Assembly (NCBI GenBank): GCA_965242525.1
Contig: OZ251459.1
Span: 32,001-96,000, forward strand
DNA: 64,000 nucleotides
Source of the DNA: an uncultured Candidatus Binatia bacterium
GTDB taxonomy: Bacteria; Desulfobacterota; Binatia; UBA9968; JAJDTQ01
Direction of reading: 5' to 3'
Part shown: positions 1 through 64,000 of the stretch, in pieces
How the letters are laid out: each line of letters opens with the position of its first letter
How positions within the stretch are numbered: position 1 is the stretch's first letter
The notes under the pieces: generated by a model
Database searches by the model: none
Told to the model about the DNA's origin: nothing
What the model saw: only the letters and a program-made list of their open reading frames with translations
Program-made: the position numbers and the translations under genes

Positions 1-812
1 TCTGCAAGGTCGCTGGAGTAGAACTTCGACAACAGGTGCTCGAACGCCTGTCCCACTCCGAACAGGCCCACGTTGGTCCGGGTCGCCGCGGGCAGGTAGC
101 CTCGCAGGACGTCGCATGCGTGGGCCCGGACGGTGGCGCGATAGGCGGTCTCCGCCCACCGGGCAAGCTCCTCGTCCCGCCGGGCCTCGGCATACGTGAC
201 CGGGGCGCCGGTCCGGGGGTTGCGCAACTCGGTCTCCTCCAGCGGAAGCGACTTGCGCACGTGCTCGATCATCGGCTCCATCTGTTGCGCATAGGCGGTG
301 AACAGGAGCTCCATGAGTTCGCGGTAGTCCTGCGCGTGCTTCGACTTGGCGATGGTCGGCTCCACGAAGTAGAGGTATCGGCCCGCGGCGTCCTTGCGGT
401 CGAAGCGGACGTAACGGGTGGACTTCTCCAGCGGCGCGATGCCGATGCGCGCGTCTTCCAGGTGCTTGGCCGCGACGTTGGAGATCTCTTCGCAGGCCAC
501 GTGGGCGCCCCCCAGTTGCGCCACCGAATCGTCGCCGTACCCGATGAGCACCCGTTCGTAGAAGGCCCGCGCCCTGCGCACCGCGGGGTCGTCCCGGCTC
601 GCCGGTCCGTGGGCGCCGAGCACCGGGGAGAGGTCCGCGTCGCCCAGGAACTCGTCCAGGAACGTGCGCCGGAGGTCCTTGGCGGAGCGGCTGTAGCGGG
701 AGAAGAGCGCTCCGGCCACCTCCTGCGGCAGGTGCAGGCCGAAGACCGGCCGGTCCACGTTGCTGAAGAACGGGGCGAGCCGCTCGCGTTCGGCCGGAGT
801 GAAGTCTGTCAT
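1..812 (-). CDS. thyX: FAD-dependent thymidylate synthase (ThyX/Thy1, long form), 3' end runs off the window
   Basis: Manual minus-strand translation from ATG at 812: MTDFTPAERERLAPFFSNVDRPVFGL...GALFSRYSRS...FYERVLIGYGDDSVAQLGGAH...LEKSTRYV, typical of long ThyX proteins; absent from the ORF track because it is truncated. Confidence 0.8.
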   Translation of the reverse strand, partial: MTDFTPAERERLAPFFSNVDRPVFGLHLPQEVAGALFSRYSRSAKDLRRTFLDEFLGDADLSPVLGAHGPASRDDPAVRRARAFYERVLIGYGDDSVAQLGGAHVACEEISNVAAKHLEDARIGIAPLEKSTRYVRFDRKDAAGRYLYFVEPTIAKSKHAQDYRELMELLFTAYAQQMEPMIEHVRKSLPLEETELRNPRTGAPVTYAEARRDEELARWAETAYRATVRAHACDVLRGYLPAATRTNVGLFGVGQAFEHLLSKFYSSDLA

Positions 813-859
813 GTGGATGGAACGGGGCCTGCGCGGGCCGGCCACGGAACCTGTGTTAT

Positions 860-1051
860 GGAAACCCTGGACGATCGAGCGGTGGACGGGAGTATTCCCT
901 CCGATCGAGCCGTGGACGAGGGCATTCCCTCACGGAACCTTCCCGTCTCCGTTCGCCCCGAGCGTAGCGAAGGGAAGACCTCCGTTCATCCTGAGCGTAG
1001 CGAAGCGAAGTCGAAGGACGCGCTCTTTCTCCGGGATCGTCCAGAGGTTCC
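860..1051 (-). repeat. TIR-bounded MITE/REP element (reverse orientation, with internal duplication)
   Basis: GGAAACCCTGGACGATCG ... GATCGTCCAGAGGTTCC enclosing the core CGTTCATCCTGAGCGTAGCGAAGCGAAGTCGAAGGACG. Confidence 0.75.
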
Positions 1052-1210
1052 TTATTACCAGAGGACGGTTCGACGGGACAAACCCGGCCCCCGGGATACG
1101 GGGTCGCGGGCAGGGCCGCGCGGCATGGGACGGTCCTCCTGCTGGATACCGGCTCGATCCTCTGGCAAACTCTGTCCGAGAAGGCCACGTCCCCAAGGAG
1201 CACATGATTT

Positions 1211-3274
1211 ATGAGCGGCGCAAACCTGGACGAATTGTGCATCAACACCATCCGCACCCTCTCCATCGACGGGGTGCAGCAGGCCAACTCCGGCCACCCG
1301 GGCACGCCCATGGCCATGGCTCCGGTGGCCTACTGCCTGTGGCAGCGGTTCCTGCGCTTCGACCCGGACGCCCCCATCTGGCCCAACCGGGACCGCTTCG
1401 TGCTGTCCGCGGGCCATGCCTCCATGCTGCTCTACTCGCTGCTCCACCTGACCGGGGTCAAGGCCGTGGGCAAGGACTACGAGGCCCTGGGCGACCTCTC
1501 CGTCCCGCTGGAGGCGTTGAAACGGTTCCGCCAGCTCGACAGCCGCTGCCCCGGCCATCCGGAGTACCGCTGGACCTCGGGAGTGGAGACCACCACCGGC
1601 CCCCTGGGACAGGGCGTGGCCACCAGCGTGGGCATGGCCATCGCCGGGCGGTGGATGGCCAGCCGCTTCAACCGGCCCGGCTTCGAGGACCTCATCGACT
1701 TCGACGTGTACGCCCTGTGCGGCGACGGCTGCATGATGGAGGGGGTGAGCCACGAGGCGGCCTCGCTGGCCGGCCACCTGAAGCTGTCCAAGCTGTGCTG
1801 GATCTACGACAACAACCGCATCACCATCGAGGGCCACACCGCGCTTGCCTTCTCCGACGACGTGGCCACCCGTTTCCTGGGTCTCGGATGGAACGTGGTC
1901 CGGGTGGGCGACGCCAACGACCTGGAGATGCTCGAGCGGGCGTTCCGCACGTTCGGGGACACAGCCGACCGGCCCACGCTGCTGATGGTGGACAGCCACA
2001 TCGGGTACGGCTCGCCCAACAAGCAGGACACCAGCGGCGCCCACGGCGAGCCGCTGGGCGCGGAGGAAGTCAGGCTCACCAAGAAGCGCTACGGTTGGCC
2101 CGAGGACGCCGCGTTCCACGTTCCCGACGGCGTGCGGGAGCGTTTCCGCGAAGGCATGGGACGCCGGGGCAAGTCCCTGCGGGACGCGTGGTTCGACCGC
2201 ATCCGGGACTACCGGGAGCGGTATCCGGAACTCGCGGAGGAGCTCTACCGGATGCAGCACCGCCAGCTTCCCGACGGGTGGGACCGTGACCTGCCGGACT
2301 TTCCCCCGGACGCCAAGGGGGTGGCGGGACGGGACGCCTCCGGCAAGGTGCTGAACGCGCTGGCCCGGAACGTGCCGTGGCTCATGGGAGGCGCCGCGGA
2401 CCTGGCCCCGTCCACCAAGACGCGCCTCGTCTTCGAGGGCGCGGGAGACTTCTCGGCCGAGGACTACGGCGGGCGCAACCTGCACTTCGGGGTGCGCGAG
2501 CACGCCATGGCGTCGGTGATGAACGGCATGGCGCTGGTGAAGGTGCGCGCCTTCGGGTCGGGGTTCCTGATCTTCAGCGACTACGCCCGCGGCGCCATCC
2601 GGCTGAGCGCGCTGATGGAGCTTCCGGTGGTCCACGTGTTCACCCACGACTCCATCGGCGTGGGGGAAGACGGGCCCACGCACCAGCCGGTGGAGCACCT
2701 GGCGTCCCTTCGAGCCGTGCCCGGGTTGCTGGTGCTCCGGCCCGCGGACGCCAACGAGGTGACCGCTGCCTGGAAGGTCGTCATGGAGCGGCGCCGGGAG
2801 CCTGCGGCGCTGGTGTTGACGCGCCAGGCGCTGCCTACGCTGGACCGCAGCCGCTACGCCCCGGCCGACGGCGTGGCCCGGGGCGCCTACGTGCTCGCCG
2901 ACGCCCCGGACGGAAAGCCCGACGTGCTGCTGCTGGCCACGGGCAGCGAGGTCTCGGTCTGCGTGGAGGCATACGAGGCCCTGGCCGCGGAAGGGGTCAA
3001 GGCCCGCGTGGTCAGCATGCCCTGCTGGGAGCTGTTCGACGACCAGGACGAGGGCTACCGGAACGGCGTGATCCCGCCCGGGGTGACGGCCCGGGTCTCG
3101 GTGGAGCAGGCGTCGGTGTTCGGATGGACCAAGTACACGGGCGCGGCCGGACACCAGATCGGCATGCGGTCCTTCGGCGCGTCGGCGCCCCTGAAGGACC
3201 TGCAGGAGAAGTTCGGCTTTACCGCGGACGACGTGGTGGCCGCGGCCCGTGCGCAGTTGGCCCGCGCACGGTGA
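1211..3274 (+). CDS. tkt: Transketolase
   Basis: NSGHPG, DRFVLSAGH, TTGPLGQG, GDGCMMEG TPP motif, HDSIGVGEDGPTHQP. Confidence 0.98.
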   Translation: MSGANLDELCINTIRTLSIDGVQQANSGHPGTPMAMAPVAYCLWQRFLRFDPDAPIWPNRDRFVLSAGHASMLLYSLLHLTGVKAVGKDYEALGDLSVPLEALKRFRQLDSRCPGHPEYRWTSGVETTTGPLGQGVATSVGMAIAGRWMASRFNRPGFEDLIDFDVYALCGDGCMMEGVSHEAASLAGHLKLSKLCWIYDNNRITIEGHTALAFSDDVATRFLGLGWNVVRVGDANDLEMLERAFRTFGDTADRPTLLMVDSHIGYGSPNKQDTSGAHGEPLGAEEVRLTKKRYGWPEDAAFHVPDGVRERFREGMGRRGKSLRDAWFDRIRDYRERYPELAEELYRMQHRQLPDGWDRDLPDFPPDAKGVAGRDASGKVLNALARNVPWLMGGAADLAPSTKTRLVFEGAGDFSAEDYGGRNLHFGVREHAMASVMNGMALVKVRAFGSGFLIFSDYARGAIRLSALMELPVVHVFTHDSIGVGEDGPTHQPVEHLASLRAVPGLLVLRPADANEVTAAWKVVMERRREPAALVLTRQALPTLDRSRYAPADGVARGAYVLADAPDGKPDVLLLATGSEVSVCVEAYEALAAEGVKARVVSMPCWELFDDQDEGYRNGVIPPGVTARVSVEQASVFGWTKYTGAAGHQIGMRSFGASAPLKDLQEKFGFTADDVVAAARAQLARAR

Positions 3275-3374
3275 GCCGGCCGGGAGGCTCGGGCCGCGGG
3301 GGACGCGGCCCCGGAGGCGTTACGGTTGGTTGCGGCACCGGCCGCCGGGAAACGGCGTCGGCCTGGAGGGAAAC

Positions 3375-4517
3375 ATGAACCCGTTGCAAGCGTTGGGCGA
3401 GAGCGGACAGTCGGTCTGGCTGGACTACATACAGAGGAAGCTCCTCGCCACCGGCGAGCTCAGGCGTCTGGTGGAGGAGGACGGAGTCACGGGGGTCACC
3501 TCGAACCCCGCCATCTTCGAGAAGGCGGTGGCGGACAGCGACGACTACGACGACGTGACCGCGCGCATGGGCCGGGAGGGGTCCGCGGACCCAAAGGCAG
3601 TGTACGAGGCCATCGCCATGCGCGACATCCGGGAGGCCGCGGACGTGCTTCGGTCCGTTTACCGGGAGACCGGGGGGCGCGACGGCTACGTCAGCCTGGA
3701 GGTGTCGCCGCACTTGGCCCACGACACGGAGGGGACCGTGGCCGAGGCGCGGCGGTTGTGGGACAGCGTGTCCCGGGACAACCTCCTCATCAAGGTGCCG
3801 GGCACCCCGGAGGGGGTCCCGGCCATCGAGCGGTTGATCGGGGAGGGCATCAGCGTGAACGTGACCCTGCTGTTCGCCCGGGAAGCCTACGAGCAGGTGG
3901 CCCAGGCATACCTGCGCGGCTTGGCGAAAGCGGCCGCGGACGGACGGGACCTGGGCCGGATCGCCAGCGTGGCGAGCTTCTTCATCTCCCGCATCGACAC
4001 GCTGGCGGACCAGAGGATCGAGGCGAGGATCGAGGCCGCGGACGAAGCCGGCAGGGAGCGCCTGCGGGAGCTGATGGGCAAGACCGCTATCGCCAACGCC
4101 AAGCTCACCTACAGGCGTTACAGGGAGATCATGCAGGGCGAGGGCTGGCAGGCGTTGGCCGGCAGGGGCGCCCGTCCCCAGCGGCTGCTGTGGGCCAGCA
4201 CCAGCACCAAGAACCCGGACTACCGGGACGTGCTCTACGTGGAGGAACTCGTCGGCGAGGACACGGTGAACACGGTTCCGCCGGCCACGCTGGACGCGTT
4301 CCGGGACCACGGCAAGGTGCGCAAGAGCCTGGAAGATGACGTGGAAGGCGCGTCCGAGACCCTGGCGGCGCTGGAGCGGGCGGGGGTGTCCATGCGAGAG
4401 GTGACCGACCGGTTGCTGGAGGACGGGGTGCGGCTCTTTTCCGAGGCCTTCGACAAGCTCCTGGCGACCATCGAGGAAGAGTGCCGGAAGGCCGCGGACA
4501 CGGGACCCTCGGCGTGA
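3375..4517 (+). CDS. tal: Transaldolase
   Basis: GQSVWLDYI, GVTSNPAIF, IKVPGT, NVTLLF, RLLWASTSTKNP; GGAGG RBS before ATG 3375. Confidence 0.97.
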   Translation: MNPLQALGESGQSVWLDYIQRKLLATGELRRLVEEDGVTGVTSNPAIFEKAVADSDDYDDVTARMGREGSADPKAVYEAIAMRDIREAADVLRSVYRETGGRDGYVSLEVSPHLAHDTEGTVAEARRLWDSVSRDNLLIKVPGTPEGVPAIERLIGEGISVNVTLLFAREAYEQVAQAYLRGLAKAAADGRDLGRIASVASFFISRIDTLADQRIEARIEAADEAGRERLRELMGKTAIANAKLTYRRYREIMQGEGWQALAGRGARPQRLLWASTSTKNPDYRDVLYVEELVGEDTVNTVPPATLDAFRDHGKVRKSLEDDVEGASETLAALERAGVSMREVTDRLLEDGVRLFSEAFDKLLATIEEECRKAADTGPSA

Positions 4518-5194
4518 GTCCCGCGCCCGTCGAGATCCTCCCGTCCATCCTCTCAGCGGACTTCTGCGTCCTCGGACGGCAGATCGCCGAAGTGGAGGAA
4601 GCCGGCGCGGACCGCATCCACGTGGACGTGATGGACGGTCGTTTCGTGCCGAACATCACCATCGGCCCGCCGGTGGTCGAAGCCGTCCGGCGCAGCACCC
4701 GGCTGCCGCTGGACGTGCACCTGATGATCGTCGAGCCGGAGCGCTACCTCGCGGACTTCGCCAGGGCCGGCGCCGACGTCATCCTGGTCCACCAGGAGGC
4801 CTGCCCGCACCTGCACGGCGCGGTCCGGCAGATCAAGGCGCTGGGAAAGCGGGCAGGGGTGGTGCTCAATCCCGCCACTCCGCTGGCGACCCTGGAAGAG
4901 ATCCTCCCGGAGCTCGACCAAGTGCTCGTCATGAGCGTGAACCCCGGCTTCGGCGGCCAGAGCTTCATCGAGGCCAGCGTGGAGAAGGTCCGCCGCCTCA
5001 AGCGGATGCTGGAAGAGCGCGGACTGGACGCCGCCATCGAGATCGACGGCGGCATCGGCCCCGGCAACGCGGCCCAAGTGGTGGCCGCGGGCGCCACCCT
5101 GCTGGTGGCGGGCTCGTCGGTGTACAACGCGCCGGGAGGCCCCGCGCAAGGAGTCCGCCGGTTGCGGGCCAGCATCAACGGCGAACCGGCCTGA
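4514..5194 (+). CDS. rpe: Ribulose-phosphate 3-epimerase
   Basis: PSILSADF, HVDVMDGRFVPN, DVHLM, MSVNPGFGGQ, IDGG; GTG start overlaps the tal stop (GTGA). Confidence 0.97.
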   Translation: MSPAPVEILPSILSADFCVLGRQIAEVEEAGADRIHVDVMDGRFVPNITIGPPVVEAVRRSTRLPLDVHLMIVEPERYLADFARAGADVILVHQEACPHLHGAVRQIKALGKRAGVVLNPATPLATLEEILPELDQVLVMSVNPGFGGQSFIEASVEKVRRLKRMLEERGLDAAIEIDGGIGPGNAAQVVAAGATLLVAGSSVYNAPGGPAQGVRRLRASINGEPA

Positions 5195-5478
5195 CCTCCG
5201 CCCGCGCACGTCCGCACCCCGTCATTCCCACGAAAGCAGGAATCCGGCCTGACCTCCGTCCGCGCGCGTCCGCACCCCGTCATTCCCGCGAAAGCGGGAA
5301 TCCGGCCTGACCTCCGCCCGCGCACGTCCGCACCCCGTCATTCCCGCGAAAGCGGGAATCCGGCCTGACCTCCGCCCGCACACGTCCGCACCTCGTCATC
5401 CCCGCAAAAGCGGGAATCCAGACCTGACCTCCACCCGCACACATCCGCACTCCGTCATTCCCGCGAAAGCGGGAATCC
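5186..5478. repeat. Tandem array of five ~58-bp units, each with a GTCATTCCCGCGAAAGCGGGAATCC REP-type palindrome
   Basis: GTCATT/CCC cores start at 5221, 5279, 5337, 5395 and 5454, with near-identical linkers; lies between convergent genes. Confidence 0.9.
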
Positions 5479-5519
5479 ATGCCTGCCCTTCGTCCGCCTG
5501 CGCGCGTCCGCGGTCTGGG

Positions 5520-6392
5520 TCACGGGTCGGGGAAGGTCACTTCCAGGTCGCGAGTCCTCCCCGGCGTGACCGTCACCCGCCGCCGCGTCTCACCCAGTCT
5601 CTCGTGCCAGAAGCGCGCCTCGTAGTCTCCCGGAGGAATCCCCCGCACCGCGAAGCCGCCGGTTGCATCGGTCACCGCGAAGAAGCGGTTGGGCGCCACC
5701 ACGATGTACGCGCTCATCCACGCGTGGTGGAGCTCGCAGACCACCTTCACCACCCCGGGACGGCGGAGCGTCCTGGTCACCCGGCGCCATCGAGGCAACC
5801 CCTCGTTGAACAGGGTCTCGGGGCCCATGCGGGCATGGGCGTCGTGGAGTATGGGGTCGCTGTTCAGGAGGAGCACGGCGCTGCCCACAGGCGCCGCCTG
5901 GACGTGCGGCGCGAACCGGCAGCCCACGTTGTCCAGCGCGATGGCTTGGGGCCGCACCGGGGTTCGGCGGAGGCCGGCCCCGTGCAAGGTGACCACCACG
6001 TTCCGCAAGCCCCGGTCCGCGTCCACGAGCAGGCTCTCGTCGGGGACCGCGGAGCCGCAGAAAGCCCGTTCCTTGTAAACCCGCAACGCTTTCGGGGGCG
6101 GAGGCCTGCCGCGGAACCGCACCGTCCCGGCGATGGCGCCGGTGCCCGCGCGAACGAGTCCCGGCCTTGGCGCAAGGCCGTCAGCGCGCGCCGGACCGTG
6201 GTTCGCGCCGACCCAGAGGACCAGGCTCGCGGCGATGGCGAGAGGCGGCGCGAGGACCGTCCGCAAGCGCGCCGGCCGCGGCCGGAGTCCCGGCCCGGCT
6301 TCCGGCGGGTCCCGGTGGAGCCGGAAGCCGCGGGCACGCCAACGGTGGAAGAACGACGAGGACCCCTCGGCGCACGTTCGACGACGCGGCAA
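5520..6392 (-). CDS. Exported protein with cupredoxin-like and carboxypeptidase-regulatory-like domains (start uncertain)
   Basis: Hydrophobic leader, LDNVGCRFAPHV, NSDPILHDAH, CELHHAWMSAYIVV, FAVTDATGGF..GIPPGDY. Confidence 0.7.
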   Translation of the reverse strand: MPRRRTCAEGSSSFFHRWRARGFRLHRDPPEAGPGLRPRPARLRTVLAPPLAIAASLVLWVGANHGPARADGLAPRPGLVRAGTGAIAGTVRFRGRPPPPKALRVYKERAFCGSAVPDESLLVDADRGLRNVVVTLHGAGLRRTPVRPQAIALDNVGCRFAPHVQAAPVGSAVLLLNSDPILHDAHARMGPETLFNEGLPRWRRVTRTLRRPGVVKVVCELHHAWMSAYIVVAPNRFFAVTDATGGFAVRGIPPGDYEARFWHERLGETRRRVTVTPGRTRDLEVTFPDP

Positions 6393-6460
6393 AGGGGTCC
6401 TCGTCCGAGTGCTCGGGGAAGCGGTCCGTTGGGACCCGGACCGCCCCCTGGCGGGTTTGA

Positions 6461-7378
6461 TTAGTGGGCGGTTGACTGGACGTCCAGGTTGACCAGATCC
6501 ACCGGCCTTTCGGTCTCGGCCAGCATCCCCCAGCTCTTGATCCAGGCGGCGGTGCGCTCCAACTCGTCCGCGGGGATGGGCGCCGGGTCCACCACCACGA
6601 TGCGGCTGTCGCGGAGCTCGTCCGCCCTGATGGCGGCGATCTCCGGGTCGTCCTTGTGGTAGTCGATGAAGTACTGCATGTACTTCTTCTTGTCGGCGTT
6701 GATGCGGCGCACGGCCTCGCGCACCGCGCGGTTGAACTTCTCGTAGGTCTCCGAGTCCACCTTGTCGGACGCCACCTCGGTGCCGTGGAGGGAAGCCGAA
6801 ACCACGATACGGCAGCCTTTCTTCTCCGCCAGCGTGAGGTAGGGCTCGGTCAGCGGCGTGGCTTCGATCTCCCCCTTCATGACCGATTCCAGCCGGTAGC
6901 GGGAGCCGCGCGGGGCCTGGCAGAGCCGGATCTCGTCACGGGTGAGGAAACCCTCCAGCATGTGCAGCGTCAGGTAGTGGGTGCCGAAGAAGAACGGCAC
7001 GCCCACCAATCGGTGGGCGAGTTGCTGGGCGGTGTAAACCGGCGAGTCGGGCCGCACCACGAGGCCGGCATAGGCGATGATGGAGCGCCTGCCGACCTGC
7101 CGGCCGGTGTCCACGTCGGAGTCCTGCACCCGGCAGTAGTTGCCCCACTCGCAGGCGTTGTACATGTCCGCCTGGCCCTGCTCGAACAGCATGCCGTGGC
7201 TCGCGTGCGGGTTGGCGTCCTTGGGGTCGGTGACGTCGGTGTGGGTCTGCTTGTCGCCCGGTCCGCGGTCGGCCCACTCGATCTCCAGACCCTCCTTCTC
7301 GAACAGGCCTTCGGCGTCGGCCACCAACTCGCACAGACCCTGGAACGGCGCAGTGCTCTCGAGAACCAGCTTCTTCAT
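6461..7378 (-). CDS. NMT1/THI5-like substrate-binding protein
   Basis: VADAEGLFEKEGLEIEW, LVVRPDSPV pattern; GGAG RBS before ATG 7378. Confidence 0.75.
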   Translation of the reverse strand: MKKLVLESTAPFQGLCELVADAEGLFEKEGLEIEWADRGPGDKQTHTDVTDPKDANPHASHGMLFEQGQADMYNACEWGNYCRVQDSDVDTGRQVGRRSIIAYAGLVVRPDSPVYTAQQLAHRLVGVPFFFGTHYLTLHMLEGFLTRDEIRLCQAPRGSRYRLESVMKGEIEATPLTEPYLTLAEKKGCRIVVSASLHGTEVASDKVDSETYEKFNRAVREAVRRINADKKKYMQYFIDYHKDDPEIAAIRADELRDSRIVVVDPAPIPADELERTAAWIKSWGMLAETERPVDLVNLDVQSTAH

Positions 7379-7725
7379 GGCTTTCTCTCCTTTGTGTCGT
7401 TTTTTCCTTGCTGTTTCCTCGACCGGAGTCGAGCAGGAGTCCCACACGTCGCGAACGGAAAAGCCGCCCGCCCACGGATGGATCCTGCAACCTCAAGCTC
7501 CCTATACTACAGGTCGCCGCCCAAGCGCAAGAGTGCCATAAGGAACGACTGACCTCGGAAGAGGCGACCTTGTTTCGGGCGGGGCTTCGTGCCACACTGC
7601 CCGCCGATCTGGGACGATGGCTTGGGGAGTCGGGCCTCGTCCAGCGTCCGGGTGGTTCCGTGCCGCAAGCTCCATCTTCACACGCGCCTGCCGGGGGCTC
7701 CGGGGAGGGGCGGTCGCTGAAGGAC

Positions 7726-8958
7726 GTGGCCCAGTCCGGGGTGTCCTTCGGAGCGCTCCGACAGAGCCACTTCCGCGCCTATTTCTTCTACACCATGTTG
7801 GCCATGATGGCCGACAACATCGAGCACGTGATCAGCTACTGGGTCATCTACGAGATGTTCCGGTGGCCCGAGTTGCAGGGGTTCGCGGTCATCAGCCACT
7901 GGTCGCCGTTCCTGCTCCTCTCCTGGTACGTGGGCCTGCTCTCGGACCGCTTCGATTGCCGCCGGGTGATCCAGGCGGCCATGATCCTCTACTTCGTCCT
8001 CACCATCGCATGGGCGTTCTTCATCGTCACCGGGACCCTGCGGGTCTGGCACGCGTGCGCGTTGCTGGTGGTGCACGGGGTCGCGGGGGTGTTGTGGAGC
8101 CCGGGAAGCCAGCTCATCCTGCACGACATGGTGGGGCCGGAACACCTCCAGAGCGCCGTCCGTCTCAGCGCCACCAGCCGGCAGTTGGGGATCCTCATGG
8201 GGCCGGCGGTGGGCGGCTACATGATGCTCCGGTTGGGAGCGGCGTGGGGCCTGGTGGTGAACGCGCTGTTCTACGTTCCCCTGACCCTGTGGCTCGCCCG
8301 GGTCCCCTATACCGGCCACGGGGCCAACGCGGTGAAAGCGCGGCGGGTCACCTGGGCCCGGGCCCTGGAAGCGTTGCGGGAGGCGCGGAGCAACCACGTC
8401 ATCGTCTCCATGGTCTGCCTGGTGGGGTTTTCCTCGCTGCTGGTGGGCAACGCCTTCCAGGCGCAGATGCCGGGTTTCGCCGCCAGCCTGGGCAAGGGCG
8501 AGGCGGGTTACAGCTTCCTGCTCGCGGCCAACGGCGCCGGCGCGTTCCTGAGCGGCGTCCTGTTGGAGACCCGGGGGTTCCTCCAGGCCCGGGCGCGGAC
8601 GGCCATCGTCCTGGCGCTCCTGTGGTGCGCCGCCCTGGGGATATTCGCCTTCACGTCCCTCTATTACGTGGCGCTGGCGCTCCTGTTCGCCGCGGGGTTC
8701 CTCAACCTGGCCTTCCTCACCATGTCGCAAACCCTGGTCCAGCTCATCTCCCCAGTCCACCTCCGCGGCCAGTTGATCGGCCTGTTCATCATGTCCGGTC
8801 TCGGGCTGCGGACCTTCAGCGGCTTCACCGTGGGGATACTGGGGGGCGCCATCGGTATCCGGTGGTCCCTGGGCCTGAGTTGCGGCGTGCTGGTGGCGGT
8901 CATGCTGGCGTTGCTGGCGGTCACGGCCCGGGCGCAGCGCCGCGGCGCGGACGGCTGA
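7726..8958 (+). CDS. MFS transporter (start uncertain)
   Basis: About 12 hydrophobic segments, GLLSDRFDCRRV motif A, P.HLRG. Confidence 0.9.
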   Translation: MAQSGVSFGALRQSHFRAYFFYTMLAMMADNIEHVISYWVIYEMFRWPELQGFAVISHWSPFLLLSWYVGLLSDRFDCRRVIQAAMILYFVLTIAWAFFIVTGTLRVWHACALLVVHGVAGVLWSPGSQLILHDMVGPEHLQSAVRLSATSRQLGILMGPAVGGYMMLRLGAAWGLVVNALFYVPLTLWLARVPYTGHGANAVKARRVTWARALEALREARSNHVIVSMVCLVGFSSLLVGNAFQAQMPGFAASLGKGEAGYSFLLAANGAGAFLSGVLLETRGFLQARARTAIVLALLWCAALGIFAFTSLYYVALALLFAAGFLNLAFLTMSQTLVQLISPVHLRGQLIGLFIMSGLGLRTFSGFTVGILGGAIGIRWSLGLSCGVLVAVMLALLAVTARAQRRGADG

Positions 8959-9023
8959 GCCGAGCCGGTCACGGAGCTTCAGGGGAGGCGCAGAGTCTGC
9001 CGGTGGGAGGCGTAGTGAAGACC

Positions 9024-9064
9024 CCGTTCGTCCTGAGCGTAGCGTAGCGAAGTCGAAGGACGCG
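9024..9064. repeat. Isolated REP core
   Basis: CCGTTCGTCCTGAGCGTAGCGTAGCGAAGTCGAAGGACGCG between the convergent MFS gene and the tRNA. Confidence 0.8.
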
Positions 9065-9167
9065 CTTCCCCCTGGGGAGCGGGATCTCGAGCCGGAATGG
9101 ATCCGATGTCCCCATGGATGTCGGGACCCGGACGAGGGGACCCGTGGTTACGGGTCGCCGGAGAGGG

Positions 9168-9243
<76 letters not shown>

Positions 9244-9366
9244 ACACTCGGCAGTTCGAACGGATGGGCACGGATAGGCGAAACGTCCCGACCCGTCCAA
9301 CCGAGACACCAGCATAGCGGATCGGACCGCGGGGAGGCAAGCCCGTGACCGGGCCGGGGAAGGCCG

Positions 9367-11085
9367 CTAGGTCCGGCGGCCGGCGCCGTGGGCCCGCAGC
9401 ATCTCGGCCGCGTGGCGTTCGGCCTGGGCGGTGATCTCGACCCCGCCCAACATACGCGCCAGTTCCCGCACCCGTTGGGCTTCGTCGAGCTTCCTGGCCG
9501 TGGTGAAGGTCCTGCCCCCGGCCACGCTCTTCTCCACCACGTAGTGGGAGTCCGCGAGGGCGGCGATGGGCGGCAGGTGGGTGACGCAGATGACCTGGTG
9601 GGACTCGGCCACCGCGGCGAGCTTCTTGCCCACCATCTCGGCCACGCTTCCGCCGATGCCGGCGTCCACCTCGTCGAACAGCAGCGTCGGGATCTCGCCC
9701 CGGGTCAACACCAGCGACTTGAGTGCGAGCATGAGGCGCGACAGTTCCCCCCCGGACGCGATCCGGGCCAGGGGTCTCACGGGCTCGCCGGGGTTCGGGG
9801 AGAAGCAGAACTCCGGGTCGTCGAACCCGTCGTCGCCGATCCTGGCCCCGCCCATGACGAACGGCGGGTCGTCCCGGGTCTCGTCCCGTTGGCGGAAACG
9901 CACCTCGAACGTGGTCCGGGCGAGCCCCATGCCTTCCGCCTCCTGCTCCATCTGCCTCTCCAGGCTCCCGGCGGCGCGCTTCCGCGCCCGGGACAGTTCC
10001 TCGGCCGTTGCCCATGCCGAGTCCCGCGCGGCCTCGAAACGCCGGGCCTGGGCAGCCGCCTCTTCCTCGCCGCTCCCGAGTGCGGCGAGCTCCCGTTCGG
10101 CGTGTGCGCCGAGGGCGGCGATCTCTTCCACCGAGGCCCTGTACTTGCGCTTCAGCCGGTTGATCTCGGCGAGGCGGTCCTCGGTGCGCTCCAACTCTCC
10201 GGGGTCGAAACGCAGCCGGTCGGAGTACCGACGGATCAGGGCCGCGGCCTCGTCCAGTTGCGCTGTCGATCCTTCCAGCAGCGCCAACGCCTCGCCCAGC
10301 GCGTGGTCGATCTCCGCCATGTCCCGCAGCCGCGGGAGGTACCGGCGCAGCTCGCCGACCACCGCGGCGTCGCCGTCGTAGAGGAGCAACTCCCCTTCCT
10401 TGCAGGTCTGGTAGAGCTTTTCGGAATGGGCGAAGAGCTGCCGTTTGCGCTGTAGCGCCTCCTCTTCGCCGGGTTCGAGCCGTGCGTCCCGTATCTCCTC
10501 CGACTGGGCCCGGAGAAGGGACTCTTCACGGGCCTTTTCCGCCAGCTTTTCCCTGAGGCCGCACAGCCGCTTCCACGCCGCGGCGAACTCGTCGAACCGC
10601 TCCTTCATGGCCGCGGTCCGGTCTTCGAGGCCGCCGTGGGCGTCCAGCAGTTCCAGGTGGGTCTCGGTGCGGAGCAGGGTCTGGTGCTCGTGCTGCCCGT
10701 AGATGTGGATGAGGCCGCCGCCCACCCGGGAGAGGAGGGAGAGGGGACCCAGGCTGCCGTTCAGGTAGGTCCGGCTTCGACCGCCCCGGCTCACCACCCG
10801 CTTCAGCACCAGCTCGTCATCTTCCTCGGCCTCGCAACCGGCCGACGCGAGAGCGTCGCGGGCCGCCGCGGGCAGGTCCGAGAACAGCGCCTCCACGGTG
10901 GCTTCGCCGGCGCCTTCGCGGACCAGGTCGGAGGAGCCCCGAGATCCCAGCAGCAGGCCCAGGGCGGCGAGCACGATGGTCTTCCCCGCGCCGGTCTCTC
11001 CCGTGATGACGTTCAGGCCGGGCCCCAACTCCAACTCGGCGTGGTCGATCACCGCCAAGCTGTCGATTCGCAGGTGTCGGAGCAT
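9367..11085 (-). CDS. recN: DNA repair protein RecN
   Basis: ITGETGAGKT Walker A, IYGQHEHQ, ASGGELSR, LFDEVDAGIGG, CVTHLP. Confidence 0.97.
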   Translation of the reverse strand: MLRHLRIDSLAVIDHAELELGPGLNVITGETGAGKTIVLAALGLLLGSRGSSDLVREGAGEATVEALFSDLPAAARDALASAGCEAEEDDELVLKRVVSRGGRSRTYLNGSLGPLSLLSRVGGGLIHIYGQHEHQTLLRTETHLELLDAHGGLEDRTAAMKERFDEFAAAWKRLCGLREKLAEKAREESLLRAQSEEIRDARLEPGEEEALQRKRQLFAHSEKLYQTCKEGELLLYDGDAAVVGELRRYLPRLRDMAEIDHALGEALALLEGSTAQLDEAAALIRRYSDRLRFDPGELERTEDRLAEINRLKRKYRASVEEIAALGAHAERELAALGSGEEEAAAQARRFEAARDSAWATAEELSRARKRAAGSLERQMEQEAEGMGLARTTFEVRFRQRDETRDDPPFVMGGARIGDDGFDDPEFCFSPNPGEPVRPLARIASGGELSRLMLALKSLVLTRGEIPTLLFDEVDAGIGGSVAEMVGKKLAAVAESHQVICVTHLPPIAALADSHYVVEKSVAGGRTFTTARKLDEAQRVRELARMLGGVEITAQAERHAAEMLRAHGAGRRT

Positions 11086-11158
11086 GGATGCGAACCGCCG
11101 TCCTGTCCGATGGACTCGCCCGGGGGCCGGCCGGGGGGTCGCCGGCCCGGACGGGCTC

Positions 11159-12010
11159 CTAGCGCTCCCCCCATTTGAGCTTGTTGCGAAGCACGTCGAA
11201 ATAGGACCGGGTGGGTATCCGCACCAGCGATACTGGCGACTGGTGGCGGCGCACCTCCACCCGGTCGCCGTTGTGCAACAGTATGCCTTCCTGGCCGTCC
11301 GGGATCAGGATCACCGTATCCCCGGCCGACGTCAGGGTCGAACGGATCCGGGCGTCGCTGGCGATAACGATGGGCCGGTTGGTGGTGAGGGTATGGGGGC
11401 AGATGGGGCAGAGGATGATGGCTCCCATGGCGGGATGCAGGATCGGGCCGCCCGCGGCCAGCGAATAGGCCGTCGATCCGGTGGGGGTGGAGATGATGAG
11501 GCCGTCCGCCCTGTAGGTGCACAGGTAGTCGCTGCCGACATACGTTTCCAGGTCGATGATCTTGGACCTGGCCCCCTTGGTGATCACCGCGTCGTTGAGG
11601 ATGCGCAGGTCCCGCACCTCGTGCTTGCCCGAGATCCGCACGTTCAGGGTCATGCGTTTTTCGATGGAGTAGTTCTCCGAAATCGTGCTGTGCAGCACCT
11701 CCTCGAGCTCGTCCACGGCGATTTCGGTGATGAAGCCGAGACCTCCGAGGTTCACCCCGACGATGGGCACTTCGGGCCGCTCCACGAGACGGGCGATGCT
11801 GAGCAGCGTGCCGTCTCCTCCCAGAACCACCACGAGGTCGGCCCGCGCCGCCATCTCCTCCTTGTCCGCCACCCGGCCCCCCGCGGCGCTGAACTCCGCC
11901 TCCACCAGCACCTCCATCCCCCGGCCCTCGATCCAGGGTATGGTCGCCCGCATGATCTCTTCGGCCTTTTCCTCCCCGTACTTCGCGACGATTCCGACGA
12001 TCCTGACCAT
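11159..12010 (-). CDS. nadK: NAD(+) kinase
   Basis: GGDGTLL, GVNLGGLGFI, LNDAVI, DGLIISTPTGSTAYSLAAGGP; typical position next to recN. Confidence 0.96.
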   Translation of the reverse strand: MVRIVGIVAKYGEEKAEEIMRATIPWIEGRGMEVLVEAEFSAAGGRVADKEEMAARADLVVVLGGDGTLLSIARLVERPEVPIVGVNLGGLGFITEIAVDELEEVLHSTISENYSIEKRMTLNVRISGKHEVRDLRILNDAVITKGARSKIIDLETYVGSDYLCTYRADGLIISTPTGSTAYSLAAGGPILHPAMGAIILCPICPHTLTTNRPIVIASDARIRSTLTSAGDTVILIPDGQEGILLHNGDRVEVRRHQSPVSLVRIPTRSYFDVLRNKLKWGER

Positions 12011-12079
12011 GCCGTTTCCGAGAAGTACCACAGGGCCGCAAGGGATGCCATCCGGCCATGCGCGGCGCGCGCTTGCGGC

Positions 12080-14299
12080 TCACGCCTCCTGCAAGGCGTG
12101 ATAGACCTTCTCCGCGGTAATGGGCAGATCGACGATGCGGACGCCCACGGCCGCCTCCACCGCGTTGGCGATGGCCGGGGCCGTGGGCACGATGCTGTTC
12201 TCCCCGATGGACTTGGCGGCGAACGGACCGGGTCCGGTCCTGTCCTCCACCAGCACGGTCTCCAGGCGCGGAAGGTCCTTGACGCACGGGACGCAGTAGT
12301 CGCCGAGGTTGAGGGTGGTGACCCGGGGCCCGTCCTTGACCATCTCCTCCATGACCGCGTAGCCCAGGCCTTGCACGAAGCCGCCGTCGATCTGCCCCTG
12401 GTGCGTCACCGGGTTGATGATGGCGCCCACGTCGTGGGCGGTGACCACCTTCTCGACGTTCACCACGCCGGTCTCCCGGTCCACCCGGACCTCCGCCACC
12501 TGGACGAAGAACCCCGGCACCGGAGAGCGCTGCGGTTGGTAGGACTTGCGCACCGACAGCGCCCCTTCCTCCTCCACGAGCTTCCGGGCCACCTCCGAGA
12601 AGGCCGTCTCCGCGCCGTTGGCGCTGAAGCGGCCGCGGGCCAGGGTCACCGCGGCGGCCGGGCAGCCGAGGGAGCGCGCCGCGGCCTCGGTCATCCTGCC
12701 GCGCAGCTCTTCCAGCGCCTCCATCAGGCCGCGCCCCACCATGGCGGTGATCTTGCTGCCGCCGGGCTCGGCGTCGGTGTCGAAGGTATCGGTGTCGCCG
12801 CGGGCGACCCGGATCCGGTCCGCGGGCAGGGTCAGCAGTTCCGCGGTGATCTGGCACAGCAGCGTGTGGGTGCCGGTGCCGATGTCCGGAACCGCGGTGA
12901 GCACCGTGACCTCGCCGTCGGCGTCGCACGAGACCTCCAGGTTCACGGTGCCGCTCCCCCCGGTGTGCCGGAAGGACAGGGCCATGCCCCGGCCGGTGTC
13001 GCCGCCACCGGCCTCCTTCCCGTCCCACCCCGCGGCCGCCAGCGCGGCTTCGATGGTCTCGCGGCACCGGACCTTCTCCATGGCCCGCTTGTTGGGCAGC
13101 ACGTCGCCGTCCTGCAGCAGGTTCCTGAGCCGCAGGGTCACCGGGTCCAGGTCGAGCTTGCGGGCCAGCACGTCCAGCAGCGACTCGATGGCGAAGACCG
13201 TCTGGGGCTGGCCCGGGGATTTCATGTAACCGCCGGGAACGCCATTGGTATAGACGTTGGAGGTCCGGACCACGTAGTTGGGGATGCGGTAGGCGTTGGT
13301 GATGAACGTGCCGTCGATCTCCGACGGCTTGAACCCGGAATAGGCGCCGGTGTCGAAATGGATGTCGCTTTCCAGTGCCACCAGCGCGCCGTCCCTTCGG
13401 GCGCCCAGCTTGAGCCGCATCACCGCGGGGTGCCGGGGGTCGCCGGCCATGAGTTCCTCGGTGTAGTTCATCACCATCTTGACGGGACGTCCGGCGGCCC
13501 GGGAGAGGAAATAGCAGACCGGCACGTCCATCTGTGACCCCTTGCCGCCGAAGTCTCCGCCCAGGGCCACGCTGTGGACGTGGATGCTTCCCTCGTCGAG
13601 TCCGAGTTGAGCGGCCAGCATCTTCTTGAGCCGGAACGGCGCCTTGCACGAAGCCCACACGTCGATGCGGCCCCCACGGTCCGCCGCCACCACCGCGGCG
13701 TGGGGCTCCAGGTAAACCTGGTGGACCTGCGGCGTGCGGAAGGTGTGCTCCACCACCACGTCCGCCTGGGCGAAGCCTTGGGCCGCGTCGCCGGCCGCGT
13801 GTTCCCTGAGCGACAGGACGTTGGGCCGGTTCTCCGGCCGCTCGGGCACGCCCGCATAGTCCGCGAGGCCTTCGTGGACCACCGGGGCGCCGTCCGCCAG
13901 GGCCGCTGGGATGTCGGCCACCGCGGGCAGCTCCTCGTACTCCACCTCGATCCGCGACAGGGCCTCGTCCGCGGCCTCCTGCGTCTCCGCGGCCACGGCC
14001 GCGATCTTGTCCCCGATGAACCGCACCTTGTCCCGGGCCAGCACGGGCAGGTCCCGGACGCTGACCCCCACCCGCACGTCCGGCACGTCCGCGCCCGTCA
14101 GCACCGCGTGGACGCCGGGGACCTGCCGCGCCCGGGAGGCGTCCACCCGCACCAGCCGGGCGTGGGCCAACGTGCTGCGCAGGCACTTGCCCCAGAGGGC
14201 GTCGGGCGCCCCCACGTCCGCGGTATAGACCATCTTGCCCGAGACCTTGTCCGGCCCCTCCACTCGCCCTACCGGATGCCCCACCACCCTGAGTTCCAT
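12080..14299 (-). CDS. Xanthine dehydrogenase/CoxL-family molybdopterin-binding large subunit
   Basis: RVEGPDKVSG, LGGDFGGK, VPDIGTGT, AHDVGAIINP..HQGQIDGGFVQGLG, GPFAAKSIGE; GGAGG RBS. Confidence 0.92.
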   Translation of the reverse strand: MELRVVGHPVGRVEGPDKVSGKMVYTADVGAPDALWGKCLRSTLAHARLVRVDASRARQVPGVHAVLTGADVPDVRVGVSVRDLPVLARDKVRFIGDKIAAVAAETQEAADEALSRIEVEYEELPAVADIPAALADGAPVVHEGLADYAGVPERPENRPNVLSLREHAAGDAAQGFAQADVVVEHTFRTPQVHQVYLEPHAAVVAADRGGRIDVWASCKAPFRLKKMLAAQLGLDEGSIHVHSVALGGDFGGKGSQMDVPVCYFLSRAAGRPVKMVMNYTEELMAGDPRHPAVMRLKLGARRDGALVALESDIHFDTGAYSGFKPSEIDGTFITNAYRIPNYVVRTSNVYTNGVPGGYMKSPGQPQTVFAIESLLDVLARKLDLDPVTLRLRNLLQDGDVLPNKRAMEKVRCRETIEAALAAAGWDGKEAGGGDTGRGMALSFRHTGGSGTVNLEVSCDADGEVTVLTAVPDIGTGTHTLLCQITAELLTLPADRIRVARGDTDTFDTDAEPGGSKITAMVGRGLMEALEELRGRMTEAAARSLGCPAAAVTLARGRFSANGAETAFSEVARKLVEEEGALSVRKSYQPQRSPVPGFFVQVAEVRVDRETGVVNVEKVVTAHDVGAIINPVTHQGQIDGGFVQGLGYAVMEEMVKDGPRVTTLNLGDYCVPCVKDLPRLETVLVEDRTGPGPFAAKSIGENSIVPTAPAIANAVEAAVGVRIVDLPITAEKVYHALQEA

Positions 14300-14549
14300 G
14301 GTTGCTCCTCCCTCCTGCCGTTGCTGCGCCGGAACTTGGTCCGGGGCCGCCGTCGCCGCCGGCCCTCGCTGCTGCCCCACCCGCATGGCGCCACACCCTT
14401 ATAGCACGGCGGCAGGCGCCGCTATAGCCGCCCGCGCACTCCGGGCATCGTCGGCCGGGAGCGGCCGAGCCGGCGCGTTGCAGCAAGAGACGGGGAAACC
14501 CTTTCCCGGGCCGGAGTTCCCGTTGACGTGCAGGCGCCGCCGCTCCCAA

Positions 14550-14684
14550 GGAACCTCTGGACAATCGAGGCAGGGGGGCATGAGCGCGTCCTTCGACTCC
14601 GCTTCGCTACGCTCAGGACGAACGGGGACAGGAGTGCCAGGGTGAGGGAATCCATCCCGGATGTCCCGATCGTCCAGAGGTTCC
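14550..14684 (+). mobile_element. 135-bp MITE-like element with 18-bp terminal inverted repeats
   Basis: GGAACCTCTGGACAATCG ... CGATCGTCCAGAGGTTCC enclosing the REP core and GGGTGAGGGAATCCATCC. Confidence 0.75.
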
Positions 14685-14774
14685 CCAGGTGTCGCGGGGG
14701 TGGTTGCTTGAACTTGGCGCAAAATTTGCTATCTCTCGACCTGAGAGGACCGCAGGACCACGGAGTGGAACGGC

Positions 14775-15728
14775 ATGGCGGATGTCAGGGCCATCAAGCG
14801 AGCGAGGACGCTGCACGACGTATCGATCCCGCATCCCTTCCCGTACCAGGGGAGCAAGCGGGGGATTGCCCGTTCCATTCTTTCCCATTTCCCGGACGAC
14901 GTCGAACGTCTGGTCGAACCCTTTTGCGGCTCCGGTGCGATTTCCGTTGCCGCTGCTGCGCATGGTCTTGCCAGACGGTTTTGGCTCAGCGATTCGAACG
15001 AGCCGTTGATGGCCCTGTGGAAAGAGATCCTGGAACGGCCGAACGAGCTGGTCAACCGCTATGAGCAGTTGTGGATCCAACAGCAACGGAACAGAAAGGA
15101 GTTCTTTCTCCGGATACGCGACGAATTCAACGCATCGCATCAACCCCATCTCTTTCTCTACTTGCTGGCGCGAATCGTGAAAGGCTCCATAAGGTACAGC
15201 TCCGAGGGCGTGTTCAACCAGAGTGCGGACAACCGGCGTTCGGGCATGCGTCCGGGAATCATGCGCCGCCAGATCCTGGGGGTCCACGTCCTCCTCTCCG
15301 GCAAAACCGCCCTTTCGACGGGAGATTTTCGGACAGTGGTCTCCGAAACCGGACGGGAAGATCTTGTTTACATGGATCCGCCCTACCAGGGCACCTCTTT
15401 TACGAGGGACCACAGATACTACAACGGGCTGCGTTACGCCGAGTTCGTGGAAGCCCTTCAGGCAATGAACGATGCAGGCCTTTCGTACATCGTGAGCTAC
15501 GACGGGAAAACCGGCGAAAAGAGGCACGGCAAGCCGCTTCCTTCCGACCTTTCCCTCCATCACCTGTACATCCGGGCCGGCCGGTCCAGCCAGGCGACCC
15601 TCCTGGGCAACAATCACCAGACCATCGAGTCCCTGTATCTTTCCCCTGCCTTGACGGAGCGCTTGAGCAACGGGGAACGCAGCCATCCAAAGGTCTCCCC
15701 GGTCCAACAGGAACTTGTTCTCGAATGA
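14775..15728 (+). CDS. DNA adenine methyltransferase (Dam/D12 class)
   Basis: PFPYQGSKR, EPFCGSGA (motif I), YMDPPY (motif IV), IVSYDG. Confidence 0.93.
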   Translation: MADVRAIKRARTLHDVSIPHPFPYQGSKRGIARSILSHFPDDVERLVEPFCGSGAISVAAAAHGLARRFWLSDSNEPLMALWKEILERPNELVNRYEQLWIQQQRNRKEFFLRIRDEFNASHQPHLFLYLLARIVKGSIRYSSEGVFNQSADNRRSGMRPGIMRRQILGVHVLLSGKTALSTGDFRTVVSETGREDLVYMDPPYQGTSFTRDHRYYNGLRYAEFVEALQAMNDAGLSYIVSYDGKTGEKRHGKPLPSDLSLHHLYIRAGRSSQATLLGNNHQTIESLYLSPALTERLSNGERSHPKVSPVQQELVLE

Positions 15729-16459
15729 GCGCGATAGCCTATCCTCCGACGTTCCTGGCGCTGCTGAAAAGCGTAAGAGCCAAGAGACCCCGGACTGTGA
15801 TCGAACACATTCTCGAGAACGGACAAATCACCACGGAGGAAATCAAGGACGTCTATGGCTACAACCATCCGCCGCGGGCCATCAGGGACGTTCGAGAGCA
15901 GGGCATTCCCATAGAGACCTTTCGCGTCACCGGCGCCGACGGCAGAAAGATCGCCGCGTACCGATTCGGTGATCCGTCAAGAGTCAGAGACGCACAACTA
16001 TCGGGCCGGACGGCGTTCACTTCCCGTTTGAAGGCTGCACTGGTGGATGAACACGGTGCTCGCTGCAATATCTATCTCGAACCGTTCCCTGAACGGGACC
16101 TGCAAATCGACCACAGGATACCGTTCGAGATCGCTGGAGACAGGGACGGCCTGTCGGAAGACGTGGATGAGTACATGCTTCTGTGCCCATCCACGAATCG
16201 CGCAAAGTCATGGAGTTGCGAGAATTGCGAGAACTGGAGCCGGAAAGAGGCCGCCACTTGCCGGACGTGCTACTGGGCGTTTCCGGAATCGTATCTCCAT
16301 GTCGCCATGCGGGAGATTCGCAGACTGGACGTCATGTGGGTTGCCGAGGAAGTAGGGGAGTACGACCGGCTGCGAGATGCGGTAAAGGGAACCGGAGAAG
16401 AAATCCCTGCTTACGTCAAGCGTGTCTTGAGAAATCGCCTCTCAGGCGGCGATGGCTGA
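15725..16459 (+). CDS. HNH restriction endonuclease, SphI-like
   Basis: GYNHPPRAIRD, LQIDHRIPFEIAGD, LCPSTNRAKSWSCENCENW, CRTCYWAFPE resemble R.SphI (from recall); ATGA overlap with the methylase stop. Confidence 0.8.
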   Translation: MSAIAYPPTFLALLKSVRAKRPRTVIEHILENGQITTEEIKDVYGYNHPPRAIRDVREQGIPIETFRVTGADGRKIAAYRFGDPSRVRDAQLSGRTAFTSRLKAALVDEHGARCNIYLEPFPERDLQIDHRIPFEIAGDRDGLSEDVDEYMLLCPSTNRAKSWSCENCENWSRKEAATCRTCYWAFPESYLHVAMREIRRLDVMWVAEEVGEYDRLRDAVKGTGEEIPAYVKRVLRNRLSGGDG

Positions 16460-16596
16460 AGGATATGAACGGCGGAGTGGCCCTTTCGAGGCTGTTCAGA
16501 CCCGAACCATGTAGCGAAGCCAGGCCATGACAGGTCACAATCTGCCAAGAGCGGCTGGAAGGGGATTGGGTGTACAGGGCACAGTCAAACTTGGAC

Positions 16597-16640
16597 TTGA
16601 CCCTTACGCCTTACCGTATTAGGGTGTTTAGTAAGGAGGA
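16597..16640 (+). promoter_or_regulatory. Putative sigma70 promoter/operator of the TA operon
   Basis: TTGACC-17bp-TAGGGT; CCTTAC twice (16602, 16609) and inverted GTAAGG (16631) next to the AGGAGG RBS. Confidence 0.5.
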
Positions 16641-16644
16641 TCGG

Positions 16645-16887
16645 ATGATCGTAAAAATTACGTCGAAGCGTCAGGTCACTTTCCCGGCGCGGGTGCTGGA
16701 CGCCTTGGGGGTGCGGCCCGGCGACCAGCTCGAACTGGAAGAAGGCCCCGACGGCTTCCTTCTGCGGCCCCGGCGGATAGATGTGTCTCTGCTCGGGGGG
16801 CTGCGCGACAAGATCCCGCCCGGCCACCCGCCGTTCGACATCCACAAGTTCCGTGAGGAGGGGTATGACCCGGCGCTACGGGATTGA
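16645..16887 (+). CDS. AbrB/MazE/SpoVT-family antitoxin
   Basis: MIVKITSKRQVTFPARVLDALGVRPGDQL; strong RBS. Confidence 0.9.
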   Translation: MIVKITSKRQVTFPARVLDALGVRPGDQLELEEGPDGFLLRPRRIDVSLLGGLRDKIPPGHPPFDIHKFREEGYDPALRD

Positions 16888-17461
16888 CACCTCGGTGCTC
16901 GTGCGGCTGATCACCGGCACGCCTCCCGACGCATATTCGCGCTGCGTGGAGCGGCTGCACGCGTTGGTCGTAAGCGGCGCGGAGGTATTCGCTTCGAACC
17001 AGGTCATCGGGGAAACCTTCGTCGCGATTCAGCACCACTACGGCGTCTCCGGGACCGATGCCCGCTCCGAGTTGTCGAAGGCGTTGCGCAGCGGTCTCGT
17101 GGCCCCCCTGAACGGGCGGGCCGTTTTCGCCGTCCTGGAGGCGTCCGGAGGCCCGGGTCTGTTCGACCGCTTGATTGCCGACGAGTACGCCCGCGCCGGT
17201 CTGGAAGTCCTCACGCTGGACCGCAAGATGGCGGCCCTGCCCGCGGCTCGGCGGCTATACACGGAAGACCGGCGTGTCCCTCATCCCGACCCGGCTCGAC
17301 ACGAGACACCGTCGGACGCCACTTGCGCCTTGGCGAGTGGTGAGCGTATTTTTCGACCGTACCATGAAAGGAAGACCATGAAACTCCATGTCGATAAAGA
17401 GGCCGATGCGCTCTATCTCCACCTCGACGAGTCCGCCATCGTCGCCTCCGACATCGAGTAA
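16865..17461 (+). CDS. vapC: VapC/PIN toxin with read-through C-terminal extension
   Basis: IDTSVLVR, QVIGET, FDRLIA, LTLDRK; the PIN domain ends near 17257 but the ORF continues to 17461. Confidence 0.8.
   Translation: MTRRYGIDTSVLVRLITGTPPDAYSRCVERLHALVVSGAEVFASNQVIGETFVAIQHHYGVSGTDARSELSKALRSGLVAPLNGRAVFAVLEASGGPGLFDRLIADEYARAGLEVLTLDRKMAALPAARRLYTEDRRVPHPDPARHETPSDATCALASGERIFRPYHERKTMKLHVDKEADALYLHLDESAIVASDIE
17290..17461 (+). pseudogene. Remnant of a DUF4258 toxin C-terminus and a truncated DUF2283 antitoxin
   Basis: ...PWRVVSVFFDRTMKGRP* overlaps (ATGA at 17378) MKLHVDKEADALYLHLDESAIVASDIE*. Confidence 0.65.
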
Positions 17462-17485
17462 GGGGTGGGAAAGAGGCGCAGGCCA

Positions 17486-18517
17486 ATGAACGAAACCGGG
17501 TCACCGCTTCCTGACGACTATCCCGGCTTTCTCGCGGAGGTGCGAGAACGCATCCGCTCCGCCCAATACGCCGCGCTCAGGACGGTCAACACGGAGTTGG
17601 TGGGACTGTATTGGGATATTGGACGGATGATCGTGCAGCGGCAGGCAAGCGAGGGCTGGGGAAAGGCGGTGGTGAGTCGGTTGGCCGACGATTTGCGGGC
17701 GGAGTTTCCCGGTATGGCTGGGCTTTCGGCCTCGAACCTATGGCGGATGAAGGCGTTTTTCGAAGCGTATCGAGATTCGGCAAAACTCGCACCATTGGTG
17801 CGAGAAATCGCGTGGAGTCACAACCTTGTCATCCTTGAGCGCTGCAAGGACGCGCTGGAGCGCGAGTTCTACATCCGCATGACGCGCAAGTTCGGCTGGA
17901 CCAGGAACGTCCTCATCCATCACATCGAGAACCGGAGCTACGAGAAGTCCCTGCTCGGCCAGACCAACTTCGACCGCGCCTTGACGCCGGAACTGCGCGA
18001 CCAGGCAAAGCTGGCTGTGCGCGACGAGTACACCTTCGACTTCCTCGAACTGGGCGAGGAGCACAGCGAGCGGGAGCTTGAGCGGGCGATCCTTGCCCGG
18101 GTCGAGGACTTCCTGCGCACCCTGGGCGGAAGGTTCGCTTTCGTCGGGAGTCAGTTCCGGCTCGAAGTGGACGGAGACGAGTATTTCATCGACCTGCTGC
18201 TGTTCCACCGACGCTTGCGGTGCCTGGTGGCCGTCGATCTGAAGATCGGAAAATTCCAGCCGGAGTTCGTGGGGAAGATGCAGTTTTACCTGGCGGCGCT
18301 GGACCGTCAAGTCCGCGAGGAGGACGAAAACCCTGCCATCGGGATCGTTCTCTGCAAGGAAAAGAACCGGACCGTCGTCGAATATGCCCTGCACGATGCC
18401 CGCAAGCCTGTTGGCGTGGCGACCTACCGTGTCATCAAGCGGTTGCCGAAGGAGCTCGAAGGGCAGTTGCCGTCCCCCCGGCAGATCGCCCGACTCCTGG
18501 AGGCGGTGGACGAGTGA
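17486..18517 (+). CDS. YhcG/DUF1016 PD-(D/E)XK nuclease
   Basis: LYWDIGRMI, WSHNL, EREFYI, YFIDLLLFHRRLRCLVAVDLKIG.FQPEFVGKMQFYL, IGIVLC. Confidence 0.93.
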   Translation: MNETGSPLPDDYPGFLAEVRERIRSAQYAALRTVNTELVGLYWDIGRMIVQRQASEGWGKAVVSRLADDLRAEFPGMAGLSASNLWRMKAFFEAYRDSAKLAPLVREIAWSHNLVILERCKDALEREFYIRMTRKFGWTRNVLIHHIENRSYEKSLLGQTNFDRALTPELRDQAKLAVRDEYTFDFLELGEEHSERELERAILARVEDFLRTLGGRFAFVGSQFRLEVDGDEYFIDLLLFHRRLRCLVAVDLKIGKFQPEFVGKMQFYLAALDRQVREEDENPAIGIVLCKEKNRTVVEYALHDARKPVGVATYRVIKRLPKELEGQLPSPRQIARLLEAVDE

Positions 18518-18616
18518 GGCTTCCCTCATCTCCTGGGGTTTGGCGCCGTACCGTTCCCGGCTCACCCTGGATAGAGTTGGATCGCGGCAAACCGGGAATT
18601 TGGCGAGGGGCGCGTG

Positions 18617-18645
18617 TTGCACAACCGCCTCCGATTCCCTATGCT
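18617..18645 (+). promoter_or_regulatory. Putative sigma70 promoter
   Basis: TTGCAC-17bp-TATGCT. Confidence 0.5.
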
Positions 18646-18716
18646 GCATCCCGCAAGCGCCGGAACGCGGGGCGCACGCCGCCCGGCCGCCTGCTTGCGT
18701 CGCCAACGAGGAGGAC

Positions 18717-20423
18717 ATGGCTATGGAATACGACCTGCTGATACGCGGCGGCCGCGTGGCCGACGGTTCCGGGCTGCCGTCCCATTCCGCGGACGTGGGC
18801 GTGAAGGACGGCAAGATCGCCGAGGTGGGCCGCCTCAAGGGGTCGGCGAGCCGGACCATCGACGCCGCGGGACTGGTGGTGTCTCCGGGGTTCATCGACC
18901 ACCACACCCACATGGACGCCCAGATCCTGTGGGACCCCTACGGCACCTCCGAGCCGCAGCACGGCATCACCTCCGTCGTCATGGGGAACTGCGGCCTGGC
19001 CCTGGCGCCGGTGGATGAAGGCGGCGAAGACGCGCTGGTGAAGAGCTTCGTGCGGGTGGAGGCCATCCCCCGCTTCGCCCTGGAGAAAGGCGTCCAGTGG
19101 CGTTGGCGCACCTACGGCGAGTACCTCGACGCGCTGGAAGGCAGGCTCGGGATCAACGCCGGGGGCCTGGTGGGACACATCGCCGTGCGCCAGAACGTCA
19201 TGGGCGAGGAGTCGGTGGAACGCAAGGCCACCGCGGGCGAGGTGCACAGGATGAAGGGCTTGGTCCGGGACGCCATGGACGCCGGCGCCCTGGGGTTCTC
19301 CACCAACCGCAACGAACGGCACATGAGGGAGGACGGCAAGCCCGTGGCCAGCCGGCTCGCGGACGACGAGGAGCTGTTCGCCCTTTGCGACGTGTTGGGG
19401 GAGCGCAACAGCGGCATCATCGAGACCATACTCGGGCGCAACCGCATGGAGCATTTCGACTACTACCACGAGCTCGCCCGCCGGACCCAGCGCCCCATCA
19501 TCTGGCAGAGCGTGCACCATCGCTGGGCCGAGCCGACCCTCTGGCAGGAACAGCTCGACGCGGTGTCGCGGATATTCCGGGACGGCTACCGCGCCTACGG
19601 GCTGACCCAGACGGTCCCCCTCGTCCGCCACTTCAACCTTCGGAACGCCCAGCTCTTCGACGAGTTCCCCCACTGGAAGAACATCATGTTCCTGCCGGTG
19701 GAAGTGCGCCAGCAGGCGTTCGCCGACCCGGCCACCCGCGAGAAGCTGCGCGAGGACCTGGCCACCGAGCGCATGACCAACTTCCACCGGCGCTGGGACA
19801 TCGTGCAGGTGGAGAAGGTCGTCAAGGAGGAGAACCGGCGGTACGAGGGCATGAGCGTGGCCGACATGGCGGCCATGCGCAACCAGGAACCCCTCGACGC
19901 ATTCCTCGACCTGTCGTTGGACGAGGACTTGCTCACCACTTTCCAGAACGCCAACACGGGCGGGGACGCCCAGGCCATGGGAGAGATCCTGCGCAGCCCC
20001 TACGTGCTGGTGGGCACGTCGGACGCCGGCGCCCACGTGCTGTACGGCGCCGACTTCGGCTACGGCACCACGCTGCTGGGGTTGTGGGTGCGGGAGCGCG
20101 GCCTGATGACGCTGGAAGAGGCGGTGCACAAGCTCACCTTCCACGTGGCCTCGGTCTATGGATTGGAGGGGAGGGGACTGATACGGCCCGGGTACGCCGC
20201 GGACCTGACGTTGTTCGACCCGGAGACCGTGCGCGCGCACGAACCCGAATGGGCCGAGGACTACCCGGCCGGCACCAGGCGCCTGATCCAGCGGTCCGAC
20301 GGCATCCACTACACCATCGTGAACGGCGGCGTGATCCATGAGGACGGCCGTTTGACCGGAGACCTCCCGGGGCAGGTCCTGCGAGGCTCAGCCTACGCTC
20401 CGACCCGGGCGGCCGCGGCCTGA
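18717..20423 (+). CDS. N-acyl-D-amino-acid deacylase family amidohydrolase
   Basis: YDLLIRGGRVADGSG, PGFIDHHTHMD, GITSVVMGNCG, SDAGAH, RGLIRPGYAADL. Confidence 0.9.
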   Translation: MAMEYDLLIRGGRVADGSGLPSHSADVGVKDGKIAEVGRLKGSASRTIDAAGLVVSPGFIDHHTHMDAQILWDPYGTSEPQHGITSVVMGNCGLALAPVDEGGEDALVKSFVRVEAIPRFALEKGVQWRWRTYGEYLDALEGRLGINAGGLVGHIAVRQNVMGEESVERKATAGEVHRMKGLVRDAMDAGALGFSTNRNERHMREDGKPVASRLADDEELFALCDVLGERNSGIIETILGRNRMEHFDYYHELARRTQRPIIWQSVHHRWAEPTLWQEQLDAVSRIFRDGYRAYGLTQTVPLVRHFNLRNAQLFDEFPHWKNIMFLPVEVRQQAFADPATREKLREDLATERMTNFHRRWDIVQVEKVVKEENRRYEGMSVADMAAMRNQEPLDAFLDLSLDEDLLTTFQNANTGGDAQAMGEILRSPYVLVGTSDAGAHVLYGADFGYGTTLLGLWVRERGLMTLEEAVHKLTFHVASVYGLEGRGLIRPGYAADLTLFDPETVRAHEPEWAEDYPAGTRRLIQRSDGIHYTIVNGGVIHEDGRLTGDLPGQVLRGSAYAPTRAAAA

Positions 20424-20490
20424 TCCCTTCGAGGGGCGGCGAGGCGCAGGCGCTGCCGGCGTCGAGACCCGAGCCGACTGGGGAGGACGT

Positions 20491-20808
20491 GTGGGAGTGA
20501 GTTACATTCCGGTGGCCCGCACCGGCGAGCTGGAGCCCGGACAGAGGAAAGCCGTGGAGTTGAGCGGCCGCGCCGTCGTGCTGGCGCGCCTGGGAGACCG
20601 CTACTTCGCGTTTTCCCGTTATTGCCCCCACGAGAACGCGGACCTCCTGAACGGCGTCATCGCCGCGGGGAAGGTCCGCTGCGACAACCACGGCTATTGT
20701 TTCGACCTCGGCACCGGAGATTGCGTGCTGCCCAGGGACGGCGAGCCGCTGACGGTCCTCCCGGTGGAAGAACGGGAGGACGACGTCTGCATTCGCATCG
20801 AGTGGTAG
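20491..20808 (+). CDS. Rieske [2Fe-2S] ferredoxin
   Basis: CPHE...CDNHG Rieske ligands, FDLGTG. Confidence 0.9.
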   Translation: MGVSYIPVARTGELEPGQRKAVELSGRAVVLARLGDRYFAFSRYCPHENADLLNGVIAAGKVRCDNHGYCFDLGTGDCVLPRDGEPLTVLPVEEREDDVCIRIEW

Positions 20809-20834
20809 GCGCAGACGTTCACGAAAACAGGGAA

Positions 20835-20974
20835 GGAACCTCTGAACAATCGGGCAGAGGGCATGAGAGCGTCCTTCGACTTCGCTTCGCTACGCTCAGG
20901 ACGAACGGGAATAGGGGTGTCAGGGCGAGGGAATCGCGAATCCGTCCTGGATGTCTCGATTGTTCAGAGGTTCC
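20835..20974 (+). mobile_element. 140-bp MITE-like element with perfect 18-bp TIRs
   Basis: GGAACCTCTGAACAATCG ... CGATTGTTCAGAGGTTCC. Confidence 0.75.
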
Positions 20975-21060
20975 GGAACTCCGTTCCCCTCCTCAAGAGG
21001 GAGGGAACGTCAGGCTGTGAGACCCTGCCCACGCGAAAGCCGGAAGAGCCACAACCATCC

Positions 21061-21100
21061 CCGTTCGTCCTGAGCGTAGCGAAGCGGAGTCGAAGGACGC
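21061..21100 (-). repeat. REP core inverted relative to the copy near 20870
   Basis: CCGTTCGTCCTGAGCGTAGCGAAGCGGAGTCGAAGGACGC. Confidence 0.8.
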
Positions 21101-21153
21101 TCTTTCCCGAGGGAACCCAAGCCGGAATCCATGAGACGTTCCCGGCGCGAAGG

Positions 21154-22068
21154 ATGGCGATGAACCGGTTCGACGCGGTCCTCCTCATCGCGTTCGGGGG
21201 GCCGGAGAACTCCGACGAAGTCCGCCCTTTCCTCGAACGGGTCACCGCGGGTCGGCGCATACCGCGGGCCCGCCTCGACGAGGTGGTTCGCCATTACGAG
21301 CGCATCGGCGGCCGTTCGCCGCTGAACGAGTTGACCCGCCGGCAGGCGGACGCGCTACGGCGGAGGCTCGCCCGGGACGGCGTCCACATGCCGGTGTACA
21401 TGGGGATGCGCAACTGGCGTCCGTTCCTGCACGAGACCCTGGCGGAGATGGGGGCCGGGGGGCATCGCCGGGTGTGGGGGATCATCCTTTCCGCCTTTCG
21501 GACCGAGGCGTCCTGGGACCGCTACGTGGCCAGCGTGGAAGCCGCCTGCGCGCGGCCCGGCGCCCCGACGGTGGAGTACGCGCAGCCGTGGTCGCACCGT
21601 CCGTCGTTCGTCCGGGCGGTGGCCGACCGAATTGCGTCCGCCATCGAAGGCATTCCGAGAGAGCATCGGAGCGCGCCGCTGGTCTTCACCGCCCACAGCG
21701 TTCCGCGGTCCATGGCCGACGGCTCCCCTTACGTGGAACAGTTCCGGGAAGCGTCGCGGCGTGTGGCCGAAGCACTGGGCCGGGCGGACTGGACGCTGGC
21801 GTACCAGAGCCGCAGCGGCCGACCCGAGGACCCCTGGCTCGGGCCGGACGTGACCGAGACCCTCGAGGGGTTGGCAAGAGCCGGGGAGAAGGCGGTCATC
21901 GCGGCGCCCATCGGTTTCGTCTGTGACCATGTGGAGGTCCTCTACGACCTCGACGTGGAGGCCCGGCAGCGCGCCCGGGAGCTGGGAGTGGGCTTCTACC
22001 GGGCGCCCGCGGTGAACGACCATCCCCTGTTCATCGACCTGCTGGCGGGGCTCGTGCCGCGGTCGTGA
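21154..22068 (+). CDS. hemH: Ferrochelatase
   Basis: LLIAFGGPE, HYERIGGRSPL, FTAHSVP, YQSRSG..WLGPD, GFVCDHVEVLYDLD. Confidence 0.95.
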   Translation: MAMNRFDAVLLIAFGGPENSDEVRPFLERVTAGRRIPRARLDEVVRHYERIGGRSPLNELTRRQADALRRRLARDGVHMPVYMGMRNWRPFLHETLAEMGAGGHRRVWGIILSAFRTEASWDRYVASVEAACARPGAPTVEYAQPWSHRPSFVRAVADRIASAIEGIPREHRSAPLVFTAHSVPRSMADGSPYVEQFREASRRVAEALGRADWTLAYQSRSGRPEDPWLGPDVTETLEGLARAGEKAVIAAPIGFVCDHVEVLYDLDVEARQRARELGVGFYRAPAVNDHPLFIDLLAGLVPRS

Positions 22069-22084
22069 AAGCCCGCAGGCCTTG

Positions 22085-22113
22085 TTGACCCTCGCGGGTC
22101 CTGCCGATAGGAT
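22085..22113 (+). promoter_or_regulatory. Putative sigma70 promoter upstream of the MITE and SBP gene
   Basis: TTGACC-17bp-TAGGAT. Confidence 0.5.
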
Positions 22114-22178
22114 CGTGGAAGCAGGCGGGAGTCGTCCGGGGCGTCCCGCCCAGGTCCGCGGCGCGGGAGAGGATCCAT

Positions 22179-22312
22179 GGAACCTCTGAACGATCGGGAC
22201 GGAGGCAAGGGCCCGTCCTTCGACTCCGCTTCGCTACGCTCAGGACGAACGGGGACAGGGCAGTCAGGGTGAGGGAATCCATCCCGGATGTCTCGATCGT
22301 TCAGAGGTTTCC
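22179..22312 (+). mobile_element. MITE-like element with TIRs
   Basis: GGAACCTCTGAACGATCG ... CGATCGTTCAGAGGTTTCC. Confidence 0.75.
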
Positions 22313-22314
22313 AG

Positions 22315-23331
22315 ATGTTCCTCGTGTGGCGCGGGCCATCATGCGCGCTTGCGGCTGCCGTCGTCGGGGTATTGACGTTCGTTTCCGCGGCTTCGGCAGC
22401 CGAACCCGGAAGGCCGCTGCGGGTGGCCTTCGCCGGCTTCGGCGTGGGGGCGGTGGTGACCTGGGTGGCCAGGGACACGGACCTGTTCGCCAAGTACGGT
22501 CTCGACGCCCGCACGGTTTACCTCGACGGGGCCGCGGCCGGCGGGGTCCGGTCCCTGCTGGGCACGGACGTCCTCGTGGTCTCCCAGGACGTGCTGGCGC
22601 CCTTGCAGGCGGTCAGCGAAGGCGCCGACCTCGTGTTCGTGGGGGCCCACGGGAGCCCGGAGGACTACCGCTTCGGGGTGGCTTCCTACGTGGACGACCT
22701 CGTGCAGCTCAAGGGCAAGAAGGTAGGGGTGTCGGGCCTCGGCAGGAAGTCCGACCTGGTTGCGCGGGTGGCCCTGAGACGCGCGGGACTGGACCCGGTG
22801 GAAGACGTGGAGATGGTCCCCATCGGCTATTCGCCCCAGAGGGCGGCCGCCCTCTACCGCAACGTGGTCCAGGGGGCCCCTCTGGTTCCGCAGGTGGCCG
22901 CGGAGGCGCAACGGGCGGGCGTCAAGGTCCTGGAGATCGGCGAGGTCAACCTGGTGACCGACCTGCTGGTGACCACCAGGGACTTCGCCAACCGGAACCC
23001 CAACCTGTTGCGGCGTTTCCTGATGGCGTACGTGAACGGCGTCCAGCACTTCCTGACCGAACGCGCGGACAGCATGCGGATCATGGAGAAATACGTGGCC
23101 CTCGCCCGGGGGACTTCCCTGGCAGGGACCTACGGCTCCCTGGCGCGCCAACTGGACCCGCTCCCCCTGCCCCGGCCCGAGGCGGTCCAGGCCCTGATCG
23201 ACGCGGTCTCGGTCATCGACTCCCGCGCCAGGGAGATCCGGCCCGGCCACGTGCTGGAGCTGGACCTCCTGGAGCGGCTGCAAGAGACCGGCTTCGTCAA
23301 GGGACTGTACTCGGAGAAGGTGGAGCTCTAG
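22315..23331 (+). CDS. ABC transporter substrate-binding protein (NMT1/SsuA-like)
   Basis: Signal-peptide-like N-terminus, DLFAKYGLD, LKGKKVGVSGLG, GLDPVEDVEMV. Confidence 0.85.
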   Translation: MFLVWRGPSCALAAAVVGVLTFVSAASAAEPGRPLRVAFAGFGVGAVVTWVARDTDLFAKYGLDARTVYLDGAAAGGVRSLLGTDVLVVSQDVLAPLQAVSEGADLVFVGAHGSPEDYRFGVASYVDDLVQLKGKKVGVSGLGRKSDLVARVALRRAGLDPVEDVEMVPIGYSPQRAAALYRNVVQGAPLVPQVAAEAQRAGVKVLEIGEVNLVTDLLVTTRDFANRNPNLLRRFLMAYVNGVQHFLTERADSMRIMEKYVALARGTSLAGTYGSLARQLDPLPLPRPEAVQALIDAVSVIDSRAREIRPGHVLELDLLERLQETGFVKGLYSEKVEL

Positions 23332-23388
23332 TCGTCCGGGCAACGGCCCCTGCGCCCGGTCCCCGCCGGGCTCGCGCACGCGGCAAAA

Positions 23389-23417
23389 TTGCATTCCCCG
23401 GGCATATGCCCTAGAAT
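23389..23417 (+). promoter_or_regulatory. Putative sigma70 promoter of plsC-rnj-ftsK-lolA
   Basis: TTGCAT-17bp-TAGAAT. Confidence 0.6.
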
Positions 23418-23474
23418 GGAGGCAATCGGGGCTTCAGGCCGCCGACAGGCCCGGGCAGACGCGCCTTCAACCGC

Positions 23475-24236
23475 ATGTACACGCTAAAGCTGGCCCTTAT
23501 CGTCCTTGCAAGCATTCTCCAGAGCGTTCCCATCATCCTTTTCGGCTCACTGGACCCCTACGGCAAGCGGGTCTATCCGATGTTCCGCCTATGGTCCTGG
23601 TGCGTTCTCAAGACCGGCGGGGTGCGGCTGAGCGTCCGTCATGTCGGCCGTCCGGACCCCCGCGGCGCATACGTCTTCATGGCCAATCACCAGAGCAATA
23701 TCGACATCCCGGTGCTGGTGCAGGCGCTGGCGCCGTTCCAGTTGCGCTGGATGGCGAAACGGGAGCTGCTCCGGATCCCGTTCTTCGGCTGGGCGCTGTG
23801 GGCCTCCAAGCACGTGGTGGTGAACCGCGCGCGCCGGATGGAAGTGGCGGCGACCATGGCCAGCGCGTGCGAGAAGCTCGCCAACGGGGTCTCCGTGGTG
23901 GTGTTCCCCGAGGGGACGCGCAGTACGGACGGGCGGCTGCTGCCGTTCAAGCGGGGAGGGTTCCGCGTGGCCGAGAAGGCCGGGGTCCCCATCGTGCCCG
24001 TCACGATCAACGGCTCGGGCGGGCTGATGGGGCGGGGGGACTGGCGCCTCCGGTCCGGCCGGGTGGAGGTCGTCATCGGCGAGGCGGTCCCGCCGGGCGG
24101 TCCCGCGGACCGTTCCCGCCGGCAGATGGAGCAGGTGCGGGAGGCCATCGGCTCGCGCTTGGCGCCGCCCGCGGGCGCGGACCGGGGGACTTGGCCGACG
24201 CCGGGGCTTTCACCGTCTTCCGGACGCGAGGTGTAG
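23475..24236 (+). CDS. plsC: 1-acyl-sn-glycerol-3-phosphate acyltransferase
   Basis: NHQSNID, FPEGTRS, PFKRGGF. Confidence 0.93.
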   Translation: MYTLKLALIVLASILQSVPIILFGSLDPYGKRVYPMFRLWSWCVLKTGGVRLSVRHVGRPDPRGAYVFMANHQSNIDIPVLVQALAPFQLRWMAKRELLRIPFFGWALWASKHVVVNRARRMEVAATMASACEKLANGVSVVVFPEGTRSTDGRLLPFKRGGFRVAEKAGVPIVPVTINGSGGLMGRGDWRLRSGRVEVVIGEAVPPGGPADRSRRQMEQVREAIGSRLAPPAGADRGTWPTPGLSPSSGREV

Positions 24237-25892
24237 ATGAACCCTTTGAGGATCGTTCCCCTGGGAGGGCTGGGGGAGTTCGGCTGCAACATGCTGACGA
24301 TGGAGTGGGGCGACTCCATGATCGCGGTGGACTGCGGGGTCATGTTCCCGGGACCCGAGCTCCTGGGCATCGACCTGGTCATCCCCGACGTGAGCTACCT
24401 GACGGATCAGGGAAAGGTTCCCGACGCCATCGTCCTGACCCATGCCCACGAGGACCACATCGGCGCCTTGCCCTACCTCCTGCGCCGTTTCCGCGCGCCG
24501 GTGTACGGCACGCGCCTGACCCTGGCGTTCCTGCGCCACAAGCTGCGGGAGCACCGGCTGGAAGAGTCCACGGAGCTGGTGGAGATCGTTCCCGGAGAGC
24601 GTTTCGCCGTCGGCCCTTTCACGTTGGAGGGTATCCCCGTCACCCACAGCCTGGTCAACTGCGTGGCCCTGGCCATCGAGACGCCGGTGGGCGTCGTGGT
24701 CCACACCGGCGACTTCAAGATCGACAACACTCCCATGGACGGCGAAGGGTTCGACTTCCACCGCTTCGCCGCCTACGGCGACAAGGGCGTGCTGCTGCTG
24801 CTGTCGGACTCCACCAACGTGGAGCGCGAGGGTTGCACGCCCTCCGAGCGCTCGGTGGGACAGGGGCTCCGGGGGATCTTCGGGTCGAGTCCGGGGCGCA
24901 TATTCATCGCCACGTTCGCCTCCCACATCCCGCGCATCCAGCAGGTGGCGGAGCTCGCCTCCGAGTTCGGCCGCAAGCTGGTCCTCAGCGGACGGAGCAT
25001 CGTCAACAACACCGGCATCGCCGCGGACCTGGGCTACCTCCGCCTGCCCGACGACGTCATGACCGACGACCGGGACTGGCGGGACGTGCCCGACGACCAA
25101 CTCTGCTTCCTCACCACCGGAAGCCAGGGGGAGCCCATGTCGGTGCTCCACCGCGCGGCCTTCGACGAGCACCGGTCCATCAAGTTCCGGCCCGGGGACG
25201 CGGTGGCGTTGTCGGCCCGGTTCATCCCCGGAAACGAGAAGGTCATCGGCAGCCTCATCGACCACCTGTACCGCCGCGGCGCCCGGGTCCACTACGAGCG
25301 CGCCTCGGGGATACACGTCTCGGGGCACGCCAGCCGGGAAGAGCTGAAGACGATGATCCGGCTCACCCGTCCGCGCTACTTCGTTCCCGTGCACGGGGAG
25401 TTCCGGCAACTGTACAAACACGTGGAGCTCGCGCGCGCGGTGGGCGTGCCCGCGGACAACTGTTTCCTCATGGAGAACGGCGACGCCCTGGAGCTCACCC
25501 AAGGGGAGGCCGGGCGCGCGGAGCCGGTCCCGGCCGGCAAGGTCTTCGTGGACGGAAAGGGCATCGGCGACGTGGAGGACATCGTCATACGCGACCGCCG
25601 GCGCCTGAGCGAGGACGGGCTGGTGGTGGTGGCCATGGCGGTGCGCCGGCGGACGGGCGAGGTGGCGGCCGGCCCGGACCTGATGGCCCGGGGGTTCATG
25701 CGTTCGGAGGAGGAAGAGGACGTCCTCGGCACGGCCCGGGACTCGCTGCGGGCGTACATCGAGGGTTGCGGCGTCGAGACGCGCATGGACTCGGCCGAGC
25801 TCAAGGAAGGCATACGGCGGTCGCTGCGAAAGTTCTTCGAGAAGAGGCTGCACCGCAGGCCGGCCGTGGTGCCGTATATCATGGAGATGTAG
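24237..25892 (+). CDS. rnj: Ribonuclease J
   Basis: PLGGLGEFG, THAHEDHIGA, HTGDFKID, DSTN, TGSQGEP, HVSGHA, PVHGE. Confidence 0.97.
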   Translation: MNPLRIVPLGGLGEFGCNMLTMEWGDSMIAVDCGVMFPGPELLGIDLVIPDVSYLTDQGKVPDAIVLTHAHEDHIGALPYLLRRFRAPVYGTRLTLAFLRHKLREHRLEESTELVEIVPGERFAVGPFTLEGIPVTHSLVNCVALAIETPVGVVVHTGDFKIDNTPMDGEGFDFHRFAAYGDKGVLLLLSDSTNVEREGCTPSERSVGQGLRGIFGSSPGRIFIATFASHIPRIQQVAELASEFGRKLVLSGRSIVNNTGIAADLGYLRLPDDVMTDDRDWRDVPDDQLCFLTTGSQGEPMSVLHRAAFDEHRSIKFRPGDAVALSARFIPGNEKVIGSLIDHLYRRGARVHYERASGIHVSGHASREELKTMIRLTRPRYFVPVHGEFRQLYKHVELARAVGVPADNCFLMENGDALELTQGEAGRAEPVPAGKVFVDGKGIGDVEDIVIRDRRRLSEDGLVVVAMAVRRRTGEVAAGPDLMARGFMRSEEEEDVLGTARDSLRAYIEGCGVETRMDSAELKEGIRRSLRKFFEKRLHRRPAVVPYIMEM

Positions 25893-25901
25893 GCGGCGCT
25901 C

Positions 25902-28211
25902 ATGATGGAACACGGCTCTCGACTCAATCGTGAACTCTGGGGCGCGGTGGCTCTCGTGGGGGCCTGTTTCGCGGTGCTCAGCCTGGTTTCCTACAGCCCC
26001 CTGGACCGTTCCCTCAACGTGCCTTCCGGCTCCCGGGACCCCATCAACCTGGGCGGGGTGGTGGGCGCCTACCTGGCGGACCTGCTGCTGCAGGGGATGG
26101 GCCTCATCGCCTACCTCCTGCCCGTGGTCCTGGTGCTGCTTGCCGTCCGCCTCTTCCGCCGCGACCCCGGCAAGCTCAGGCTGTCCGCGGCCATCGGGTG
26201 CGCCCTGCTCCTGTGGGGTCTGGCCATCGCCGTCAGCCTCGTCCACGGAGTCGATCTGGCCCGGGACGGCGGCGGCGTGCTGGGCGGGTTCTCCCGGGCG
26301 TTCCTGACGGAGCTGTTCGGCTACGCCGGGACCTGCGTCATCACGCTGTTCCTGTTGCTGACCGCGGTCATGCTCCTGTCCCGGACCTCCATGCTGAACT
26401 GGGGGAGCCGGTTCGCGGAGACCCACCGGCAGTTCCGCTCCACCCTGGGCGGGGCCGCCTCGTCCGTCAGGGGGTCCTGGCGGACCGGGGTGGAGCGGAA
26501 ACCCCAGGCCAACGTCAAGAAGGAGCGCCGGGGCTTCACCGCGCCGCCCATCGTCCTGACGGAGGAGGCGGTGGAGGAGCCGCCCGGGGAAGCGCCGGAT
26601 GAGGCGCCGCCGGAGGAACCGGTCAAGGGACGCCGGAAGAAGGGCAAGGCCAAGCCCAGGCCGGAACCGGACCAGTTCGTGTTCCCGGAGCTCACGGACG
26701 GTTACGCGCTGCCCTCCCTGGCCTTCCTCGATTCCCCGCCGAACGAGAAGGTCGTCGTGGACAAGGAGACGCTGGAGGCCAACTCCCTGGTCTTGCAGCG
26801 GAAGCTCCAGGACTTCGGCATCCAGGGAGAGGTCCTGGCGGTGAGGCCCGGCCCGGTGATCACCGTCTATGAGTTCCGGCCCGCTCCCGGCGTCATGGTG
26901 CGCCGGATCACGGGCGTGGCGGACGACCTGGCCATGGCCCTCAGCGCGGTGAGCATCCGCATCCTGGCGCCGATACCGGGCGAGTCCGTGGTGGGCATCG
27001 AGGTCCCCAACACCCGGCGGGAGACGGTCTTCCTGAGGGAGGTCCTGGAAGCCCCGGTCTATGCGGACTCCGATTCGAGCCTGACCCTGGCCCTGGGCAA
27101 GGACATCGCCGGCGCTCCCTTTGCCGCGGACCTGGCCCGCATGCCCCACCTCCTGGTGGCCGGCGCCACCGGCACGGGCAAGTCCGTGTCCCTGAACTCG
27201 ATGATCCTGAGCATCCTGTACAAGGCCACGGCCGACGACGTCCGGTTCATCATGATCGACCCCAAGATGCTGGAGTTGACCCCCTACGAGGGACTGCCCC
27301 ACCTGCTGACGCCGGTGGTGACCGATCCCAAGGAAGCCCGGGCGGCGCTGCTCTGGGCGGTGCAGGAGATGGACCGCCGCTACCGGCTCATGCGCGACAA
27401 GGGCGCCCGCAACATCGACAACTACAACCGGATCATGGAGCGGGAGCCGCCCCCGGCCGAAGCCGCGGACGGAGACGGCCGGGACGGGGGGGACGCGCCC
27501 TGGGACGAGGAGGCGGTGGGCGGACGGCTGGACGGAAGCGAAGAGCTGGAGCACGGACGGTTGCCGCGGGTGGTGGTGCTCATCGACGAGCTGGCCGACC
27601 TGATGATGTCGGTGGGGCGCGACATCGAGGAGTACATCACGCGGCTGGCGCAGAAGGCGCGGGCCGCGGGGATCCACATGGTGCTGGCCACGCAGCGGCC
27701 GTCGGTGGACGTGATCACCGGACTCATCAAGGCGAACTTCCCCGCGCGGGTCTCCTTCCAGGTGACCTCCCGGGTGGACTCCCGCACCATACTGGACGGC
27801 ATGGGCGCGGAACAGCTCCTGGGCAACGGGGACCTGCTCTTCCTGCCTCCGGGGACCGCCCGGTTGCTCCGGCTCCACGGTCCCTTCGTCTCCAACGAGG
27901 AAATCCAGAAGGTGACCGAGTTCATCAAGCAACAGGGTCGGCCGCAATACCGCCCGGAGATCCTCGAGGCCGCGGCGGACGGCTCCGGGGAAGCGGGCGG
28001 CCCGGACGACGAATACGACGAGATGTACGACCAGGCGGTGGCGGTGGTGACCGAGACCAGGCAGGCGTCCATATCCATGGTGCAGCGGCGCCTGAGGGTG
28101 GGCTACAACCGCGCGGCGCGGATGATCGAGAAGATGGAGCGGGACGGCGTGGTGGGGCCTGCGGACGGGGCCCGGCCGCGAGAGGTCCTCGCGCAGAAGA
28201 TCGAGGAGTGA
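25902..28211 (+). CDS. ftsK: DNA translocase FtsK
   Basis: 4-TM N-terminus, PHLLVAGATGTGKS, IDELADLM, ATQRPS, gamma domain QRRLRVGYNRAAR. Confidence 0.97.
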   Translation: MMEHGSRLNRELWGAVALVGACFAVLSLVSYSPLDRSLNVPSGSRDPINLGGVVGAYLADLLLQGMGLIAYLLPVVLVLLAVRLFRRDPGKLRLSAAIGCALLLWGLAIAVSLVHGVDLARDGGGVLGGFSRAFLTELFGYAGTCVITLFLLLTAVMLLSRTSMLNWGSRFAETHRQFRSTLGGAASSVRGSWRTGVERKPQANVKKERRGFTAPPIVLTEEAVEEPPGEAPDEAPPEEPVKGRRKKGKAKPRPEPDQFVFPELTDGYALPSLAFLDSPPNEKVVVDKETLEANSLVLQRKLQDFGIQGEVLAVRPGPVITVYEFRPAPGVMVRRITGVADDLAMALSAVSIRILAPIPGESVVGIEVPNTRRETVFLREVLEAPVYADSDSSLTLALGKDIAGAPFAADLARMPHLLVAGATGTGKSVSLNSMILSILYKATADDVRFIMIDPKMLELTPYEGLPHLLTPVVTDPKEARAALLWAVQEMDRRYRLMRDKGARNIDNYNRIMEREPPPAEAADGDGRDGGDAPWDEEAVGGRLDGSEELEHGRLPRVVVLIDELADLMMSVGRDIEEYITRLAQKARAAGIHMVLATQRPSVDVITGLIKANFPARVSFQVTSRVDSRTILDGMGAEQLLGNGDLLFLPPGTARLLRLHGPFVSNEEIQKVTEFIKQQGRPQYRPEILEAAADGSGEAGGPDDEYDEMYDQAVAVVTETRQASISMVQRRLRVGYNRAARMIEKMERDGVVGPADGARPREVLAQKIEE

Positions 28212-28951
28212 CCCGGCGCATGGAAACCACGAGACCGCAGTTCCGCGAAACCGCATCTCCGCGCAGTGGGGGAAGGCGCCGGGCGAGGCGCGCCGGCGCC
28301 GTCGTCGGGTGGCTCGCGGCCGCGTTGGCCGCGTTCGTCCTGGCGCTGCCGGCCCGGGACGCCCGCGCCCAGGACGCCCAGGCCGTGGTCCGGGGCGTGC
28401 AGCAGCGCTACGACGCCACCGGGGACTACAGCGCCCGTTTCCGCCAGACCACCGAGTACCGCACCCTGAACCGGCGCATCGAGGGCAAGGGCCGCGTCTA
28501 TTTCAGCAAGCCGGGGCGGATGCTGTGGCGTTACGACGAGCCTGCCGGGCAGTTCGTGCTCTCCGACGGTCGCCACCTCTACTTCTATCAACCCGAGGAA
28601 CGACAGGTCATCAAGACCGCTTTCGGGTCGGCGTTCCGCTCGGACCTGCCGCTCTCGTTCCTGTTGGGCATCGGCGACCTGACCCGGGATTTCCGCGCCG
28701 AGTTGGCGGAAGGCTCCGGGGACGCCCACGTGCTGGAGCTCTCGCCCAGGAAGCCCGATACCGGGGTCCGCGAGGTGCGCCTGTCCGTGGACCCCGGCGC
28801 CCACGACATCCGGCAGGTGCGCATCGAGGACGCGGCCGGGAACCGCTGGACCTTCCGCTTCGACGACATCCGGCGCGGGGCGGGGTTGGACCCGTCGCTG
28901 TTCCGGTTGAAGGCGCCGGAAGGGGTCGATATCGTCGAGTTCGGCTCCTAG
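28208..28951 (+). CDS. lolA: Outer-membrane lipoprotein carrier protein LolA (start uncertain)
   Basis: ARFRQ, G.VYFSKPGRMLWRY, SDG..LYFY.PEERQV; follows ftsK. Confidence 0.88.
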   Translation: MTRRMETTRPQFRETASPRSGGRRRARRAGAVVGWLAAALAAFVLALPARDARAQDAQAVVRGVQQRYDATGDYSARFRQTTEYRTLNRRIEGKGRVYFSKPGRMLWRYDEPAGQFVLSDGRHLYFYQPEERQVIKTAFGSAFRSDLPLSFLLGIGDLTRDFRAELAEGSGDAHVLELSPRKPDTGVREVRLSVDPGAHDIRQVRIEDAAGNRWTFRFDDIRRGAGLDPSLFRLKAPEGVDIVEFGS

Positions 28952-29035
28952 CGTCCGCGCGGCCCCTGCCGGCCAAGCCGTTTGACTCCGACTCCGAATA
29001 GTGGTGAATTGAATCCTCTTCCAGGAGAGGCCAAC

Positions 29036-29461
29036 ATGAGGAAAGACGTTCTGAGGAAGTTCCGGGAGACCCTCCTCGGCATGAAGGGACAGTTGCTGGA
29101 GGACCTGCCGGACCGGCTCAAGCACGAGGTGGACAGGTCCAAGGACGAGGGGCGCGACACCTACGACTTGGCCAGCGACGAGCGGGACCGCGAGATCAAC
29201 ATCATACTCAACGACCGCGAGAGGACGAAGCTGATGGCCATCGAGGACGCGCTGCTTCGGCTCGGCGAGGGTTCCTACGGTATCTGTGACGAATGCGGCG
29301 AGGAGATCGGCGTGGGCCGCCTGAAGGTGATGCCGTTCACGCGGTTGTGCGTGCGCTGCCAGGAGGATCTGGAGAAAGAGTCCCGCATGATGAAGAACTC
29401 CGACGAGGACCGGACCGTTCGCCGGCTCGCGGCGGCGGACACGGAGGAGGAGAGCTACTAG
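29036..29461 (+). CDS. dksA: DksA/TraR C4 zinc-finger protein
   Basis: DTYDLA (DxxDxA), GSYGICDECGEEI..RL...P.TRLCVRCQ. Confidence 0.88.
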   Translation: MRKDVLRKFRETLLGMKGQLLEDLPDRLKHEVDRSKDEGRDTYDLASDERDREINIILNDRERTKLMAIEDALLRLGEGSYGICDECGEEIGVGRLKVMPFTRLCVRCQEDLEKESRMMKNSDEDRTVRRLAAADTEEESY

Positions 29462-29532
29462 CGGCTTCGGTCCTGCGGGTCTTCTCGCGCGTCCGCAAGG
29501 GGACGCCGCCATCGGGAACCGGAGGAGACGCC

Positions 29533-29931
29533 ATGAAGTATTTCTTTTCCAGGGAAGAAGCCGAGGTCGTGCGCATCGAGGGCGAGGCCCCGCGCACCCT
29601 CTACCCGTGCGTCGGGCCCGGCACCACGGGCACCCGCCGCTTCTCCATGGGCCTCCAGGAAGTGGATCCCCACAGCGAGATCCCGTTGCATTCGCACGAC
29701 GAAGCCGAGGAGATCCTCTTCGTCGTCAGCGGCCGCGGGACCGCCACCGTGGGCGGCCAGACCGCGGAGATCGTTCCTGGGTCCGTCGTGTTCATACCGC
29801 CCCGGACCAACCACGGGTTCGTCAACGCCGAAGACGAGCCGTTGTGGTTGACCTGGACCTTCTCGCCCCAGGGCTTCGAAGGCTATATCCGCGGCGTGGC
29901 CCAGGGCACCGTACAACTCAAGACCGTATAA
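29533..29931 (+). CDS. Cupin domain protein
   Basis: PLHSHDEAEEILFVVSGRG, PGSVVFIPP..NHGF. Confidence 0.88.
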   Translation: MKYFFSREEAEVVRIEGEAPRTLYPCVGPGTTGTRRFSMGLQEVDPHSEIPLHSHDEAEEILFVVSGRGTATVGGQTAEIVPGSVVFIPPRTNHGFVNAEDEPLWLTWTFSPQGFEGYIRGVAQGTVQLKTV

Positions 29932-29932
29932 C

Positions 29933-30751
29933 ATGCTCGACGACAGGATCGGCTTCATCGGCGCCGGCAAGATGGGCAGCGCCATCATCAAGGGCCTGCT
30001 GCAGGCGGGCTTGGTGGATCGGAGCCGGTTGGCGGCGAGCGATCCGGTGGAGGCCCTGGGAAAGGCGCTGGTGGAGGAGACCGGCGTCCGCTTCGTGCAG
30101 GACAACGTGGGCCTCGTGGCGGAGTCCGACGTCGTGGTGCTGGCGGTGAAGCCCCAGGTCATGGACGGGGTCCTGCAAGAGGTCGCCGCCGCGGGTCCCG
30201 GCGACACCCTGTTCGTGTCCATCGCCGCAGGAGTGCCGCTGAGCCGGATCGAGGGGCTTCTCCCGGAAGGCGCGCGCGTGGTCCGGGTCATGCCCAACAC
30301 GCCCTGCCTGGTGGGCCAGGCGGCCTCGGCGTACTCCGGGGGGCGGTGGGCGAAGGGCGAGGACCTGGAGCGGGTGGGCCGGATCTTCTCGAGCGTCGGG
30401 GTCGCGGTCCCGGTCGAAGAGCACCATCTGGACGCGGTGACGGCGTTGAGCGGCAGCGGCCCGGCCTATGTCTTCCTGTTCATCGAGTCCCTGGTGGCGG
30501 GCGGCGTCCGAATGGGCCTCGGCCGGGACGTGGCCCTGACCCTGGCGCTGCAAACGGTATATGGCTCCGCGGTCATGGCCCGCGGCGCAAAGGAGCACTT
30601 GGCGGAGTTGCGCGACGCCGTCACCTCTCCCGCCGGCACCACCGCGGCAGGCGTCCACGCCCTGGAGCAGGGGGCGTTCCGCGCCACGGTCATGGAAGCG
30701 GTGGAGCGGGCAACGGAACGTTCGGAGGCCCTGGGGCGCGGGGAGCGCTAG
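29933..30751 (+). CDS. proC: Pyrroline-5-carboxylate reductase
   Basis: GFIGAGKMG, LAVKPQ, RVMPNTP, SGSGPAY, VTSPAGTT. Confidence 0.97.
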   Translation: MLDDRIGFIGAGKMGSAIIKGLLQAGLVDRSRLAASDPVEALGKALVEETGVRFVQDNVGLVAESDVVVLAVKPQVMDGVLQEVAAAGPGDTLFVSIAAGVPLSRIEGLLPEGARVVRVMPNTPCLVGQAASAYSGGRWAKGEDLERVGRIFSSVGVAVPVEEHHLDAVTALSGSGPAYVFLFIESLVAGGVRMGLGRDVALTLALQTVYGSAVMARGAKEHLAELRDAVTSPAGTTAAGVHALEQGAFRATVMEAVERATERSEALGRGER

Positions 30752-30792
30752 TGGCCTGCGCCGGGCCACGGTGCGGACCGGAAGCCAACGGC

Positions 30793-31704
30793 ATGACTCG
30801 CCGCCGTCGGTTCCCCGTCCGTGTTGCGCTGCTCCTGGCCTGTTTCCTGTCCGGCGCCGCGCATGCCGCACCGCCCATTCCCGACATGGAAGAGCAGGCG
30901 GAGGAGCAGGCTCCCGACATGGGGAAGCAGGCCCTCGCCAGGATCATGGAGGCCCGCGGCAGCGCCCGGGCCAAGCGCTACGTCGAGGCGCTGATCCAAC
31001 TGAACGAGGCCGTCTCGCTGGCCCGGCAGGCGGAGGACGAACTGCCGCTGGCGTTGGCGCTCCACAACATGGCGGAGGTCCGGCGCCTCCGGGGCGAGAC
31101 CCTGGAGGCCCTGAAGGCGTACCACCGGGTCCTGGAAGTCTATGCCCGCATGGGCCACGCCGCGGGCGTCGAACTGGCGCAACGGCAGATCCGCTCGCTA
31201 TCGACGGTCTTCCGGCTGCGCGAGGACCGAACGAGACCCGAGGCCGCGACCCGGCCGAAAGCCCCCCTTTCGCCCATGGAGCAGGCGGTGGAGCGTATCC
31301 GGCAACAGGCCCGGGCCCGCGGCCGGGAGGACGTTCCCGCGGCGTCCGTCGAGGTGGCCTCCCCGGACCCGCAGCCTGCGGGAGGCAACCCACGGCAGTG
31401 GGCTTACGTGGAGTCCCTCCGCAGGAAGGTCCGCGGCAGTTCCAGGTACCCCGATTTCGCCAGGCGAAGCGGCCAGCAGGGGACCGCGGCCGTCGTCTTC
31501 ACGGTCCGGGAAGACGGCAAGGTGGAAAGCCTGGAGATCCTGAAGTCCTCGGGCTTCACCGTCCTCGACGTGGAGGCCCTTCGCAACGTGAGGGAGTCCG
31601 CCCCCTTCGGTCCCGTGCCCCGCGGCCAAGCCGTTCCGGATCCCCTGACCGTTCGCCTGACCTTCCGCTACCGGCTGTCGGGCGCGGACGGCGCTTCGCC
31701 TTAG
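30793..31704 (+). CDS. TPR-repeat plus TonB C-terminal domain protein
   Basis: Signal peptide, TPR-like helices (LALALHNMAEVRRLRG), YPDFARRSGQQG, KSSGFTVLDVEAL. Confidence 0.75.
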   Translation: MTRRRRFPVRVALLLACFLSGAAHAAPPIPDMEEQAEEQAPDMGKQALARIMEARGSARAKRYVEALIQLNEAVSLARQAEDELPLALALHNMAEVRRLRGETLEALKAYHRVLEVYARMGHAAGVELAQRQIRSLSTVFRLREDRTRPEAATRPKAPLSPMEQAVERIRQQARARGREDVPAASVEVASPDPQPAGGNPRQWAYVESLRRKVRGSSRYPDFARRSGQQGTAAVVFTVREDGKVESLEILKSSGFTVLDVEALRNVRESAPFGPVPRGQAVPDPLTVRLTFRYRLSGADGASP

Positions 31705-31708
31705 CCTC

Positions 31709-32028
31709 CCTCTGCACAATCGGGACAGGGGCATGAGCGCATCCTTCGACTTCGCTTCGCTACGCTCAGGATGAACGGAAGGCTCCGCTTCGCTACGCTC
31801 AGGATGAACGGAAGGCTCCGCTTCGCTACGCTCAGGATGAACGGAAGGCTTCGCTTCGCTACGCTCAGGATGAACGGAAGGCTCCGCTTCGCTACGCTCA
31901 GGACGAATGGAAGACTCCGCTTCGCTATGCTTCAGGATGAACGGAGGACTTCGCTACGCCAGGACGAACGGGGACAGGGAGGGCAGGTGAGGGAATCCAT
32001 CCTGGAGGCTCGATTGTCCAGAGGTTCC
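31709..32028 (+). repeat. MITE-like element with about seven tandem 33-bp copies of the REP core
   Basis: Unit GCTTCGCTACGCTCAGGATGAACGGAAGGCTCC; bounded by CCTCTGCACAATCG and CGATTGTCCAGAGGTTCC. Confidence 0.85.
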
Positions 32029-32059
32029 CCTGCCTCCCGCGGGAGGACGCGAGGAGCCT

Positions 32060-32875
32060 TCAGCGGCTCGGGTCCGCAAGCGCAACGGGTTCGATGGCGG
32101 TGAGCCGGGCCAGGGCGAACCCGTGGCCCGGGTCGAGTCGAAGGGCGCGGAGGTAGTGGTCATCCGCTTGTCCGTGGAAGCCCAGGGCGGTTGCGTTGCG
32201 CGCCCGCAAGACATGGATCTCCGCAAGCCACCGGGCATCCGCGGCGAGCATCGGTTCCGCCGCGTCGAGGAAACTGAGGGATGGCCGGTGCTCCCCGAGG
32301 GAGTAGTGGGCCTGCGCCACGAAGTAGTGGGTGTAGGGGTTCGCCGAGTCCATGCCGATGGCCTGCTCGAACGTCGCCAGCGCCTGCTTGTACTGCCCGC
32401 GTCCCAGCAGCAGCCGGCCCTGCTGCACGAGCTTCATGGACGCGGTCCTCTGGGGCGGTGCGGCGCCGGCAACCTCGGGCAACCGCGGCAACTCGTAGGA
32501 AGCCCCGGAGCCGCCCAAGTCCTCCGGGTTGGCCTCCATGACGGGCGTCGGTTCCAGGGGCGCGGACACGAGCGGCCCGGGCATCGCCGCGGGCTCCCGG
32601 CCTGTCCCGGCAGGCCCGGTTTCGCGGACCCGCGGCGCCGGTTCCCGGGCGGTCTCGGACAGGTCCTCTTCCCGGATGGTCCCCTGGCGCAGGAGCGGGG
32701 ACGCTGCGGCGTCATCGGGGGCCGGCGCGCTCTGCGAAAAGCCCGTTCCGCACGCGAGACACACGGCCAGGAACACCGCCCCCGCGGTCAACCGCCTCGG
32801 GGTCCCTTTCCCCGGGGCGCCGTTCGCATGGCCCGATGGCGCCGCATCCACCGCGGTTTGCCGCAAGGGTGTCAC
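32060..32875 (-). CDS. Exported tetratricopeptide-repeat protein
   Basis: C-terminal TPRs (QQGRLLLGRGQYKQALATFEQAI, PYTHYFVAQAHY); GTG start overlaps the upstream stop. Confidence 0.7.
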   Translation of the reverse strand: MTPLRQTAVDAAPSGHANGAPGKGTPRRLTAGAVFLAVCLACGTGFSQSAPAPDDAAASPLLRQGTIREEDLSETAREPAPRVRETGPAGTGREPAAMPGPLVSAPLEPTPVMEANPEDLGGSGASYELPRLPEVAGAAPPQRTASMKLVQQGRLLLGRGQYKQALATFEQAIGMDSANPYTHYFVAQAHYSLGEHRPSLSFLDAAEPMLAADARWLAEIHVLRARNATALGFHGQADDHYLRALRLDPGHGFALARLTAIEPVALADPSR

Positions 32876-33018
32876 AACAGTATCACCGCCAGCACCGTGC
32901 CGAGGGCGAACGGCACCAGCGCCGCCGGCGGCAGGTTCCCGCTCACCGTGTCGAGGACCACCAGCAGCGACAACCCGATGAAGACGAGACCCGGATAGGT
33001 CACCACGAATTCGATCAT
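32872..33018 (-). CDS. Small two-TM membrane protein (48 aa)
   Basis: MIEFVVTYPGLVFIGLSLLVVLDTVSGNLPPAALVPFALGTVLAVILL; GGAG RBS; GTGA overlap. Confidence 0.55.
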   Translation of the reverse strand: MIEFVVTYPGLVFIGLSLLVVLDTVSGNLPPAALVPFALGTVLAVILL

Positions 33019-33074
33019 GGCCAAGGCCCGACCGCTCCCCAGCCCCGGAAGTGGCCCGCACCGCGTTCGGTCAC

Positions 33075-33293
33075 GTCCGAACATGGAGGATGGATTCCCT
33101 CACCCCGGCCATCCTGTCCCCGTCCGTCCTGAGCAAAGCATTCCATCCCCGTTCGTCCTGAGGATAGCATCCCATCCCCGTTCGTCCTGAGCGTAGCATC
33201 CCATCCCCGTTCGTCCTGAGCGTAGCGAAGCGAAGTCGAAGGACGCACTTTCCCACAAGGAGATGGAGTCCGAGCAGGCATTGTCCAGACGCC
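33075..33293 (-). repeat. Degenerate MITE copy with four tandem ~29-bp REP units
   Basis: CCCCGTTCGTCCTGAGCGTAGCATCCCAT repeats plus GGATGGATTCCCTCACCC. Confidence 0.75.
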
Positions 33294-33401
33294 TTACGCC
33301 ACATGCCATTGTGAGCGTCGGTTCCGGGGGTGTCAAGGCGAAGGACCGGAGCGCGCCGGAGGCAGGACGCGACCGCCGCCTCGGCTCGACCCTCCGGCCT
33401 G

Positions 33402-33467
33402 TTGACTCCAAGTCCACGATAAGGCGATAATGGAATCAACAATTCCATTTTGCGACCTGAAATGGAA
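33402..33467 (+). promoter_or_regulatory. Promoter with overlapping palindromes upstream of AAA-DUF4143
   Basis: TTGACT-18bp-GATAAT; ATGGAAT/ATTCCAT and TCCATTT/AAATGGA inverted repeats. Confidence 0.45.
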
Positions 33468-34643
33468 CTGATAAGTCGATTCTTCCAAGTCCCGGACCGG
33501 AGTTTCTTTCTGTTCGGTCCCCGCGGGACCGGCAAGTCCACGTGGTTGCGTCACCGGCTGCCCGACGCCTTGCACCTCGACTTGCTGGACCCGGAGTCCC
33601 ATCGCAGCCTGAGCGCCCGTCCCGAGCGCCTCCGGGAACGGCTTGCGGGTTCGCCCGGCAAGACGACGGTGGTCATCCACGAGATACAGCGCGCGCCGGA
33701 GCTGCTCACGGTGGTCCACGCCCTGCTGGAGGAGCCGTCGCCGCCCCGGTTCGTGCTGACCGGGTCCAGCGCCCGCAAGCTCCGCCGCGGCGGCGTGGAC
33801 CTGCTGGGGGGCCGGGCGGTGCAGTGCACGCTGCATCCCTTCATGGCCGCGGAGTTGCCTGCCTTCGACCTGGAGCAGGCGTTGCGCATGGGCCTGTTGC
33901 CCCTGGCGGTGGGCGCGTCCGAACCGGCGGCCGTCCTCGACGCATACGCGAGCCTGTACCTGGACCAGGAGGTACGGGCCGAGGGGATGACCCGCAACGT
34001 CGGCGCGTTCACCCGGTTCCTGGAAGCCGTCAGCTTCTCCCACGGCGCGCAACTCAACGTCGCCGCGGTGGCCCGGGAGTGCCAGGTGGAGCGCAAGGTG
34101 GTGGCCGGGTACGTCGGTATCCTGGAGGACCTGCTGATCGCCTTCCGGCTGCCGGTCTTCCGCAAGCGCGCCAAGCGGGCCACCGCGACCCACGAGAAGC
34201 TCTACCTGTTCGACGCCGGCGTGTTCCGCTCGCTGCGCCCCAGGGGACCCCTCGACCGCCCCGAAGAGATGGACGGGCAGGCCCTGGAAGGGCTGGTGGC
34301 CCAGCATCTGCGGGCCTGGGCCGCCTATTCCCGGCAGGACGCGGGCCTGTTCTTCTGGCGCACCCGCGCCGGCGCCGAGGTGGACTTCGTGGTTTACGGC
34401 GAGTCGGGACTCCAGGCTTTCGAGGTCAAGAACGCCGACAGGGTCCATTCCCGCGACCTGCGGGCGCTCAGGACCTTTCGCGAGGACTACCCCGAAGCGG
34501 AAACCGCCCTGCTCTACCGCGGTCGAGAGCGCCTGCGCATGGACGGGATCTGGTGTCTGCCGGTCGCGGAGTTCCTGTGGCGGATGGCGCCGGACCGGGA
34601 CCTGCTGGATGTCCCTTCCTCCCGCGCCGGAAGATCAGGGTGA
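33462..34643 (+). CDS. AAA_14 ATPase with C-terminal DUF4143 (PD-(D/E)XK-like)
   Basis: GPRGTGKST, VIHEIQR (Walker B D->H), LTGSSA, KLYLFDAG, EVDFV..FEVK. Confidence 0.9.
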   Translation: MELISRFFQVPDRSFFLFGPRGTGKSTWLRHRLPDALHLDLLDPESHRSLSARPERLRERLAGSPGKTTVVIHEIQRAPELLTVVHALLEEPSPPRFVLTGSSARKLRRGGVDLLGGRAVQCTLHPFMAAELPAFDLEQALRMGLLPLAVGASEPAAVLDAYASLYLDQEVRAEGMTRNVGAFTRFLEAVSFSHGAQLNVAAVARECQVERKVVAGYVGILEDLLIAFRLPVFRKRAKRATATHEKLYLFDAGVFRSLRPRGPLDRPEEMDGQALEGLVAQHLRAWAAYSRQDAGLFFWRTRAGAEVDFVVYGESGLQAFEVKNADRVHSRDLRALRTFREDYPEAETALLYRGRERLRMDGIWCLPVAEFLWRMAPDRDLLDVPSSRAGRSG

Positions 34644-34680
34644 CGGCCCTGTTCCCGTGCGCCCCTGCTCGTCCACCGAC

Positions 34681-37600
34681 TCAACCGGCAGAAACGCCCC
34701 CGAGCGGTCCCACGCCGAGGACTTCCACGAGCTCGGCGACCACGGCCACGGCGTCCTCGTCCTCCTCCGCCAACTCGATGGGGGCGAACTCGCGGTTGAC
34801 GGGTTCGAGCACGATCCTGACGTGCCGCCAGCCGTTTTCGTCCTCGGCCTTCTCGCTGCGATAGCGCTTCACCGTGAAGCGAAGGCCGGTGTCCGGATCG
34901 ACCGCGTCGCGTAGCTGCACGAGCACCACGCGCCCCTGACGGGAGCCGGTCACGGGATGGGCGAACAGGCAGTAGGCGCCGTCGGGTATGGCGGGTTCCA
35001 TGGACCGTCCGACGACCTTCGCCGCGAACATCCCGGGACGCAGCGAGCGGTGTGTGTCGAGTTCCACCCAGTCCCATTCGGGATCGTCGGGTACGGATCG
35101 AGGGTTGCCGAACGCGCCTGCGGCCGCCTGGAGCGGCGCCAGCGGCACGCAAGTCACGTAGCGTGCAGCGGCCGTCGGCGTCACGAGCCGCAGCGTCCGT
35201 TCGTTCGCCGCCGCGGCGTCGTGGAACCAGGAGCGGTCGTCGCGCACGCGGTTGCGGACGTCGAGCATGTGGAGGTAACCGGCCAGGCGCCGGAAGTGCT
35301 GCACCATGGCGTTCTCGTCGTGGAGGTCGTTGGCGGCGACCTCGATCACGTCGTAGCCGTGGTTGCGCAGCCAGTCGCGGATGGCCCGGTCCCTTTCCGC
35401 GGTTTCGGGGTTGCCGTGGAGGGGGCGGCTCAGGCCGTCCAGGTAGATGCACACGCCCTCGTCCGGCTCGTGGTCCTCGGCGCGGTAGATCACGTCCGGC
35501 GTGGTGGTCCCCAGCGTCCGGTCCAGCCGCACCTGTTGGTTGCGAATTCCCTCGCCGAACCCCGCGGCGCGCAGCAGGTGGCGCAGCCGCGTTTCCGCGT
35601 CGTTGACGGGCATGGCGTCGGCCGCGGGCCTTTCCGCGGGTTGCAGCGGCGGGACGGGGTGCTCGAACGCGAGACGCGCTCCCCACGCGTCGAGCCGCTC
35701 ACCGGCGATCCGGCGATGGAGGAGATGGTGGTAATAGGCGTTGCGGAAGTTCTGGAGGCAGTCGATGCAGGAGGACTCGCACGCCCCGGCACAGTTCTCC
35801 ACCACATCCCGGGCCGCTCCCACGACTTCCGCGAACCGCTCGCACAAACGGTCGAGGAGGCCGGAGCCTCCGGGCATGGGGTCCCACAGCATCGCGTCCA
35901 CCTCCGGGCGCTCCACGTGGCCCATCACCAGTATCTGCAAGTCGTCCACGTGCATGTCCAGCACGTGGGTCGCGCCCAGTCGCAACGCCTCCAGCACGCT
36001 GTACCCGGTGGCGGCGTCGTCGCACGCGGGCAGCGAGAAGGCGTCCGCGGTCACGTCGGCGTAGAAGCCGATGTCTTCCGGGGCGCGCCGGCACCTTTCG
36101 GTATGGGACTTGCGGAACTCCTCGCGCTGGCGCTCGGACGAGAACGGCGAGACGCTTTGGCCGCACACCACGCAGACCGGGTAGCCGAACACTCCCCGTT
36201 TCCTGATGGAAGTCGAAGCTCCCACGTTGACGAGCCGCATCCGCACCCCCCGCCGCAACGACATGGGCCGTGTCCCCCAACGGTACGCTTGTCCGCCGCC
36301 GTGCTGGCCCAGCTCGAGTCCATGGACGGCGACGCCGAGTTGGAACCGCAGGTCCTCTTCGTCGGAGATGTGCGACGTGTGGACGAGGTCGGCGTCGCAG
36401 ATGGCCATGGTCCGCAGGGCTTGTCCGTTGAGGGAGGAACTTGCGTCCCCAGAGGCGGGCTTGACGGCTTGCCGTTCCGCGGAAACTTCGTAAACCGGCG
36501 TCTCGGCCTGCTCTTCGCCGAGGTCCCGGTGGAACCGCCGCGCTACGAAACGGTGGCCGTTGGCGTAGATGAGGTTGCCGGGAACGTATTCCCGCAAGGC
36601 CGCGGCAGGGGGTCGAGGCAAGCGGAAGTCCCTGGCGCCGGCGTGCCAGAAGGGGATCTCCGCCCATCCCACCACCGTGCCGACCTCGAGACCGTAACCG
36701 GGCAGGAAACCCTCGGCCGCCAGCACGTTGAAGGTGTTGGAGTCGTCGTGCCCCTCGGCCTGGCTGCGCCGCCGTTCCTGGCCCTTGAGGCGCTTCACGA
36801 ACCTGTCGCAACGGCGGAACAACGCTTCGTCCTCGGGGTCGAGGGCGCCTTGCCGCTCGCGCCGCTCGTCGAGCCGCGTGATCTGGTCCATGGCCCAACG
36901 CAAGCGCCGGCGCAGACGGGAGACGACGCTTTCCAGATGGTCGGCGAACGTGTCCACGTGGCCGCGGAGCGCCGCGGGTTTCGTCACGTCCTCGTCCTCG
37001 TCCGGCCAACCCTGGTCGAAGACCCGCCCCACGTCCGCGGCCAGGTCGGTTGCGTTGTCCCGCACGAGCTCGCGCAGGGCGCCGAAGTCGAACGGCGCGG
37101 TGCGCAGTTCGCCGTCCCGGAACAGGTACGGCTCCACGCGCCCGGGCAGGCAGCCGTCCAGGACGCCGCGGACCGCGTGGCGTTCCGTTTCCGGGCGGTT
37201 CGGGTCGCGGCCGTATCGGTGCAGCGCGCCGATGACGGTAGCGTGGACGTGCTTGGCCACCATGAACTCGTTGCGCAGGTTGAAGGCCGGGGGATCGATC
37301 CTGCCGGCGAGCAGCTTGGCGGGTTCGGCGAAGTAGGCGCGGTCATGGGACACGGGGCGGCAGTAGGTGACGTCCACCGCCATGCGATGGCGGCGTCCCG
37401 CCCGCCCGGTGCGCTGCCAGTAGTTGGCCGGCAGCGGCGGCACGTTGCGCATGAGCACCGCGTCGAGCTGGCCGATGTCGATGCCGAGCTCCAGCGTCGG
37501 GGTGCACACCAGGCAGTTCACCGCGTCGGTTGCGCCCTTGAACAGGTTCTCCAGGCGTTCGCGCTCGTCGTCGGGAACCATGGCCGTGTGCTCTTCCGGG

Positions 37601-40600
37601 CGCAGCATGGCGTAAACCCCGTCCAGCAGTTGCAGGTCGTAGTGGTCGGGGTCTTCCGGCGCCCATTCCAGGACGCCGTCGCAGCGCCAAGCGGGGCAGC
37701 GGTCGTAGGGCAGGTCCCGCGTGGTGGTGCGGCGGCAACTCCGGCAGCGCCGGACGCCCCGGTTGGGGTTCAGTCCCAGCCGGTCCGCGTTCACCTGGTA
37801 AACGCCGCTGACCCGGGGCAACGGGCGCCCCTTGGACCCCTTGAGGCGCACCGGCGACAGCAGCTTGCGTTCCACCAGGAAGGCGAACAGGCTTTCCAGG
37901 AACGACGGGACGGCTTCCCGGGGCACGCCCCACTTGCCGGCCATCTGGCGCAACGTGGTGTCGCCGCCGTCGCTCAGCCATTGGGTGACCAGGTTGGGCT
38001 TCTCGTGCGGTTCCCGGCGCAGCTTGGTGGCGTTGGGGGACAGGAACCCCGGAAGGTAGCCCTGCTGGATTTCCCGGTCCCCTTCCTGCCACATCTTCGT
38101 GAAGATCTCGTACTCCGGGTCGTGCAGGGCGCCCCTGCGCCGCAGGTAGTCGAGCACGCTGGCCACGCCCTCGCGCAGGCGTTCCGGCGCGAGGCGGAGG
38201 TCGTGGGCGTGTTCCTGTATCCACGGCGCGGCAGCGTCGAGGCCCCGGTATTCGACTTTCATCCGTCCCCAGGGTTCGAGGCCCAGGGCCTGTCGAGCCG
38301 ACAGCGTCACCTCTCGCAGTACCTGGAAGCGCAGGTACTTGCGGCGCTCCTGTGCGTGGCGGTCGCCGCCCCCTTCCTGTCGGGCCACCTGCCAGACTTC
38401 CGGGATCAAGGCTCGCGACAGCGTTGCGTCGGCATCCAGCAGGTCGTCGAGGCAGGCGGTGAGGTCGCCCACCGAGCGCGGCTGGGCCTTGATGCCCTCC
38501 GCCATCAGCGCCCGCAGCCGGAAGCGTCGGGCGTGGTCCTTCATCCAGCCGGCCTGGAACGCCGCGTCCTGGCGGTTATCGCAGAACACCAGCAGGCGTT
38601 GGCGTTCGGCGTGGTGCACCATGTCCTGGGTGAGGACGTGGACGTCGGCCACGTTGATGGCGCGCACCGGTCGCGCGGGTTCGCGGTATCGTCCAACGCC
38701 GGAGCGGCCCGCCGCGCTGCACGACAGGCAACTGGCGAGTTGCCCCGGGTTGTCAGCCTTCGAGTGCACCGCGTGCAGTCGGACCGCGGCGCCGGACTTG
38801 CCGCAATGAAGGCAGCGGGAGGCCGGCAGGGCATGGGCGGCGCCGCAGTGGCGGCAGAAGTGGAGCGCCGCGGTGCGGCGGGCGAGCGGCGTTTCGTCGG
38901 GCGCTTCGTCGTCATCGTCGCCGGCGCCGATGAGGCGGTCCGTCAGAACCACCCGCTTGCCCCCGAGGCTCTCTTCCAGCGGTTCCCACCACGAGCCCGC
39001 GGCCCCGGCCTCGCCGCCGCCCGGCCGCTTGCCGGTGAACAGGAAGTCCTTGAGGAACGCCACGTAGTAGTGCTGTCCGCAAGTGGTGCAGGTGGTGACC
39101 GGGAAGTGGGCTTTGCTCTCGCCTGACTCCCGGATCGCGGTTGCGTCCTCCGCGGCAAGCCAGAGCTTCGGGCCGTCCCACGCCTCCGGGAACGATACCA
39201 CGGCGCCGCCGATGCCGCGCACGAACACGTGGGCCACGGGCCGCAACAGGGGTCGGCCCTCGCGGCGCGCCGCGGCCCCAAGGGTCAGCCAGGCCAGGAC
39301 TTCCGCTTCGGTCACCACCCGCCCCAGGCGTTGCCCCAGGGCTTCGGCCAATTCGTCGAGGGCCTTGGGGGTCGTGAGCGCTTCGTTCAGGCGGAAGACC
39401 AGTTCGTTCCGGGACAACGCATCGTACAGGCGCCGGGGCCAGCCTTCCGGCCCGCCGGCCGCATCGCCATCCAGCTCCCGTCCGGACAGCGAGCGGTAGG
39501 CTCCGCCCACGCCGTCGCCCGACGCCTCTTCGTCTTCCACCGCGCGAACGCAGCGGTCGAGGATCCCGGCTGCGTCCCCGTCGGGTCCGGGCGGTACGGA
39601 ACGGGATTCCGCCCACACTTCGGATTCGTAGTCCTCCTCCACGGTGACCACCGCTTCGGAGGCCACGCCGAAGAAACGCGCGGCGAAATGGCGAGCGGCC
39701 TGCGGGTCTTCGCCATCGACGATGGTGGCGGAAGTGGCGACACAGGTGGTGTGGCCGGGGTCGGCGTTGCAGAACGCGCGCAGCCGCCGGATCAGGCAGG
39801 CCGTTTCCGCGCCCAGGGCGCCGGTGAAGGTGTGGGCCTCGTCGAACACGAGGAAGTCCAGCCGCGCCCCGTCGAACAGTTCCACGTCCTGCTGGCGCGT
39901 GAGCAGCAGTTCGAGTTGCTTCACGTTGGTGAGCAGGATCCGCGGTTGCCGGCCCGGGGCGCGCATGACCTCCCGGGAGCAGACCTCTTCCGCGGGATGG
40001 ACCGTCTCGCCCCTGCCTTCCCCCTGCGTCCGTCGGAGTCGGGCTTCGTAGTCGGCCCGTGACGAACCGGGTCCGAGCCGGACGCCGGCCACTTCCGTCT
40101 CCCGCTCCGGCGTCTTGCCCACGTAGATGCCGAAGGGGATGCCCGCGCCCGCTAGCAGCCCGCGCAGGCGCATGAGTTGATCTTCGGCCAGGGCGTTCAT
40201 GGGATAGACGACGACCGCGCTGACCCCGGGCGGCGCGCCGTCGTCCCGCAGGCGCAGGCATTGGCTGACCATGGGGTAGAGGAAGCACTCGGTCTTGCCC
40301 GAGCCGGTGCCGGTGGAGACCAGGGTGGTCCGCCCTTGGACGATGGCGCGGATGGCGCGTTCCTGATGGCTGTACAGGTGGGTGACGCGCCGCGGGATGC
40401 GCTCGCGCAGGTGGGGGTGGAGCAGCCCTTCGTTCACCAGGGCGTCCACCGAGGCGCCTTCCCGGAACGGGCGCGACAGGCTGACGTAAGGCCCCTTGAG
40501 CAGGGGCGAGCGGCGGGTCTCGTCCAGCGACAGCAGCGCCCGCATCTGTCCGTGCAGTCGCGGGTCGGCAAAGGGATAGGCGGTGAGCTGGTAGCGCAGG

Positions 40601-40647
40601 AAGCTCTTGACGACGTTCTCTGTGTAGGCAATGGGGTTCAGCGCCAT
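34681..40647 (-). CDS. YprA/DUF1998 DEAH helicase fused to a Vsr/DUF559-like nuclease and an S24 peptidase domain
   Basis: TGTGSGKT, YPMNALAEDQ, DEAH, TSAT, TPTLELGIDIG, QRTGRAGRR, several CxxC, DUF1998 (DPMPGGSG...CESSCIDCL), PDVIY..IYLDG..H..RDRAIRDWL..GY, then AAAG / GRSMEP / TVKRY. Confidence 0.9.
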   Translation of the reverse strand: MALNPIAYTENVVKSFLRYQLTAYPFADPRLHGQMRALLSLDETRRSPLLKGPYVSLSRPFREGASVDALVNEGLLHPHLRERIPRRVTHLYSHQERAIRAIVQGRTTLVSTGTGSGKTECFLYPMVSQCLRLRDDGAPPGVSAVVVYPMNALAEDQLMRLRGLLAGAGIPFGIYVGKTPERETEVAGVRLGPGSSRADYEARLRRTQGEGRGETVHPAEEVCSREVMRAPGRQPRILLTNVKQLELLLTRQQDVELFDGARLDFLVFDEAHTFTGALGAETACLIRRLRAFCNADPGHTTCVATSATIVDGEDPQAARHFAARFFGVASEAVVTVEEDYESEVWAESRSVPPGPDGDAAGILDRCVRAVEDEEASGDGVGGAYRSLSGRELDGDAAGGPEGWPRRLYDALSRNELVFRLNEALTTPKALDELAEALGQRLGRVVTEAEVLAWLTLGAAARREGRPLLRPVAHVFVRGIGGAVVSFPEAWDGPKLWLAAEDATAIRESGESKAHFPVTTCTTCGQHYYVAFLKDFLFTGKRPGGGEAGAAGSWWEPLEESLGGKRVVLTDRLIGAGDDDDEAPDETPLARRTAALHFCRHCGAAHALPASRCLHCGKSGAAVRLHAVHSKADNPGQLASCLSCSAAGRSGVGRYREPARPVRAINVADVHVLTQDMVHHAERQRLLVFCDNRQDAAFQAGWMKDHARRFRLRALMAEGIKAQPRSVGDLTACLDDLLDADATLSRALIPEVWQVARQEGGGDRHAQERRKYLRFQVLREVTLSARQALGLEPWGRMKVEYRGLDAAAPWIQEHAHDLRLAPERLREGVASVLDYLRRRGALHDPEYEIFTKMWQEGDREIQQGYLPGFLSPNATKLRREPHEKPNLVTQWLSDGGDTTLRQMAGKWGVPREAVPSFLESLFAFLVERKLLSPVRLKGSKGRPLPRVSGVYQVNADRLGLNPNRGVRRCRSCRRTTTRDLPYDRCPAWRCDGVLEWAPEDPDHYDLQLLDGVYAMLRPEEHTAMVPDDERERLENLFKGATDAVNCLVCTPTLELGIDIGQLDAVLMRNVPPLPANYWQRTGRAGRRHRMAVDVTYCRPVSHDRAYFAEPAKLLAGRIDPPAFNLRNEFMVAKHVHATVIGALHRYGRDPNRPETERHAVRGVLDGCLPGRVEPYLFRDGELRTAPFDFGALRELVRDNATDLAADVGRVFDQGWPDEDEDVTKPAALRGHVDTFADHLESVVSRLRRRLRWAMDQITRLDERRERQGALDPEDEALFRRCDRFVKRLKGQERRRSQAEGHDDSNTFNVLAAEGFLPGYGLEVGTVVGWAEIPFWHAGARDFRLPRPPAAALREYVPGNLIYANGHRFVARRFHRDLGEEQAETPVYEVSAERQAVKPASGDASSSLNGQALRTMAICDADLVHTSHISDEEDLRFQLGVAVHGLELGQHGGGQAYRWGTRPMSLRRGVRMRLVNVGASTSIRKRGVFGYPVCVVCGQSVSPFSSERQREEFRKSHTERCRRAPEDIGFYADVTADAFSLPACDDAATGYSVLEALRLGATHVLDMHVDDLQILVMGHVERPEVDAMLWDPMPGGSGLLDRLCERFAEVVGAARDVVENCAGACESSCIDCLQNFRNAYYHHLLHRRIAGERLDAWGARLAFEHPVPPLQPAERPAADAMPVNDAETRLRHLLRAAGFGEGIRNQQVRLDRTLGTTTPDVIYRAEDHEPDEGVCIYLDGLSRPLHGNPETAERDRAIRDWLRNHGYDVIEVAANDLHDENAMVQHFRRLAGYLHMLDVRNRVRDDRSWFHDAAAANERTLRLVTPTAAARYVTCVPLAPLQAAAGAFGNPRSVPDDPEWDWVELDTHRSLRPGMFAAKVVGRSMEPAIPDGAYCLFAHPVTGSRQGRVVLVQLRDAVDPDTGLRFTVKRYRSEKAEDENGWRHVRIVLEPVNREFAPIELAEEDEDAVAVVAELVEVLGVGPLGGVSAG

Positions 40648-40731
40648 CGTGGCATCCTCCGTCTCGTCACCGGAGCCGGCTGACTAGCTGGACCGCGGGC
40701 GGTTCGCGGCGCATGGAGTCGAACGCGGGCG

Positions 40732-41967
40732 TCACCAGCGCCACAGGGCGCTACAGGGTACGGCGTGCAGCCGCTCGCCGAACGGCACCACCGAACCGCC
40801 TGCGTACAGGACGATGCCGCGGACGAAGCGGTCCCCCGCGGCCTGTGCGAGGTCCCGGAGACCCGTGAAGGCGCGCTCGGAGACCGCGCGAGTGGCCTTC
40901 ACTTCGACCCCGACCACCGAACCGGCTCGGTCCTCCAGCACCACGTCCACCTCCCGTTGGTCGTGGGTCCGGTAGTGGAACAGCCGCGGGCGTCGTCGGC
41001 TCCAGCCGGCCTGCTTGAACAACTCCATGATCACGAAGTTCTCCAACAGGCGGCCCGTCGCCTCGTCCGCGGCGCGCCCGGGCGCGCCGCCGAGGTTGTT
41101 CAGGTGCGCCGCCAAGCCCGTGTCGGTCACCAGCAGCTTCGGCGCCTTGGCCATCCGCTTGCCCACGTTGCGAAACCACGCAGGAAGGGAGTGCGCCAGG
41201 AACGCTCCGGCCAGCAGCGCCAGATAGCGTTTGAGGGTGGTCTGCGGCAGCGCCAGGGTGCGGGCGAGGTCTGCGTGGTTCGCCAGTGTGGCCTGCCGTG
41301 CCGCAACCAGGGTGAGCAGGCGCGGCAGTTCGCCGATCCCCTCGACGTTGGCCAAGTCGCGGACCTCGCGCTGCAGGACCGTCTCCACGTAACTCTCGTA
41401 CCAGGCGCGCCGTCGGTGCACAGTGCGGCGCGTCATCATTTCGGGATAGCCGCCGCGGACCGCCCGCGTGAACAGGTCGGCCTGGGATACCGCGGGAGGC
41501 GGCGTGGACGGCAGGTCCGCGTCGAAGACGGCGTCCACGAAGCCTTCCACCGCGCCTTCCAGTTCTCCTTGGGAGAACGGCCACAAGGTGTCGATCTCGA
41601 TGCGGCCGGCGAGCGCCTGCGACAGGTCGGGGACCACGTTGACCGCGGCCGACCCGGTGAGCAGGAAGCGGCCCGGACGGCGGTCGCGGTCGATGGCCAG
41701 CTTGACGGCGCGGAACAGCGCCGGCACGCGCTGTACCTCGTCGATGACCACGGGGCCGGGTTGACCGGCGATGAACTGGTCCGGGTCCGCGCGCGCCGCA
41801 GCCAGCGTCGCCGCATCATCCAGGGTAAGGTACGAAGCTCGATGCGGACCGTGAGCGATTAGCTGCGCGAGAGTGCTCTTGCCGGACTGCCGCGGCCCCT
41901 GGATGAACACCGCCGGGGTATCCGCCAGCGCCTCCAGGACAACGGTCTCGATATTCCTCCGCTGCAT
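40732..41967 (-). CDS. AAA_14 ATPase with DUF4143
   Basis: GPRQSGKST, IDEVQR, LLTGSA, RGGYPE, DTGL, LLENFV, EVDVV..VEVK. Confidence 0.92.
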   Translation of the reverse strand: MQRRNIETVVLEALADTPAVFIQGPRQSGKSTLAQLIAHGPHRASYLTLDDAATLAAARADPDQFIAGQPGPVVIDEVQRVPALFRAVKLAIDRDRRPGRFLLTGSAAVNVVPDLSQALAGRIEIDTLWPFSQGELEGAVEGFVDAVFDADLPSTPPPAVSQADLFTRAVRGGYPEMMTRRTVHRRRAWYESYVETVLQREVRDLANVEGIGELPRLLTLVAARQATLANHADLARTLALPQTTLKRYLALLAGAFLAHSLPAWFRNVGKRMAKAPKLLVTDTGLAAHLNNLGGAPGRAADEATGRLLENFVIMELFKQAGWSRRRPRLFHYRTHDQREVDVVLEDRAGSVVGVEVKATRAVSERAFTGLRDLAQAAGDRFVRGIVLYAGGSVVPFGERLHAVPCSALWRW

Positions 41968-42168
41968 GGCTGAATTTTAGCCAGCTAGTGGTTGATTTGC
42001 AACCAACGACGTCTTCACACACGAGAGGATCCGTCCCCGGGACAGATGTTGTGACGCTTGGGCTGGCTGCCTGTGCTGCAAGGTTTGCCACAAGACTTTT
42101 CAGTTTGGTATAAAATGAAATCAAGACAAGTTTCGAGTTCGGTCATGTCAAGGATGGAGCAAGGGACG

Positions 42169-43302
42169 ATGGCGGATGAGACCTGCATTGCGGCGAACGT
42201 TGTCCGGCTGCGGCTGGACCGGGGGCTGACGCAGGGGGCTCTTGCGGAGCGGGCCGGGATTTCGCGGGTGGCGCTTGGCCAGATCGAGCGGGGAGCGGCC
42301 GTTCCGCGGGCGCGTACCCTCGCTGACTTGGCGAGAGCGCTGGCAGTCCCGGTGGGAGAGTTGGTCACCCCTGTCCGGCCTCTCGAAAGCGTCCGGTTTC
42401 GCGCCCGGACGCGGGTCCCGGGGCGGGAGCAGATCTTGGCAGTGGTCTCCAAGTGGCTGGGAGCCTATGTCGAGCTGGAAACCGACCTGAACGACCGCTC
42501 TCCGTTCCGCTTCGAGGCCGCTGCAACGGGCGGCGGAAGTCCCTCGGAAGTTGCGCGAGCCGCTCGTCGGGCGGTCGATCTCAGACCGGAGGAACCCGTG
42601 CGGGACATCTGTGGGTTACTGGAGGAAAACGGCGTGAAGCTCCTTCTCCTCGAGACCACTCGCGATTCCTTTTTCGGGCTGAGCGTGGGGAAGGGTGACG
42701 GTGGCCCCGCGGTGGTGGTCAACACTTGGAGTCGGATCTCGGTGGAGCGCTGGATCTTTACCGCCGCGCACGAACTCGGTCACTTGCTGTTGCATCCTTA
42801 CGAGTACCGACGAGACGCCACCGAGATGCGGGCGGAGCCGGAGCGGGGTGCCGACGCCTTCGCGGGTGAGTTCCTGATGCCGGAGACGGCGTTTGCGGAA
42901 GAGTGGGAGGCGACCCGTGGACGCTCCCTGCTGGCGCGTGTCCTCAAGGTCAAGCGGATCTTCCGGGTGAGCTACAAGACCGTGCTCCATCGGTTGGTGG
43001 AGTCGGGGCGGGAGACGTCCGCGGTCTGGCCTACGTTCCAGGGCCAGCACCGCAGCTACTTCGGCCAAACGCTTCGCAAGACCGACGAACCTGAAGCCAT
43101 CAGGAAGGGTGAGTTCGCGTGGAACTGGAGCCGCTCGGGAGAACCTGCCAGCCTCTCCGAGCACGACTTCGTCGAAGATCGGTTGTCACGGCTCGTGAGG
43201 CAGGCAGTCGAGAGTGAACGCATCTCGCTCGGACGCGCCGCCGAAATCCTGGGTCTCACGAGGGAGCGGATGAGAAAGCAGGCAGGTGAGTGGGCCAAGT
43301 AG
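42169..43302 (+). CDS. XRE-family HTH fused to ImmA/IrrE (DUF955) metallopeptidase
   Basis: LRLDRGLTQGALAERAGISRVAL..IERG HTH; FTAAHELGH (HExxH); ADAFAGEFLMP; C-terminal ISLGRAAEILG. Confidence 0.92.
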   Translation: MADETCIAANVVRLRLDRGLTQGALAERAGISRVALGQIERGAAVPRARTLADLARALAVPVGELVTPVRPLESVRFRARTRVPGREQILAVVSKWLGAYVELETDLNDRSPFRFEAAATGGGSPSEVARAARRAVDLRPEEPVRDICGLLEENGVKLLLLETTRDSFFGLSVGKGDGGPAVVVNTWSRISVERWIFTAAHELGHLLLHPYEYRRDATEMRAEPERGADAFAGEFLMPETAFAEEWEATRGRSLLARVLKVKRIFRVSYKTVLHRLVESGRETSAVWPTFQGQHRSYFGQTLRKTDEPEAIRKGEFAWNWSRSGEPASLSEHDFVEDRLSRLVRQAVESERISLGRAAEILGLTRERMRKQAGEWAK

Positions 43303-43814
43303 GACCAGTGCAGGCCGGGGCCACGGTCTTGCTCGCCGATGCGGACGTGCTCATCGACTACCGGGACTCCGATCTGACCATGCTCAAGCTCGTGGCGCAG
43401 CATGTGGGGAGGGTAGCCGTCATACCGCCCGTGCTCGACGAGGTGCATGGCCTCACCGCGGGACGATGCGCGCGACTCGGCATCGAGGTCGTCGAAGTCG
43501 AGACGGAGCAGATGCTTCAGGCCGCGGAGGTCGGGTCGAGCGTCTCGTTCAACGACCGCCTTTGCATGGTGGTGTGCCGTGGGGAAGGTTGGACATGCGT
43601 CACCAACGACGGCGCCCTCCGACGGCTGTGCAAACGCCACGGTGTCAAGTCACGTTATGGCCTTGGCCTCATGGTGGATCTGGCCGCGGCTGGTGTTCTC
43701 ACGCGAGGCCAGGCAGTGGCGGTTGCCCGCAAGATTCAAGCCTCGAATCCACTGCACATCAATGAACGGGTGATGAAGCGTTTCCTGAACGCTCTGGCCA
43801 AAATCAGCCGATGA
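43290..43814 (+). CDS. PIN-domain protein (DUF3368-like)
   Basis: LLADADVLID, VLDEV, SFNDRLC, VTNDGALRR; overlaps the XRE-ImmA stop. Confidence 0.8.
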   Translation: MGQVGPVQAGATVLLADADVLIDYRDSDLTMLKLVAQHVGRVAVIPPVLDEVHGLTAGRCARLGIEVVEVETEQMLQAAEVGSSVSFNDRLCMVVCRGEGWTCVTNDGALRRLCKRHGVKSRYGLGLMVDLAAAGVLTRGQAVAVARKIQASNPLHINERVMKRFLNALAKISR

Positions 43815-43895
43815 TCCGCGGACTTCCGGGTAAACGCCGTCGTTGGCTCTCTGGCAAGAGGGCTGCGTAGAGCGGCGTCCCTGTTTCGGGCGGCG

Positions 43896-46800
43896 CTACT
43901 CGAACAGTTTCTTCTGTCCGCTTTTCGCGGACGGTTTCGAGTCGTAATCCGGTTCGGGTTCGGCGGCCTTTGGCAGGGGCTCGGTTCCCGGGGCCGGGGC
44001 GTCGCGGCCGCTTCGGCTCCGGTACTCGGCGTCGTCCATGAGCTTGCGGGCGTAGAGGGTGTCCAGGAGCAGGAGGTGGGTCGTCTCGTTGAGATGGCCG
44101 CGGGTGCGGAGGTCGTCCACCATGGTCCAGTAGGGCGCTTCGTACAGGACCTTCCCGACGCGGACTCCGACCAGGAGCGCCACGTAGCCGTGTTCGCCGA
44201 CCAGTTCGCGGACGAAGTCGTCGGTGAGAAGGTCGAGGCAGTCCTCTCCGTCGGTGACGCGCCGCTGTGCCAGATCGACGAGGAGTTGGGCGTAGCCGTG
44301 GACGCCGAGGAGGTTGCGGGCGTGCAGGTGGCATTCCCGCCAGGATTCCTCCGCGCCCTGGGCAAGCTGCCAGTCGTGGAAACGGGAGCCGAGCTGGCTG
44401 GCCACGGGCTGCGGATGCCTGGCGCGCTCGTCGTGCCCGAGGCCGTAGTCGGCGAGGCGGAGGGTTTCCGGGAGCATCCAGCCTTCGCCGTGGTTCTGGG
44501 AGAGGAAGGCGTCGATGCCGCGCTCGCGGTCGCCGCCCGCGGCTTCGACCTTCGCTTGGAGGTCATGGAAGGCGACGAGGGTCAGGACGGTGTGGCGGAG
44601 TTCGGGGTCCTTGTCCTTGTCAACGCGCCAGAATCCCTTGGGATCCAGTTTCCCGGAATGGAATGCACCAGCAATTTCCGATTGTGGGAGGTCGCAGTGC
44701 CGCAGGATGTGGCGCAAGTCTTCCTCAACGAGGCCGAACGCTGTCGAAACCAGCAGGTCCAGGATGATGTTCATCCTCAAGCGTTCACGACCTGTCAAGG
44801 CTGGTCTCATTCGCTCGGTATAGGAAGTGGAAGATGACGACTCGGTTCCTCGCAGGACCGTGGATAGGGGCTGGATATGACGCATTTCGGCAACGCTGCA
44901 TACCGGCAGGGGAGTTTCTTCGATGATGAACCAACTCGTATGCAGCCCCGAGAAACGCACGCGAAGAGAGAAGTCATAGACGAAGGAGTTCAGGATAGTG
45001 CCAAGCGGAAGGCATTGGTCTGCGGAGCAGTTCAGAACTCCGATGGAGTGTCCGCAAGGCACACCGGCTAGTGGTGAAACGATCATCGTCCGAGTATTCG
45101 TCGATGACGTGATGTCCATGAGCGCGATCTTCGGTTTCCGCACCGCGTAGAGGTAGTCGGTACAGTGTGCTCGATCCATCAGGTACTGCGGCTCGATCTG
45201 CTTGCGCTCCCAGGGAATTTCCCGCCAAACGGAACCGCGGCCTTTGCCGCTGACCCAACCCTTCTGGCTGGAATCGAACTGGCCGATCATTCGGCCTTCG
45301 TAGAACGGCAACGCTACGTCCCTGACCCCTCCCTCTTCCCGGGCGTCGTTGCCATCCCCTGACAGAGTAGGTGCGGGCGGGACACCCACGGTCCAAGGGG
45401 GCGTTGCGTACTCGGAGGTAGTTGTAGGTGGGTCCCGGTCCTGAATCCATGCGTCCCCTTCCCGCGACAGCACCACCCCCGCTGGGATGCTTGCCCGTGG
45501 GATTGGCAGCCGGTCATACGGCGGCTGTGCGCAACGCAAGCGCCAGTCGGTACGGGCTGCGTCGCCGGGTTTCAGCAGGTGGCCATGCACGAAACGGGCT
45601 TCGGCTTCGCGGCGTTCCGGGTCGGCGGTGGTGTCGAACAGCCACTCCTCCAACTCGATTTCCGCCTGTTCCGGCTGGGAAGGATCGGCGCCGAGTTCCG
45701 CCCACAGCTCCCCGATCGGCCGCCAGTCGCCGAGCAGCCAGCGGCTGTACTCGTCGGGGCGGTAGCCCTTCGCCTCCCACTGCGGGCGGGGCGGGAAGAG
45801 GCGGGAGTCGCTGGTCATGTTGAAATCGCCTTGAGAATAACGAATGCCCCAGCCGTCCGGGCCATCGTCGCCGAGCAGCACAGCGTTGGCGTAGATCTTC
45901 TCCAGGATCTCCAGGTCGCGCTTCGACTGGATTTCGAAGATGGCGTGGCTCCTAGGGCTGAAGCGCTCGACCTGCGCCCGAGTGTAGGGGATGGTAAGGT
46001 GCTCGGCGCGCTCCCAATCGTCGAGGTTGCGGCGCATGAAGGCGGTGCGGATGGTCTCGGTGGCGGCGCCCTTCTCAACGATGATTGGGTTGAACTTGTA
46101 GCTCCTGTGGATCGGGAAGACCTTGTCGCGGTTCTCGATGCCGAACAGCCATTCCCATCGGCAGTGTCTGAGAAACAGTGTGCGCAGCGCGCCCGTGCCG
46201 AGGTCCGAGTAGAGGCCGGAGGGGACGACGAATCCGAGTCGACCGCCTATGCGAGACAAGGCATGTGCCTGTTCCAAGAACAGCTTGTATGTGTATGCCT
46301 TGCCTTTGCCTCGATGCACGAAAGGATGTGTTGTATCTGCAAAACTGAATGAACGAACTCTGGCCTGTCGCCACCGATCGTGAAATCTACTGTTCTCTCG
46401 GCTGTGAACTATAGTGTATAGTGCAACGTTCTGATTCTCGCCTGTTCCAAGGGGATCGCCGAACGGATTCGCAACATGTTTCATCCAGTTCGAATCATTC
46501 GCAAATCTACTATTGTAGTCGAGCCAACTGCATTCCACAGAGACTTCGTTAAAATAAGCTCTCTGTTTTTCTAACGCTTCCTGTTTTCCATAGGAGCGAT
46601 AGAGCGGATCGATATTTGAAAAGTATTCCTTGGAACTCGGTTGAAGTGTTTCCCACGGCGGATTGCCCAGCATCGCGTCGAAGCCCGATTCCGGCGCCCG
46701 GAACACGTCCGGGAACTCCAGCTCCCAATGGAAGAAGCGCATCTCCGCGGCGACCCGTCGGGCCACGTTCCGGGTCTCGTCCCGCGGTTGGGCGAAGGTC

Positions 46801-49553
46801 GTGGGGAGCGGGGCGCGGTCCAGTTCGTCCGCGGGCCAGAACCAGCAGGCGCACCACAGGTCCATGGCGTTCTTGAGCGAGCGCCAGGCCGTTGAACCCA
46901 GGAAGTCCCGCCGGTAGAGGTGCGCGCGCTCCCGGGCGTCCTGCACCGGCAGGGCGTGCATGTCCGCCAGCACGTTCAGCGCCTCGTCGTGGGCGCGTCC
47001 GGCTTCCGTCAGCAGGTCTTCCCGGAACAGGTCGGCGCCGGCCAGGAAGCGCTTCAGGTCCGGGGTCAGGGTGTCCTTCGTGAACTCCTTGAGGGCCTTG
47101 CCGCGGGCGTCTTTCCCGAAGTGCGTTCCGTTGCCGTGGTTCTTGTCGCCGCCTTCGCGGTTCTTCCACGCCATGACCGGGTAGTGGGCGAACTGGTCGA
47201 ACCACGCGCCGACGAGCGCGTTGCCGCACTTGACCTTGTGGTCCAGGAAACCGAACGGCAGGGTGCGGTCCATGGTCTCGATCCAGAGGGACAGGCGGCA
47301 GAGCTCCACCGCCAGCGGGTCGAGGTCCACCGCGTAAAGGCAGCGTTCCACCACGTGCCGGCGCAGCACCGCCTTGAGACGCGGCTCGAAGCGGTCGTCG
47401 TCGGGGCGGCAGGGGATCAACTCGTCGCTCAGGCCTTCGTCCTGTTCGTCCCGCTTGTCCCGAAGGCCCAGCAGGTGGACCAGGGCCCGGTCGCCGTCCG
47501 GTTCGATGCGTCCGTGGTGTTGCAGCGAGGCGTAGAGCGCGTCGGTGAGGAAACGCAGCGCGGCCAGCGGGAAGCTGCCGGAACCGCACGCCGGGTCGCA
47601 GACCTTCAGGTCGAGGATCCGCTCCGGGAGCTTCGGCGTCCAGTGCGCGGGCGGCGCGTTGGCGTCCGGCGTCCCGTCCTCGTCCACGGGCGGGTCGTAG
47701 GCCAGCGGGCGCAGCGTGCGCTGCACCGTCGGAACGGCCAGGCCGGGACGGGTGTAGAAGCTGCCCGAACCCTTGCGGGTGCCGCCCCATCGCACCAAGT
47801 ACCACTCGCCGGGCAGGACGACCCGGGACACGAGTTGCTTCGCCTTGGCGCCGAGTTGGGCGTCGAACGCGAGTCGGCGCGCCGAGGCGTCCCGGCCTCC
47901 GGCCTTGTGGGGTTTGACCAGGCCCGCTGCCTGCGCCGCCCGTCGCGCCCAGGTCTCCGCCCGGGTGCGGTTGCGTTGCCGCTCGTCGGAGCCGTCCGCG
48001 GTGTCTGCGGTCTCGTCCGGCTCGCCGTCGCGGCCCTCGGAAGATCCGTCGTCGTCTTCCGCCCGTTCCCCGACGGGAGCGTTGGCGGTCTCCGCTCCGT
48101 CGTCCGCCTCCACGCCTTCTTCCGCGGCTTCCGCTTTCGAGTCGCCTGCGAGGTTGGCGAACAGCGCCTTGAGGGCGGCGTCGTCCATGGCTTCCAGGCG
48201 CGAGAGGGGCAGCGCCGGCTGGTCGCCCACCGCCAGGAAGACCACCGGGTCGCCGGCCGGCGCGGTCTTCAACTCGTAGTCCAGCAGCCCTTCGTAGAGG
48301 ACGCCGATGTATTCGGACGAGAGATCGGAAAAGTCCACGGGAACGCGCGCCTGCTTGCTGCTCCGGCCCTGGCGAATGCGGACCGTGGTGCGGGTGAGCA
48401 GGCACAATATCCGGTAAACGTCCCGGTCCGGCATCGTGGTCTCGCGCTCGAAGCACGCGTTCTCGTAAACGGCCAGCGCTTGGGAGAGGCCGTCCGTTTC
48501 GCCCGCGGCCTCGCTCGGGGCGAACAGTTCGCCGCCGTAATCCTTCACCGGCAGGTCCGGGAAATGGGACCCCTGCCGCACGAGCCGGAACAGCGCCAGG
48601 ACCCGCGGCCAAGCGCCGTAGCTCTCGGCCAAGGCGCCGGGGTGGAGGGCGTCGCGTTCCAGCCGTTCGAGCAGGCCGTTCAGGCCGTAGCTTTCGTGGT
48701 AGAGGGCGTTGTCCCGGGGCAGCAGGTCGCGGGACTCCGCGAACAGGACCACCACCAGCCGCATGGCCACCCGGCAGGCTGCGCGGTAGATGTCCGCGGG
48801 AGCCGCCGCGGCGCACCGCTCCTTCAGCGCGTCGCCGTGGCCCGAGATCAGTACTTCCACCGCTTTGCGCACCCGCTCGCCAAGCACCTCGGACAGTTCC
48901 GCCTGTCCCTTGCGGGTGTCGCGGACGGCTTGCAGGAGCGGCGTCGGGGCGTCTTCGACCGCGGGAGTCCAGAGTTCCGGGCACAGCAGAGCGCGCAACG
49001 CCGTTACCTGCGGGGCGAGCTCGCCTTCCTCGAACCACAGGTCCAGGTCCCATTCGCACCACGCGTCGTAGTCCAGTCCGGCGAACAGCAGCCGCCACTG
49101 GCGTCCGTTGGTCACCAACGCGAGATGCTCGTTGCCGGCGCGGAGCCAGCCGAGCACCCGGCTGACCACGAGGCGGCTCCTGCCGATGCCCAGGCGTTTC
49201 TCGCCGTCCAGGAACACCGGCAGCCGCCCGCCGCGCCGGCCCTCCCACAGATGGCGGGGCTTGACCGTCTCTCCCGTAACGGCGCGTCGTCCCCACTCCG
49301 GCGCCACCCGGCTGCCGCGGGACCAGGCGCCGGTGGAGGCGTCCAGCCCGCAGACCCGTTCCAGCACGAAGGCGACGAACTCCGAGGCGTCGCCTTCGCC
49401 GTTCAGCAACGCTCCGGCGCGCTGGCGCAACTGGCCCTCGACATACTCGTGGAGCCGCGGGACGCCCCGGGAAAGCGCCTGCAACCGCGCGCTGTCCAGC
49501 AGCAGGCCCCCATGGCGCAGGTCTCCCCAGCAGTCGGTCAGGGTGTGGTCCAT
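43896..49553 (-). CDS. Large type IIG/Eco57I-like N6-adenine methyltransferase (DrmMI-like)
   Basis: VTNGRQWRL, IGVLYEGLL, RKGSGSFYT, DPACGSGSF, FHWELEFP..GNPPW, PFYEGRMIGQFD. Confidence 0.9.
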   Translation of the reverse strand: MDHTLTDCWGDLRHGGLLLDSARLQALSRGVPRLHEYVEGQLRQRAGALLNGEGDASEFVAFVLERVCGLDASTGAWSRGSRVAPEWGRRAVTGETVKPRHLWEGRRGGRLPVFLDGEKRLGIGRSRLVVSRVLGWLRAGNEHLALVTNGRQWRLLFAGLDYDAWCEWDLDLWFEEGELAPQVTALRALLCPELWTPAVEDAPTPLLQAVRDTRKGQAELSEVLGERVRKAVEVLISGHGDALKERCAAAAPADIYRAACRVAMRLVVVLFAESRDLLPRDNALYHESYGLNGLLERLERDALHPGALAESYGAWPRVLALFRLVRQGSHFPDLPVKDYGGELFAPSEAAGETDGLSQALAVYENACFERETTMPDRDVYRILCLLTRTTVRIRQGRSSKQARVPVDFSDLSSEYIGVLYEGLLDYELKTAPAGDPVVFLAVGDQPALPLSRLEAMDDAALKALFANLAGDSKAEAAEEGVEADDGAETANAPVGERAEDDDGSSEGRDGEPDETADTADGSDERQRNRTRAETWARRAAQAAGLVKPHKAGGRDASARRLAFDAQLGAKAKQLVSRVVLPGEWYLVRWGGTRKGSGSFYTRPGLAVPTVQRTLRPLAYDPPVDEDGTPDANAPPAHWTPKLPERILDLKVCDPACGSGSFPLAALRFLTDALYASLQHHGRIEPDGDRALVHLLGLRDKRDEQDEGLSDELIPCRPDDDRFEPRLKAVLRRHVVERCLYAVDLDPLAVELCRLSLWIETMDRTLPFGFLDHKVKCGNALVGAWFDQFAHYPVMAWKNREGGDKNHGNGTHFGKDARGKALKEFTKDTLTPDLKRFLAGADLFREDLLTEAGRAHDEALNVLADMHALPVQDARERAHLYRRDFLGSTAWRSLKNAMDLWCACWFWPADELDRAPLPTTFAQPRDETRNVARRVAAEMRFFHWELEFPDVFRAPESGFDAMLGNPPWETLQPSSKEYFSNIDPLYRSYGKQEALEKQRAYFNEVSVECSWLDYNSRFANDSNWMKHVANPFGDPLGTGENQNVALYTIVHSRENSRFHDRWRQARVRSFSFADTTHPFVHRGKGKAYTYKLFLEQAHALSRIGGRLGFVVPSGLYSDLGTGALRTLFLRHCRWEWLFGIENRDKVFPIHRSYKFNPIIVEKGAATETIRTAFMRRNLDDWERAEHLTIPYTRAQVERFSPRSHAIFEIQSKRDLEILEKIYANAVLLGDDGPDGWGIRYSQGDFNMTSDSRLFPPRPQWEAKGYRPDEYSRWLLGDWRPIGELWAELGADPSQPEQAEIELEEWLFDTTADPERREAEARFVHGHLLKPGDAARTDWRLRCAQPPYDRLPIPRASIPAGVVLSREGDAWIQDRDPPTTTSEYATPPWTVGVPPAPTLSGDGNDAREEGGVRDVALPFYEGRMIGQFDSSQKGWVSGKGRGSVWREIPWERKQIEPQYLMDRAHCTDYLYAVRKPKIALMDITSSTNTRTMIVSPLAGVPCGHSIGVLNCSADQCLPLGTILNSFVYDFSLRVRFSGLHTSWFIIEETPLPVCSVAEMRHIQPLSTVLRGTESSSSTSYTERMRPALTGRERLRMNIILDLLVSTAFGLVEEDLRHILRHCDLPQSEIAGAFHSGKLDPKGFWRVDKDKDPELRHTVLTLVAFHDLQAKVEAAGGDRERGIDAFLSQNHGEGWMLPETLRLADYGLGHDERARHPQPVASQLGSRFHDWQLAQGAEESWRECHLHARNLLGVHGYAQLLVDLAQRRVTDGEDCLDLLTDDFVRELVGEHGYVALLVGVRVGKVLYEAPYWTMVDDLRTRGHLNETTHLLLLDTLYARKLMDDAEYRSRSGRDAPAPGTEPLPKAAEPEPDYDSKPSAKSGQKKLFE

Positions 49554-49731
49554 GGCTCGTCAGCGTCTCTTCGACCAAGCGCGGGGTCCGGCCCGCTCAG
49601 AGCGGTTGTCCGGGGTCGGGATGAAGGCGTCGCCCTGTCGCACGGATATTGAAGTCATTCCGTTCAGCACGTAAAATCAGGATGGGCTTTTAGTCCGGCG
49701 GCAGAGGAAATTGGCTCTTCCGGCTTGCCCG

Positions 49732-50112
49732 TCACAGGACGCCACCCAGATCGAATGCGTCGATCTGCCGCATTATGCCGTCCATCGTATCGCGCCCTGT
49801 CACCCTCGAAACGGGCGCGTCAGGCCCTCGACGGGCGAAAATCACGTACTGGATCAAGCGGTCGTCGAGGAATTGAAGTCCGATGTGCGCGTCGTTCCCA
49901 TCGTTCCAGACAGCACGAAGATTTCCGTTTTCCAGCAGGACAAGGCGTCCGCGTCTCGTAAACGGGTTCTTCTTCAGAAAGTTCCAAAAGGCCGTCTCGG
50001 ATGCCTCACTGAGTGAGTACCCTTCGAGTTCGGCCTGCTCTTTCAGGACGTTGATCCGGCTTTCGTACAGGTTGTGACGCTCCCCTCCCACGCGAAGAAC
50101 TCCTATTCCCAT
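49732..50112 (-). CDS. Hypothetical protein (126 aa), lower GC
   Basis: MGIGVLRVGGERHNLYESRINVLK...LLENGNLRAVWND...GLQFLDDRLIQYVIF; protein-like composition, lies between the SNF2 and methylase genes. Confidence 0.6.
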   Translation of the reverse strand: MGIGVLRVGGERHNLYESRINVLKEQAELEGYSLSEASETAFWNFLKKNPFTRRGRLVLLENGNLRAVWNDGNDAHIGLQFLDDRLIQYVIFARRGPDAPVSRVTGRDTMDGIMRQIDAFDLGGVL

Positions 50113-50180
50113 CCCGCCAAAGTCCCGACTTGACCTCAAGCAGCCGGACCGCCCCGTTGACTGTCCCGACGAGGCGCGGG

Positions 50181-53100
50181 TCAACCCGTTTCCGGCAACC
50201 GTACCTCGATGGCCACCGGGAACACGTGGGCGTCTCCCGCCAGCGCGAAGCGTGCGGGCAAGAGGCGGTCCAGGATCCGGGCGCGTTCCTGCTGCAACTG
50301 TTCGCGGATCTCTTCGTAGTGGGCGAGGCGGCGCTTGAGTTCCCGTTCCTTTTCTTCCAGGGACCGCTCCATTTCCGCGAGCCGCTCGGTGGCGTCGAAG
50401 AGTTCGCCCTGGCGTTGTCTTTGGCCGAGGGCTTCGATCTCTCGGTTCAGCCGTGTGGCCGTGGATTGCTCGATGAGCGTGGAGACCTCGCCTTGGCGTT
50501 GCCGGTAGCGTTCGTCCTCCCGTTTGCGGGCGGCTTCGCCGTCCACCGCCAGTTGGCGGCGCAGCCGCCCGGTCACCTGTGTCCCGTAGCCGCGCAGCCA
50601 TGTGCGCAGGCCGTTGCGGACGTCTTCGAGGACCTCCCGGGCGCGCTCCCGGTGGGCGGGGTCCGCGGCGTCCCGGGCGCCTCGCCGGGACCGGGCAGGG
50701 ACGTGCGGCAGCGGCTCTCCCAGGTCGCCGTTCCGCACCGGGAAGGCCAGGGTGCGCACCCAGCGGTGGAAGGTCTCCCGCAGCTCGTTCACAGCCAGTT
50801 CCTCGACGCTGAGCAGGACCACGGCTTCGGCGTCCGCGGGAACGGCGCCCAGCCGCACCGTCCAGCGCGAGACCTGCTGCTCGCCGGGGTAGCGGCGGCG
50901 CGTCAGTAAACCCAGGGCCCGCCGCATCAGCGGATGCGCCAGGTGCAGGAGCCGAGCGTCGCGTCGGGGCAGGAACACGCTCAAGCGCCCGAGGCGCTGG
51001 ATGAACGGTTCCGCGCTGAAGGCGAGCAGCGGCATGGGGCCTTGCCCGCCTCCGTGGACCGGCAGGCGCACGGCTTCGTCGATGACGTCGCGCCAGCCGC
51101 GCAGGTCCGGTTGGGCCATCCGGTAGAATCCCGGTTGCGCCGCCGCCCGTAGCTGCGGTCTGCCGCTGTCGGAAGTCGTCAGGGCGGTTTCGAGGGTGTC
51201 GCCGAGGGCTTGCGGGTCCAGGTCGATCTCCGCGGCCAGGACCTCGAGCAACGCTGCTTCCCCCTCTGCCTCGCGGCCCAACGACACCCTGGCGTCCGCG
51301 TCCATGGACGCGGCGCCCAGGACGGCCCGGAGGCCGGCATCCAGGTCGGCCCGGACCCGCGCCGCGTCCTCGCCTCCGATCAGGCGGCGGTGCGTGGCGC
51401 GGTCGAACAGTTCGTTCACCGAGCCCAGGTCTGCGCGGATTTCGTCGGCCTTGCGGACCACGTGGTCGAGGAAGCGCAGGTCCGGGTCGGTTGCGCTGAA
51501 GAAGTGGTGCACGGTCACGTCACGGGCCTGTCCGTAGCGGTCCAGGCGACCGTTCCGCTGCTCCAGCCTCGACGGGTTCCACGGGCAGTCGTAGTGCAGC
51601 AGGTAGCGCGCGGTGCGGTGCAGGTTGAGACCTTCGGAAGCGGCGTCCGTGGCCACCAGGACGCGCACCGGGTCGTCAGGGTCGTTGAAGGCCGCCTTGA
51701 CGTTCTCGCGGTCCGTGTCGTTCATGCCCTCGGCCCCGCCGCTGCCGAACAGGGTGAGCACGTGTTCCGGGGAGTAGCGTTCCGCCAGTCGTCGGGCAAG
51801 GTAGTCGAGCGTGGTCTTGTACTCGGTGAAGACGATCAGCCGTTCGTCGGCGCGGAACCCGCCGCTGGTCCGGAGAAGGCGTTCGATCAAGGCGGTGAGG
51901 GCGTCGAAACGGGTATCGACTCCGGGCGTCTGGCGGACCACCGGCGGGCCGTCGAGGACGAAGCCGAGGGCGTCCAGGGCGCGCTCGATGCCTGCGATTT
52001 CGTCCTGCACGTGGTCCGCGAAGTTCTTCAGCCACGCGCCCACCACGGTGGCCGCGGTGGCCTCGCGCTGCTGCGTTTCCCGGTCGTCTCCGGTCTCCTG
52101 CCGCAGGGACCGTTCCGCGGCCGTCAGCGCAGCCTCCGAGGCAGCGGACTCGTCGGCGAAACCCTGGCGCGCCCGGCGCCAGGATTCGGCGAACGCGGTG
52201 GGGCAGGAGAGCAGCCGCTTGCCCAGGATCTCCACCGCGAAGCTGCCCGCGCGGCGCCGCGGCCGGTCGCCTTGGGCCACGAGCCGGCGCACGGCTTTGC
52301 GAAAGGCGTCGAACGCGGCCACGAGACCGGCTTCCCGCAGCTCGGTGCGGAGGGTGAGGGCCTCGGGCGGCCGCCGTTGGCAGAAGCGGGGCGCGGGGGC
52401 CGTCCCGGGCACGGGGTCTTCTTCCCGCTCATGCCGCGTCCCTGCGTCCGTCCGCCCGGGGGGTTGGTCGATGTGGCGTTTCAGCCGGCGCACCACCACG
52501 TCGTCCACCCGTGCGCGCATGGCCGGGGTCATCTCGCTGGTGCGGGTGAAGCGCACGGGGTCGAGCATTTCCAGGAGGCCGGTGAAAGAGCGCGTGTGGC
52601 CGTTGTGCGGCGTGGCGGAGAGGAACAGTCGGTGCTCGAAGCGGGGCGCCGCCAGGCGCAGGGTCTCGCACAGGCCGCTGTCCTCGCCGAAGGGAGACGG
52701 CATGAGGTTGTGGCATTCGTCCACGATCAACAGGTCCCAGGGCAGGTGCGGGGAGCCGTCCGGCGTTTGGCAGGCGGCCAGGAACTGCTCGCGCACGTCG
52801 GGCTGGCGCAGGTAGTGGTAGGAGGCGACGATGCGGCTGAACGAGCGCCAGGGGTTGGCGTCCATGCCGAGACGACGGCGCAGGCGCTCGACGCCCTGAC
52901 GGTCCACCACGTCGAAGCGCAGCGAGAACTTCTCCCACAACTCGTCCCGCCATTGCTGGCGCAGGGAAGCGGGCGTGAGCACCAGCACGCGCCGGATGCG
53001 GCGGCGCAGCAGCAACTCGGTGAGGATCAGGCCGGCCTCTACCGTTTTGCCGAGACCCACGTCGTCCGCGAGGAGCAGGTTTACCCTCGGCATGCGCAGG

Positions 53101-53507
53101 GCCTTCAGCAGCGGCATGAGCTGGTAGTCCTCCACGCGCACGCCGCCGTGGAAGGGGCTGGCGAGGGGCTCGCGGTTCAGCGGGCCGGAGCCGTCCGGGT
53201 CCAGGTAGGGCGACAGCGCCGTCCAGCGCGCCGCCCGCAGGAGCGCGTCGAACTCGCCGGACGGCATGGGGTCCCGGCCGGCGTCCGGCAACGCGGTAGG
53301 CTCCAGGAGAGGGGGCTCATGTTCGATCTCCCACAGCAGCCGTTCCGCGGGCGGCTCGTGCAGGTCCTTGTACTCCACGTGCACCAGGTGCAGCCGCCCG
53401 GAATCGCCGTCGAACGGTTCTACTGCGGCCACCACGCCGAGCCGGTTGCGCACGGTGGCGATCATGCCGGCCCGAGGGACGGCGTATGGGGCGGCCGGGA
53501 CGCTCAT
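50181..53507 (-). CDS. SNF2-family helicase (DISARM DrmD-like)
   Basis: LADDVGLGKTVEAG, IVDECH, LSATPHNG, TDAASEGLNL, WNPSRLEQRNGRLDRYGQ, coiled-coil C-terminus. Confidence 0.9.
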   Translation of the reverse strand: MSVPAAPYAVPRAGMIATVRNRLGVVAAVEPFDGDSGRLHLVHVEYKDLHEPPAERLLWEIEHEPPLLEPTALPDAGRDPMPSGEFDALLRAARWTALSPYLDPDGSGPLNREPLASPFHGGVRVEDYQLMPLLKALRMPRVNLLLADDVGLGKTVEAGLILTELLLRRRIRRVLVLTPASLRQQWRDELWEKFSLRFDVVDRQGVERLRRRLGMDANPWRSFSRIVASYHYLRQPDVREQFLAACQTPDGSPHLPWDLLIVDECHNLMPSPFGEDSGLCETLRLAAPRFEHRLFLSATPHNGHTRSFTGLLEMLDPVRFTRTSEMTPAMRARVDDVVVRRLKRHIDQPPGRTDAGTRHEREEDPVPGTAPAPRFCQRRPPEALTLRTELREAGLVAAFDAFRKAVRRLVAQGDRPRRRAGSFAVEILGKRLLSCPTAFAESWRRARQGFADESAASEAALTAAERSLRQETGDDRETQQREATAATVVGAWLKNFADHVQDEIAGIERALDALGFVLDGPPVVRQTPGVDTRFDALTALIERLLRTSGGFRADERLIVFTEYKTTLDYLARRLAERYSPEHVLTLFGSGGAEGMNDTDRENVKAAFNDPDDPVRVLVATDAASEGLNLHRTARYLLHYDCPWNPSRLEQRNGRLDRYGQARDVTVHHFFSATDPDLRFLDHVVRKADEIRADLGSVNELFDRATHRRLIGGEDAARVRADLDAGLRAVLGAASMDADARVSLGREAEGEAALLEVLAAEIDLDPQALGDTLETALTTSDSGRPQLRAAAQPGFYRMAQPDLRGWRDVIDEAVRLPVHGGGQGPMPLLAFSAEPFIQRLGRLSVFLPRRDARLLHLAHPLMRRALGLLTRRRYPGEQQVSRWTVRLGAVPADAEAVVLLSVEELAVNELRETFHRWVRTLAFPVRNGDLGEPLPHVPARSRRGARDAADPAHRERAREVLEDVRNGLRTWLRGYGTQVTGRLRRQLAVDGEAARKREDERYRQRQGEVSTLIEQSTATRLNREIEALGQRQRQGELFDATERLAEMERSLEEKERELKRRLAHYEEIREQLQQERARILDRLLPARFALAGDAHVFPVAIEVRLPETG

Positions 53508-53621
53508 GGGGCGTTGTCATACTTGCCTTTGCCGTGGTAGCGCAAACGACGGGGCCGGGGAGGTCGTTGCGAACCGGTCATGCGGCTGCCGGTGATCGAC
53601 GCCACACGCCCGCGGCGCGCT

Positions 53622-53650
53622 TTGACAGCCTTGGGCCAGCGTGTTACTTG
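53622..53650 (+). promoter_or_regulatory. Putative sigma70 promoter
   Basis: TTGACA followed after 16-17 bp by TTACTT/TACTTG with a preceding TG. Confidence 0.4.
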
Positions 53651-53707
53651 CCCTAGGGGTTCGGGTTGGCGGCGTCCGGGATCAGGGTTCGGGACCGGAG
53701 GGATGAC

Positions 53708-53884
53708 GTGAAGGACCGGATTCGACAGATCGACGAGGAGTACGGCTTCCACCTCACCGAGGACGAGATCGAGTCCATTGCGAAGCAGGCGGAGGAAACC
53801 CGTCTCCTGCTGCAGGAACTCGACAAGGTGGACTTGACCGGCGTCATGCCCATGGTGAAGTTCGACCGGAAGCCGGGGAGCTGA
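53708..53884 (+). CDS. Small GatC/AtzG-like helical protein
   Basis: VKDRIRQIDEEYGFHLTEDEIESIAKQAEETRLLLQELDKVDLTGVMP; GGAGG RBS. Confidence 0.6.
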   Translation: MKDRIRQIDEEYGFHLTEDEIESIAKQAEETRLLLQELDKVDLTGVMPMVKFDRKPGS

Positions 53885-53900
53885 AAGGGACCTGCACGGC

Positions 53901-55175
53901 ATGGACGAAGCCACGAGGGAACGCATCCTCCAGCACATCGACGGCCGGGAACTGGCCGAGCTTACCAGGGACCTGGTGGACATCCTGAGCCCCACCGGGG
54001 CGGAGAAGGAGATCGGCGAGTTCATCCTCGACTGGTACGGGCGGAACGGGCTCAAGCCCATCCGCCAGGAGATCGACCCCGACCGGGTGAACGCGGTGGG
54101 CGTGCTGCAGGGCAGCGGCGGCGGGGTTTCGTTGATGATCAACGGCCACATGGACACGAGCTTCACCGGGCGGGAGGACGACCTGGTGCTGTGCCGGGAG
54201 TTGGAGCCCCGGAGCGAGCTCCGGGGGGCCATCCGGGACGGCAAGGTCTTCGGCCTGGCCGCGTCCAACATGAAGTCGGGGCTGGCGGCGTTCATGGTGG
54301 CGGGCAAGGCGCTCCGGCAGAGCGGCGCGGCGCTCAAGGGCGACCTGATCCTGGCGGCCGTGGCGGGCGAGATCTCCCGCACCCCCATCGGTCCCTACCA
54401 GTCCGGGGCCTACCGGGGCGAGGGCACCGGCACCCGCCACCTGCTGACCTACGGGGTCCAGTCCGACTACGCCATCGTGGCCGACCGCTCGGCGTTGTCC
54501 ATCATCTGGGCCCAGACCGGCGTGGCCCAGTTCCGCATCGACACCTTCGGGAACCCGCACGCGGCCTGGGGCGTCACCCGACGGCAGGAGCCGCCCGAGG
54601 AGCAGAGCGCGGTGCTGAAGATGGCCCGGGTGGTGCAGGCGGTGGACGCCTGGGCGGAGGAGTTCGAGGCCAACCACGTCTATACGTCCGCCAACGGCCC
54701 CATCATCCCCAAGGTCAACATCGGCTCGGTGCAGGGGGGAGCGCCCTACCGGCCCAACTACTATCCGGGCATCTGCTCCCTGTACGTGGACGTGCGCATC
54801 CCGCCCGAGCTCCGGCCCGTCGAGGTGCAGCGCGAACTGCGCGCGGTCATGGACGCCACCGGCTACGAGTACGACATCCAGATGTACACGTCCAAGATGG
54901 GGTACGAGGCCAGGGGCATCGAGCCGGTGGTGGAGGTCATCGAGGCGGCCCACCAGGAGCTGTTCGGCGAGAAGACGACGCCCGCCACCACCGCGCGCTC
55001 CAGCATCTGGACCGACACCAACATCTACAACGAGATGGGCATCCCCGCCTGCAAGTTCGGTCTCGGCGGCGGCCGCTGGACCACCCGTTCGGAGCAGATC
55101 GACATCGACGAGATCGTGCGGGCGTCGCAGATCTACGCACTGTCCGCAGCGGCCATCTGCAACTGGAGCCGATGA
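53901..55175 (+). CDS. M20/ArgE-DapE-family metallohydrolase (atypical ligands)
   Basis: SPTGAE, LMINGHMDT, GKVFGLAASNMKSG, dimerisation domain NIGSVQGG, DVRIPP. Confidence 0.85.
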   Translation: MDEATRERILQHIDGRELAELTRDLVDILSPTGAEKEIGEFILDWYGRNGLKPIRQEIDPDRVNAVGVLQGSGGGVSLMINGHMDTSFTGREDDLVLCRELEPRSELRGAIRDGKVFGLAASNMKSGLAAFMVAGKALRQSGAALKGDLILAAVAGEISRTPIGPYQSGAYRGEGTGTRHLLTYGVQSDYAIVADRSALSIIWAQTGVAQFRIDTFGNPHAAWGVTRRQEPPEEQSAVLKMARVVQAVDAWAEEFEANHVYTSANGPIIPKVNIGSVQGGAPYRPNYYPGICSLYVDVRIPPELRPVEVQRELRAVMDATGYEYDIQMYTSKMGYEARGIEPVVEVIEAAHQELFGEKTTPATTARSSIWTDTNIYNEMGIPACKFGLGGGRWTTRSEQIDIDEIVRASQIYALSAAAICNWSR

Positions 55176-55214
55176 CGGTCCCGCCGCGGCGCGACGCCCC
55201 TTCCCGGAGAAGCA

Positions 55215-55721
55215 ATGGAACCGGCACTGGCTGAGAAGCTCGTCCACGGCCTGAAGGCCGCGGGCATCGATTTCCTGACGTACCTGCCGGAAAGCCGCCT
55301 GAGCCAGATCCTGCCGCTGTTGCGCGAGGACGGCACGGTCCGGTTGGTGCCCACCGCCAGCGAGCAGGAGGCGGTTACCATCGCCGCGGGCGCGGCCCTG
55401 GGGGGCAAGCGGGCGGCCTGCTACATGGAGAGCACCGGCCCCTACGTCTCCGCCTACTCGCTGCTCACCGTGGGAAAGCAGATGGGCGTGCCGATACTGC
55501 TCCTGGTGGGCTTCCTGGGCAGCTTCGCGGACCAGCGCAACAGCTTCCTCTACGTGACCATCGGCATGCGGATGCTCCCGACCCTGGAGGGCCTGGGCCT
55601 CGAATACCGCGTGCTGGAGGACGGGGAGAACCTGGAACGGCACATTCGGGACGCCCAGCGGGTCAGCGACTCCATGCGCGCCCCGGTGGCCCTGGTCTTC
55701 TCGGGGGAGTTCGCCCGATGA
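55215..55721 (+). CDS. Sulfopyruvate/phosphonopyruvate decarboxylase alpha-like subunit (ComD-like)
   Basis: LKAAGIDFLTYLPES, SEQEAVTIAAGAALGG, YMESTG. Confidence 0.75.
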   Translation: MEPALAEKLVHGLKAAGIDFLTYLPESRLSQILPLLREDGTVRLVPTASEQEAVTIAAGAALGGKRAACYMESTGPYVSAYSLLTVGKQMGVPILLLVGFLGSFADQRNSFLYVTIGMRMLPTLEGLGLEYRVLEDGENLERHIRDAQRVSDSMRAPVALVFSGEFAR

Positions 55722-56320
55722 TCCGCCGCGAATGCCTGGAGCTCATCGCGCCGCTGATGACCGACCAACTGGTGCTCACGTCCCAGAGCGGTCAACGCAT
55801 CGAGTGGTTCCACCTGTCCCGACACGAAGGCAACCTGCTGGTGGGGATGATGGGGTGCGCCACGGGCGTGGGCATGGGACTGGCCCTGGCGCTGCCCCAC
55901 CGCCGCGTCATCGTGCTGGAGTCGGACGGCAGCGTACTGCTGTCGCTGTTCAACCTTCCTACCCTCGGCAACCTGAACCCCTCCAACCTGACGGTGTTCG
56001 TGTTCGACAACGGCGTCTATAGCGGCAGCGCCATCAGCGAGCCCACAGCCACCTCCGGCAAGAGCGACCTGGCGGCCATGGCCCGGGCCTCCGGCGTCGA
56101 GTCCGCGGTGACCGTGCACGACCTCGACGGGTTCCGGCGGCACGGCCTGCCGGGGGTGACCGGGGAGGGACTCCACTACGTGGTGTGCAAGGTGGAAGAG
56201 AGCCTCGTGCACCGCCAGATCCCGCGTCCCGACACCGACCTGGCGGAGAACAAGTACCGGTTCGTGCGCTACCTCGAACGCACCGAGGGCAAGACCATTC
56301 CCTTCATCGGCCTGGGATAG
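55718..56320 (+). CDS. TPP-binding decarboxylase beta-like subunit (ComE-like)
   Basis: GMMGCATGVGMGLALA, ESDGSVLL...DNGVY TPP motif; ATGA overlap. Confidence 0.78.
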   Translation: MIRRECLELIAPLMTDQLVLTSQSGQRIEWFHLSRHEGNLLVGMMGCATGVGMGLALALPHRRVIVLESDGSVLLSLFNLPTLGNLNPSNLTVFVFDNGVYSGSAISEPTATSGKSDLAAMARASGVESAVTVHDLDGFRRHGLPGVTGEGLHYVVCKVEESLVHRQIPRPDTDLAENKYRFVRYLERTEGKTIPFIGLG

Positions 56321-56382
56321 GTTCCGGGCCGGTTCCGATCCGAGGATTCCGGGTTATCGGTTCAAATCAAAAGGAGGTCAGC

Positions 56383-56895
56383 ATGGCAACCAACCCCGAA
56401 GCGTTGAAACGGCAGGAAGCGGAGAAGGTCGATTACGACTGGGGCACGCTCTGGCCGCACTACCACAAGGAGCGGATGAACTGGGCCACCGGGTTCCGCA
56501 CCCGCGGCGACGTGGACATCCTGTTCCTTTCGGGCTCCACCGGACGGGACCCGTTCGAGGACGCGCCCAACAGGAACCCCGCGGAGGAGCGGGAGGGGCG
56601 CGGCAAGGTGGTGGGCGGCATCAAGGAGCAGACGCGCCAGGCGTGGCAGGATATCAAGGACAACCTGGAGATGATGGGCGGCGAGCTGAAGCACATCGTC
56701 ATGCTGCGCTACTTCCTCACCCGGAGGGAGGACGTGTTCGACATGCGCGACGAGATGTACAAGTTCTTCGAGGAGCACGAGCCCGACCTGCGCGCCCATC
56801 CTCGTCCCGCCACGTTGCTGCGGGGCGTGGGCATCGACTTGCCGGACATGCTCATCGAGATCGAAGCATGGGCCGCGGTGCCGCGGAAGAAGTAG
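56383..56895 (+). CDS. RidA/YjgF-family protein
   Basis: LFLSGSTG, IKEQTRQAWQDIK..LE..G, PATLL.GV...PDMLIEIEAWA; AAGGAGG RBS. Confidence 0.85.
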   Translation: MATNPEALKRQEAEKVDYDWGTLWPHYHKERMNWATGFRTRGDVDILFLSGSTGRDPFEDAPNRNPAEEREGRGKVVGGIKEQTRQAWQDIKDNLEMMGGELKHIVMLRYFLTRREDVFDMRDEMYKFFEEHEPDLRAHPRPATLLRGVGIDLPDMLIEIEAWAAVPRKK

Positions 56896-56964
56896 CCCCG
56901 GGAAAGTAGCCTCGTGAACCGGGGGTCCGGCGCGCCTTCGCGGACCCCCGACCCCCTCTCGCCC

Positions 56965-57738
56965 TCAAGGCCAGTCCAGCTCCGCGGTCACCGGAGCGTG
57001 GTCCGAAGGCTTGGAGCCTTTCCTCTCGTCCCTGTCCACGCCCGCGGAGGTGGAGCGCGACGCCAACTCCGGGGTGGCGAGTATGTGGTCGATGCGCAGC
57101 CCCTGGTTCCTCGGGAACGCGAGCTGCCGGTAGTCCCACCACGAGTAGATCCCCGGGTCCGGGTTGTGCATGCGCACCACGTCCCGGAGGCCCCAGTCCA
57201 GCAGCCGCGACATGACCTCGGTCATTTCGGGATTGAACAGCACCGTGCCCTGCCAGGACTCCGGGTCCGACGTGTCCGCCTCCTCCGGCGCGATGTTGAA
57301 GTCCCCGGAGACCAGCAACGGCGTGTCCGGGGCGTGGTTCCCGTCCAGATAGACGAGCAGCCGCTCCAGCCATTCCCGCTTGTATGCGTACTTGTCGGAC
57401 TCCACCTTGTCCCCGTTGGGGACGTACACCGACAGGAACCGTATGCCACGGACCGTCCCGCCGATGCAGCGCGCCTGGGGGTCGTCCACTTGGTCGTCGA
57501 ACCCCGTGCGCACGTCCTCGATGGGCGCCCGGGACAGGATGGCCACGCCGTTGTAGGTCTTCTGGCCGTGCACCGCGGCGTGGTAACCCTGCTCCTTCAC
57601 CGCGTCGTGGGGAAACCGGTCGTCGGTGACCTTGGTCTCCTGGAGGCACACCACGTCCGGGCTTTCCCGCGACAGCCAGCGCAACAGGCGTTCCTCGCGC
57701 GCACGCACCGAGTTCAGGTTCCATGTGACGACTTTCAA
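56965..57738 (-). CDS. xth: Exodeoxyribonuclease III
   Basis: TWNLNSVRAR, CLQETK, YNGVAIL, YVPNG, GDFNIAP, YSWWDYR, GLRIDH, PSDHAP. Confidence 0.97.
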   Translation of the reverse strand: MKVVTWNLNSVRAREERLLRWLSRESPDVVCLQETKVTDDRFPHDAVKEQGYHAAVHGQKTYNGVAILSRAPIEDVRTGFDDQVDDPQARCIGGTVRGIRFLSVYVPNGDKVESDKYAYKREWLERLLVYLDGNHAPDTPLLVSGDFNIAPEEADTSDPESWQGTVLFNPEMTEVMSRLLDWGLRDVVRMHNPDPGIYSWWDYRQLAFPRNQGLRIDHILATPELASRSTSAGVDRDERKGSKPSDHAPVTAELDWP

Positions 57739-57945
57739 GCTCTCCTCCCCGGCGACGTTTTCGGCTGCATAGATGAGCCGGTGGGTCTTGTCAACGACAA
57801 CGCTGCGCCGCCCGGAAGTCGTCCCCGCGGTCGCCTGCTCGACGGATCGGCGCCTGGGTCATACCCGTTGCTCTCGGCGACAACGGCGTGGGGGCGGCGG
57901 CCGGAACCGCGGGAAGACCGGGTCCGGACCGCGGTTTGCCGTGCG

Positions 57946-58767
57946 CTACGTCCGCGCTTCCGGCTCGGCGCCCACCGTCCAATAGCGTCCGTCGCTTCGC
58001 TTCAAGCCGAGGGGCGTCTCGTAGAGGTCCCGCAGCAGGCCCTCGGTGACCACGTCCGCGGTCCTGCCCGACCGGAACACCCGACCCTCCTTCAGGACGA
58101 GGGTCTTCTCGAAAGCGGGCAGGATTTCCTCGGTATGGTGGGTGACGTAAACCAGGGCGGTCGATCCGCTCGTGCGGCCAAGCTCCTGGAGCGCCGAGAG
58201 CAGGCTTTCCCGCGCCCCCGGGTCCAGCCCTGCGCAAGGCTCGTCCAGGAACATCAGGTAGGGACGGGTCATCAGCGCCCTGCCGATGAGGACCTTCTGT
58301 TGCTCGCCCTGGGAAAGCGCGCCGAACGCCCGGTCCTTCAAGTTGCTGCACCCCATCCGCTCCATGACGGCTTCGGCCCGGGCGTAGTCCTCCTCCCCGG
58401 GATGGACCGTGGACATCTCCAACAGCCCGACCTGCGCGAACTTGCCCGAGACCACCGTGCGCAGCGACTTTTCGCGGACGGGTATCTGCGAGGTCAGCGA
58501 CGCAGTGACCCATCCGATGCCTTTGCGCAACTCCCGGAGGTCCACCCTCCGCTTCCCGTTGCGGTAGATGACCCCGCCCCGGTTGGGCCACAGGTAGCCG
58601 CACGCCAGTTTCAGCAGCGTGGTCTTCCCCGATCCGTTGGGTCCCAGCACCACCCAGTGCTCTCCCCGGTCCACCACCCAGTCGATGGAGTCGAGGATCG
58701 TGTGGCGCGCCGCGGCGTACGAGACGTTCCGCACGTCCAGCGGGACCGTCGTGTTCATCCCGTGCAT
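57946..58767 (-). CDS. ABC transporter ATP-binding protein (ModF/YlmA-like)
   Basis: GEHWVVLGPNGSGKTT, LSQGEQQKVLIGRAL, LDEPCAGLD, VTHH. Confidence 0.9.
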   Translation of the reverse strand: MHGMNTTVPLDVRNVSYAAARHTILDSIDWVVDRGEHWVVLGPNGSGKTTLLKLACGYLWPNRGGVIYRNGKRRVDLRELRKGIGWVTASLTSQIPVREKSLRTVVSGKFAQVGLLEMSTVHPGEEDYARAEAVMERMGCSNLKDRAFGALSQGEQQKVLIGRALMTRPYLMFLDEPCAGLDPGARESLLSALQELGRTSGSTALVYVTHHTEEILPAFEKTLVLKEGRVFRSGRTADVVTEGLLRDLYETPLGLKRSDGRYWTVGAEPEART

Positions 58768-58849
58768 CCCTTCCCTGACGACCCCGGCGCAACGCGGCCG
58801 ATGGCTTGCCTCCGGGTCCGCGGCGCCCATGGCCGGGTCTCGACGGCGG

Positions 58850-59524
58850 TCATCCGTTTGCGATGCGGCAGGCCTTCCAGTTCTTCGTCCAGTGTTCGTC
58901 GGTTTGCACGTGCCCTTCCCGGACGCTCTTGCAGACGTTGCGAGGGAACTCGCTGGCGGGAAAGGCGGCTTCATGCCGTATCACCACGCCTTCCCGCGCA
59001 CCGCCCAGGGCCGACGGCTCCCGATGCGCCCGCGTCATGAACTCCCGGATTTCATCCACCGACCGGAAAGAACCTTCGAACAGCACGGGAACCACCGGGA
59101 TGCCGCGTTCCTTCGCGTAATCCGCCAGCGTCCGGAACGATGCGAACGAGCCGTCCCGGAAGCGAAGCGCAAAGGCGTAGAAGGTCTCGTCTTCGGCCAC
59201 CGGGTCGTATGCGATGCTGTGCACGCCGTAGATGTCCTCCCCGTAGAGGAACACGTCCGGGTCCGTCACCTTCCACGCATGGTGCTTCCGGACCATCGCC
59301 ATCCATTTACCGGCGGACGGCGCGGAGACGCTGCGCCCATAGACCTCGCCCCTGTGGATGAGCGTGTTGCCGCCGTCGAGCTTCTCGGTGGCCACCACCG
59401 GCGTCCCCACGAACCGCCCCGGCTCCGCAACGAGCTCGTCCCTCTCGCTCACCGTCGGCGAGTAGGGCCAGTAGGGGGTTTTCGGGTACTTGAGCATGGG
59501 ATTGGACGTTGCAACGACGATCAT
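58850..59524 (-). CDS. ATP-dependent RNA ligase family protein (Rnl2-like nucleotidyltransferase)
   Basis: KYPKTPYWP, TEKLDGGN (motif I), LYGE (III), FYAF (IIIa), REGVVIR (IV), KSVREGHVQT (V); alternative start at 59497. Confidence 0.88.
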   Translation of the reverse strand: MIVVATSNPMLKYPKTPYWPYSPTVSERDELVAEPGRFVGTPVVATEKLDGGNTLIHRGEVYGRSVSAPSAGKWMAMVRKHHAWKVTDPDVFLYGEDIYGVHSIAYDPVAEDETFYAFALRFRDGSFASFRTLADYAKERGIPVVPVLFEGSFRSVDEIREFMTRAHREPSALGGAREGVVIRHEAAFPASEFPRNVCKSVREGHVQTDEHWTKNWKACRIANG

Positions 59525-60033
59525 GCAGGTTTCAACGGTTTTGAAGCATGCTGTGGGCAAAGCTGTTGTACGGTCACGCCCAGACCTCTCGTCAGCGCTT
59601 TCTCTTGATTCCAATCACTGTCCATCGCGTTGAGGATGTTGGCCTTCCCAACTACAGCCGTTGCGAGAAACTTGCGGTCGGATGGGTCCAGACCGTTTTC
59701 TGGCAGTTCCTCGAAGCCCCTGCGTTTATCGCTGCCTGGATCGCTGCATTGCGTAATCGAAACGCGACGCACGCGTTCTCCGCTGTACTGATGATTAAAG
59801 ACGTACTTGAAGAACATGTCTCCCAACCCTGGCCCGCCTTTCCAGTTTAAGTTTTTACTATATTCATCGAATATGAGGTCCTGGTCGTCAACGACAACAA
59901 CTTGCCGACTGTGCGGACTGCAAATTTCTCTCAGTTTCTCTCTGCATGTCAATTGGCACCCCTCGTCCGCGTGTATGTCTCCTCGTCCATTGGCCACGAT
60001 GGCAACGTTGGTTTCCACGACGTAAGCTGTCAT
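59521..60033 (-). CDS. PIN-fold putative ribonuclease
   Basis: VVETNVAIVAN, IFDEY, LDPSDRKFLATA, NAMDSDW acidic pattern; lower GC. Confidence 0.72.
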   Translation of the reverse strand: MTAYVVETNVAIVANGRGDIHADEGCQLTCREKLREICSPHSRQVVVVDDQDLIFDEYSKNLNWKGGPGLGDMFFKYVFNHQYSGERVRRVSITQCSDPGSDKRRGFEELPENGLDPSDRKFLATAVVGKANILNAMDSDWNQEKALTRGLGVTVQQLCPQHASKPLKPA

Positions 60034-61424
60034 TTCGAGGCTCCCATCCGTCTTTTCATGGATGCATCGACGATGGCGGCAATCTCACCCATTTCATCTC
60101 CAAAAAAATTCTCTGGCCAATTTTCTATTTTACCCCACTCATTCAGCTTAAGGTCGTTCAATTTGGCTGCGCCACGGCTTGTCTCAACGAAATAGAGCTT
60201 CATATCCGATGAAGGCACTTTCTCTTCGGCTACACGGCGCTGGAAGCGCCGCAGCAAGTGCTCGCTGTGGCTTTCTACGATAATTTGTACCTCACGTTTC
60301 TTGGCAACCTCGATCATCACTTCTGCCAACCCGCTCTGGACGGATGGATGTAGATGGATCTCAGGTTGTTCCATCATCACGATGGAGCCTTCCGGCACGT
60401 AGTACAGGAGTACTAGGACGGGCAGCACTTGGGAGACGCCGAACCCGACATCCGTCAACGTTGTCTCGGGACCACGCGGATCTTTTTTCACGCGGGCTTG
60501 GTAAAGGTTTGTCCCGGATCCGATCTCTTCGATGCGGAACGAATGGATCATGTCTAATTCGTGTAACCAATAGGCGATCATTTCCTGAAACGTCTTGAGC
60601 CTTCCGCGTCCGATGTTTCGCTCCTCTCCTCCCGCGGTAGCCGCGAGAATGGCATCGACAGTGCGTTCGCCGCGTGGCCCCACCCCGTCAGGGCTAGCCC
60701 CGGACCATCGGTACTCGCGTTGCGGATATTCTCGGAGAGGGCCGAGGTAGAATATCTTGTCCATTAGGCCTTCATACTCGTACTCGAACTCGCTAAGAAA
60801 GCTGGTGTTCTGAAAGTACGTCTGGGCTTGGTCCGGAAAGAGGTGGCTCTTGGTCGGGCCGGACAGGGGCCATCCTCGCCCTTGATTACGAACGAAGTTG
60901 AACGGACGCTTACCCTCTGATTTGATCTGGAATTCCTGGGATCCTTTTGTCCTTGTCTCGTCACTGATCTTGGGTTCGATCCCGAACGTAGTTTCCGAGA
61001 AGCCGTATTCCATGCGGCGCGCTGACAGATGTTCGTCTATCAACCCTATCTGGTTCAACCCTACTCGAGTGCTCAACCGCAGGTCGTCTCCTTCGTAGAG
61101 TATGTCCTTGCGACTACCCATGGGATCATGGATCTTGAGAGGCTTCAGCAACTCCCAATTTAACATCCAGCTAATGTCTGTATTCCGGTCGTTTCCATGC
61201 ACGATGGCCTGGTAGTTCCCGAGGTTCACCATCTCGTTGGGTCCGCCGAAATCCAGCACGAGCCTCCGGTCCGTTGCATTCTTGGTTTGTTTGAGCAGTA
61301 GCAGCAACTGGAGGATGCTGCTCTTGCCGGAGCTGTTCTCCCCAAACAGGCCGGTGACCTTGCCGAAATGCATTTGCAGTTCGCGCCAAGCCTTGAAGTT
61401 GGTGACTTGAAGCTCTTTCAACAT
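60030..61424 (-). CDS. AAA_15/AAA_21 ABC-type ATPase with C-terminal DUF3696
   Basis: NFKAW, GENSSGKSS, YLGPLR, DVGFGVSQVLP, MEQPEIHLHP, VESHSEHLL, WPENFFGD; lower GC. Confidence 0.9.
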   Translation of the reverse strand: MLKELQVTNFKAWRELQMHFGKVTGLFGENSSGKSSILQLLLLLKQTKNATDRRLVLDFGGPNEMVNLGNYQAIVHGNDRNTDISWMLNWELLKPLKIHDPMGSRKDILYEGDDLRLSTRVGLNQIGLIDEHLSARRMEYGFSETTFGIEPKISDETRTKGSQEFQIKSEGKRPFNFVRNQGRGWPLSGPTKSHLFPDQAQTYFQNTSFLSEFEYEYEGLMDKIFYLGPLREYPQREYRWSGASPDGVGPRGERTVDAILAATAGGEERNIGRGRLKTFQEMIAYWLHELDMIHSFRIEEIGSGTNLYQARVKKDPRGPETTLTDVGFGVSQVLPVLVLLYYVPEGSIVMMEQPEIHLHPSVQSGLAEVMIEVAKKREVQIIVESHSEHLLRRFQRRVAEEKVPSSDMKLYFVETSRGAAKLNDLKLNEWGKIENWPENFFGDEMGEIAAIVDASMKRRMGASK

Positions 61425-62770
61425 GGGTTGTTCTCCTTCCTTTGGTTTGCATCAAGTTCTCTGACATCCGTAGGTTCCGGGCGTGGGCCGGTGCGATCCT
61501 CCGCTTTCAGCGCGTCCAGCGCTTCCCGGACCAGCTTTCGCCGTAGCGCCTTTTCCTCGTCCGGGGGGAGGCTGGCGTCGCCGGCCACGTGCACGATTCC
61601 GTGGCCCAGGACCACGCGGTTGGAGCCCACCATCCTGGCGATGGGGAGGGCGGAGGTCATCTGCACGACCGGGACGCCGGCTTTTTCGAGTTCGGTGGTG
61701 ATCGCAGCGCCGCTGCGAGTGCTGGTGCCTCACGTGGAGGTGAGGATCACCGCGTCCACGCCTTCGCGCTTCACCTTCTCGGCCATCTCCCGGCCCAGGC
61801 GGCGGGTGTTGGAAAGGGGGTTGGAGAGGCCGGAGGTGGAGAGGAACTCCCCGTGGACCTTGCCCACCGCGCCTTCCTGTTCCAGTTCCCTCAGGGCGTC
61901 CAGGGGCACCAACCGGTCCGGGTCGGCCTGCACGAAGCGCGGGTCGTAGCCGCCGTGGGAGATCTCGTAGTCCTCGCCTCGGAGGTCGTCCGCGCCGGTG
62001 ATGTCGTAGGCGCCCCACCGGGTGGCCGCCATCCCCTCGATGGCGTCCGGGTTGCCTTTGGGGACGAGGCCGCCGTCGGTGATGAGCATCACCGTGGCGC
62101 TGGAAAGGTCTTCTACTCCTCTGGGCTTGGCCACGGGCTCGAAAGAGGTAACGGGCATCTCGGAGTCGAAGGGCCGTCCCTGCACCTTGGCCAGGACCAT
62201 GTCCACCAGCCGCTCGGCCGACGACTTGTCCACGAACTCGTCCCGTATCAACCCTCGGGTGAGGTAGCCTTCTTCCCGCGGCGCTCCGATGGGCTCCCCG
62301 GCCGCGAGCTTTCGCGCCAGCCGGGCCATGCGCTGCACGACCTCCTTCATGCCGGCCGCGTTCCGGCCGGAATCGACGATGTAGAGGCCCTCCCGGTAGA
62401 GGTCCACTCCCGGGTTCTCCTCGTGCATGGCCGTGAGCGCGGGGATACCGAGTTGCGTCTGCACCGCGCTGCACAGGGCCCCTGCGGCCATGCCGTAGCG
62501 GCCGGCGTCGAAGCACGGGCCGGCCACGAACAGGTCTGCCCGGGAGTTGCGGACGTGCTCCAGCACCGCGGCGATGAGCTCCTCCTGGCGCTCCACCGCG
62601 TAGTTGTCGCCGCAGACCAGGGTCTTGACCACCGCGGCCCCGTCCCCGATTGTCTGCTGTAGCAGGCGGCCGGGACCCAGGGCTTCGTCCGCGGCCCGAA
62701 GAGGGCTTCCCGCATGCTCCTCGCCGCCCATCCCGCCGAAGAACTGGTTGAGGTAGTGGACGATCCTCAT
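61418..62770 (-). CDS. grdB: Glycine/sarcosine/betaine reductase selenoprotein B, with UGA at 61730-61732 read as Sec
   Basis: HYLNQFFGGMGGE, GPCFDAGRYG, TDGGLVPKGNPD, HGGYD, DAVILTST-UGA-GTSTRSGA.ITTELEKAGVPVVQ continues in frame into the 61418-61666 ORF. Confidence 0.88.
61702..61718 (-). promoter_or_regulatory. Putative bacterial SECIS hairpin
   Basis: On the mRNA, TCGCAGC-GGC-GCTGCGA (7-bp stem, G-containing loop) begins 11 nt after the UGA. Confidence 0.7.
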
Positions 62771-62838
62771 GGCTTCCGACCCCTTTCCCGGCTCGTGCGC
62801 AGACTCAGCCGGTCAGGACAGGCCTGCCGATGCCGCAT

Positions 62839-62902
62839 GGATTCCCGCCCCCGCTTCCGCGAGGACATGCTTTCGCGGGAATGACGGAGAGCTGAATGAC
62901 GG
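62839..62902 (-). repeat. REP-type palindrome related to the 5.2-kb array
   Basis: GGATTCCCGC...TTTCGCGGGAATGACGG with an inserted segment. Confidence 0.65.
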
Positions 62903-62994
62903 AGAACCTTCTTCATCGTCGTTCCGGACTTGAGCCGGGGTTCCCTGCTCGGACAGGCCCCAACCCGTGCGCCGGGGCGAAGCCGAACCGGCTC

Positions 62995-64000
62995 CTAATA
63001 GACCACCGCCCGCAGCCGGGACGCGCCCTGCTGGTTGGCGACGCCCGCCACGTTCATGGCGCTCAGTTCCCGCGTCCCGGCAAGGAGTTCGCCCATGGCG
63101 GACGTAGCTGCGACCACCCGCGGGGCCGGCGCCGCTTGCCACCGGGTGTCGTTGCCGCCGCCATAGACGATGGCGTTCACCTCGGGAAAATTGAACAGCA
63201 GCGCGGACTCCACCCGGCGGTCCCGCGACACGTCCGAGACCATGACCGCGGTGCGGACGCCCTGGGTCTCCAGCAGCCGGGCGGTCTCCGCCAAGTCCGC
63301 GTGGGGCACGCCCCCGCCGTACTTGGTGAGCACCGCGGCGTCCGCGCGCAACGCCCACTGGACCATGCTGGCCGCGGCGCGGCAGTTCCGGTCCCGGTCG
63401 GCGTTGTCCGCCCCGGCAATGGTGGCCACCGTGCCGACGAAATCCAGCTCGCCCGCCTGATGCCGGCGGTAGAGCTCGGTGACGACGGGATGGTTCTGGT
63501 AGCCGTAGGTCTCGGCGCCGCCCATGGATGTGTAGTACGAGGTCACCAGCGCGCCGTCGAGCCACTCGTCCGGATGCAGCAGGACCGGCAGCATGCCGGT
63601 GGTGTTCAGCCCGTAGAGCACCGGCTCGTCCAACTCCGCCTGCCGTTGGCGGGAGAAGACCTGCCCCACGTAAGCCACCCGGGGCAGGCCCGGGCGACCG
63701 GGCGGGCCGGGGCCGACGGTCTCGAAGGCGCGGCTTTCCGCGGGCGCGTGCGGGAACGCGGCCCGGGCCACGTGGACCGCGGTCTTGAGTCCGGCCACGC
63801 GCTTGGCCTTCCGGGCCGTGGATGCCCCCTTGCCCGGCGCCGTGTGGGGGATGACCACCAGGTGGTGCAGTTTCGAGTAGCACGAGCCCTCGGCCGCGGG
63901 TCCCGTCATCTCCAGGACCCGGCCGATGGAGCCTCTGGAGCCGCCGCCGGCGTGCTCGTCGAGGACCGTGACCGCCATGCCCTCCAGCACGTGGGTGGCG
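62995..64000 (-). CDS. Glycine/sarcosine/betaine reductase component B alpha/beta proprotein (GrdE-like), 5' end outside the window
   Basis: LPRVAYV, LHPDEWLDGALV, TYGYQNHPVV.ELYRRH..ELDFVG, ADAAVLTKYGGGVPHAD; adjacent to grdB. Confidence 0.85.
   Translation of the reverse strand, partial: ATHVLEGMAVTVLDEHAGGGSRGSIGRVLEMTGPAAEGSCYSKLHHLVVIPHTAPGKGASTARKAKRVAGLKTAVHVARAAFPHAPAESRAFETVGPGPPGRPGLPRVAYVGQVFSRQRQAELDEPVLYGLNTTGMLPVLLHPDEWLDGALVTSYYTSMGGAETYGYQNHPVVTELYRRHQAGELDFVGTVATIAGADNADRDRNCRAAASMVQWALRADAAVLTKYGGGVPHADLAETARLLETQGVRTAVMVSDVSRDRRVESALLFNFPEVNAIVYGGGNDTRWQAAPAPRVVAATSAMGELLAGTRELSAMNVAGVANQQGASRLRAVVY

Follow-up and report, generated by a model that had tools for sequence, protein, structure and literature searches.

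The island of 20 kb described here, which lies within a window of 64,000 nucleotides (the whole stretch of DNA that was analysed), is probably an intact anti-phage system of the ARMADA kind that has the composition of the three-gene Type I and is endowed with a cargo slot and a LexA-type tail, as judged from its gene and domain content. ARMADA Type I has been defined by the presence of a YprA protein, a BrxHII-like helicase and a PglX-like methylase without ArmD, the YprA component having an active C-terminal Vsr nuclease (Bell et al. 2025, bioRxiv 10.1101/2025.09.15.676423). By gene composition alone, the island is assigned to Type I and is neither DISARM nor Druantia, nor is it a new subtype. 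A previous sequence-only reading had proposed a methylase-containing anti-phage island, and in this it holds up. The genes that it listed are all intact and located where it had placed them, but the list had missed a plus-strand pair of genes and the S24 module at the end of the helicase.

The ArmA-like SNF2 helicase is encoded at 50181-53507 on the minus strand (1108 aa; Pfam SNF2-rel_dom and Helicase_C), contains the motifs GLGKT at residue 151 and DECH at residue 263, and is 32-35% identical to ArmA of Escherichia coli ATCC 8739. It scores 646.3 bits with the NCBIfam DISARM_DrmD model (NF038317; cut-off, 610 bits) and 631 bits with PADLOC DrmD (PDLC02621); the SNF2 proteins of ARMADA are evidently recognized by the DISARM_DrmD model as well. 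An ORF upstream of this gene (53504-54388, minus strand) was discarded on comparison with the syntenic loci, being nothing more than an antisense shadow of a conserved flank. The second core gene (43896-49553, minus strand) encodes an ArmB-like PglX-type N6-adenine methylase of 1885 residues (Pfam Eco57I) with the SAM motif DPACGSGSF at residue 653 and NPPW at residue 964. The protein matches PADLOC REase_MTase_IIG (PDLC03622) with 1387 bits and DrmMI with 394 bits, and it is 25% identical to E. coli ArmB over the catalytic region, NPPW included. Relatives of the methylase are encoded by 218 of 230 candidate stretches from species-representative genomes.

The third core gene (34681-40647, minus strand) encodes an ArmC-like helicase-nuclease of the YprA family, with 1988 residues and the Pfam domains DEAD (93-181), Helicase_C (1024-1086) and MZB/DUF1998 (1553-1631) in a single polypeptide. 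The order of its domains is RecA1, helical insertion, zinc module, RecA2, OB-CON-DUF1998, Vsr-type nuclease and S24 tail, with GTGSGKT at residue 113 and DEAH at residue 269. The zinc module (residues 520-644), in a region that is beta-rich in the predicted model, contains CTTC 520, CRHC 598, CLHC 612 and CLSC 640, which are invariant in 27 sequences. A BrxA-like helical domain inserted after RecA1 is a synapomorphy of the ARMADA/Druantia branch. In the helical insertion found here at that place, the model helices at 35-135 correspond to protein residues approximately 359-459; a fold search gave winged HTH regulators as top matches, which are weak (Z at most 5.2), and BrxA was not among the 50 matches listed. 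The protein is colinear with E. coli ArmC (33% identity at the N-terminus, 23% across residues 583 to approx. 1600), and 1907 homologues were found among the 8000 candidates that were scored.

The fusion of a Vsr-like nuclease to the helicase, already suspected from the sequence, was confirmed by structure comparison. The domain (residues approx. 1680-1794, encoded at 35266-35610 on the minus strand) is of the Vsr/DUF559 PD-(D/E)xK type by fold match, with VIA-align Z scores of 10.3 for I-Bth0305I (3r3p_B; rmsd 2.6, 97 aligned residues), 8.3 for the DUF559 protein NGO0050 (3hrl_A) and 7.8 for E. coli Vsr (1cw0_A), the pLDDT of the model being mostly 75-92. Asp1718, Glu1730, Asp1737 and His1744 are invariant in 16 sequences, and the nuclease is predicted to be active. 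If the system works like the E. coli Type II system that has been tested, defence would be direct and non-abortive: host DNA would be marked by the methylase, and unmodified invading DNA would be attacked by both motor proteins together with the Vsr nuclease.

The module that follows the nuclease (residues 1835-1988, encoded at 34684-35145 on the minus strand) is of the LexA/UmuD/CI-type S24 family by both Pfam and fold. Peptidase_S24 is matched at residues 1870-1971 with 27.4 bits (cut-off, 23.3 bits), and the motifs AAAG at 1841-1844 (Ala1843-Gly1844), Ser1882 in GRSMEP and Lys1927 in TVKRY are present; the Ala-Gly pair, Ser1882 and Lys1927 are those that we take to be the counterparts of the LexA residues. 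The helicase C-terminus was modelled with moderate confidence (mean pLDDT, 63.7; below 50 in the Ala-Gly loop), and a Foldseek search with the tail returned 17 PDB matches at E ≤ 1e-3, all of them LexA or lambda CI C-terminal domains, with the first UmuD' match at E 1.7e-3. VIA-align gave Z scores of 10.0 for 1kca, 9.8 for 1umu and 9.4 for 1jhc. From the motifs and the predicted fold we infer that the tail may be an autoproteolytic, possibly RecA-coupled, switch. In the favoured role, that of a built-in restriction alleviation, the helicase would cut off its own tail between Ala1843 and Gly1844, with RecA-ssDNA filaments as the probable trigger, and the loss of a dimerising tail would lessen double-strand cutting while host DNA is damaged and transiently unmodified. 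A tail of this kind on the helicase has no mention in the main text of Bell et al. 2025 and was not found in the ARMADA papers that were searched.

The same structural evidence would also serve an activation switch, in which RecA filaments formed on phage ssDNA lead to cleavage and free an auto-inhibited helicase-nuclease, as in the conversion of UmuD to UmuD'; the YprA helicase of Druantia III is described as engaging ssDNA-containing replication intermediates. However, close relatives of the tail are borne by enzymes of Type ISP and of the Type I HsdR kind, which classically need no activation step, and activation is considered unlikely.

It appears unlikely that the tail is not a switch, whether because it serves for dimerisation or docking and is never cleaved or because it is constitutively cleaved in maturation. 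The C-terminal domains of LexA, CI and UmuD dimerise, and a Vsr-type nickase would presumably require two active sites for each double-strand break, so that a purely architectural role would be conceivable; moreover, approximately seven natural variants lack the whole tail, which is therefore dispensable for some, and Arg replaces Lys in four of the 113 homologues that have the Ser motif. On the other hand, 16 sequences drawn from many phyla all have the AAG, Ser and Lys residues, and 113 of 121 homologues retain the Ser motif, a degree of conservation that is hard to account for without catalysis.

The tail is found well beyond the helicase. A 2347-residue Type ISP-like enzyme of the same genome ends in a tail 58% identical to it, and a library of 1.84 billion proteins yielded 1012 representatives that match it at E ≤ 1e-10. 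Among the best 80 matches of at least 240 residues, 38 contain restriction- or defence-type domains, the partners of the tail being Type_ISP_C (11), MZB (5), type I HsdR-type (4), HNH (4) and SLFN helicase (4) domains, as well as PLD, MmeI, LlaJI, McrBC-family and others, and only three of the 80 contain a classical HTH. It is tentatively proposed, with somewhat less than even confidence, that the LexA-type tail serves as a portable autoproteolytic switch for a wide range of defence enzymes that cut DNA (Type ISP, Type I HsdR-type, MmeI-like, McrBC-family, PLD and HNH enzymes, Schlafen-like helicases and the ARMADA helicase-nuclease), that its loss, triggered by RecA-ssDNA, would tie restriction to the SOS signal as a built-in alleviation or as an infection-triggered licence to cut, and that ARMADA Type I loci are long-lived chromosomal docking sites that exchange defence systems. 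Should self-cleavage of the S24 module indeed be triggered by RecA, it would constitute a direct molecular link from the DNA-damage signal to restriction-type immunity, and it would suggest how large translocating nucleases spare a host with transiently unmodified DNA. To our knowledge, this latter question has been answered so far for Type I enzymes only, via ClpXP. On ClpXP and Type I enzymes, see also PMC11109961.

That the SNF2 protein, the methylase and the YprA helicase form a real core, as the sequence-only reading had assumed, is borne out by their co-occurrence and by the conservation of their order in 79 related loci. In 70 of the 73 loci that are informative for the upstream gene, the methylase is immediately preceded by an SNF2 homologue. 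The helicase is found within 10 kb of the methylase in 43 of the 79 loci, in 41 of them downstream on the same strand and in two upstream. Twenty of the 21 loci with at least 9 kb of downstream sequence but no helicase were checked further, and all 20, from 19 genomes, proved to have a helicase homologue (66-76% identity). In 11 cases it was located 11-22.5 kb downstream within the same record, and in five others 11-17 kb downstream, if in these the numbered contig is the same as the locus contig. The order SNF2-methylase-helicase is almost always observed in this family, across many bacterial phyla. The core genes are approximately 55-80% identical across phyla, with similar values among genes, as would fit transfer as a unit.

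These data make it very unlikely that two systems merely lie side by side, namely an SNF2-methylase pair of the BREX-like or Type IIG-like kind and an independent Druantia-like YprA-Vsr helicase-nuclease. The variable and at times very long distance between methylase and helicase would suit such an arrangement, as would the presumably separate transcription of the helicase from a promoter region of its own (a promoter-like site at 42002-41974 on the minus strand, by consensus match only, precedes the first AAA-DUF4143 gene and the helicase gene) and the top PADLOC matches of the two proteins, REase_MTase_IIG and DruE, respectively. At L056 the sole helicase homologue of the genome is 3.8 Mb away from the pair, and the methylase copy at L059 is an orphan. 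The near-universal co-occurrence and the nearly constant co-orientation argue instead for one system, as do the similar identities of the core genes; besides, every gene is required in the related E. coli system, and the true Druantia III of the same genome has its own DruH partner.

The genes of the island are not a contiguous minus-strand array, since a plus-strand pair (42058-43814) is inserted between the methylase and the first AAA-DUF4143 gene. The first member of the pair (42058-43302, plus strand), divergent from the AAA-DUF4143 and helicase genes, encodes a fusion of HTH_3, Peptidase_M78 and UPF0175 (Pfam) that scores up to 116 bits with PADLOC RmrA and 58 bits with capP, and that may be an RmrA/CapP-like antitoxin or regulator, with an HTH of the XRE type and M78 of the ImmA/IrrE type. 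Translation probably begins near 42148 in reality, and the stretch similar in nucleotide sequence to L011 and L018 starts at 42150-42187. Homologues with 59-75% identity are found in nine of the 79 loci. The second member (43290-43814, plus strand; 174 aa), the start of which overlaps the stop of the first gene by 13 nt, encodes a PIN-domain protein and putative toxin (Pfam PIN, 24.7 bits; cut-off, 23.6 bits). PIN homologues adjoin the 3' end of the methylase gene at L007, L008, L011, L018, L023 and L063, and L036 has part of a copy. The RmrA score is reminiscent of RosmerTA, in which RmrA (HTH and M78 peptidase) is paired with an RmrT toxin; the PIN neighbour has no PADLOC match at 1e-10, and the UPF0175 domain of the fusion suggests a pair of the PIN/UPF0175 type.

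The first AAA_14-DUF4143 ATPase (40732-41967, minus strand; 411 aa), directly upstream of the helicase, matches with 544 bits the PADLOC candidate single-gene system PDC-S01 (PDLC04790), and other loci have only relatives with 28-32% identity at varying positions. The second (33450-34643, plus strand; 397 aa; PDC-S01, 184 bits) is indeed convergent with the helicase, as initially described, but it starts at 33450 rather than at 33462; it has no counterpart at L001, L004 and L010, which are syntenic, but an 82% identical copy inside the slot of L018, and it was inserted past the helicase, where the island ends distally. The 126-aa ORF (49732-50112, minus strand) between the SNF2 and methylase genes has no Pfam or PADLOC family, corresponds to an internal start within a longer frame and falls in the protein atlas into unnamed hypothetical clusters only. 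With homologues in two of the 79 loci (L004 and L011), it is not a conserved component of the system. The two AAA-DUF4143 genes and this ORF had been regarded as dedicated accessories, a view that does not survive the comparison, given the sporadic and distant AAA relatives and the unrelated defence systems that fill the space elsewhere; the HTH-M78-UPF0175/PIN pair and the AAA-DUF4143 genes are independent passengers, not subunits.

The slot that houses such passengers is hypervariable. The methylase-helicase gap measures 10-9563 bp in 41 loci and reaches approximately 22 kb in those further checked, and the 197 gap ORFs of 37 loci fall into 154 clusters, of which 128 are singletons. With crude ORF calling, 60 of 131 slot-protein representatives have a Pfam family and 71 have none, and 42 of 79 have a PADLOC match at 1e-10. 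Its contents elsewhere include AbiE, AbiL, CBASS, Gabija, Septu, DarTG, Avs2, DRT1a, SoFic, Bil, several PDC candidates and a short pAgo with an Aga nuclease partner, and the syntenic Binatia loci have both flanks in common with the window and different cargo. No mention of a hypervariable armB-armC cargo slot was found in the main text of Bell et al. 2025. The ARMADA methylase-helicase gap offers a rich and well-delimited hunting ground for defence genes as yet unknown.

A new DISARM-related subtype with the AAA-DUF4143 genes and the 126-aa ORF as dedicated accessories, which would be in keeping with the score of the SNF2 protein above the DISARM_DrmD equivalog cut-off, the DrmMI match of the methylase and the AAA-DUF4143 genes on both sides of the helicase, is scarcely credible and is largely refuted by the comparative data, because the island has no DrmA/DrmB split, the accessories are rare or variably placed, the closest syntenic locus, L001, lacks both the AAA-DUF4143 genes and the 126-aa ORF, and the gene set is that of the published ARMADA Type I. 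Three genes without ArmD are precisely how Bell et al. define Type I; the core therefore has the same gene set as a system already defined, and the novelty claimed for it in the sequence-only reading falls. That reading was right that the locus is not a canonical DISARM, and its remark on the resemblance to ARMADA was the correct lead, but it was discounted for the lack of UvrD, yet Type I consists of the same three genes without ArmD. With the models now in use, the SNF2 protein is labelled 'DISARM DrmD' and the helicase 'DruE', so that such loci will be assigned to the wrong system unless models for ARMADA are applied.

When the island is set beside known systems, class 1 DISARM (DrmD-DrmMI-DrmA-DrmB-DrmC) has in common with it an SNF2 protein recognized by the DrmD model, a large adenine methylase and a YprA-family helicase. 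It differs in that DUF1998 is here fused to the helicase rather than on a separate DrmB, and in that a Pfam scan of the island genes revealed neither a separate DUF1998 gene nor the PLD domain of a DrmC. The helicase also falls on the Druantia/ARMADA side, with 230-330 bits for the DruE models and at most 50 bits for DrmA. Druantia Type III was in turn rejected for the island, in which no DruH-like gene was found: the DruE3 match of 332 bits is broken into three pieces, whereas the true DruE of the same genome, with its DruH neighbour, scores 1912 bits with PADLOC DruE3.

As in R-M and BREX loci with embedded defence genes, the genes of a methylation-based system are here interspersed with unrelated defence genes; PrrC, for instance, reportedly sits within a Type I locus. 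The ARMADA slot differs in being used in most members, in its span of 10 bp to approximately 22 kb and in hosting whole multigene systems. With LexA, UmuD and lambda CI (MEROPS S24) the tail shares the fold, the Ser-Lys dyad and the upstream Ala-Gly motif, but in those proteins the module is on a DNA-binding repressor domain, whereas here it forms the C-terminus of a 1988-residue helicase-nuclease, and in the relatives of the tail it is attached to restriction enzymes.

The experiments on ARMADA concern Type II of E. coli (tested systems: NCTC 12900, ATCC 8739 and EDL933), in which ArmD is essential; no phage-tested Type I system was found in the ARMADA papers searched. The island has the same ArmA-ArmB-ArmC order as Type II, with identities of 32-35%, 25% and 23-33%, respectively, and with the Walker, DEAH/DECH and NPPW motifs present. 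It differs in the lack of the RelE-UvrD/GajB-like ArmD: none of the island genes gave a UvrD domain with Pfam, and a query with E. coli ArmD gave two weak matches in the window and the 79 loci, one to a Gabija GajB in a slot and one of 79 residues at the edge of L050. Furthermore, the window helicase has one Vsr domain followed by S24, whereas Type II ArmC is described as having extra Vsr and EEP domains, and the Cys-rich insertion in the OB region of E. coli ArmC has no counterpart in the window protein, a slight hint that the latter may belong to the Type I subclade.

The closest likeness is to ARMADA Type I, with which the island shares the BrxHII/RapA-like SNF2 protein, the PglX-like adenine methylase, the YprA protein with fused OB-CON-DUF1998 and a C-terminal Vsr, the multi-CxxC zinc module between RecA1 and RecA2 and the lack of ArmD. 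It departs from it in the S24 tail that follows Vsr and in the cargo slot that splits armB from armC. The usual Type I order has YprA first, and the order SNF2-methylase-YprA was known in archaea and cyanobacteria (Bell et al. 2025), whereas in the family studied here this reversed order is the rule.

The genes of the island, chosen as real by their third-position G+C in a window of approximately 69% G+C, are distributed over both strands. On the minus strand lie the SNF2 helicase (1108 aa, 50181-53507), a 126-aa ORF of unknown function (49732-50112) to which Pfam, PADLOC and the protein atlas assign no family, the N6-adenine methylase (1885 aa, 43896-49553), an AAA_14-DUF4143 protein (411 aa, 40732-41967) and the YprA-type helicase (1988 aa, 34681-40647). 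The plus strand carries a PIN protein (174 aa, 43290-43814), the start of its gene overlapping by 13 nt the stop of an HTH_3, Peptidase_M78 and UPF0175 fusion gene (42058-43302), and a second, convergent AAA_14-DUF4143 gene (33450-34643). Every gene named in the sequence-only reading was found at the island; its inventory overlooked the plus-strand HTH-M78-UPF0175/PIN pair and the Peptidase_S24 domain that, after the DEAD, Helicase_C and MZB/DUF1998 domains, occupies the extreme C-terminus of the helicase. An ORF 5' of the SNF2 gene (53504-54388, minus strand), seemingly translationally coupled to it and with 83-86% identical matches in four loci, was rejected, being by nucleotide comparison the antisense shadow of a conserved flank that starts at 53693; it has no match in Pfam, PADLOC or NCBIfam.

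Membership of DISARM and of Druantia was tested by domain and model scores and rejected in both cases. With PADLOC the SNF2 protein has DrmD as its top model, and with NCBIfam it scores 646.3 bits as DISARM DrmD against a cut-off of 610; the methylase scores higher as REase_MTase_IIG (1387 bits) than as DrmMI (394 bits); the helicase has DruE3 as its top model (332 bits, in pieces), the DrmA models reaching only 50 bits. The island contains neither a separate DUF1998 gene nor a PLD gene, and for this reason it is not DISARM. A true Druantia Type III pair is present elsewhere in the same genome (G000:C1 approx. 2759775-2769034, or L090:7776-17035, minus strand), formed by a DruH-like protein (1072 aa) and a DruE (2014 aa), preceded 5' by an SDH-type ClpP-like protease gene; the 1912 bits of this DruE with the DruE3 model provide a benchmark for a genuine DruE, against 332 for the helicase of the window. 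The core is instead that of ARMADA, defined in the available text of the preprint (bioRxiv 10.1101/2025.09.15.676423) by a YprA helicase that carries an active Vsr nuclease at its C-terminus, together with an SNF2 helicase resembling BrxHII and a methylase resembling PglX. Since this core was published in 2025, the proposal of a new DISARM-related subtype falls by that reading's own measure. The NCBIfam DISARM_DrmD equivalog model clears its curated cut-off on this ARMADA SNF2 protein, so that automated annotation will file such loci under DISARM.

The nuclease domain of the helicase has a Vsr fold (Z 10.3 with I-Bth0305I, 8.3 with NGO0050 and 7.8 with Vsr), and between RecA1 and RecA2 there are four CxxC motifs, invariant in 27 sequences. 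A fold search of residues 325-700 for a BrxA-like insertion returned only weak wHTH matches (Z ≤5.2). At the C-terminus, a PDB profile search with the alignment gave one marginal match (3r3p, E 0.64), a near-empty result that made fold searches necessary. These identified residues 1835-1988 as a LexA/UmuD/CI-type module: the predicted model (mean pLDDT 63.7, and <50 in the cut-site linker) superimposes on the C-terminal domains of lambda CI (Z 10.0), UmuD' (Z 9.8) and LexA (Z 9.4), and with Foldseek each of the 17 matches at E≤1e-3 is the C-terminal domain of LexA or of lambda CI, the first UmuD' match following at E 1.7e-3. The tail contains an Ala-Gly site (PLAPLQAAAG^AFGNP, positions 1843/1844), Ser1882 within GRSMEP and Lys1927 within TVKRY, all three of which are kept without exception in 16 sequences that span many phyla. 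More broadly, the Ser motif is found in 113 of 121 helicase homologues, seven others, of approximately 1800 aa, ending after the Vsr domain and one being unclear; Lys is replaced by Arg in four homologues. One homologue, P0087 (1837 aa), terminates all but exactly at the motif of the predicted cleavage site (...PLIPLHAARR) and, judged by its sequence, looks like a natural, genetically pre-cleaved form.

Modules of this kind are also found on other enzymes. Within the same genome, a 2347-aa single-chain PLD, SNF2, N6-methylase and Type_ISP_C enzyme (G000:C1:2421063-2428106, plus strand; L089:6064-13107) ends in a Peptidase_S24 domain 58% identical to the helicase tail; its gene is followed 3' by those of a 727-aa HATPase_c protein and a 433-aa unknown. 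In a library of 1.84 billion proteins, the representatives matching the tail number 1757 at E≤1e-3, 1012 at 1e-10 and 107 at 1e-30. A domain scan of the best 80 matches of at least 240 aa found restriction- or defence-type domains in 38, a classical HTH in three and nothing else recognizable in 39, many of the latter being fragments. The 38 comprise Type_ISP_C (11), MZB/YprA (5), type I HsdR-type, HNH and SLFN group 3 helicase (4 each), PLD, MmeI or N6_Mtase, SLFN_AlbA_2 and other ResIII (2 each), and LlaJI and McrBC family (1 each) proteins.

For the E. coli Type II ARMADA, the papers, in their available text, report a broad, non-abortive protection that requires every gene, the Walker motifs and NPPW, with unmodified DNA as the likely target. 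For the locus of the window, gene content, conservation, two folds and motifs are observed; in the proposed mechanism, the ArmB-like methylase would mark self DNA, and the ArmA and ArmC motors would translocate on, and cut, unmarked DNA. The tail would self-cleave at Ala1843-Gly1844 and, in the reading that we tentatively prefer, may act as a damage-triggered down-switch (restriction alleviation). That cleavage would rather activate the enzyme is doubtful, and a tail without regulated cleavage is on the unlikely side. That the tail does something else is improbable.

The three core genes co-occur well beyond the Binatia. A methylase-centred scan of species-representative genomes gave 230 candidate stretches, with 218 relatives found, and 79 loci were kept, from lineages that include Binatia, Acidobacteriota, Gemmatimonadota, Spirochaetia and Gammaproteobacteria as well as Actinomycetota, a cyanobacterium, Chlorobiota, Verrucomicrobia and Planctomycetia. 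The SNF2 gene lies 5' of the methylase in 70 of the 73 loci with upstream sequence, the exceptions being L029, L044 and L059. The helicase is found inside the 10-kb flank in 43/79 loci, downstream on the same strand in 41 and upstream in two. In 21 loci at least 9 kb downstream were available and contained no helicase; when the genomes of 20 of them (19 genomes) were searched, all 20 yielded a helicase homologue (66-76% identity). For 11 loci it is on the record of the locus itself, at a downstream distance of 11-22.5 kb, and for five more this distance is 11-17 kb, assuming that the numbered contig holds the locus. At L056 the SNF2-methylase pair is 3.8 Mb from the sole helicase homologue, the orphan methylase of L059 is an additional copy in the genome that carries the full locus L049, and L021 and L072 are on short contigs where helicase linkage cannot be judged. 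Two Azotimanducaceae loci (L007, L008) have a YprA-first order (helicase, SNF2, gap, methylase), with an HTH-M78/PIN pair 3' of the methylase; L029 and L044, of the same family, have no SNF2 gene within 10 kb upstream.

The interval that separates the end of the methylase gene from the beginning of the helicase gene, 3248 bp in the window, is a slot for variable cargo. It is as short as 10 bp in L047 and L062 and as long as 9563 bp among the fetched loci, and reaches approximately 22 kb outside them. The 197 ORFs of 37 gaps form 154 clusters with 128 singletons, some of which may be spurious as ORF calling was crude; a Pfam family was found for 60 of 131 representatives, and a PADLOC match at 1e-10 for 42 of 79. 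The passengers include AbiEi/AbiEii (four to five loci), AbiL (L029), CBASS with HORMA/TRIP13/4TM (L045) or with E2 and patatin (L031), Gabija (L054), Septu (L016, L005), DarTG (L026), Avs2 (L044), DRT1a (L077, L073), a short pAgo with its Aga nuclease partner (L020), SoFic (L057, L018), a Bil-like system (L063), PDC-S68 (L076, L034), PDC-S19 and PDC-M30 (no per-locus tally), SLFN_AlbA_2 (seven loci) and zeta-toxin-like kinases (six loci). Relatives of the HTH-M78/PIN pair, 59-75% identical, occur in 9/79 loci, usually at the methylase 3' end, and those of AAA-DUF4143 are sporadic; smaller variable sites are the SNF2-methylase interval, the region 5' of SNF2 and that 3' of the helicase. That the HTH-M78 gene serves specifically to regulate the helicase operon was judged unlikely because elsewhere it adjoins the methylase 3' end, with 2.5-5 kb of other cargo before the helicase. 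The L038 slot includes an AAA_15/21 ATPase (HEC-03B) and RNA ligase pair; in the window, an RNA_ligase-domain protein (58850-59614) lies beside an ABC/AAA_21 ATPase (57946-58974) at 57946-59614 on the minus strand, the ATPase gene (57967-58758) being part of flanking sequence that is conserved in L001.

Several Binatia genomes have the locus in a syntenic position. L001, L004 and L010 have both chromosomal flanks in common with the window (nucleotide identity 70-75% at one flank and 83-87% at the other) and L019 the SNF2-side flank, in all cases with different cargo; thus, the core is a long-standing occupant of the chromosomal site, and its passengers change. No integrase domain was found among the genes scanned, a search for direct repeats on either side of the island gave none, and no tRNA lies in or beside it, the only one being tRNA-Ala at 9168-9243. 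A 29-nt unit (CATCCCATCCCCGTTCGTCCTGAGCGTAG-like) occurs four times in tandem at 33110-33225, in the stretch that separates the conserved flank from the inserted AAA-DUF4143 gene, with a promoter-like site just downstream (33402-33431). Elsewhere in the window, a second small patch of low G+C (0.61-0.63; 14775-18517, plus strand) encodes a D12-class adenine methylase (14775-15728), a PIN-like protein (16781-17461) and a DUF1016/YhcG PD-(D/E)xK nuclease (17465-18517), and is probably another small defence or R-M islet. A glycine/sarcosine/betaine reductase selenoprotein B gene (61400-62770, minus strand) is interrupted in ORF calls by an in-frame TGA (61730-61732), and its frame is of approximately 450 aa if TGA is read as selenocysteine (U347, in ...TSTUGTS...).

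As for published ARMADA systems, neither the tail nor the nested slot is mentioned in the main texts searched: S24, LexA, peptidase and protease are unmentioned in the main text of Bell et al., whose Table S2 may list the domain, S24 is unmentioned in the searched text of the mBio paper on ARMADA, and full-text literature searches gave nothing, as judged by title or abstract, on an S24 tail of ARMADA or restriction enzymes. According to the available text of Bell et al. (bioRxiv 10.1101/2025.09.15.676423), Type I consists of the three genes only, in an order that is sometimes reversed, and Type II has a RelE-UvrD ArmD in addition. An ArmD query of the window and the 79 related loci gave two weak matches only, namely a Gabija GajB inside a slot and a 79-residue match at the L050 edge. 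As read from its genes, the island has the composition of ARMADA Type I and is a putative member of that type. With respect to the E. coli ATCC 8739 proteins, the SNF2 protein is 32-35% identical to ArmA, the methylase 25% identical to ArmB in an alignment that runs through NPPW, and the helicase 33% identical to ArmC at the N-terminus and 23% over residues 583 to approximately 1600.

Follow-up and report, generated by a model that had tools for sequence, protein, structure and literature searches.

The window, i.e., the whole stretch of 64,000 nucleotides that was analysed, harbours a gene encoding a YprA/DruE-like helicase-nuclease with an S24 tail on its reverse strand (34681..40647, −; stop codon counted in). 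Its open reading frame comprises 1988 aa without interruption, is preceded by a GGAGG motif approximately 8 nt 5' of the ATG, and features a GC3 value of 0.88. The families DEAD, Helicase_C, MZB and Peptidase_S24 were reported by Pfam for the translated protein, which also matched the PADLOC profiles DruE3 (2.6e-99) and DruE1 (1e-97). An SF2 helicase core with large inserts occupies residues about 90-1137 (37237..40380, −; Pfam DEAD 93-181 and Helicase_C 1024-1086; TIGR03817 1027-1137), and the MrfA Zn-binding domain (DUF1998/MZB) was located at residues 1553-1631 (35755..35991, −; PF09369 with 36.9 bits, cut-off 24.2). None of the PADLOC models reached the tail of the helicase, the DruE profiles stopping short of the last 339 aa; this part was represented by an AF2 model with a mean pLDDT of 85.6.

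Residues 1680-1794 (35266..35610, −) were assigned to a Vsr-type PD-(D/E)xK nuclease domain based on fold matches obtained with VIA-align and on conserved residues. Residues 31-145 of the AF2 model matched I-Bth0305I (3r3p; Z 11.1, rmsd 2.5, 98 aligned), NGO0050 (3hrl; Z 8.7) and E. coli Vsr (1cw0; Z 8.3, rmsd 2.9, 98 aligned), and the residues D1718, D1737, H1744, D1753 and E1769 were found to be invariant in 121/121 homologues. The initial annotation had described this region as a DUF559/Vsr-like nuclease and quoted four motifs for it, all of which were found in the translation (PDVIY 1717-1721, IYLDG 1734-1738, HGNP 1744-1747, and RDRAIRDWL 1752-1760). The Vsr-type assignment was upheld by the fold search, whereas DUF559 was not reported by Pfam at E<=0.1, and the nuclease call is therefore based on the fold and the conserved acidic and histidine residues. 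The span 34681-35560 considered in that annotation corresponds to residues 1696-1988 and begins 16 residues into the nuclease domain. A helical linker (residues 1795-1819; 35191..35265, −), consisting of two helices at AF2 model residues 146-166, connects the nuclease to the S24 module.

Just upstream of the helicase gene, an AAA_14 + DUF4143 ATPase is encoded (40732..41967, −; Pfam; PADLOC candidate PDC-S01, 5.6e-164). Between this part of the locus and the methylase gene lies an HTH + M78 (IrrE/CapP-like) gene on the opposite strand (42058..43302, +; Pfam HTH_3 and Peptidase_M78; PADLOC RmrA 5.7e-34 and capP 3.1e-16), which is possibly a regulator and for which a 50%-identical copy exists at the corresponding place in the homologous locus L016. 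The methylase itself was classified as a type IIG/DrmMI/PglX-like N6-adenine methyltransferase of 1885 aa (43896..49553, −; Pfam Eco57I; PADLOC REase_MTase_IIG 1387 bits, DrmMI 5.1e-118, PglX 2.7e-5) and was assigned to the same system, as was a DrmD/BrxHII-like SNF2 helicase (50181..53507, −; NCBIfam DISARM_DrmD 646.3 bits, cut-off 610; PADLOC DrmD 1.3e-189), which also matches BrxHII (6.9e-65) and RapA (3.8e-45). The next gene after the helicase gene is a convergent AAA_14-DUF4143 gene (33450-34643, +), preferred on GC3 over the ORF 33333-34448 (−). Likewise, the ORF 24210-28256 (−) was rejected as a neighbour on GC3 in favour of 25902-28211 (+), and a 289-aa ORF (49732-50601, −) without a family match failed the GC3 filter.

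Since a DrmD-type SNF2 helicase and a type IIG methylase adjoin the YprA-Vsr helicase, the three proteins fit an ARMADA type I-like restriction system. ARMADA helicases were described as being most similar to DruE (Bell et al. 2025, bioRxiv 10.1101/2025.09.15.676423), and the features of ARMADA type I are present at the locus, namely a YprA-family helicase with DUF1998 (DruE being its best PADLOC match), a C-terminal, predicted-active Vsr nuclease, as deduced from its fold and invariant residues, and a BrxHII/DrmD- and RapA-like SNF2 helicase together with a PglX/DrmMI-like methylase in the operon. Unlike the arrangement given for ARMADA type I in the main text of Bell and colleagues, the gene order here is SNF2-methylase-...-YprA, and two extra genes (HTH-M78 and AAA_14-DUF4143) are placed between the methylase and the helicase. 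The initial annotation had referred to a YprA defence helicase, but the host system appears to be ARMADA and not a generic one. Adjacency of the helicase to the methylase or SNF2 gene was seen in 6/15 homologous loci, many of which are short (methylase in L011, L013, L016, L018 and L077; SNF2 gene in L020).

Other system types were rejected. A GajB-like helicase-RelE-like fusion, as expected for ARMADA type II, is absent after the YprA gene, where the convergent AAA_14-DUF4143 gene resides. For Druantia (types I-III), the DruE profiles match the helicase, yet 0/11 neighbouring ORFs matched a Dru partner (DruA-D, DruM/F/G, DruH) in PADLOC. DISARM class 1 was discarded despite the presence of DrmD and DrmMI, because the DrmA match was weak (1.9e-14), DUF1998 is fused instead of forming a separate DrmB, and no PLD gene (DrmC) was seen.

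The S24 module at the helicase tail

The tail of the helicase is confirmed as a complete LexA/UmuD-type S24 module (residues 1819-1980; 34708..35193, −), which starts with the conserved lead-in LRLV..RY.TCVPL.PL and has the same boundaries in its copies on other enzymes. Pfam placed Peptidase_S24 (PF00717) at residues 1870-1971 with 27.4 bits for the whole protein and 31.2 bits for the last 339 aa (cut-off 23.3). In accordance with the S24 fold proposed in the initial annotation, AF2 model residues 182-331 were aligned by VIA-align to LexA (3k2z, Z 12.2, rmsd 3.1, 123 aligned; 1jhc, Z 11.6), lambda cI (Z 10.6) and UmuD' (Z 10.0), and Foldseek ranked LexA first (E 5e-6), the top 30+ matches being LexA, cI and UmuD. 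Similarity at the sequence level is low: identity to LexA in the structural alignments is 17-27%, phmmer with the last 339 aa as the query detected no PDB entry at E<=10, and a profile of 48 sequences matched LexA and UmuD weakly (E 0.05-1).

The quoted S24 motifs were also found in the translation, i.e., VPLAPLQAAAGAFG at 1834-1847, VVGRSMEPAIPDG at 1878-1890, and TVKRY at 1925-1929. The scissile bond is predicted to lie between Ala1843 and Gly1844 (AAA/GAFGNP; 35116..35121, −; codons checked), with Ser1882 of GRSMEP (35002..35004, −) as the putative nucleophile and Lys1927 of TVKRY (34867..34869, −) as the putative general base. In a profile alignment, the GRSM motif was aligned with GMSM/GDSM of E. 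coli and M. tuberculosis LexA. The site and the serine are 38 residues apart, and the serine and the lysine 45 residues; in LexA, UmuD and cI, these distances are 35-37 and 37-43 residues, respectively. The cleavage loop was modelled with a pLDDT of 55 (model residues 191-200), as expected for a cleavage-site region that is flexible.

Conservation of the dyad among homologues, on which the initial annotation had made its interpretation dependent, and of the Ala-Gly site was evident in all sets analysed. Ser1882 was present in all 121 aligned full-length homologues, Lys1927 in 119 (Arg in two), Ala1843 in 120 and Gly1844 in 116, which, as judged from these alignments, is far beyond chance. Similar values were obtained for 79 genome loci carrying the module (Ser 79/79, Lys 78/79, Ala 79/79, Gly 79/79) and for the 50%-identity module representatives covering each position (Ser 114/115, Lys 113/115, Ala 103/110, Gly 102/110). 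By its kept site and dyad, the module is predicted to be catalytically competent. Since Ser, Lys and Ala-Gly are kept in homologues and on unrelated enzymes, catalysis rather than the fold alone appears to be under selection, and the module is likely to cleave itself.

Occurrence of the module on other enzymes

The S24 domain had initially been regarded as a trait of one helicase. Instead, it represents a portable module residing on many restriction enzymes, with copies that are 50-66% identical across enzymes and phyla. The 79 genome loci, classified by Pfam on 21 representatives, BLAST clustering and tblastn, comprised 38 HsdR proteins with a C-terminal module, 15 YprA-Vsr proteins, 11 type ISP/IIG-like methylase-TRD proteins, 8 HsdR proteins with an inserted module, one other helicase, one HTH repressor, and 5 unclassified proteins. 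Further hosts among the representatives were MmeI-like, PLD, HNH, LlaJI and Schlafen/AlbA_2 proteins, the hosts being putative restriction or DNA-targeting defence enzymes. Four HsdR loci were inspected, three of which contained hsdS (L035, L044 and L064) and one hsdM (L035); neither gene was found at the fourth (L023). In the genome from which the window originates, the module was also detected on a 2347-aa type ISP-like enzyme.

In the eight HsdR proteins with an inserted module, the latter has the HSDR_N nuclease on one side and the SWI2/SNF2 motor on the other, with AAAG, GRSMEP and TVKRY being intact; cleavage at this position must part the nuclease from the motor. An HsdR protein that is 83% identical lacks the insert (L043). 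In a quick, unfinished tree with many open forks (93/97 modules included, four with partial coverage left out), the inserted modules formed a single clade with an SH-aLRT support of 97 and thus represent one evolutionary event, not eight.

The module is an optional C-terminal add-on of YprA-Vsr proteins and clusters in genomes. YprA-Vsr proteins with and without S24 were encoded in 2 vs. 4 genomes of one phylum sample (401 genomes) and in 9 vs. 5 genomes of a second sample (401 genomes), and a second S24-tagged protein was present in 5/9 YprA-S24 genomes vs. 18/392 others, all of these counts including related, and hence not independent, genomes.

Proposed function and trigger of the switch

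The occurrence of the module on many restriction enzymes suggests a built-in switch, probably one that shuts off DNA-cutting immunity upon damage to the DNA of the cell itself. For the ARMADA helicase-nuclease, it is tentatively proposed that RecA-triggered self-cleavage of the S24 tail would turn the enzyme off. RecA filaments would form on single-stranded DNA during damage or recombinational repair, the module would dock in the filament groove, and it would sever its own polypeptide at the Ala1843-Gly1844 bond by means of Ser1882 and Lys1927. The 145-residue S24 domain would thereby be lost, leaving a helicase-nuclease of 1843 residues that ends in ...Pro-Leu-Gln-Ala-Ala-Ala-COOH. The N-terminal fragment of LexA ends in Val-Ala-Ala. 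Latent ClpXP C-degrons adjoin the cut site in LexA-like proteins (PMC5742171), and the new C-terminus, being similar to these, may lead to removal of the enzyme by ClpXP or to its being disabled otherwise. The outcome would be a self-contained restriction alleviation, with DNA-cutting immunity off while repair produces unmethylated self DNA.

It is established that cells can avoid self-restriction by proteolysing HsdR once their DNA has been damaged (PMC12707154; bioRxiv 2024.10.21.619520). Alleviation of type I restriction by ClpXP/Lon, known for EcoKI and P. aeruginosa HsdR, has the outcome proposed here, i.e., proteolysis of the DNA-cutting subunit, and acts when the chromosome bears unmodified sites after damage or repair (PMC12707154; bioRxiv 2024.10.21.619520; PMC11109961). 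In those cases, however, a separate protease recognises the translocating enzyme, whereas here the enzyme's own tail would cut first; moreover, the P. aeruginosa case was described as independent of recA (bioRxiv 2024.10.21.619520), unlike the RecA* trigger proposed here.

Provided that cleavage takes place, 'off' and other outcomes are about evenly balanced. In C-terminal fusions, including the one studied here, the cut frees only the S24 domain, and 'off' needs the predicted degron or a dimer contact; taken alone, the C-terminal architecture is equally well suited to the release of an autoinhibitory tail ('on'). Alleviation may furthermore not suit every host, since PLD, HNH and Schlafen hosts have, to our knowledge, no dependence on methylation. 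The initial annotation had allowed for either arming or disarming by cleavage, and an infection sensor of the arming type, although unlikely, is the foremost alternative. The S24 tail would restrain the Vsr nuclease or the helicase until RecA-type filaments that form on intermediates of phage replication or recombination elicit self-cleavage and thus yield active enzyme at the infection site. The module does directly follow the nuclease domain, loss of the tail in C-terminal fusions leaves the enzyme whole, and UmuD, whose structure with RecA is available (PMC9926225), is an established precedent for activation via S24 cleavage; in addition, related DruE enzymes were described to act on ssDNA-containing intermediates, competing with RecA (PMC13192584). 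However, arming cannot account for the HsdR proteins in which the module is flanked by nuclease and motor, and most hosts are methylation-guided and already tell self from foreign, the known problem being self-damage after repair (PMC12707154). ARMADA was moreover reported as direct defence without abortive infection (Bell et al. 2025). The evidence thus leans towards disarming, with arming being less probable.

RecA* is regarded as a somewhat probable trigger of self-cleavage. The genome encodes RecA (550.9 bits) and ClpX (659.2 bits), and recN, which the initial annotation had noted, is indeed present in the window (9367-11085; TIGR00634 519.9 bits, cut-off 407.85). In LexA, UmuD and cI, the positions Ser-8 and Lys-3 line the pocket for Phe203 of the RecA L2 loop (PMC9926225), and these residues are kept in the homologues (F1874 at Ser-8 in 121/121, F/Y1924 at Lys-3 in 120/121). 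In contrast, Ser-6 is Ala in 119/121 homologues, where LexA, UmuD and cI have Leu, and the acidic patch before the lysine is out of register, with Arg at Lys-4 (compared with PMC9926225); RecA docking is therefore not assured. A full-length LexA was not found in the 98.96%-complete genome, the best TIGR00498 match reaching 74.4 bits (cut-off 110.95), so that the genome may lack an SOS circuit of the classical type. These deviations from LexA and the possible lack of an SOS circuit, along with the LexA-like IrvR as a precedent in the family (PMC7101444), would be compatible with self-cleavage independent of RecA, which would time maturation or turnover or respond to a change of the enzyme's state, e.g., stalled translocation. 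Such a mode is nevertheless considered quite improbable, as the pocket residues are kept and the degree of identity across enzymes and phyla is more easily achieved via a shared conserved partner, e.g., RecA, than via contacts with unrelated hosts. Least probable of all is a domain that merely dimerises or docks on the RecA filament, pairing enzymes or bringing them to ssDNA: type I and ISP enzymes are known to cut once two motors meet, C-terminal domains in LexA, UmuD and cI form dimers (PMC9926225) and DruE was purified as a dimer (PMC13192584), yet pure binding needs no Ser, Lys, Ala and Gly, which are near-invariant on unrelated hosts.

RecA-triggered disarming would use the S24 switch (MEROPS S24, PF00717) for a new kind of cargo. 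The module resembles LexA, UmuD and lambda cI in its fold (Z 10-12.2), Ser-Lys dyad, Ala-Gly site, TVKR motif and flexible cleavage loop. The cargo of the known members, however, is a repressor DNA-binding domain or a polymerase subunit, whereas here it is a helicase-nuclease of 1843 residues and, among relatives, an HsdR, type ISP/IIG, PLD or HNH enzyme, with the module being C-terminal or, in relatives, internal to the enzyme. A published description of an S24 tail on defence or restriction enzymes was not found in the literature searched, i.e., outside subscription journals and supplements. The terms S24, LexA, peptidase and protease are absent from the main text of Bell et al. 2025, as are S24, LexA, peptidase and self-cleavage from a 2025 review of restriction-modification biology; none of the top-ranked papers naming both HsdR and S24 was on topic, and Millman et al. 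2022 use 'S24' for a table, not a peptidase. This suggests that a self-cleaving module as a built-in switch on restriction enzymes is undescribed so far as the literature was searched.

Protection of the chromosome from the cell's own DNA-cutting immunity after damage and repair is understood for few type I systems, in which it is achieved via separate proteases. If the proposed switch exists, it would represent a direct post-translational tie between a DNA-damage signal and immunity across many restriction and defence enzymes, and the first use of an S24 switch in proteins other than repressors and UmuD. Assays of ARMADA and type I systems would also be affected, e.g., those in which the C-terminus is tagged or DNA damage is inflicted, and the switch may be a source of a portable, damage-triggered protein off-switch. 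A more far-reaching and rather doubtful generalisation is that of widespread self-destructing restriction enzymes, in which a portable LexA-like cassette on type I, type ISP/IIG and ARMADA enzymes would read RecA-ssDNA directly, cut at Ala-Ala/Gly and show an Ala-Ala-COOH degron to ClpXP. In this case, the enzyme would carry restriction alleviation as a hard-wired property, one signal would shut several systems per genome, and the cassette could work even where a bacterium lacks a LexA regulon.

Finally, the HTH-M78 gene in the operon recalls the CapP/CapH and IrrE/DdrO-type M78 regulators, in which a damage-responsive protease is likewise tied to a defence system. These act on transcription via a separate repressor, whereas the S24 tail would operate on the completed protein.

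Architecture, fold and conservation of the S24 tail

The gene of interest is located at positions 34681 to 40647 of the window (minus strand), with the feature under study at its 3′ end, and encodes a YprA/DruE-like helicase-nuclease of 1988 aa. A GGAGG motif precedes its ATG by about 8 nt, and its GC3 value amounts to 0.88. Every motif quoted in the initial annotation was recovered in place in the 1988-aa translation. Pfam domains were assigned to residues 93–181 (DEAD), 1024–1086 (Helicase_C), 1553–1631 (MrfA Zn-binding domain, formerly DUF1998), and 1870–1971 (Peptidase_S24), the latter scoring 27.4 bits (cut-off 23.3) within the whole protein and 31.2 bits in a separate scan of the last 339 aa.

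The structure of these 339 aa was predicted with 48 aligned relatives (mean pLDDT 85.6) and compared structurally in an all-against-representatives search, which yielded two distinct sets of matches. The order proposed initially, a Vsr-like nuclease followed by a LexA/UmuD-type S24 domain, is supported by the predicted model in both halves. Model residues 31–145 (protein 1680–1794) resemble Vsr-type PD-(D/E)xK nucleases (I-Bth0305I, Z 11.1; NGO0050, Z 8.7; E. coli Vsr, Z 8.3), and residues 182–331 (protein 1831–1980) resemble LexA (Z 12.2 and 11.6), lambda cI (Z 10.6), and UmuD' (Z 10.0), with Foldseek concurring on the LexA-type matches. Over the ten residues that surround the putative scissile bond (Ala1843–Gly1844), pLDDT was 55, which fits the flexible cleavage-site region of LexA-type proteins described in PMC9926225. 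A profile search against PDB sequences gave weak matches (E 0.05–1), in which GRSM was paired with GMSM/GDSM, the motif that holds the catalytic serine of LexA, and the terminal part of the S24 domain with the LexA 'LLPENSEFKPIVV' stretch. On every feature that could be examined computationally, the tail is a member of the S24 family.

Among 8000 scored candidates, 1429 proteins of 1093–3479 aa matched residues 1650–1988 (E ≤ 0.001), and 108 of the 120 best homologues carried a precomputed PF00717 tag. In the alignment of the window's protein with these 120 (n = 121), the putative Ser/Lys dyad proved to be conserved, as the initial annotation had presupposed: Ser1882 was kept in 121/121 and Lys1927 in 119/121 sequences, with Arg in the other two. 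Ala1842, Phe1846, and each of the nuclease residues D1718, D1737, H1744, D1753, and E1769 were likewise kept in 121/121, Ala1843 in 120/121, and Gly1844 in 116/121.

Distribution of the module on restriction and defence enzymes

A HMMER search with the last 339 aa against 1.84 billion representatives (E ≤ 0.001) returned 2045 matches, many of which spanned only query residues ~170–330, with 50–60% identity, at the ends of proteins differing widely in length. When 40 of these module-only matches were scanned with Pfam, the partner domains were the type ISP specificity domain with Eco57I/N6_Mtase (10), MmeI-like, HsdR pieces, HNH, and Schlafen/AlbA_2 (two each), and methyltransferase-HNH, PLD, LlaJI, another YprA, and ResIII helicase (one each); the remaining 17 contained S24 only and were fragments for the most part. 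Relatives were also encoded by 147 stretches in species-representative genomes, of which 79 loci were kept and classed by Pfam on 21 representatives, BLAST clustering, and tblastn (for frameshifted cases). The type I subunit HsdR with a C-terminal module accounted for 38 loci, followed by YprA-Vsr-S24 (15), type ISP/IIG-like methylase-TRD-S24 (11), HsdR carrying the module as an insert between HSDR_N and the SWI2/SNF2 motor (8), another helicase (1), an HTH repressor (1), and unclassified short frames (5). Within the four HsdR loci examined, hsdS was present in three (L035, L044, and L064) and hsdM in L035 only, and neither was seen in L023.

The predicted catalytic and cleavage-site residues were retained across these hosts, with Ser in 79/79, Lys in 78/79, and Ala-Gly in 79/79 genome loci, and with Ser in 114/115, Lys in 113/115, Ala in 103/110, and Gly in 102/110 representatives. 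Modules on different hosts were 50–66% identical to that of the window, and a quick tree intermixed the HsdR, ISP, and YprA copies (28 label changes vs. a minimum of 12) and placed the inserted-HsdR modules in a single clade (support 97). As judged from these sequence comparisons, the tail is a portable module. At locus L043 (5295–16683), an HsdR ending in an S24 module is accompanied ~3 kb downstream by a further HsdR, which shares 83% identity with the inserted class but has no insert; this copy shows the insert to be a clean, recent domain gain.

Within genomes, the module is optional and clustered. In the window's phylum, matches were found in 18 of 401 sampled genomes, YprA-Vsr occurring with S24 in two and without it in four; the corresponding values for a second phylum were 32 of 401, nine, and five. 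In the latter, a second S24-tagged protein was encoded by 5/9 YprA-S24 genomes vs. 18/392 others, these being plain counts over related, non-independent genomes. Two further genomes, G401 and G403, neither preselected for that feature, likewise carry a second S24-tagged protein. In the window's own genome, this is a 2347-aa enzyme (G000:C1:2421063-2428106; L005:9064-16107, plus strand) comprising a PLD nuclease, a SNF2-type helicase, an N6-methylase, a type ISP specificity domain, and, at the C-terminus, an S24 module 58% identical to that of the window. A 727-aa HATPase_c gene follows it, and the genome also contains a 226-aa HTH-S24 repressor-like gene. No prior description of S24 on defence or restriction enzymes was found in the literature searched, where HsdR plus S24 was covered by the 10 best-ranked of 253 papers; as far as these searches reach, the module on enzymes, as opposed to repressors or UmuD, is not in print.

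Predicted self-cleavage, with its proposed trigger and outcome

Self-cleavage of the tail is likely, because selection has kept the nucleophile, the base, and the scissile Ala-Gly on unrelated cargo. RecA filaments, the customary co-protease of the S24 family, would serve as the trigger, and RecA is present in the window's genome. According to PMC9926225, three positions shape the pocket for RecA Phe203 in LexA, UmuD, and cI; two of them are kept here (F at Ser-8 and F/Y at Lys-3, counted from the predicted nucleophile and base), and the third is Ala, being Leu in those proteins. A TIGR00498 search of the assembly (98.96% complete) detected no full-length LexA, its best match being a 139-aa UmuD-like frame (74.4 bits vs. 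a cut-off of 110.95), so the S24 tail might be among the few elements that read the RecA-filament signal in this genome.

Cleavage would switch the enzyme off, an outcome towards which we lean for three reasons. First, the great majority of the hosts are restriction enzymes that translocate and are guided by methylation, and whose known hazard is cutting of the chromosome after repair; PMC12707154 and bioRxiv 2024.10.21.619520 present proteolytic restriction alleviation as established for such enzymes. Second, where HsdR carries the module internally, cutting must part nuclease from motor. For C-terminal fusions such as the window's protein, release of an inhibitory tail, which would switch the enzyme on, is conceivable. 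The third argument for switching off is that the cut would leave ...Ala-Ala-Ala-COOH: LexA-like proteins conceal ClpXP C-degrons beside the cut site, as reported in PMC5742171 and PMC10584840, and ClpX is present in the genome, from which we infer, by analogy, a degron/ClpXP step.

Defence system and neighbouring genes

Upstream of the helicase-nuclease gene, on the same strand, are a type IIG/DrmMI/PglX-like methylase of 1885 aa (43896–49553) and a SNF2 helicase (50181–53507; NCBIfam DISARM_DrmD, 646.3 bits vs. a cut-off of 610; PADLOC DrmD, 1.3e-189). The same combination of DruE-like YprA helicase with a C-terminal active Vsr nuclease, a helicase resembling BrxHII, and a methylase resembling PglX, with mention of a reversed gene order, is described for ARMADA by Bell et al. 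(bioRxiv 2025.09.15.676423). Since this locus lacks GajB-RelE, which marks type II, the system was filed as ARMADA type I-like with reversed gene order. The main text of that paper makes no mention of S24, LexA, peptidase, or protease. In 15 homologous loci, many of which were too short to be informative, the methylase was beside the helicase in five and the SNF2 gene in one. Druantia was rejected: DruE profiles were the best matches of the helicase-nuclease (about 1e-99), yet partner genes were found in 0/11 neighbouring ORFs. The DISARM DrmA/DrmB pair was likewise rejected for this protein.

Lower G+C values (0.575–0.65 vs. ~0.69) were observed at 14001–18000, 42001–48000, and 58001–62000; the second stretch covers the methylase and an HTH-M78 gene and thereby suggests a separate acquisition for part of the defence island. 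The ~630-nt gap between the SNF2 and methylase genes (49554–50180) holds a sole ORF (49732–50601, minus strand), which overlaps the SNF2 gene, matched no family, and failed the GC3 filter. ATPase genes with AAA_14 and DUF4143 flank the helicase gene at 33450–34643 (plus) and 40732–41967 (minus), the upstream one matching PADLOC candidate PDC-S01 (5.6e-164). M78 (IrrE/CapP-like) protease genes lie within or beside several S24-tagged systems (window 42058–43302, plus strand; L016:3274-4419; L023:4270-5166; L035:5308-6450). That of the window sits between the methylase and helicase genes and has a 50%-identical copy in L016, and in two of the four type I loci examined, M78 genes are just upstream of HsdR-S24. 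They could add a second layer of damage response, or their placement could be coincidental.

The recN gene reported initially was confirmed at 9367–11085 (minus strand; TIGR00634, 519.9 bits), adjoined by NAD kinase (11159–12031) and tRNA-Ala (9168–9243). At 61300–62770 (minus strand), near a glycine reductase component B gene (62995–63990), the ORF for glycine/sarcosine/betaine reductase B (GrdB) stops at a TGA (context TST-U-GTS); since reading this codon as selenocysteine extends the frame by ~100 residues, GrdB is probably encoded by a selenoprotein gene.

Follow-up and report, generated by a model that had tools for sequence, protein, structure and literature searches.

A predicted RNA ligase as a recurrent third gene beside HEC-03-family ATPase-PIN anti-phage pairs

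Analysis of a 64,000-nucleotide stretch of Candidatus Binatia DNA (the window) revealed a cassette of three co-directional minus-strand genes at positions 58850..61424, encoding in order an ABC-type ATPase, a PIN-fold protein and an RNA ligase. Judged by sequence comparison, the ATPase-PIN pair is a member of the known HEC-03 defence family, for a tested homologue of which protection has been reported, and the ligase belongs to the cassette, such that the three genes form a conserved mobile unit that has been inherited, moved and lost together across many phyla. We put at about even the chances that the cassette is a three-gene anti-phage system of the HEC-03 family in which the ligase acts as an accessory RNA resealer.

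The first gene (60030..61424 (-), 464 aa) encodes an ABC-type ATPase with a C-terminal DUF3696 tail, as indicated by the ORF call, Pfam and PADLOC. It is followed by genes for a PIN-fold nuclease, the presumed RNase effector (59521..60033 (-), 170 aa; PADLOC and fold matches), and for a predicted minimal ATP-dependent RNA ligase (58850..59524 (-), 224 aa; Pfam and motifs). Reading of TCGAAATGACAGCT and CCTGCATGATCGTC in the sequence placed both ATGA stop/start overlaps between these minus-strand genes at exactly the coordinates of the original prediction, the four bases at 60030..60033 (-) joining the ATPase stop to the PIN start and those at 59521..59524 (-) the PIN stop to the ligase start. 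The ligase reading frame extends over 58850-59614(-), within which an in-frame ATG at 59524 gives the 224-aa protein and a further ATG is present at 59497. Since an 'MIV' start overlapping the PIN stop was found to recur in four aligned relatives, the start at 59524 is favoured over that at 59497.

The cassette is located directly downstream of grdB, with an ABC ATPase gene as its other neighbour. At the upstream junction (61418..61424 (-)) the grdB stop (TGA, 61418-61420) and the ATPase start (ATG, 61424-61422) overlap, an arrangement that among the relatives compared was common to the window and its closest relative only, whilst in the other relatives grdB was separated from the ATPase gene by a spacer of approximately 140-260 bp. 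A scan of positions 58500-62000 returned one promoter-like site, relative to 0.8 expected by chance, and no terminator-like sites. The ATPase and PIN genes had been described as AT-richer than the host, and their GC contents were found to be 0.53 and 0.52, relative to 0.64 for the ligase gene and 0.68 for the whole window. The host-like GC of the ligase had also raised the caveat that this gene may be older than the insertion; this was rejected, as the same GC step between the ATPase and PIN genes and the ligase gene was found in 60 of 61 loci and is thus family-wide.

Pfam searches with the ATPase returned AAA_15 (E 6.5e-28), AAA_21 (1.5e-22) and DUF3696 (4.1e-08; 33.8 bits, cut-off 22), and residues 1-461 aligned to positions 1-454 of the 458 in the PADLOC HEC-03B model PDLC04148 (E 3.1e-204). 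Its Walker A motif is GENSSGKSS (pattern GxNSxGKSS) and its Walker B motif MEQPE, where EQ replaces DE, a replacement invariant across 73 family members. By analogy with related systems, the ATPase is presumed to act as sensor and to keep the PIN nuclease in check.

The PIN protein did not match any Pfam family at E<=0.01, PF13470 included, and its assignment therefore needed a test of fold. Residues 4-165 aligned to positions 3-157 of the 159 in the PADLOC HEC-03A model PDLC04147 (E 7.6e-59), and an AlphaFold2 model with a pLDDT of 91.8 was obtained. When this model was searched with VIA-align, VapC-type toxins and other PIN-domain proteins made up most of the top 30 rows (Z 9.5-7.8, rmsd approximately 3 A, 111-122 residues aligned); Foldseek likewise placed VapC toxins among the top matches with a probability of 1.00, yet with an E-value of only about 1e-3, and a profile search against the sequences of solved structures gave chance-level rows only (E >4). 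The modelled protein thus has a VapC-like alpha/beta/alpha PIN fold. Among 43 sequences, the acidic residues E57 and D119 were invariant and D138 and D140 were kept in no fewer than 90%; where the window protein has E at position 7, most relatives have D. By analogy, E7, E57, D119, D138 and D140 form a putative active site, and the protein is presumed to be the RNase effector. The original PIN call hence held up despite the null Pfam result, and the proposal that the two genes constitute an anti-phage pair of ABC-ATPase and nuclease was borne out by the two PADLOC HEC-03 models. The A and B labels are swapped between sources, in that the PADLOC ATPase model is HEC-03B and the PIN model HEC-03A, whilst HEC-03A denotes the ATPase in Payne et al.

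The third protein matched the Pfam family RNA_ligase (PF09414) with an E-value of 3.5e-20 (73.3 bits, cut-off 27), and consists of a nucleotidyltransferase domain alone with conserved N- and C-terminal extensions. All five nucleotidyltransferase motifs that had been claimed for it were conserved in the alignment, namely I (KxDG; K48-x-D50-G51), III (E96), IIIa (F118/A119), IV (E178-G179) and V (K199..R202), and K48, D50, G51, E96, E178, G179, K199 and R202 were invariant in 59 sequences, phage homologues included. The AlphaFold2 model, for which 30 close sequences were aligned, had low confidence (pLDDT 58) and was utilized for family-level fold matching only; in Foldseek its leading matches were the ATP-dependent RNA ligases 3qwu, 2vug, 2hvr, 1s68 and 6vtg, with DNA ligases ranking lower in the list. 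A profile search against the sequences of solved structures gave no match at E<=0.01, and NCBIfam returned nothing above cut-off, the ligase scoring 16.4 bits against RNA_lig_DRB0094 (cut-off 151). A CHHC zinc site at the ligase C-terminus was considered and dropped, as C198 and C219 are not conserved in the wider family, and no HNH-ligase fusion was present among seven longer or distant ligase reading frames.

The ligase ends approximately 20 residues past motif V and has no equivalent of the C-terminal domain of phage T4 Rnl2. As no such domain follows the nucleotidyltransferase domain, the protein is best named, from its sequence, a minimal Rnl2-like ligase rather than Rnl2 proper. The C-terminal domain of T4 Rnl2 is needed for efficient sealing, and a ligase without it might require a partner or have a different job.

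A total of 291 relatives were found, and the best 80 of the 291 loci were scored for a third gene. In 63 of these 80 a co-directional ligase gene followed the PIN gene directly, and these 63 represent at least 32 contexts with unrelated flanks in several phyla; the other 17 of the best 80 lacked a ligase and had no consistent substitute third gene. When the search was begun from the ligase, a PIN gene was found upstream in 23 of 24 metagenome loci whose ligase was at least 65% identical, the 24th being too short to judge. The arrangement also occurs on plasmids: of 12 records with a PIN match six were examined, and five of these, from Aeromonas, Azotobacter, Tistrella and Rhodococcus, were annotated with an ATPase, a hypothetical protein and an 'RNA ligase family protein'. 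The triad persists at 27-30% identity, and as the Aeromonas ligase is just 27% identical to that of the window, the triad is old. On one plasmid, from Acinetobacter soli, an HNH endonuclease occupies the third position. Such an occupant would suit an extra effector better than an antidote.

Within the genus, all five of the examined genomes without the pair lacked the ATPase, PIN and ligase genes alike in the interval from grdB to the ABC/xth genes. The original prediction had set against itself two patterns, a ligase that never accompanies the pair and a ligase that directly follows grdB in pair-less relatives; neither was observed, given the linkage in 63 of the best 80 of the 291 loci and the five ligase-free relatives. 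Pairwise distances over 68 loci gave a Spearman correlation of 0.80 between ligase and ATPase (none of 999 permutations was as high) and a correlation of 0.53 between ATPase and PIN, values that span related loci and so overstate independence. Of the three proteins the ligase varies least, with a mean pairwise distance of 0.30, relative to 0.35 for the ATPase and 0.40 for the PIN protein, which fits an enzyme acting on a conserved substrate. Relative to the closest relative of the window, the ligase was 86% identical, the ATPase 61% and the PIN protein 59%. In four decayed loci the ATPase was absent and the PIN gene truncated at its 5' end, with the ligase frame intact.

Ligases of a sister clade adjoin a different pair of ATPase and PIN-like genes, PDC-M07, at four loci. 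As none of the three plasmids examined, of nine records, carried PDC-M07 with a ligase, this pairing looks to be a minority form. The nearest relatives outside defence loci were encoded by viral contigs of jumbo-phage size and by named jumbo phages; the ligase tree, a quick tree rooted at its midpoint, does not tell which way the gene passed between phages and defence loci. According to Iyer et al. 2021, ligases of this kind serve jumbo phages in RNA repair.

The module had been put forward as possibly undescribed, which does not hold for the pair. HEC-03 (Hma-embedded candidate 3) has been tested as a defence system of two genes by Payne et al. (bioRxiv 10.1101/2024.01.29.577857), who report that both genes are required and that induced expression appeared toxic. 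Like the window pair, it consists of an ABC ATPase and a VapC-like PIN protein encoded by adjacent, co-directional genes, and its models in PADLOC-DB v2 were matched over their full length. It differs in being modelled as two genes, to which the window and 63 of the best 80 of the 291 loci add a ligase as third; the word 'ligase' does not occur in the main text of that preprint. Nor is the idea of a ligase countering a nuclease undescribed, as a table in Matelska et al. 2017 (PMC5499597) lists a conflict system composed of an ATP-grasp RNA ligase, an ATPase, an HNH and a PIN, in which the ligase neutralises the nuclease, and attributes it to Burroughs & Aravind 2016 (NAR 44:8525). As far as this one table sentence goes, its RNA ligase, ATPase and PIN are the same parts as in the window operon. 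Its PIN is however PIN_3/COG1569, whereas the window PIN has no PF13470 match, and it includes an HNH, which is lacking from the window and third in one distant plasmid relative. In a literature search for the triad of HEC-03 and ligase, this sentence was the only published account retrieved.

To judge from HEC-03, Menshen and PARIS, the ATPase would hold the PIN nuclease through its DUF3696 tail until a phage cue leads to release or activation, upon which the PIN enzyme would cut translation-apparatus RNA. Enzymes of the PIN type depend on metal and in general leave 3'-OH and 5'-phosphate ends, which an ATP-dependent ligase could join without end-healing enzymes. The ligase would accordingly be able to join the PIN-cut ends directly, and would act on the damaged RNA and not on the toxin, mopping up leaky cleavage and/or permitting the cell to recover after the threat. 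It would be an accessory rather than a core part, because two-gene forms exist, one of them reported to defend; the 17 ligase-less loci among the best 80 of the 291, together with the tested two-gene HEC-03, suggest that the ligase is not needed for control of the PIN protein or for defence as such. Prediction of a PIN-ligase complex from the two alignments gave a score of 0.00 in two runs without controls, a value that speaks neither for nor against binding. More tentatively, and on balance doubtfully, the ligase may act as an antitoxin at the level of the substrate, a transferable 'undo' enzyme from the jumbo-phage RNA-repair ligase family that makes an RNA-cutting defence reversible instead of suicidal. 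Such an enzyme would have been added to two or more unrelated ATPase-PIN pairs (HEC-03 and PDC-M07), and would stay whilst the adjoining sensor-effector pair is swapped, as between the window and its closest relative.

Other roles for the ligase were also considered. It could be offensive, sealing shortened or mis-joined RNA or circularising fragments after the PIN protein has cut or trimmed, such that the lesion is proof against phage RNA repair. The excision by RloC reportedly frustrates phage repair. An offensive role gains plausibility from that precedent (the RloC abstract describes excision of the wobble nucleotide by this anticodon nuclease), from the ability of an HNH nuclease to fill the third position, which suggests an effector slot, and from the nearest non-defence relatives in jumbo phages, RNA repairers per Iyer et al. 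2021, which make repair-proficient opponents plausible. We nonetheless consider it improbable, since neither a trimming activity nor a second cut is in evidence, and the decayed loci retain the ligase after truncation of the PIN gene, as would be expected of an antidote. The strong conservation of the ligase is compatible with offensive and antidote roles alike. A system directed at DNA or RNA:DNA hybrids, in which the PIN protein nicks nucleic acid of invader or host and nicks in host molecules are closed by the ligase, seems decidedly improbable. The PIN-like superfamily does include DNA flap nucleases (Matelska et al. 2017, PMC5499597), the place of the ligase is taken on one plasmid by an HNH endonuclease, a type of enzyme that usually acts on DNA, and the Foldseek list for the ligase model includes DNA ligases at lower ranks. 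The PIN model is however best matched in structure by VapC RNase toxins, not by FEN-type nucleases, and the ligase, which lacks an OB or other DNA-binding domain, belongs to the Pfam RNA_ligase family and is structurally best matched by RNA ligases.

The ligase might alternatively be a sensor, bait or regulator, with binding by an anti-repair phage factor triggering the ATPase, or with its adenylylation state reporting the status of ATP or RNA ends. PARIS, an ABC-ATPase defence system, is reportedly triggered by phage anti-defence proteins, and the co-divergence of the ligase with the ATPase is tighter than that of the ATPase with the PIN protein. Invariant catalytic motifs nevertheless argue for catalysis, and the ligase is the slowest-evolving part of the cassette whereas baits and sensors usually evolve fast, hence this role is judged to be very unlikely. 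Scarcely credible is the notion that the ligase is a general RNA-repair enzyme hitch-hiking beside the pair with no joint function. Two-gene forms, a ligase GC that is nearer than the GC of the pair to that of the host, and the much higher identity of the ligase to its counterpart in the closest relative could all be cited for it. Against this stand the recurrence of the same closely spaced, co-directional gene order in 32 or more contexts from several phyla, the joint presence or absence of the three genes within the genus, the retention of the triad at 27-30% identity, the sister ligase beside a second ATPase-PIN family, and the stop/start overlaps.

The opposition of PrrC/RloC to phage T4 Pnkp and Rnl1 likewise combines an ABC-ATPase-regulated RNase acting on the translation apparatus with an ATP-dependent RNA ligase able to undo the cut. 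There the ligase is the phage's and the ends are healed by Pnkp, whereas in the window the ligase is part of the cassette, no kinase or phosphatase is encoded in it and the nuclease is a PIN protein. In Menshen (NsnA-B-C), the NsnB model matched the window ATPase (E 2.7e-61) and both have a DUF3696 tail, through which NsnB is predicted to bind PIN-like domains (PMC12065111); the non-canonical Walker B of NsnB has EN where the window ATPase has EQ. The window nevertheless lacks the ParB/DUF262 protein NsnA, its PIN protein and ligase match no Nsn model, and its PIN protein keeps the acidic residues and has no fused effector domain, unlike NsnC, an inactive PIN joined to an effector. Menshen is without a ligase, a word that does not occur in the text of PMC12065111.

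A PIN-fold RNase and an ATP-dependent RNA ligase also co-occur, often adjacently, in HARP (a PIN-like protein-only RNase P) and Rnl3, as described by Seshadri & Gopalan 2025 (PMC12153264), but there the ligase is of another family (Rnl3, PF18330/TIGR01209), the genes are mostly divergent, no ATPase is involved, and the function is tRNA-processing housekeeping in extremophiles as opposed to mobile defence. VapBC shares the VapC-like PIN fold; in place of an upstream VapB-type antitoxin gene, the window has that of the 464-aa ABC ATPase, which overlaps the PIN start. Reversal of MazF damage by RtcB (PMC5416887) embodies the same idea of a ligase undoing the damage of an RNase toxin, yet RtcB is unrelated in fold to the window ligase and joins different end types. 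The AriA models of PARIS matched the window ATPase weakly and in two stretches (E 4.8e-31), and neither neighbouring protein matched AriB (Toprim).

HEC-03 is catalogued as two genes, yet a ligase is the third in most of the closest relatives, and the present definition probably misses a common part of the system. Reversal by a ligase is not in itself a new idea; the value of the present analysis lies in its comparative evidence. Natural two- and three-gene forms, the HNH variant, the second ATPase-PIN family with its sister ligase and the phage ligase homologues provide comparative handles on the question posed by a defence module with its own RNA-sealing enzyme, that is, whether such an enzyme would render RNA-cutting immunity reversible, limiting self-harm and allowing recovery, or would make the damage proof against repair by the phage.

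Three minus-strand reading frames of 464, 170 and 224 amino acids were recovered from the window as predicted, encoding an ATPase (60030-61424), a PIN protein (59521-60033) and an RNA ligase (58850-59524, counted from the ATG), and ATGA stop/start overlaps were seen at both junctions (60030-60033 and 59521-59524). In Pfam searches the ATPase matched AAA_15, AAA_21 and, at its C-terminus, DUF3696, and the ligase matched RNA_ligase (PF09414; 73.3 bits against a cut-off of 27), with no family matched by the 170-amino acid middle protein. Comparison with PADLOC-DB returned the two HEC-03 models for the first two proteins, PDLC04148 for the ATPase (E 3.1e-204, full length) and PDLC04147 for the PIN protein (E 7.6e-59), and no PADLOC model for the ligase. 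On these profile matches the ATPase-PIN pair is assigned to HEC-03, hence the module, originally predicted to be possibly undescribed, contains a pair already present in PADLOC-DB and in the study of Payne et al. (bioRxiv 10.1101/2024.01.29.577857). There, HEC-03 is an ABC ATPase with a PIN protein resembling VapC ribonucleases, one two-gene form of which was reported to defend, with both genes reported as necessary and induced expression apparently toxic; the word ‘ligase’ is absent from the main text of that preprint, and its A/B naming is reversed in the PADLOC models. A literature search retrieved no paper linking HEC-03 to a ligase.

The PIN designation of the middle gene was supported by fold. 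Leading Foldseek matches of its AlphaFold2 model (pLDDT 91.8, from 43 homologues) included VapC toxins (probability 1.00, E only ~1e-3), and VapC-type toxins and other PIN-domain proteins made up most of the top 30 VIA-align rows (Z 9.5-7.8), superposing with an rmsd of ~3 Å over 111-122 residues. Acidic residues E57, D119, D138 and D140 were conserved in the 43-homologue alignment, and position 7 is E in the window protein and D in most relatives. The ATPase has a normal Walker A motif and a Walker B of MEQPE, in which EQ replaces DE, invariant across 73 family members. It also matched the PADLOC model of NsnB, a related ATPase of the Menshen defence system (E 2.7e-61); NsnB is described as carrying a similar Walker B substitution, EN as opposed to the EQ of the window ATPase, and a DUF3696 tail predicted to bind PIN-like domains (PMC12065111).

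The nucleotidyltransferase motifs of the ligase were found intact, with motif I (K48-x-D50-G51), E96, E178-G179 and K199..R202 invariant in 59 ligases including phage homologues; an N-terminal KYPxTPYWPxSP and a C-terminal HVQTDEHW stretch were also conserved. Rnl2 proper was rejected as a classification, given that the 224-amino acid protein has no domain after motif V. The leading Foldseek matches of a weak structure model (pLDDT 58) were ATP-dependent RNA ligases of the Rnl3, Rnl2 and Rnl5 kinds. Residues C198, H205, H211 and C219 (window 58857-58932, residues 198-219) are near-invariant in HEC-03-linked ligases; a zinc site at this C-terminus is doubtful, as C198 and C219 are not conserved in the wider family.

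An alignment scan with the PIN protein, using one genome per species, retrieved 291 relatives, the best 80 of which were analysed. Absence of the ligase beside this pair in other genomes had been named as a refutation of the original prediction; a ligase 65-86% identical to that of the window lay immediately downstream of PIN, in the same orientation, at 63 of these best 80 of 291 loci. The 17 ligase-less loci of the same set had no consistent third gene downstream. Single-linkage grouping on flanking reading frames held in common (two or more) placed the 63 ligase-bearing loci in at least 32 unrelated flank contexts. Taxa among the PIN relatives comprised Binatia, Latescibacterota, Spirochaetia, Acidobacteriota, Alpha- and Gammaproteobacteria, Palauibacter and Rhodothermales.

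The linkage was also apparent from the ligase side. Among 24 metagenome loci with ligases at least 65% identical to that of the window (L119-L142, in which L123 has only 230 bases upstream), 23 had a PIN gene upstream and 17 also a visible ATPase gene. Ligases below 60% identity, namely the rest of L145-L198 and all 24 viral loci, had neither an ATPase nor a PIN partner. A further ligase of 68% identity (L150), on a contig ending inside the ligase gene, had 3.5 kb upstream without ATPase or PIN. Twelve plasmid records matched the PIN protein at 30-36% identity, and in five of the six examined (from Aeromonas veronii, A. salmonicida, Azotobacter chroococcum, Tistrella mobilis and Rhodococcus aetherivorans) an ATPase annotated as DUF3696 or AAA, a hypothetical protein and an ‘RNA ligase family protein’ were present in that order. 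The sixth, Acinetobacter soli plasmid pAS843-2 (L228, 2139-4796), encodes an HNH endonuclease (PF13391) at the third position usually held by the ligase; the ATPase of this plasmid locus is split into two annotated pieces, with an N-6 DNA methylase gene upstream. The Aeromonas plasmid ligase is only 27% identical to that of the window, hence the triad is old. The three genes form a conserved unit. Neighbours of the Aeromonas triads (L229, L232) included an AbiEii/AbiGii toxin, Hok/Gef and a metallophosphoesterase with a GASH protein, a setting that looks like a plasmid defence island.

Within the genus, 24 relatives were searched; 11 gave a match to the PIN protein and 14 to the ligase, the latter figure including second copies and one weak, unrelated match. 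Eight relatives encode grdB, ATPase, PIN and ligase intact and in the same order, G006 has the three cassette genes without an upstream grdB, and G019 and G010 harbour decayed cassettes. In five relatives without the pair (G002, G005, G011, G020 and G021), grdB is 2-5 kb from the ABC/xth genes and none of the three genes lies in between; hence the ligase never stands alone after grdB among the relatives examined, an arrangement that had been named as a refutation of the prediction. In the window, grdB (61418-62770, minus strand) lies upstream of the ATPase gene and has an in-frame TGA (61730-61732), presumably encoding selenocysteine, past which the frame continues for 103 codons to a stop (61418-61420) overlapping the ATPase start. 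This overlap and the last ~26 grdB residues are common only to the window and its closest relative, G023; in other relatives the grdB tail is alignable only up to residue 77-87 and a spacer precedes the ATPase gene. The cassette is followed downstream by genes for an ABC ATPase and an exonuclease III-type enzyme. In most genus relatives the ligase (or grdB) is separated from this ABC ATPase gene by a ~390-amino acid opposite-strand gene and extra DNA (L016:6732-7916, L020:6683-7843, L223, L224, L225, L226); this stretch is absent from the window and G023, where the ligase and ABC genes adjoin.

The ATPase and PIN genes proved AT-richer than the host as predicted (GC 0.53 and 0.52, against 0.68 for the whole window), with the ligase gene at 0.64. 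This host-like value had been taken to suggest that the ligase may predate the insertion, a caveat not upheld, as, of 61 loci carrying the complete trio, 60 had a ligase GC above that of the ATPase (means: ATPase 0.567, PIN 0.570, ligase 0.631, flanks 0.670); the GC step is a family trait. Between the window and G023, protein identity was 92-94% in the flanks, 86% for the ligase, 61% for the ATPase and 59% for the PIN protein. At the DNA level (window 58850-61550 against the G023 locus), identity was 91-98% in the flanks and 30-84% over the ATPase and PIN genes; in the ligase gene it was 93-96% for the first 300 bases and 77-88% beyond them. This mosaic suggests allelic exchange, the simplest reading being that recombination replaced the sensor-effector part and left the ligase in place.

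Pairwise distances of ligase and ATPase were correlated across 68 loci (Spearman 0.80; 0 of 999 permutations as high, a significance overstated by the relatedness of the loci), as were those of ATPase and PIN (0.53, likewise from non-independent loci). The ligase was the most conserved component (mean distance 0.30; ATPase 0.35, PIN 0.40). In a FastTree phylogeny of the ATPases, ligase-less loci fell mostly in basal groups and at least 4-5 changes were needed, with L101 (contig ending inside the ligase) and L112 (partial ligase) wrongly counted as ligase-less; the distant ligase-carrying plasmid systems fell outside the main clade. Decayed copies were common (L022 of G019, L023 of G010, L026 of G003, L048, L120, L132, L134, L138 and L116), with frameshifted ATPases, fragmented PIN genes and deletions fusing ATPase to ligase. 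At several decayed loci the ATPase and PIN N-terminus were lost before the ligase frame; at L132, L134, L138 and L116, the ATPase gene and the PIN 5' end are gone and the ligase frame is intact.

In a quick maximum-likelihood tree of 137 ligases with a midpoint root only, all 77 HEC-03-linked ligases (labelled by locus range, which takes in L123 with its short upstream sequence) lay on one side of a branch with support of 85. A clade of four ligases (L024, L025, L143 and L144; 65-67% identical to that of the window), together with L145, adjoins them, and the HEC-03-linked group plus this small clade is nested among viral and other metagenome ligases (support 98). The gene order of the four is ligase, ABC ATPase, small protein (L024, 6055-8504), the latter two matching PADLOC PDC-M07A and PDC-M07B (E 1e-164 and 3e-54) of a candidate system; Pfam matched the small protein weakly to PIN (E 7.6e-4), and L026 is a decayed copy of this unit. 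The L024 ATPase is only ~22% identical to that of the window, therefore two different ATPase-PIN pairs share one ligase lineage. None of three plasmid PDC-M07 loci examined, from nine records, has a ligase, which makes ligase plus PDC-M07 look like a minority form; one of the three lies inside a type I restriction operon. Viral-contig homologues (L199-L222; contigs of 23-508 kb) were 26-52% identical to the ligase and had no ATPase or PIN neighbour. Named phage relatives (25 records, 29-39% identity) were jumbo phages, among them Atu_ph07, XacN1, Phosso and Caulobacter CcrBL9 and CcrSC, again with neither partner beside the ligase; in XacN1 the annotation reads ‘2'-5' RNA ligase’, apparently a wrong name. 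Such jumbo-phage ligases are discussed as RNA repair countering host tRNA attack (Iyer et al. 2021, PMC7824862).

By analogy, the ATPase would restrain the PIN nuclease through DUF3696 until a phage cue frees it, and the freed enzyme would cut RNA. Cleavage by metal-dependent PIN enzymes yields 3'-OH and 5'-phosphate termini. An ATP-dependent ligase could join these without a kinase or phosphatase, neither of which is present with the cassette. That the ligase acts as a substrate-level antidote or reset has, in our estimation, an even chance of being correct. It is favoured by the ligase being the slowest-evolving part and by the four loci that keep it after ATPase and PIN 5' loss, the order of decay expected if early loss of an antidote is costly. 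It is weakened by the existence of two-gene forms, one reported to defend, and by the ability of an HNH nuclease to fill the third position. Less probable alternatives are that the ligase is offensive and seals the lesion, that the target is DNA or a hybrid, that the ligase serves as a sensor or bait, or that it is a mere neighbour of the pair, an unlikely view that the two-gene forms would also suit.

According to a table of Matelska et al. (2017, PMC5499597), some PIN_3/COG1569 genes share operons with genes for an ATP-grasp ligase, an ATPase and an HNH nuclease, a conflict system attributed there to Burroughs & Aravind (2016). Its parts and logic, as summarized in that table, match the cassette, whose relatives include an HNH variant, and the two may be the same family. 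To this, the present analysis adds the sensor-effector swap beside a retained ligase, a second ATPase-PIN family partnered by the ligase lineage, the relationship of the ligase to phage homologues and the pattern by which the cassette decays.
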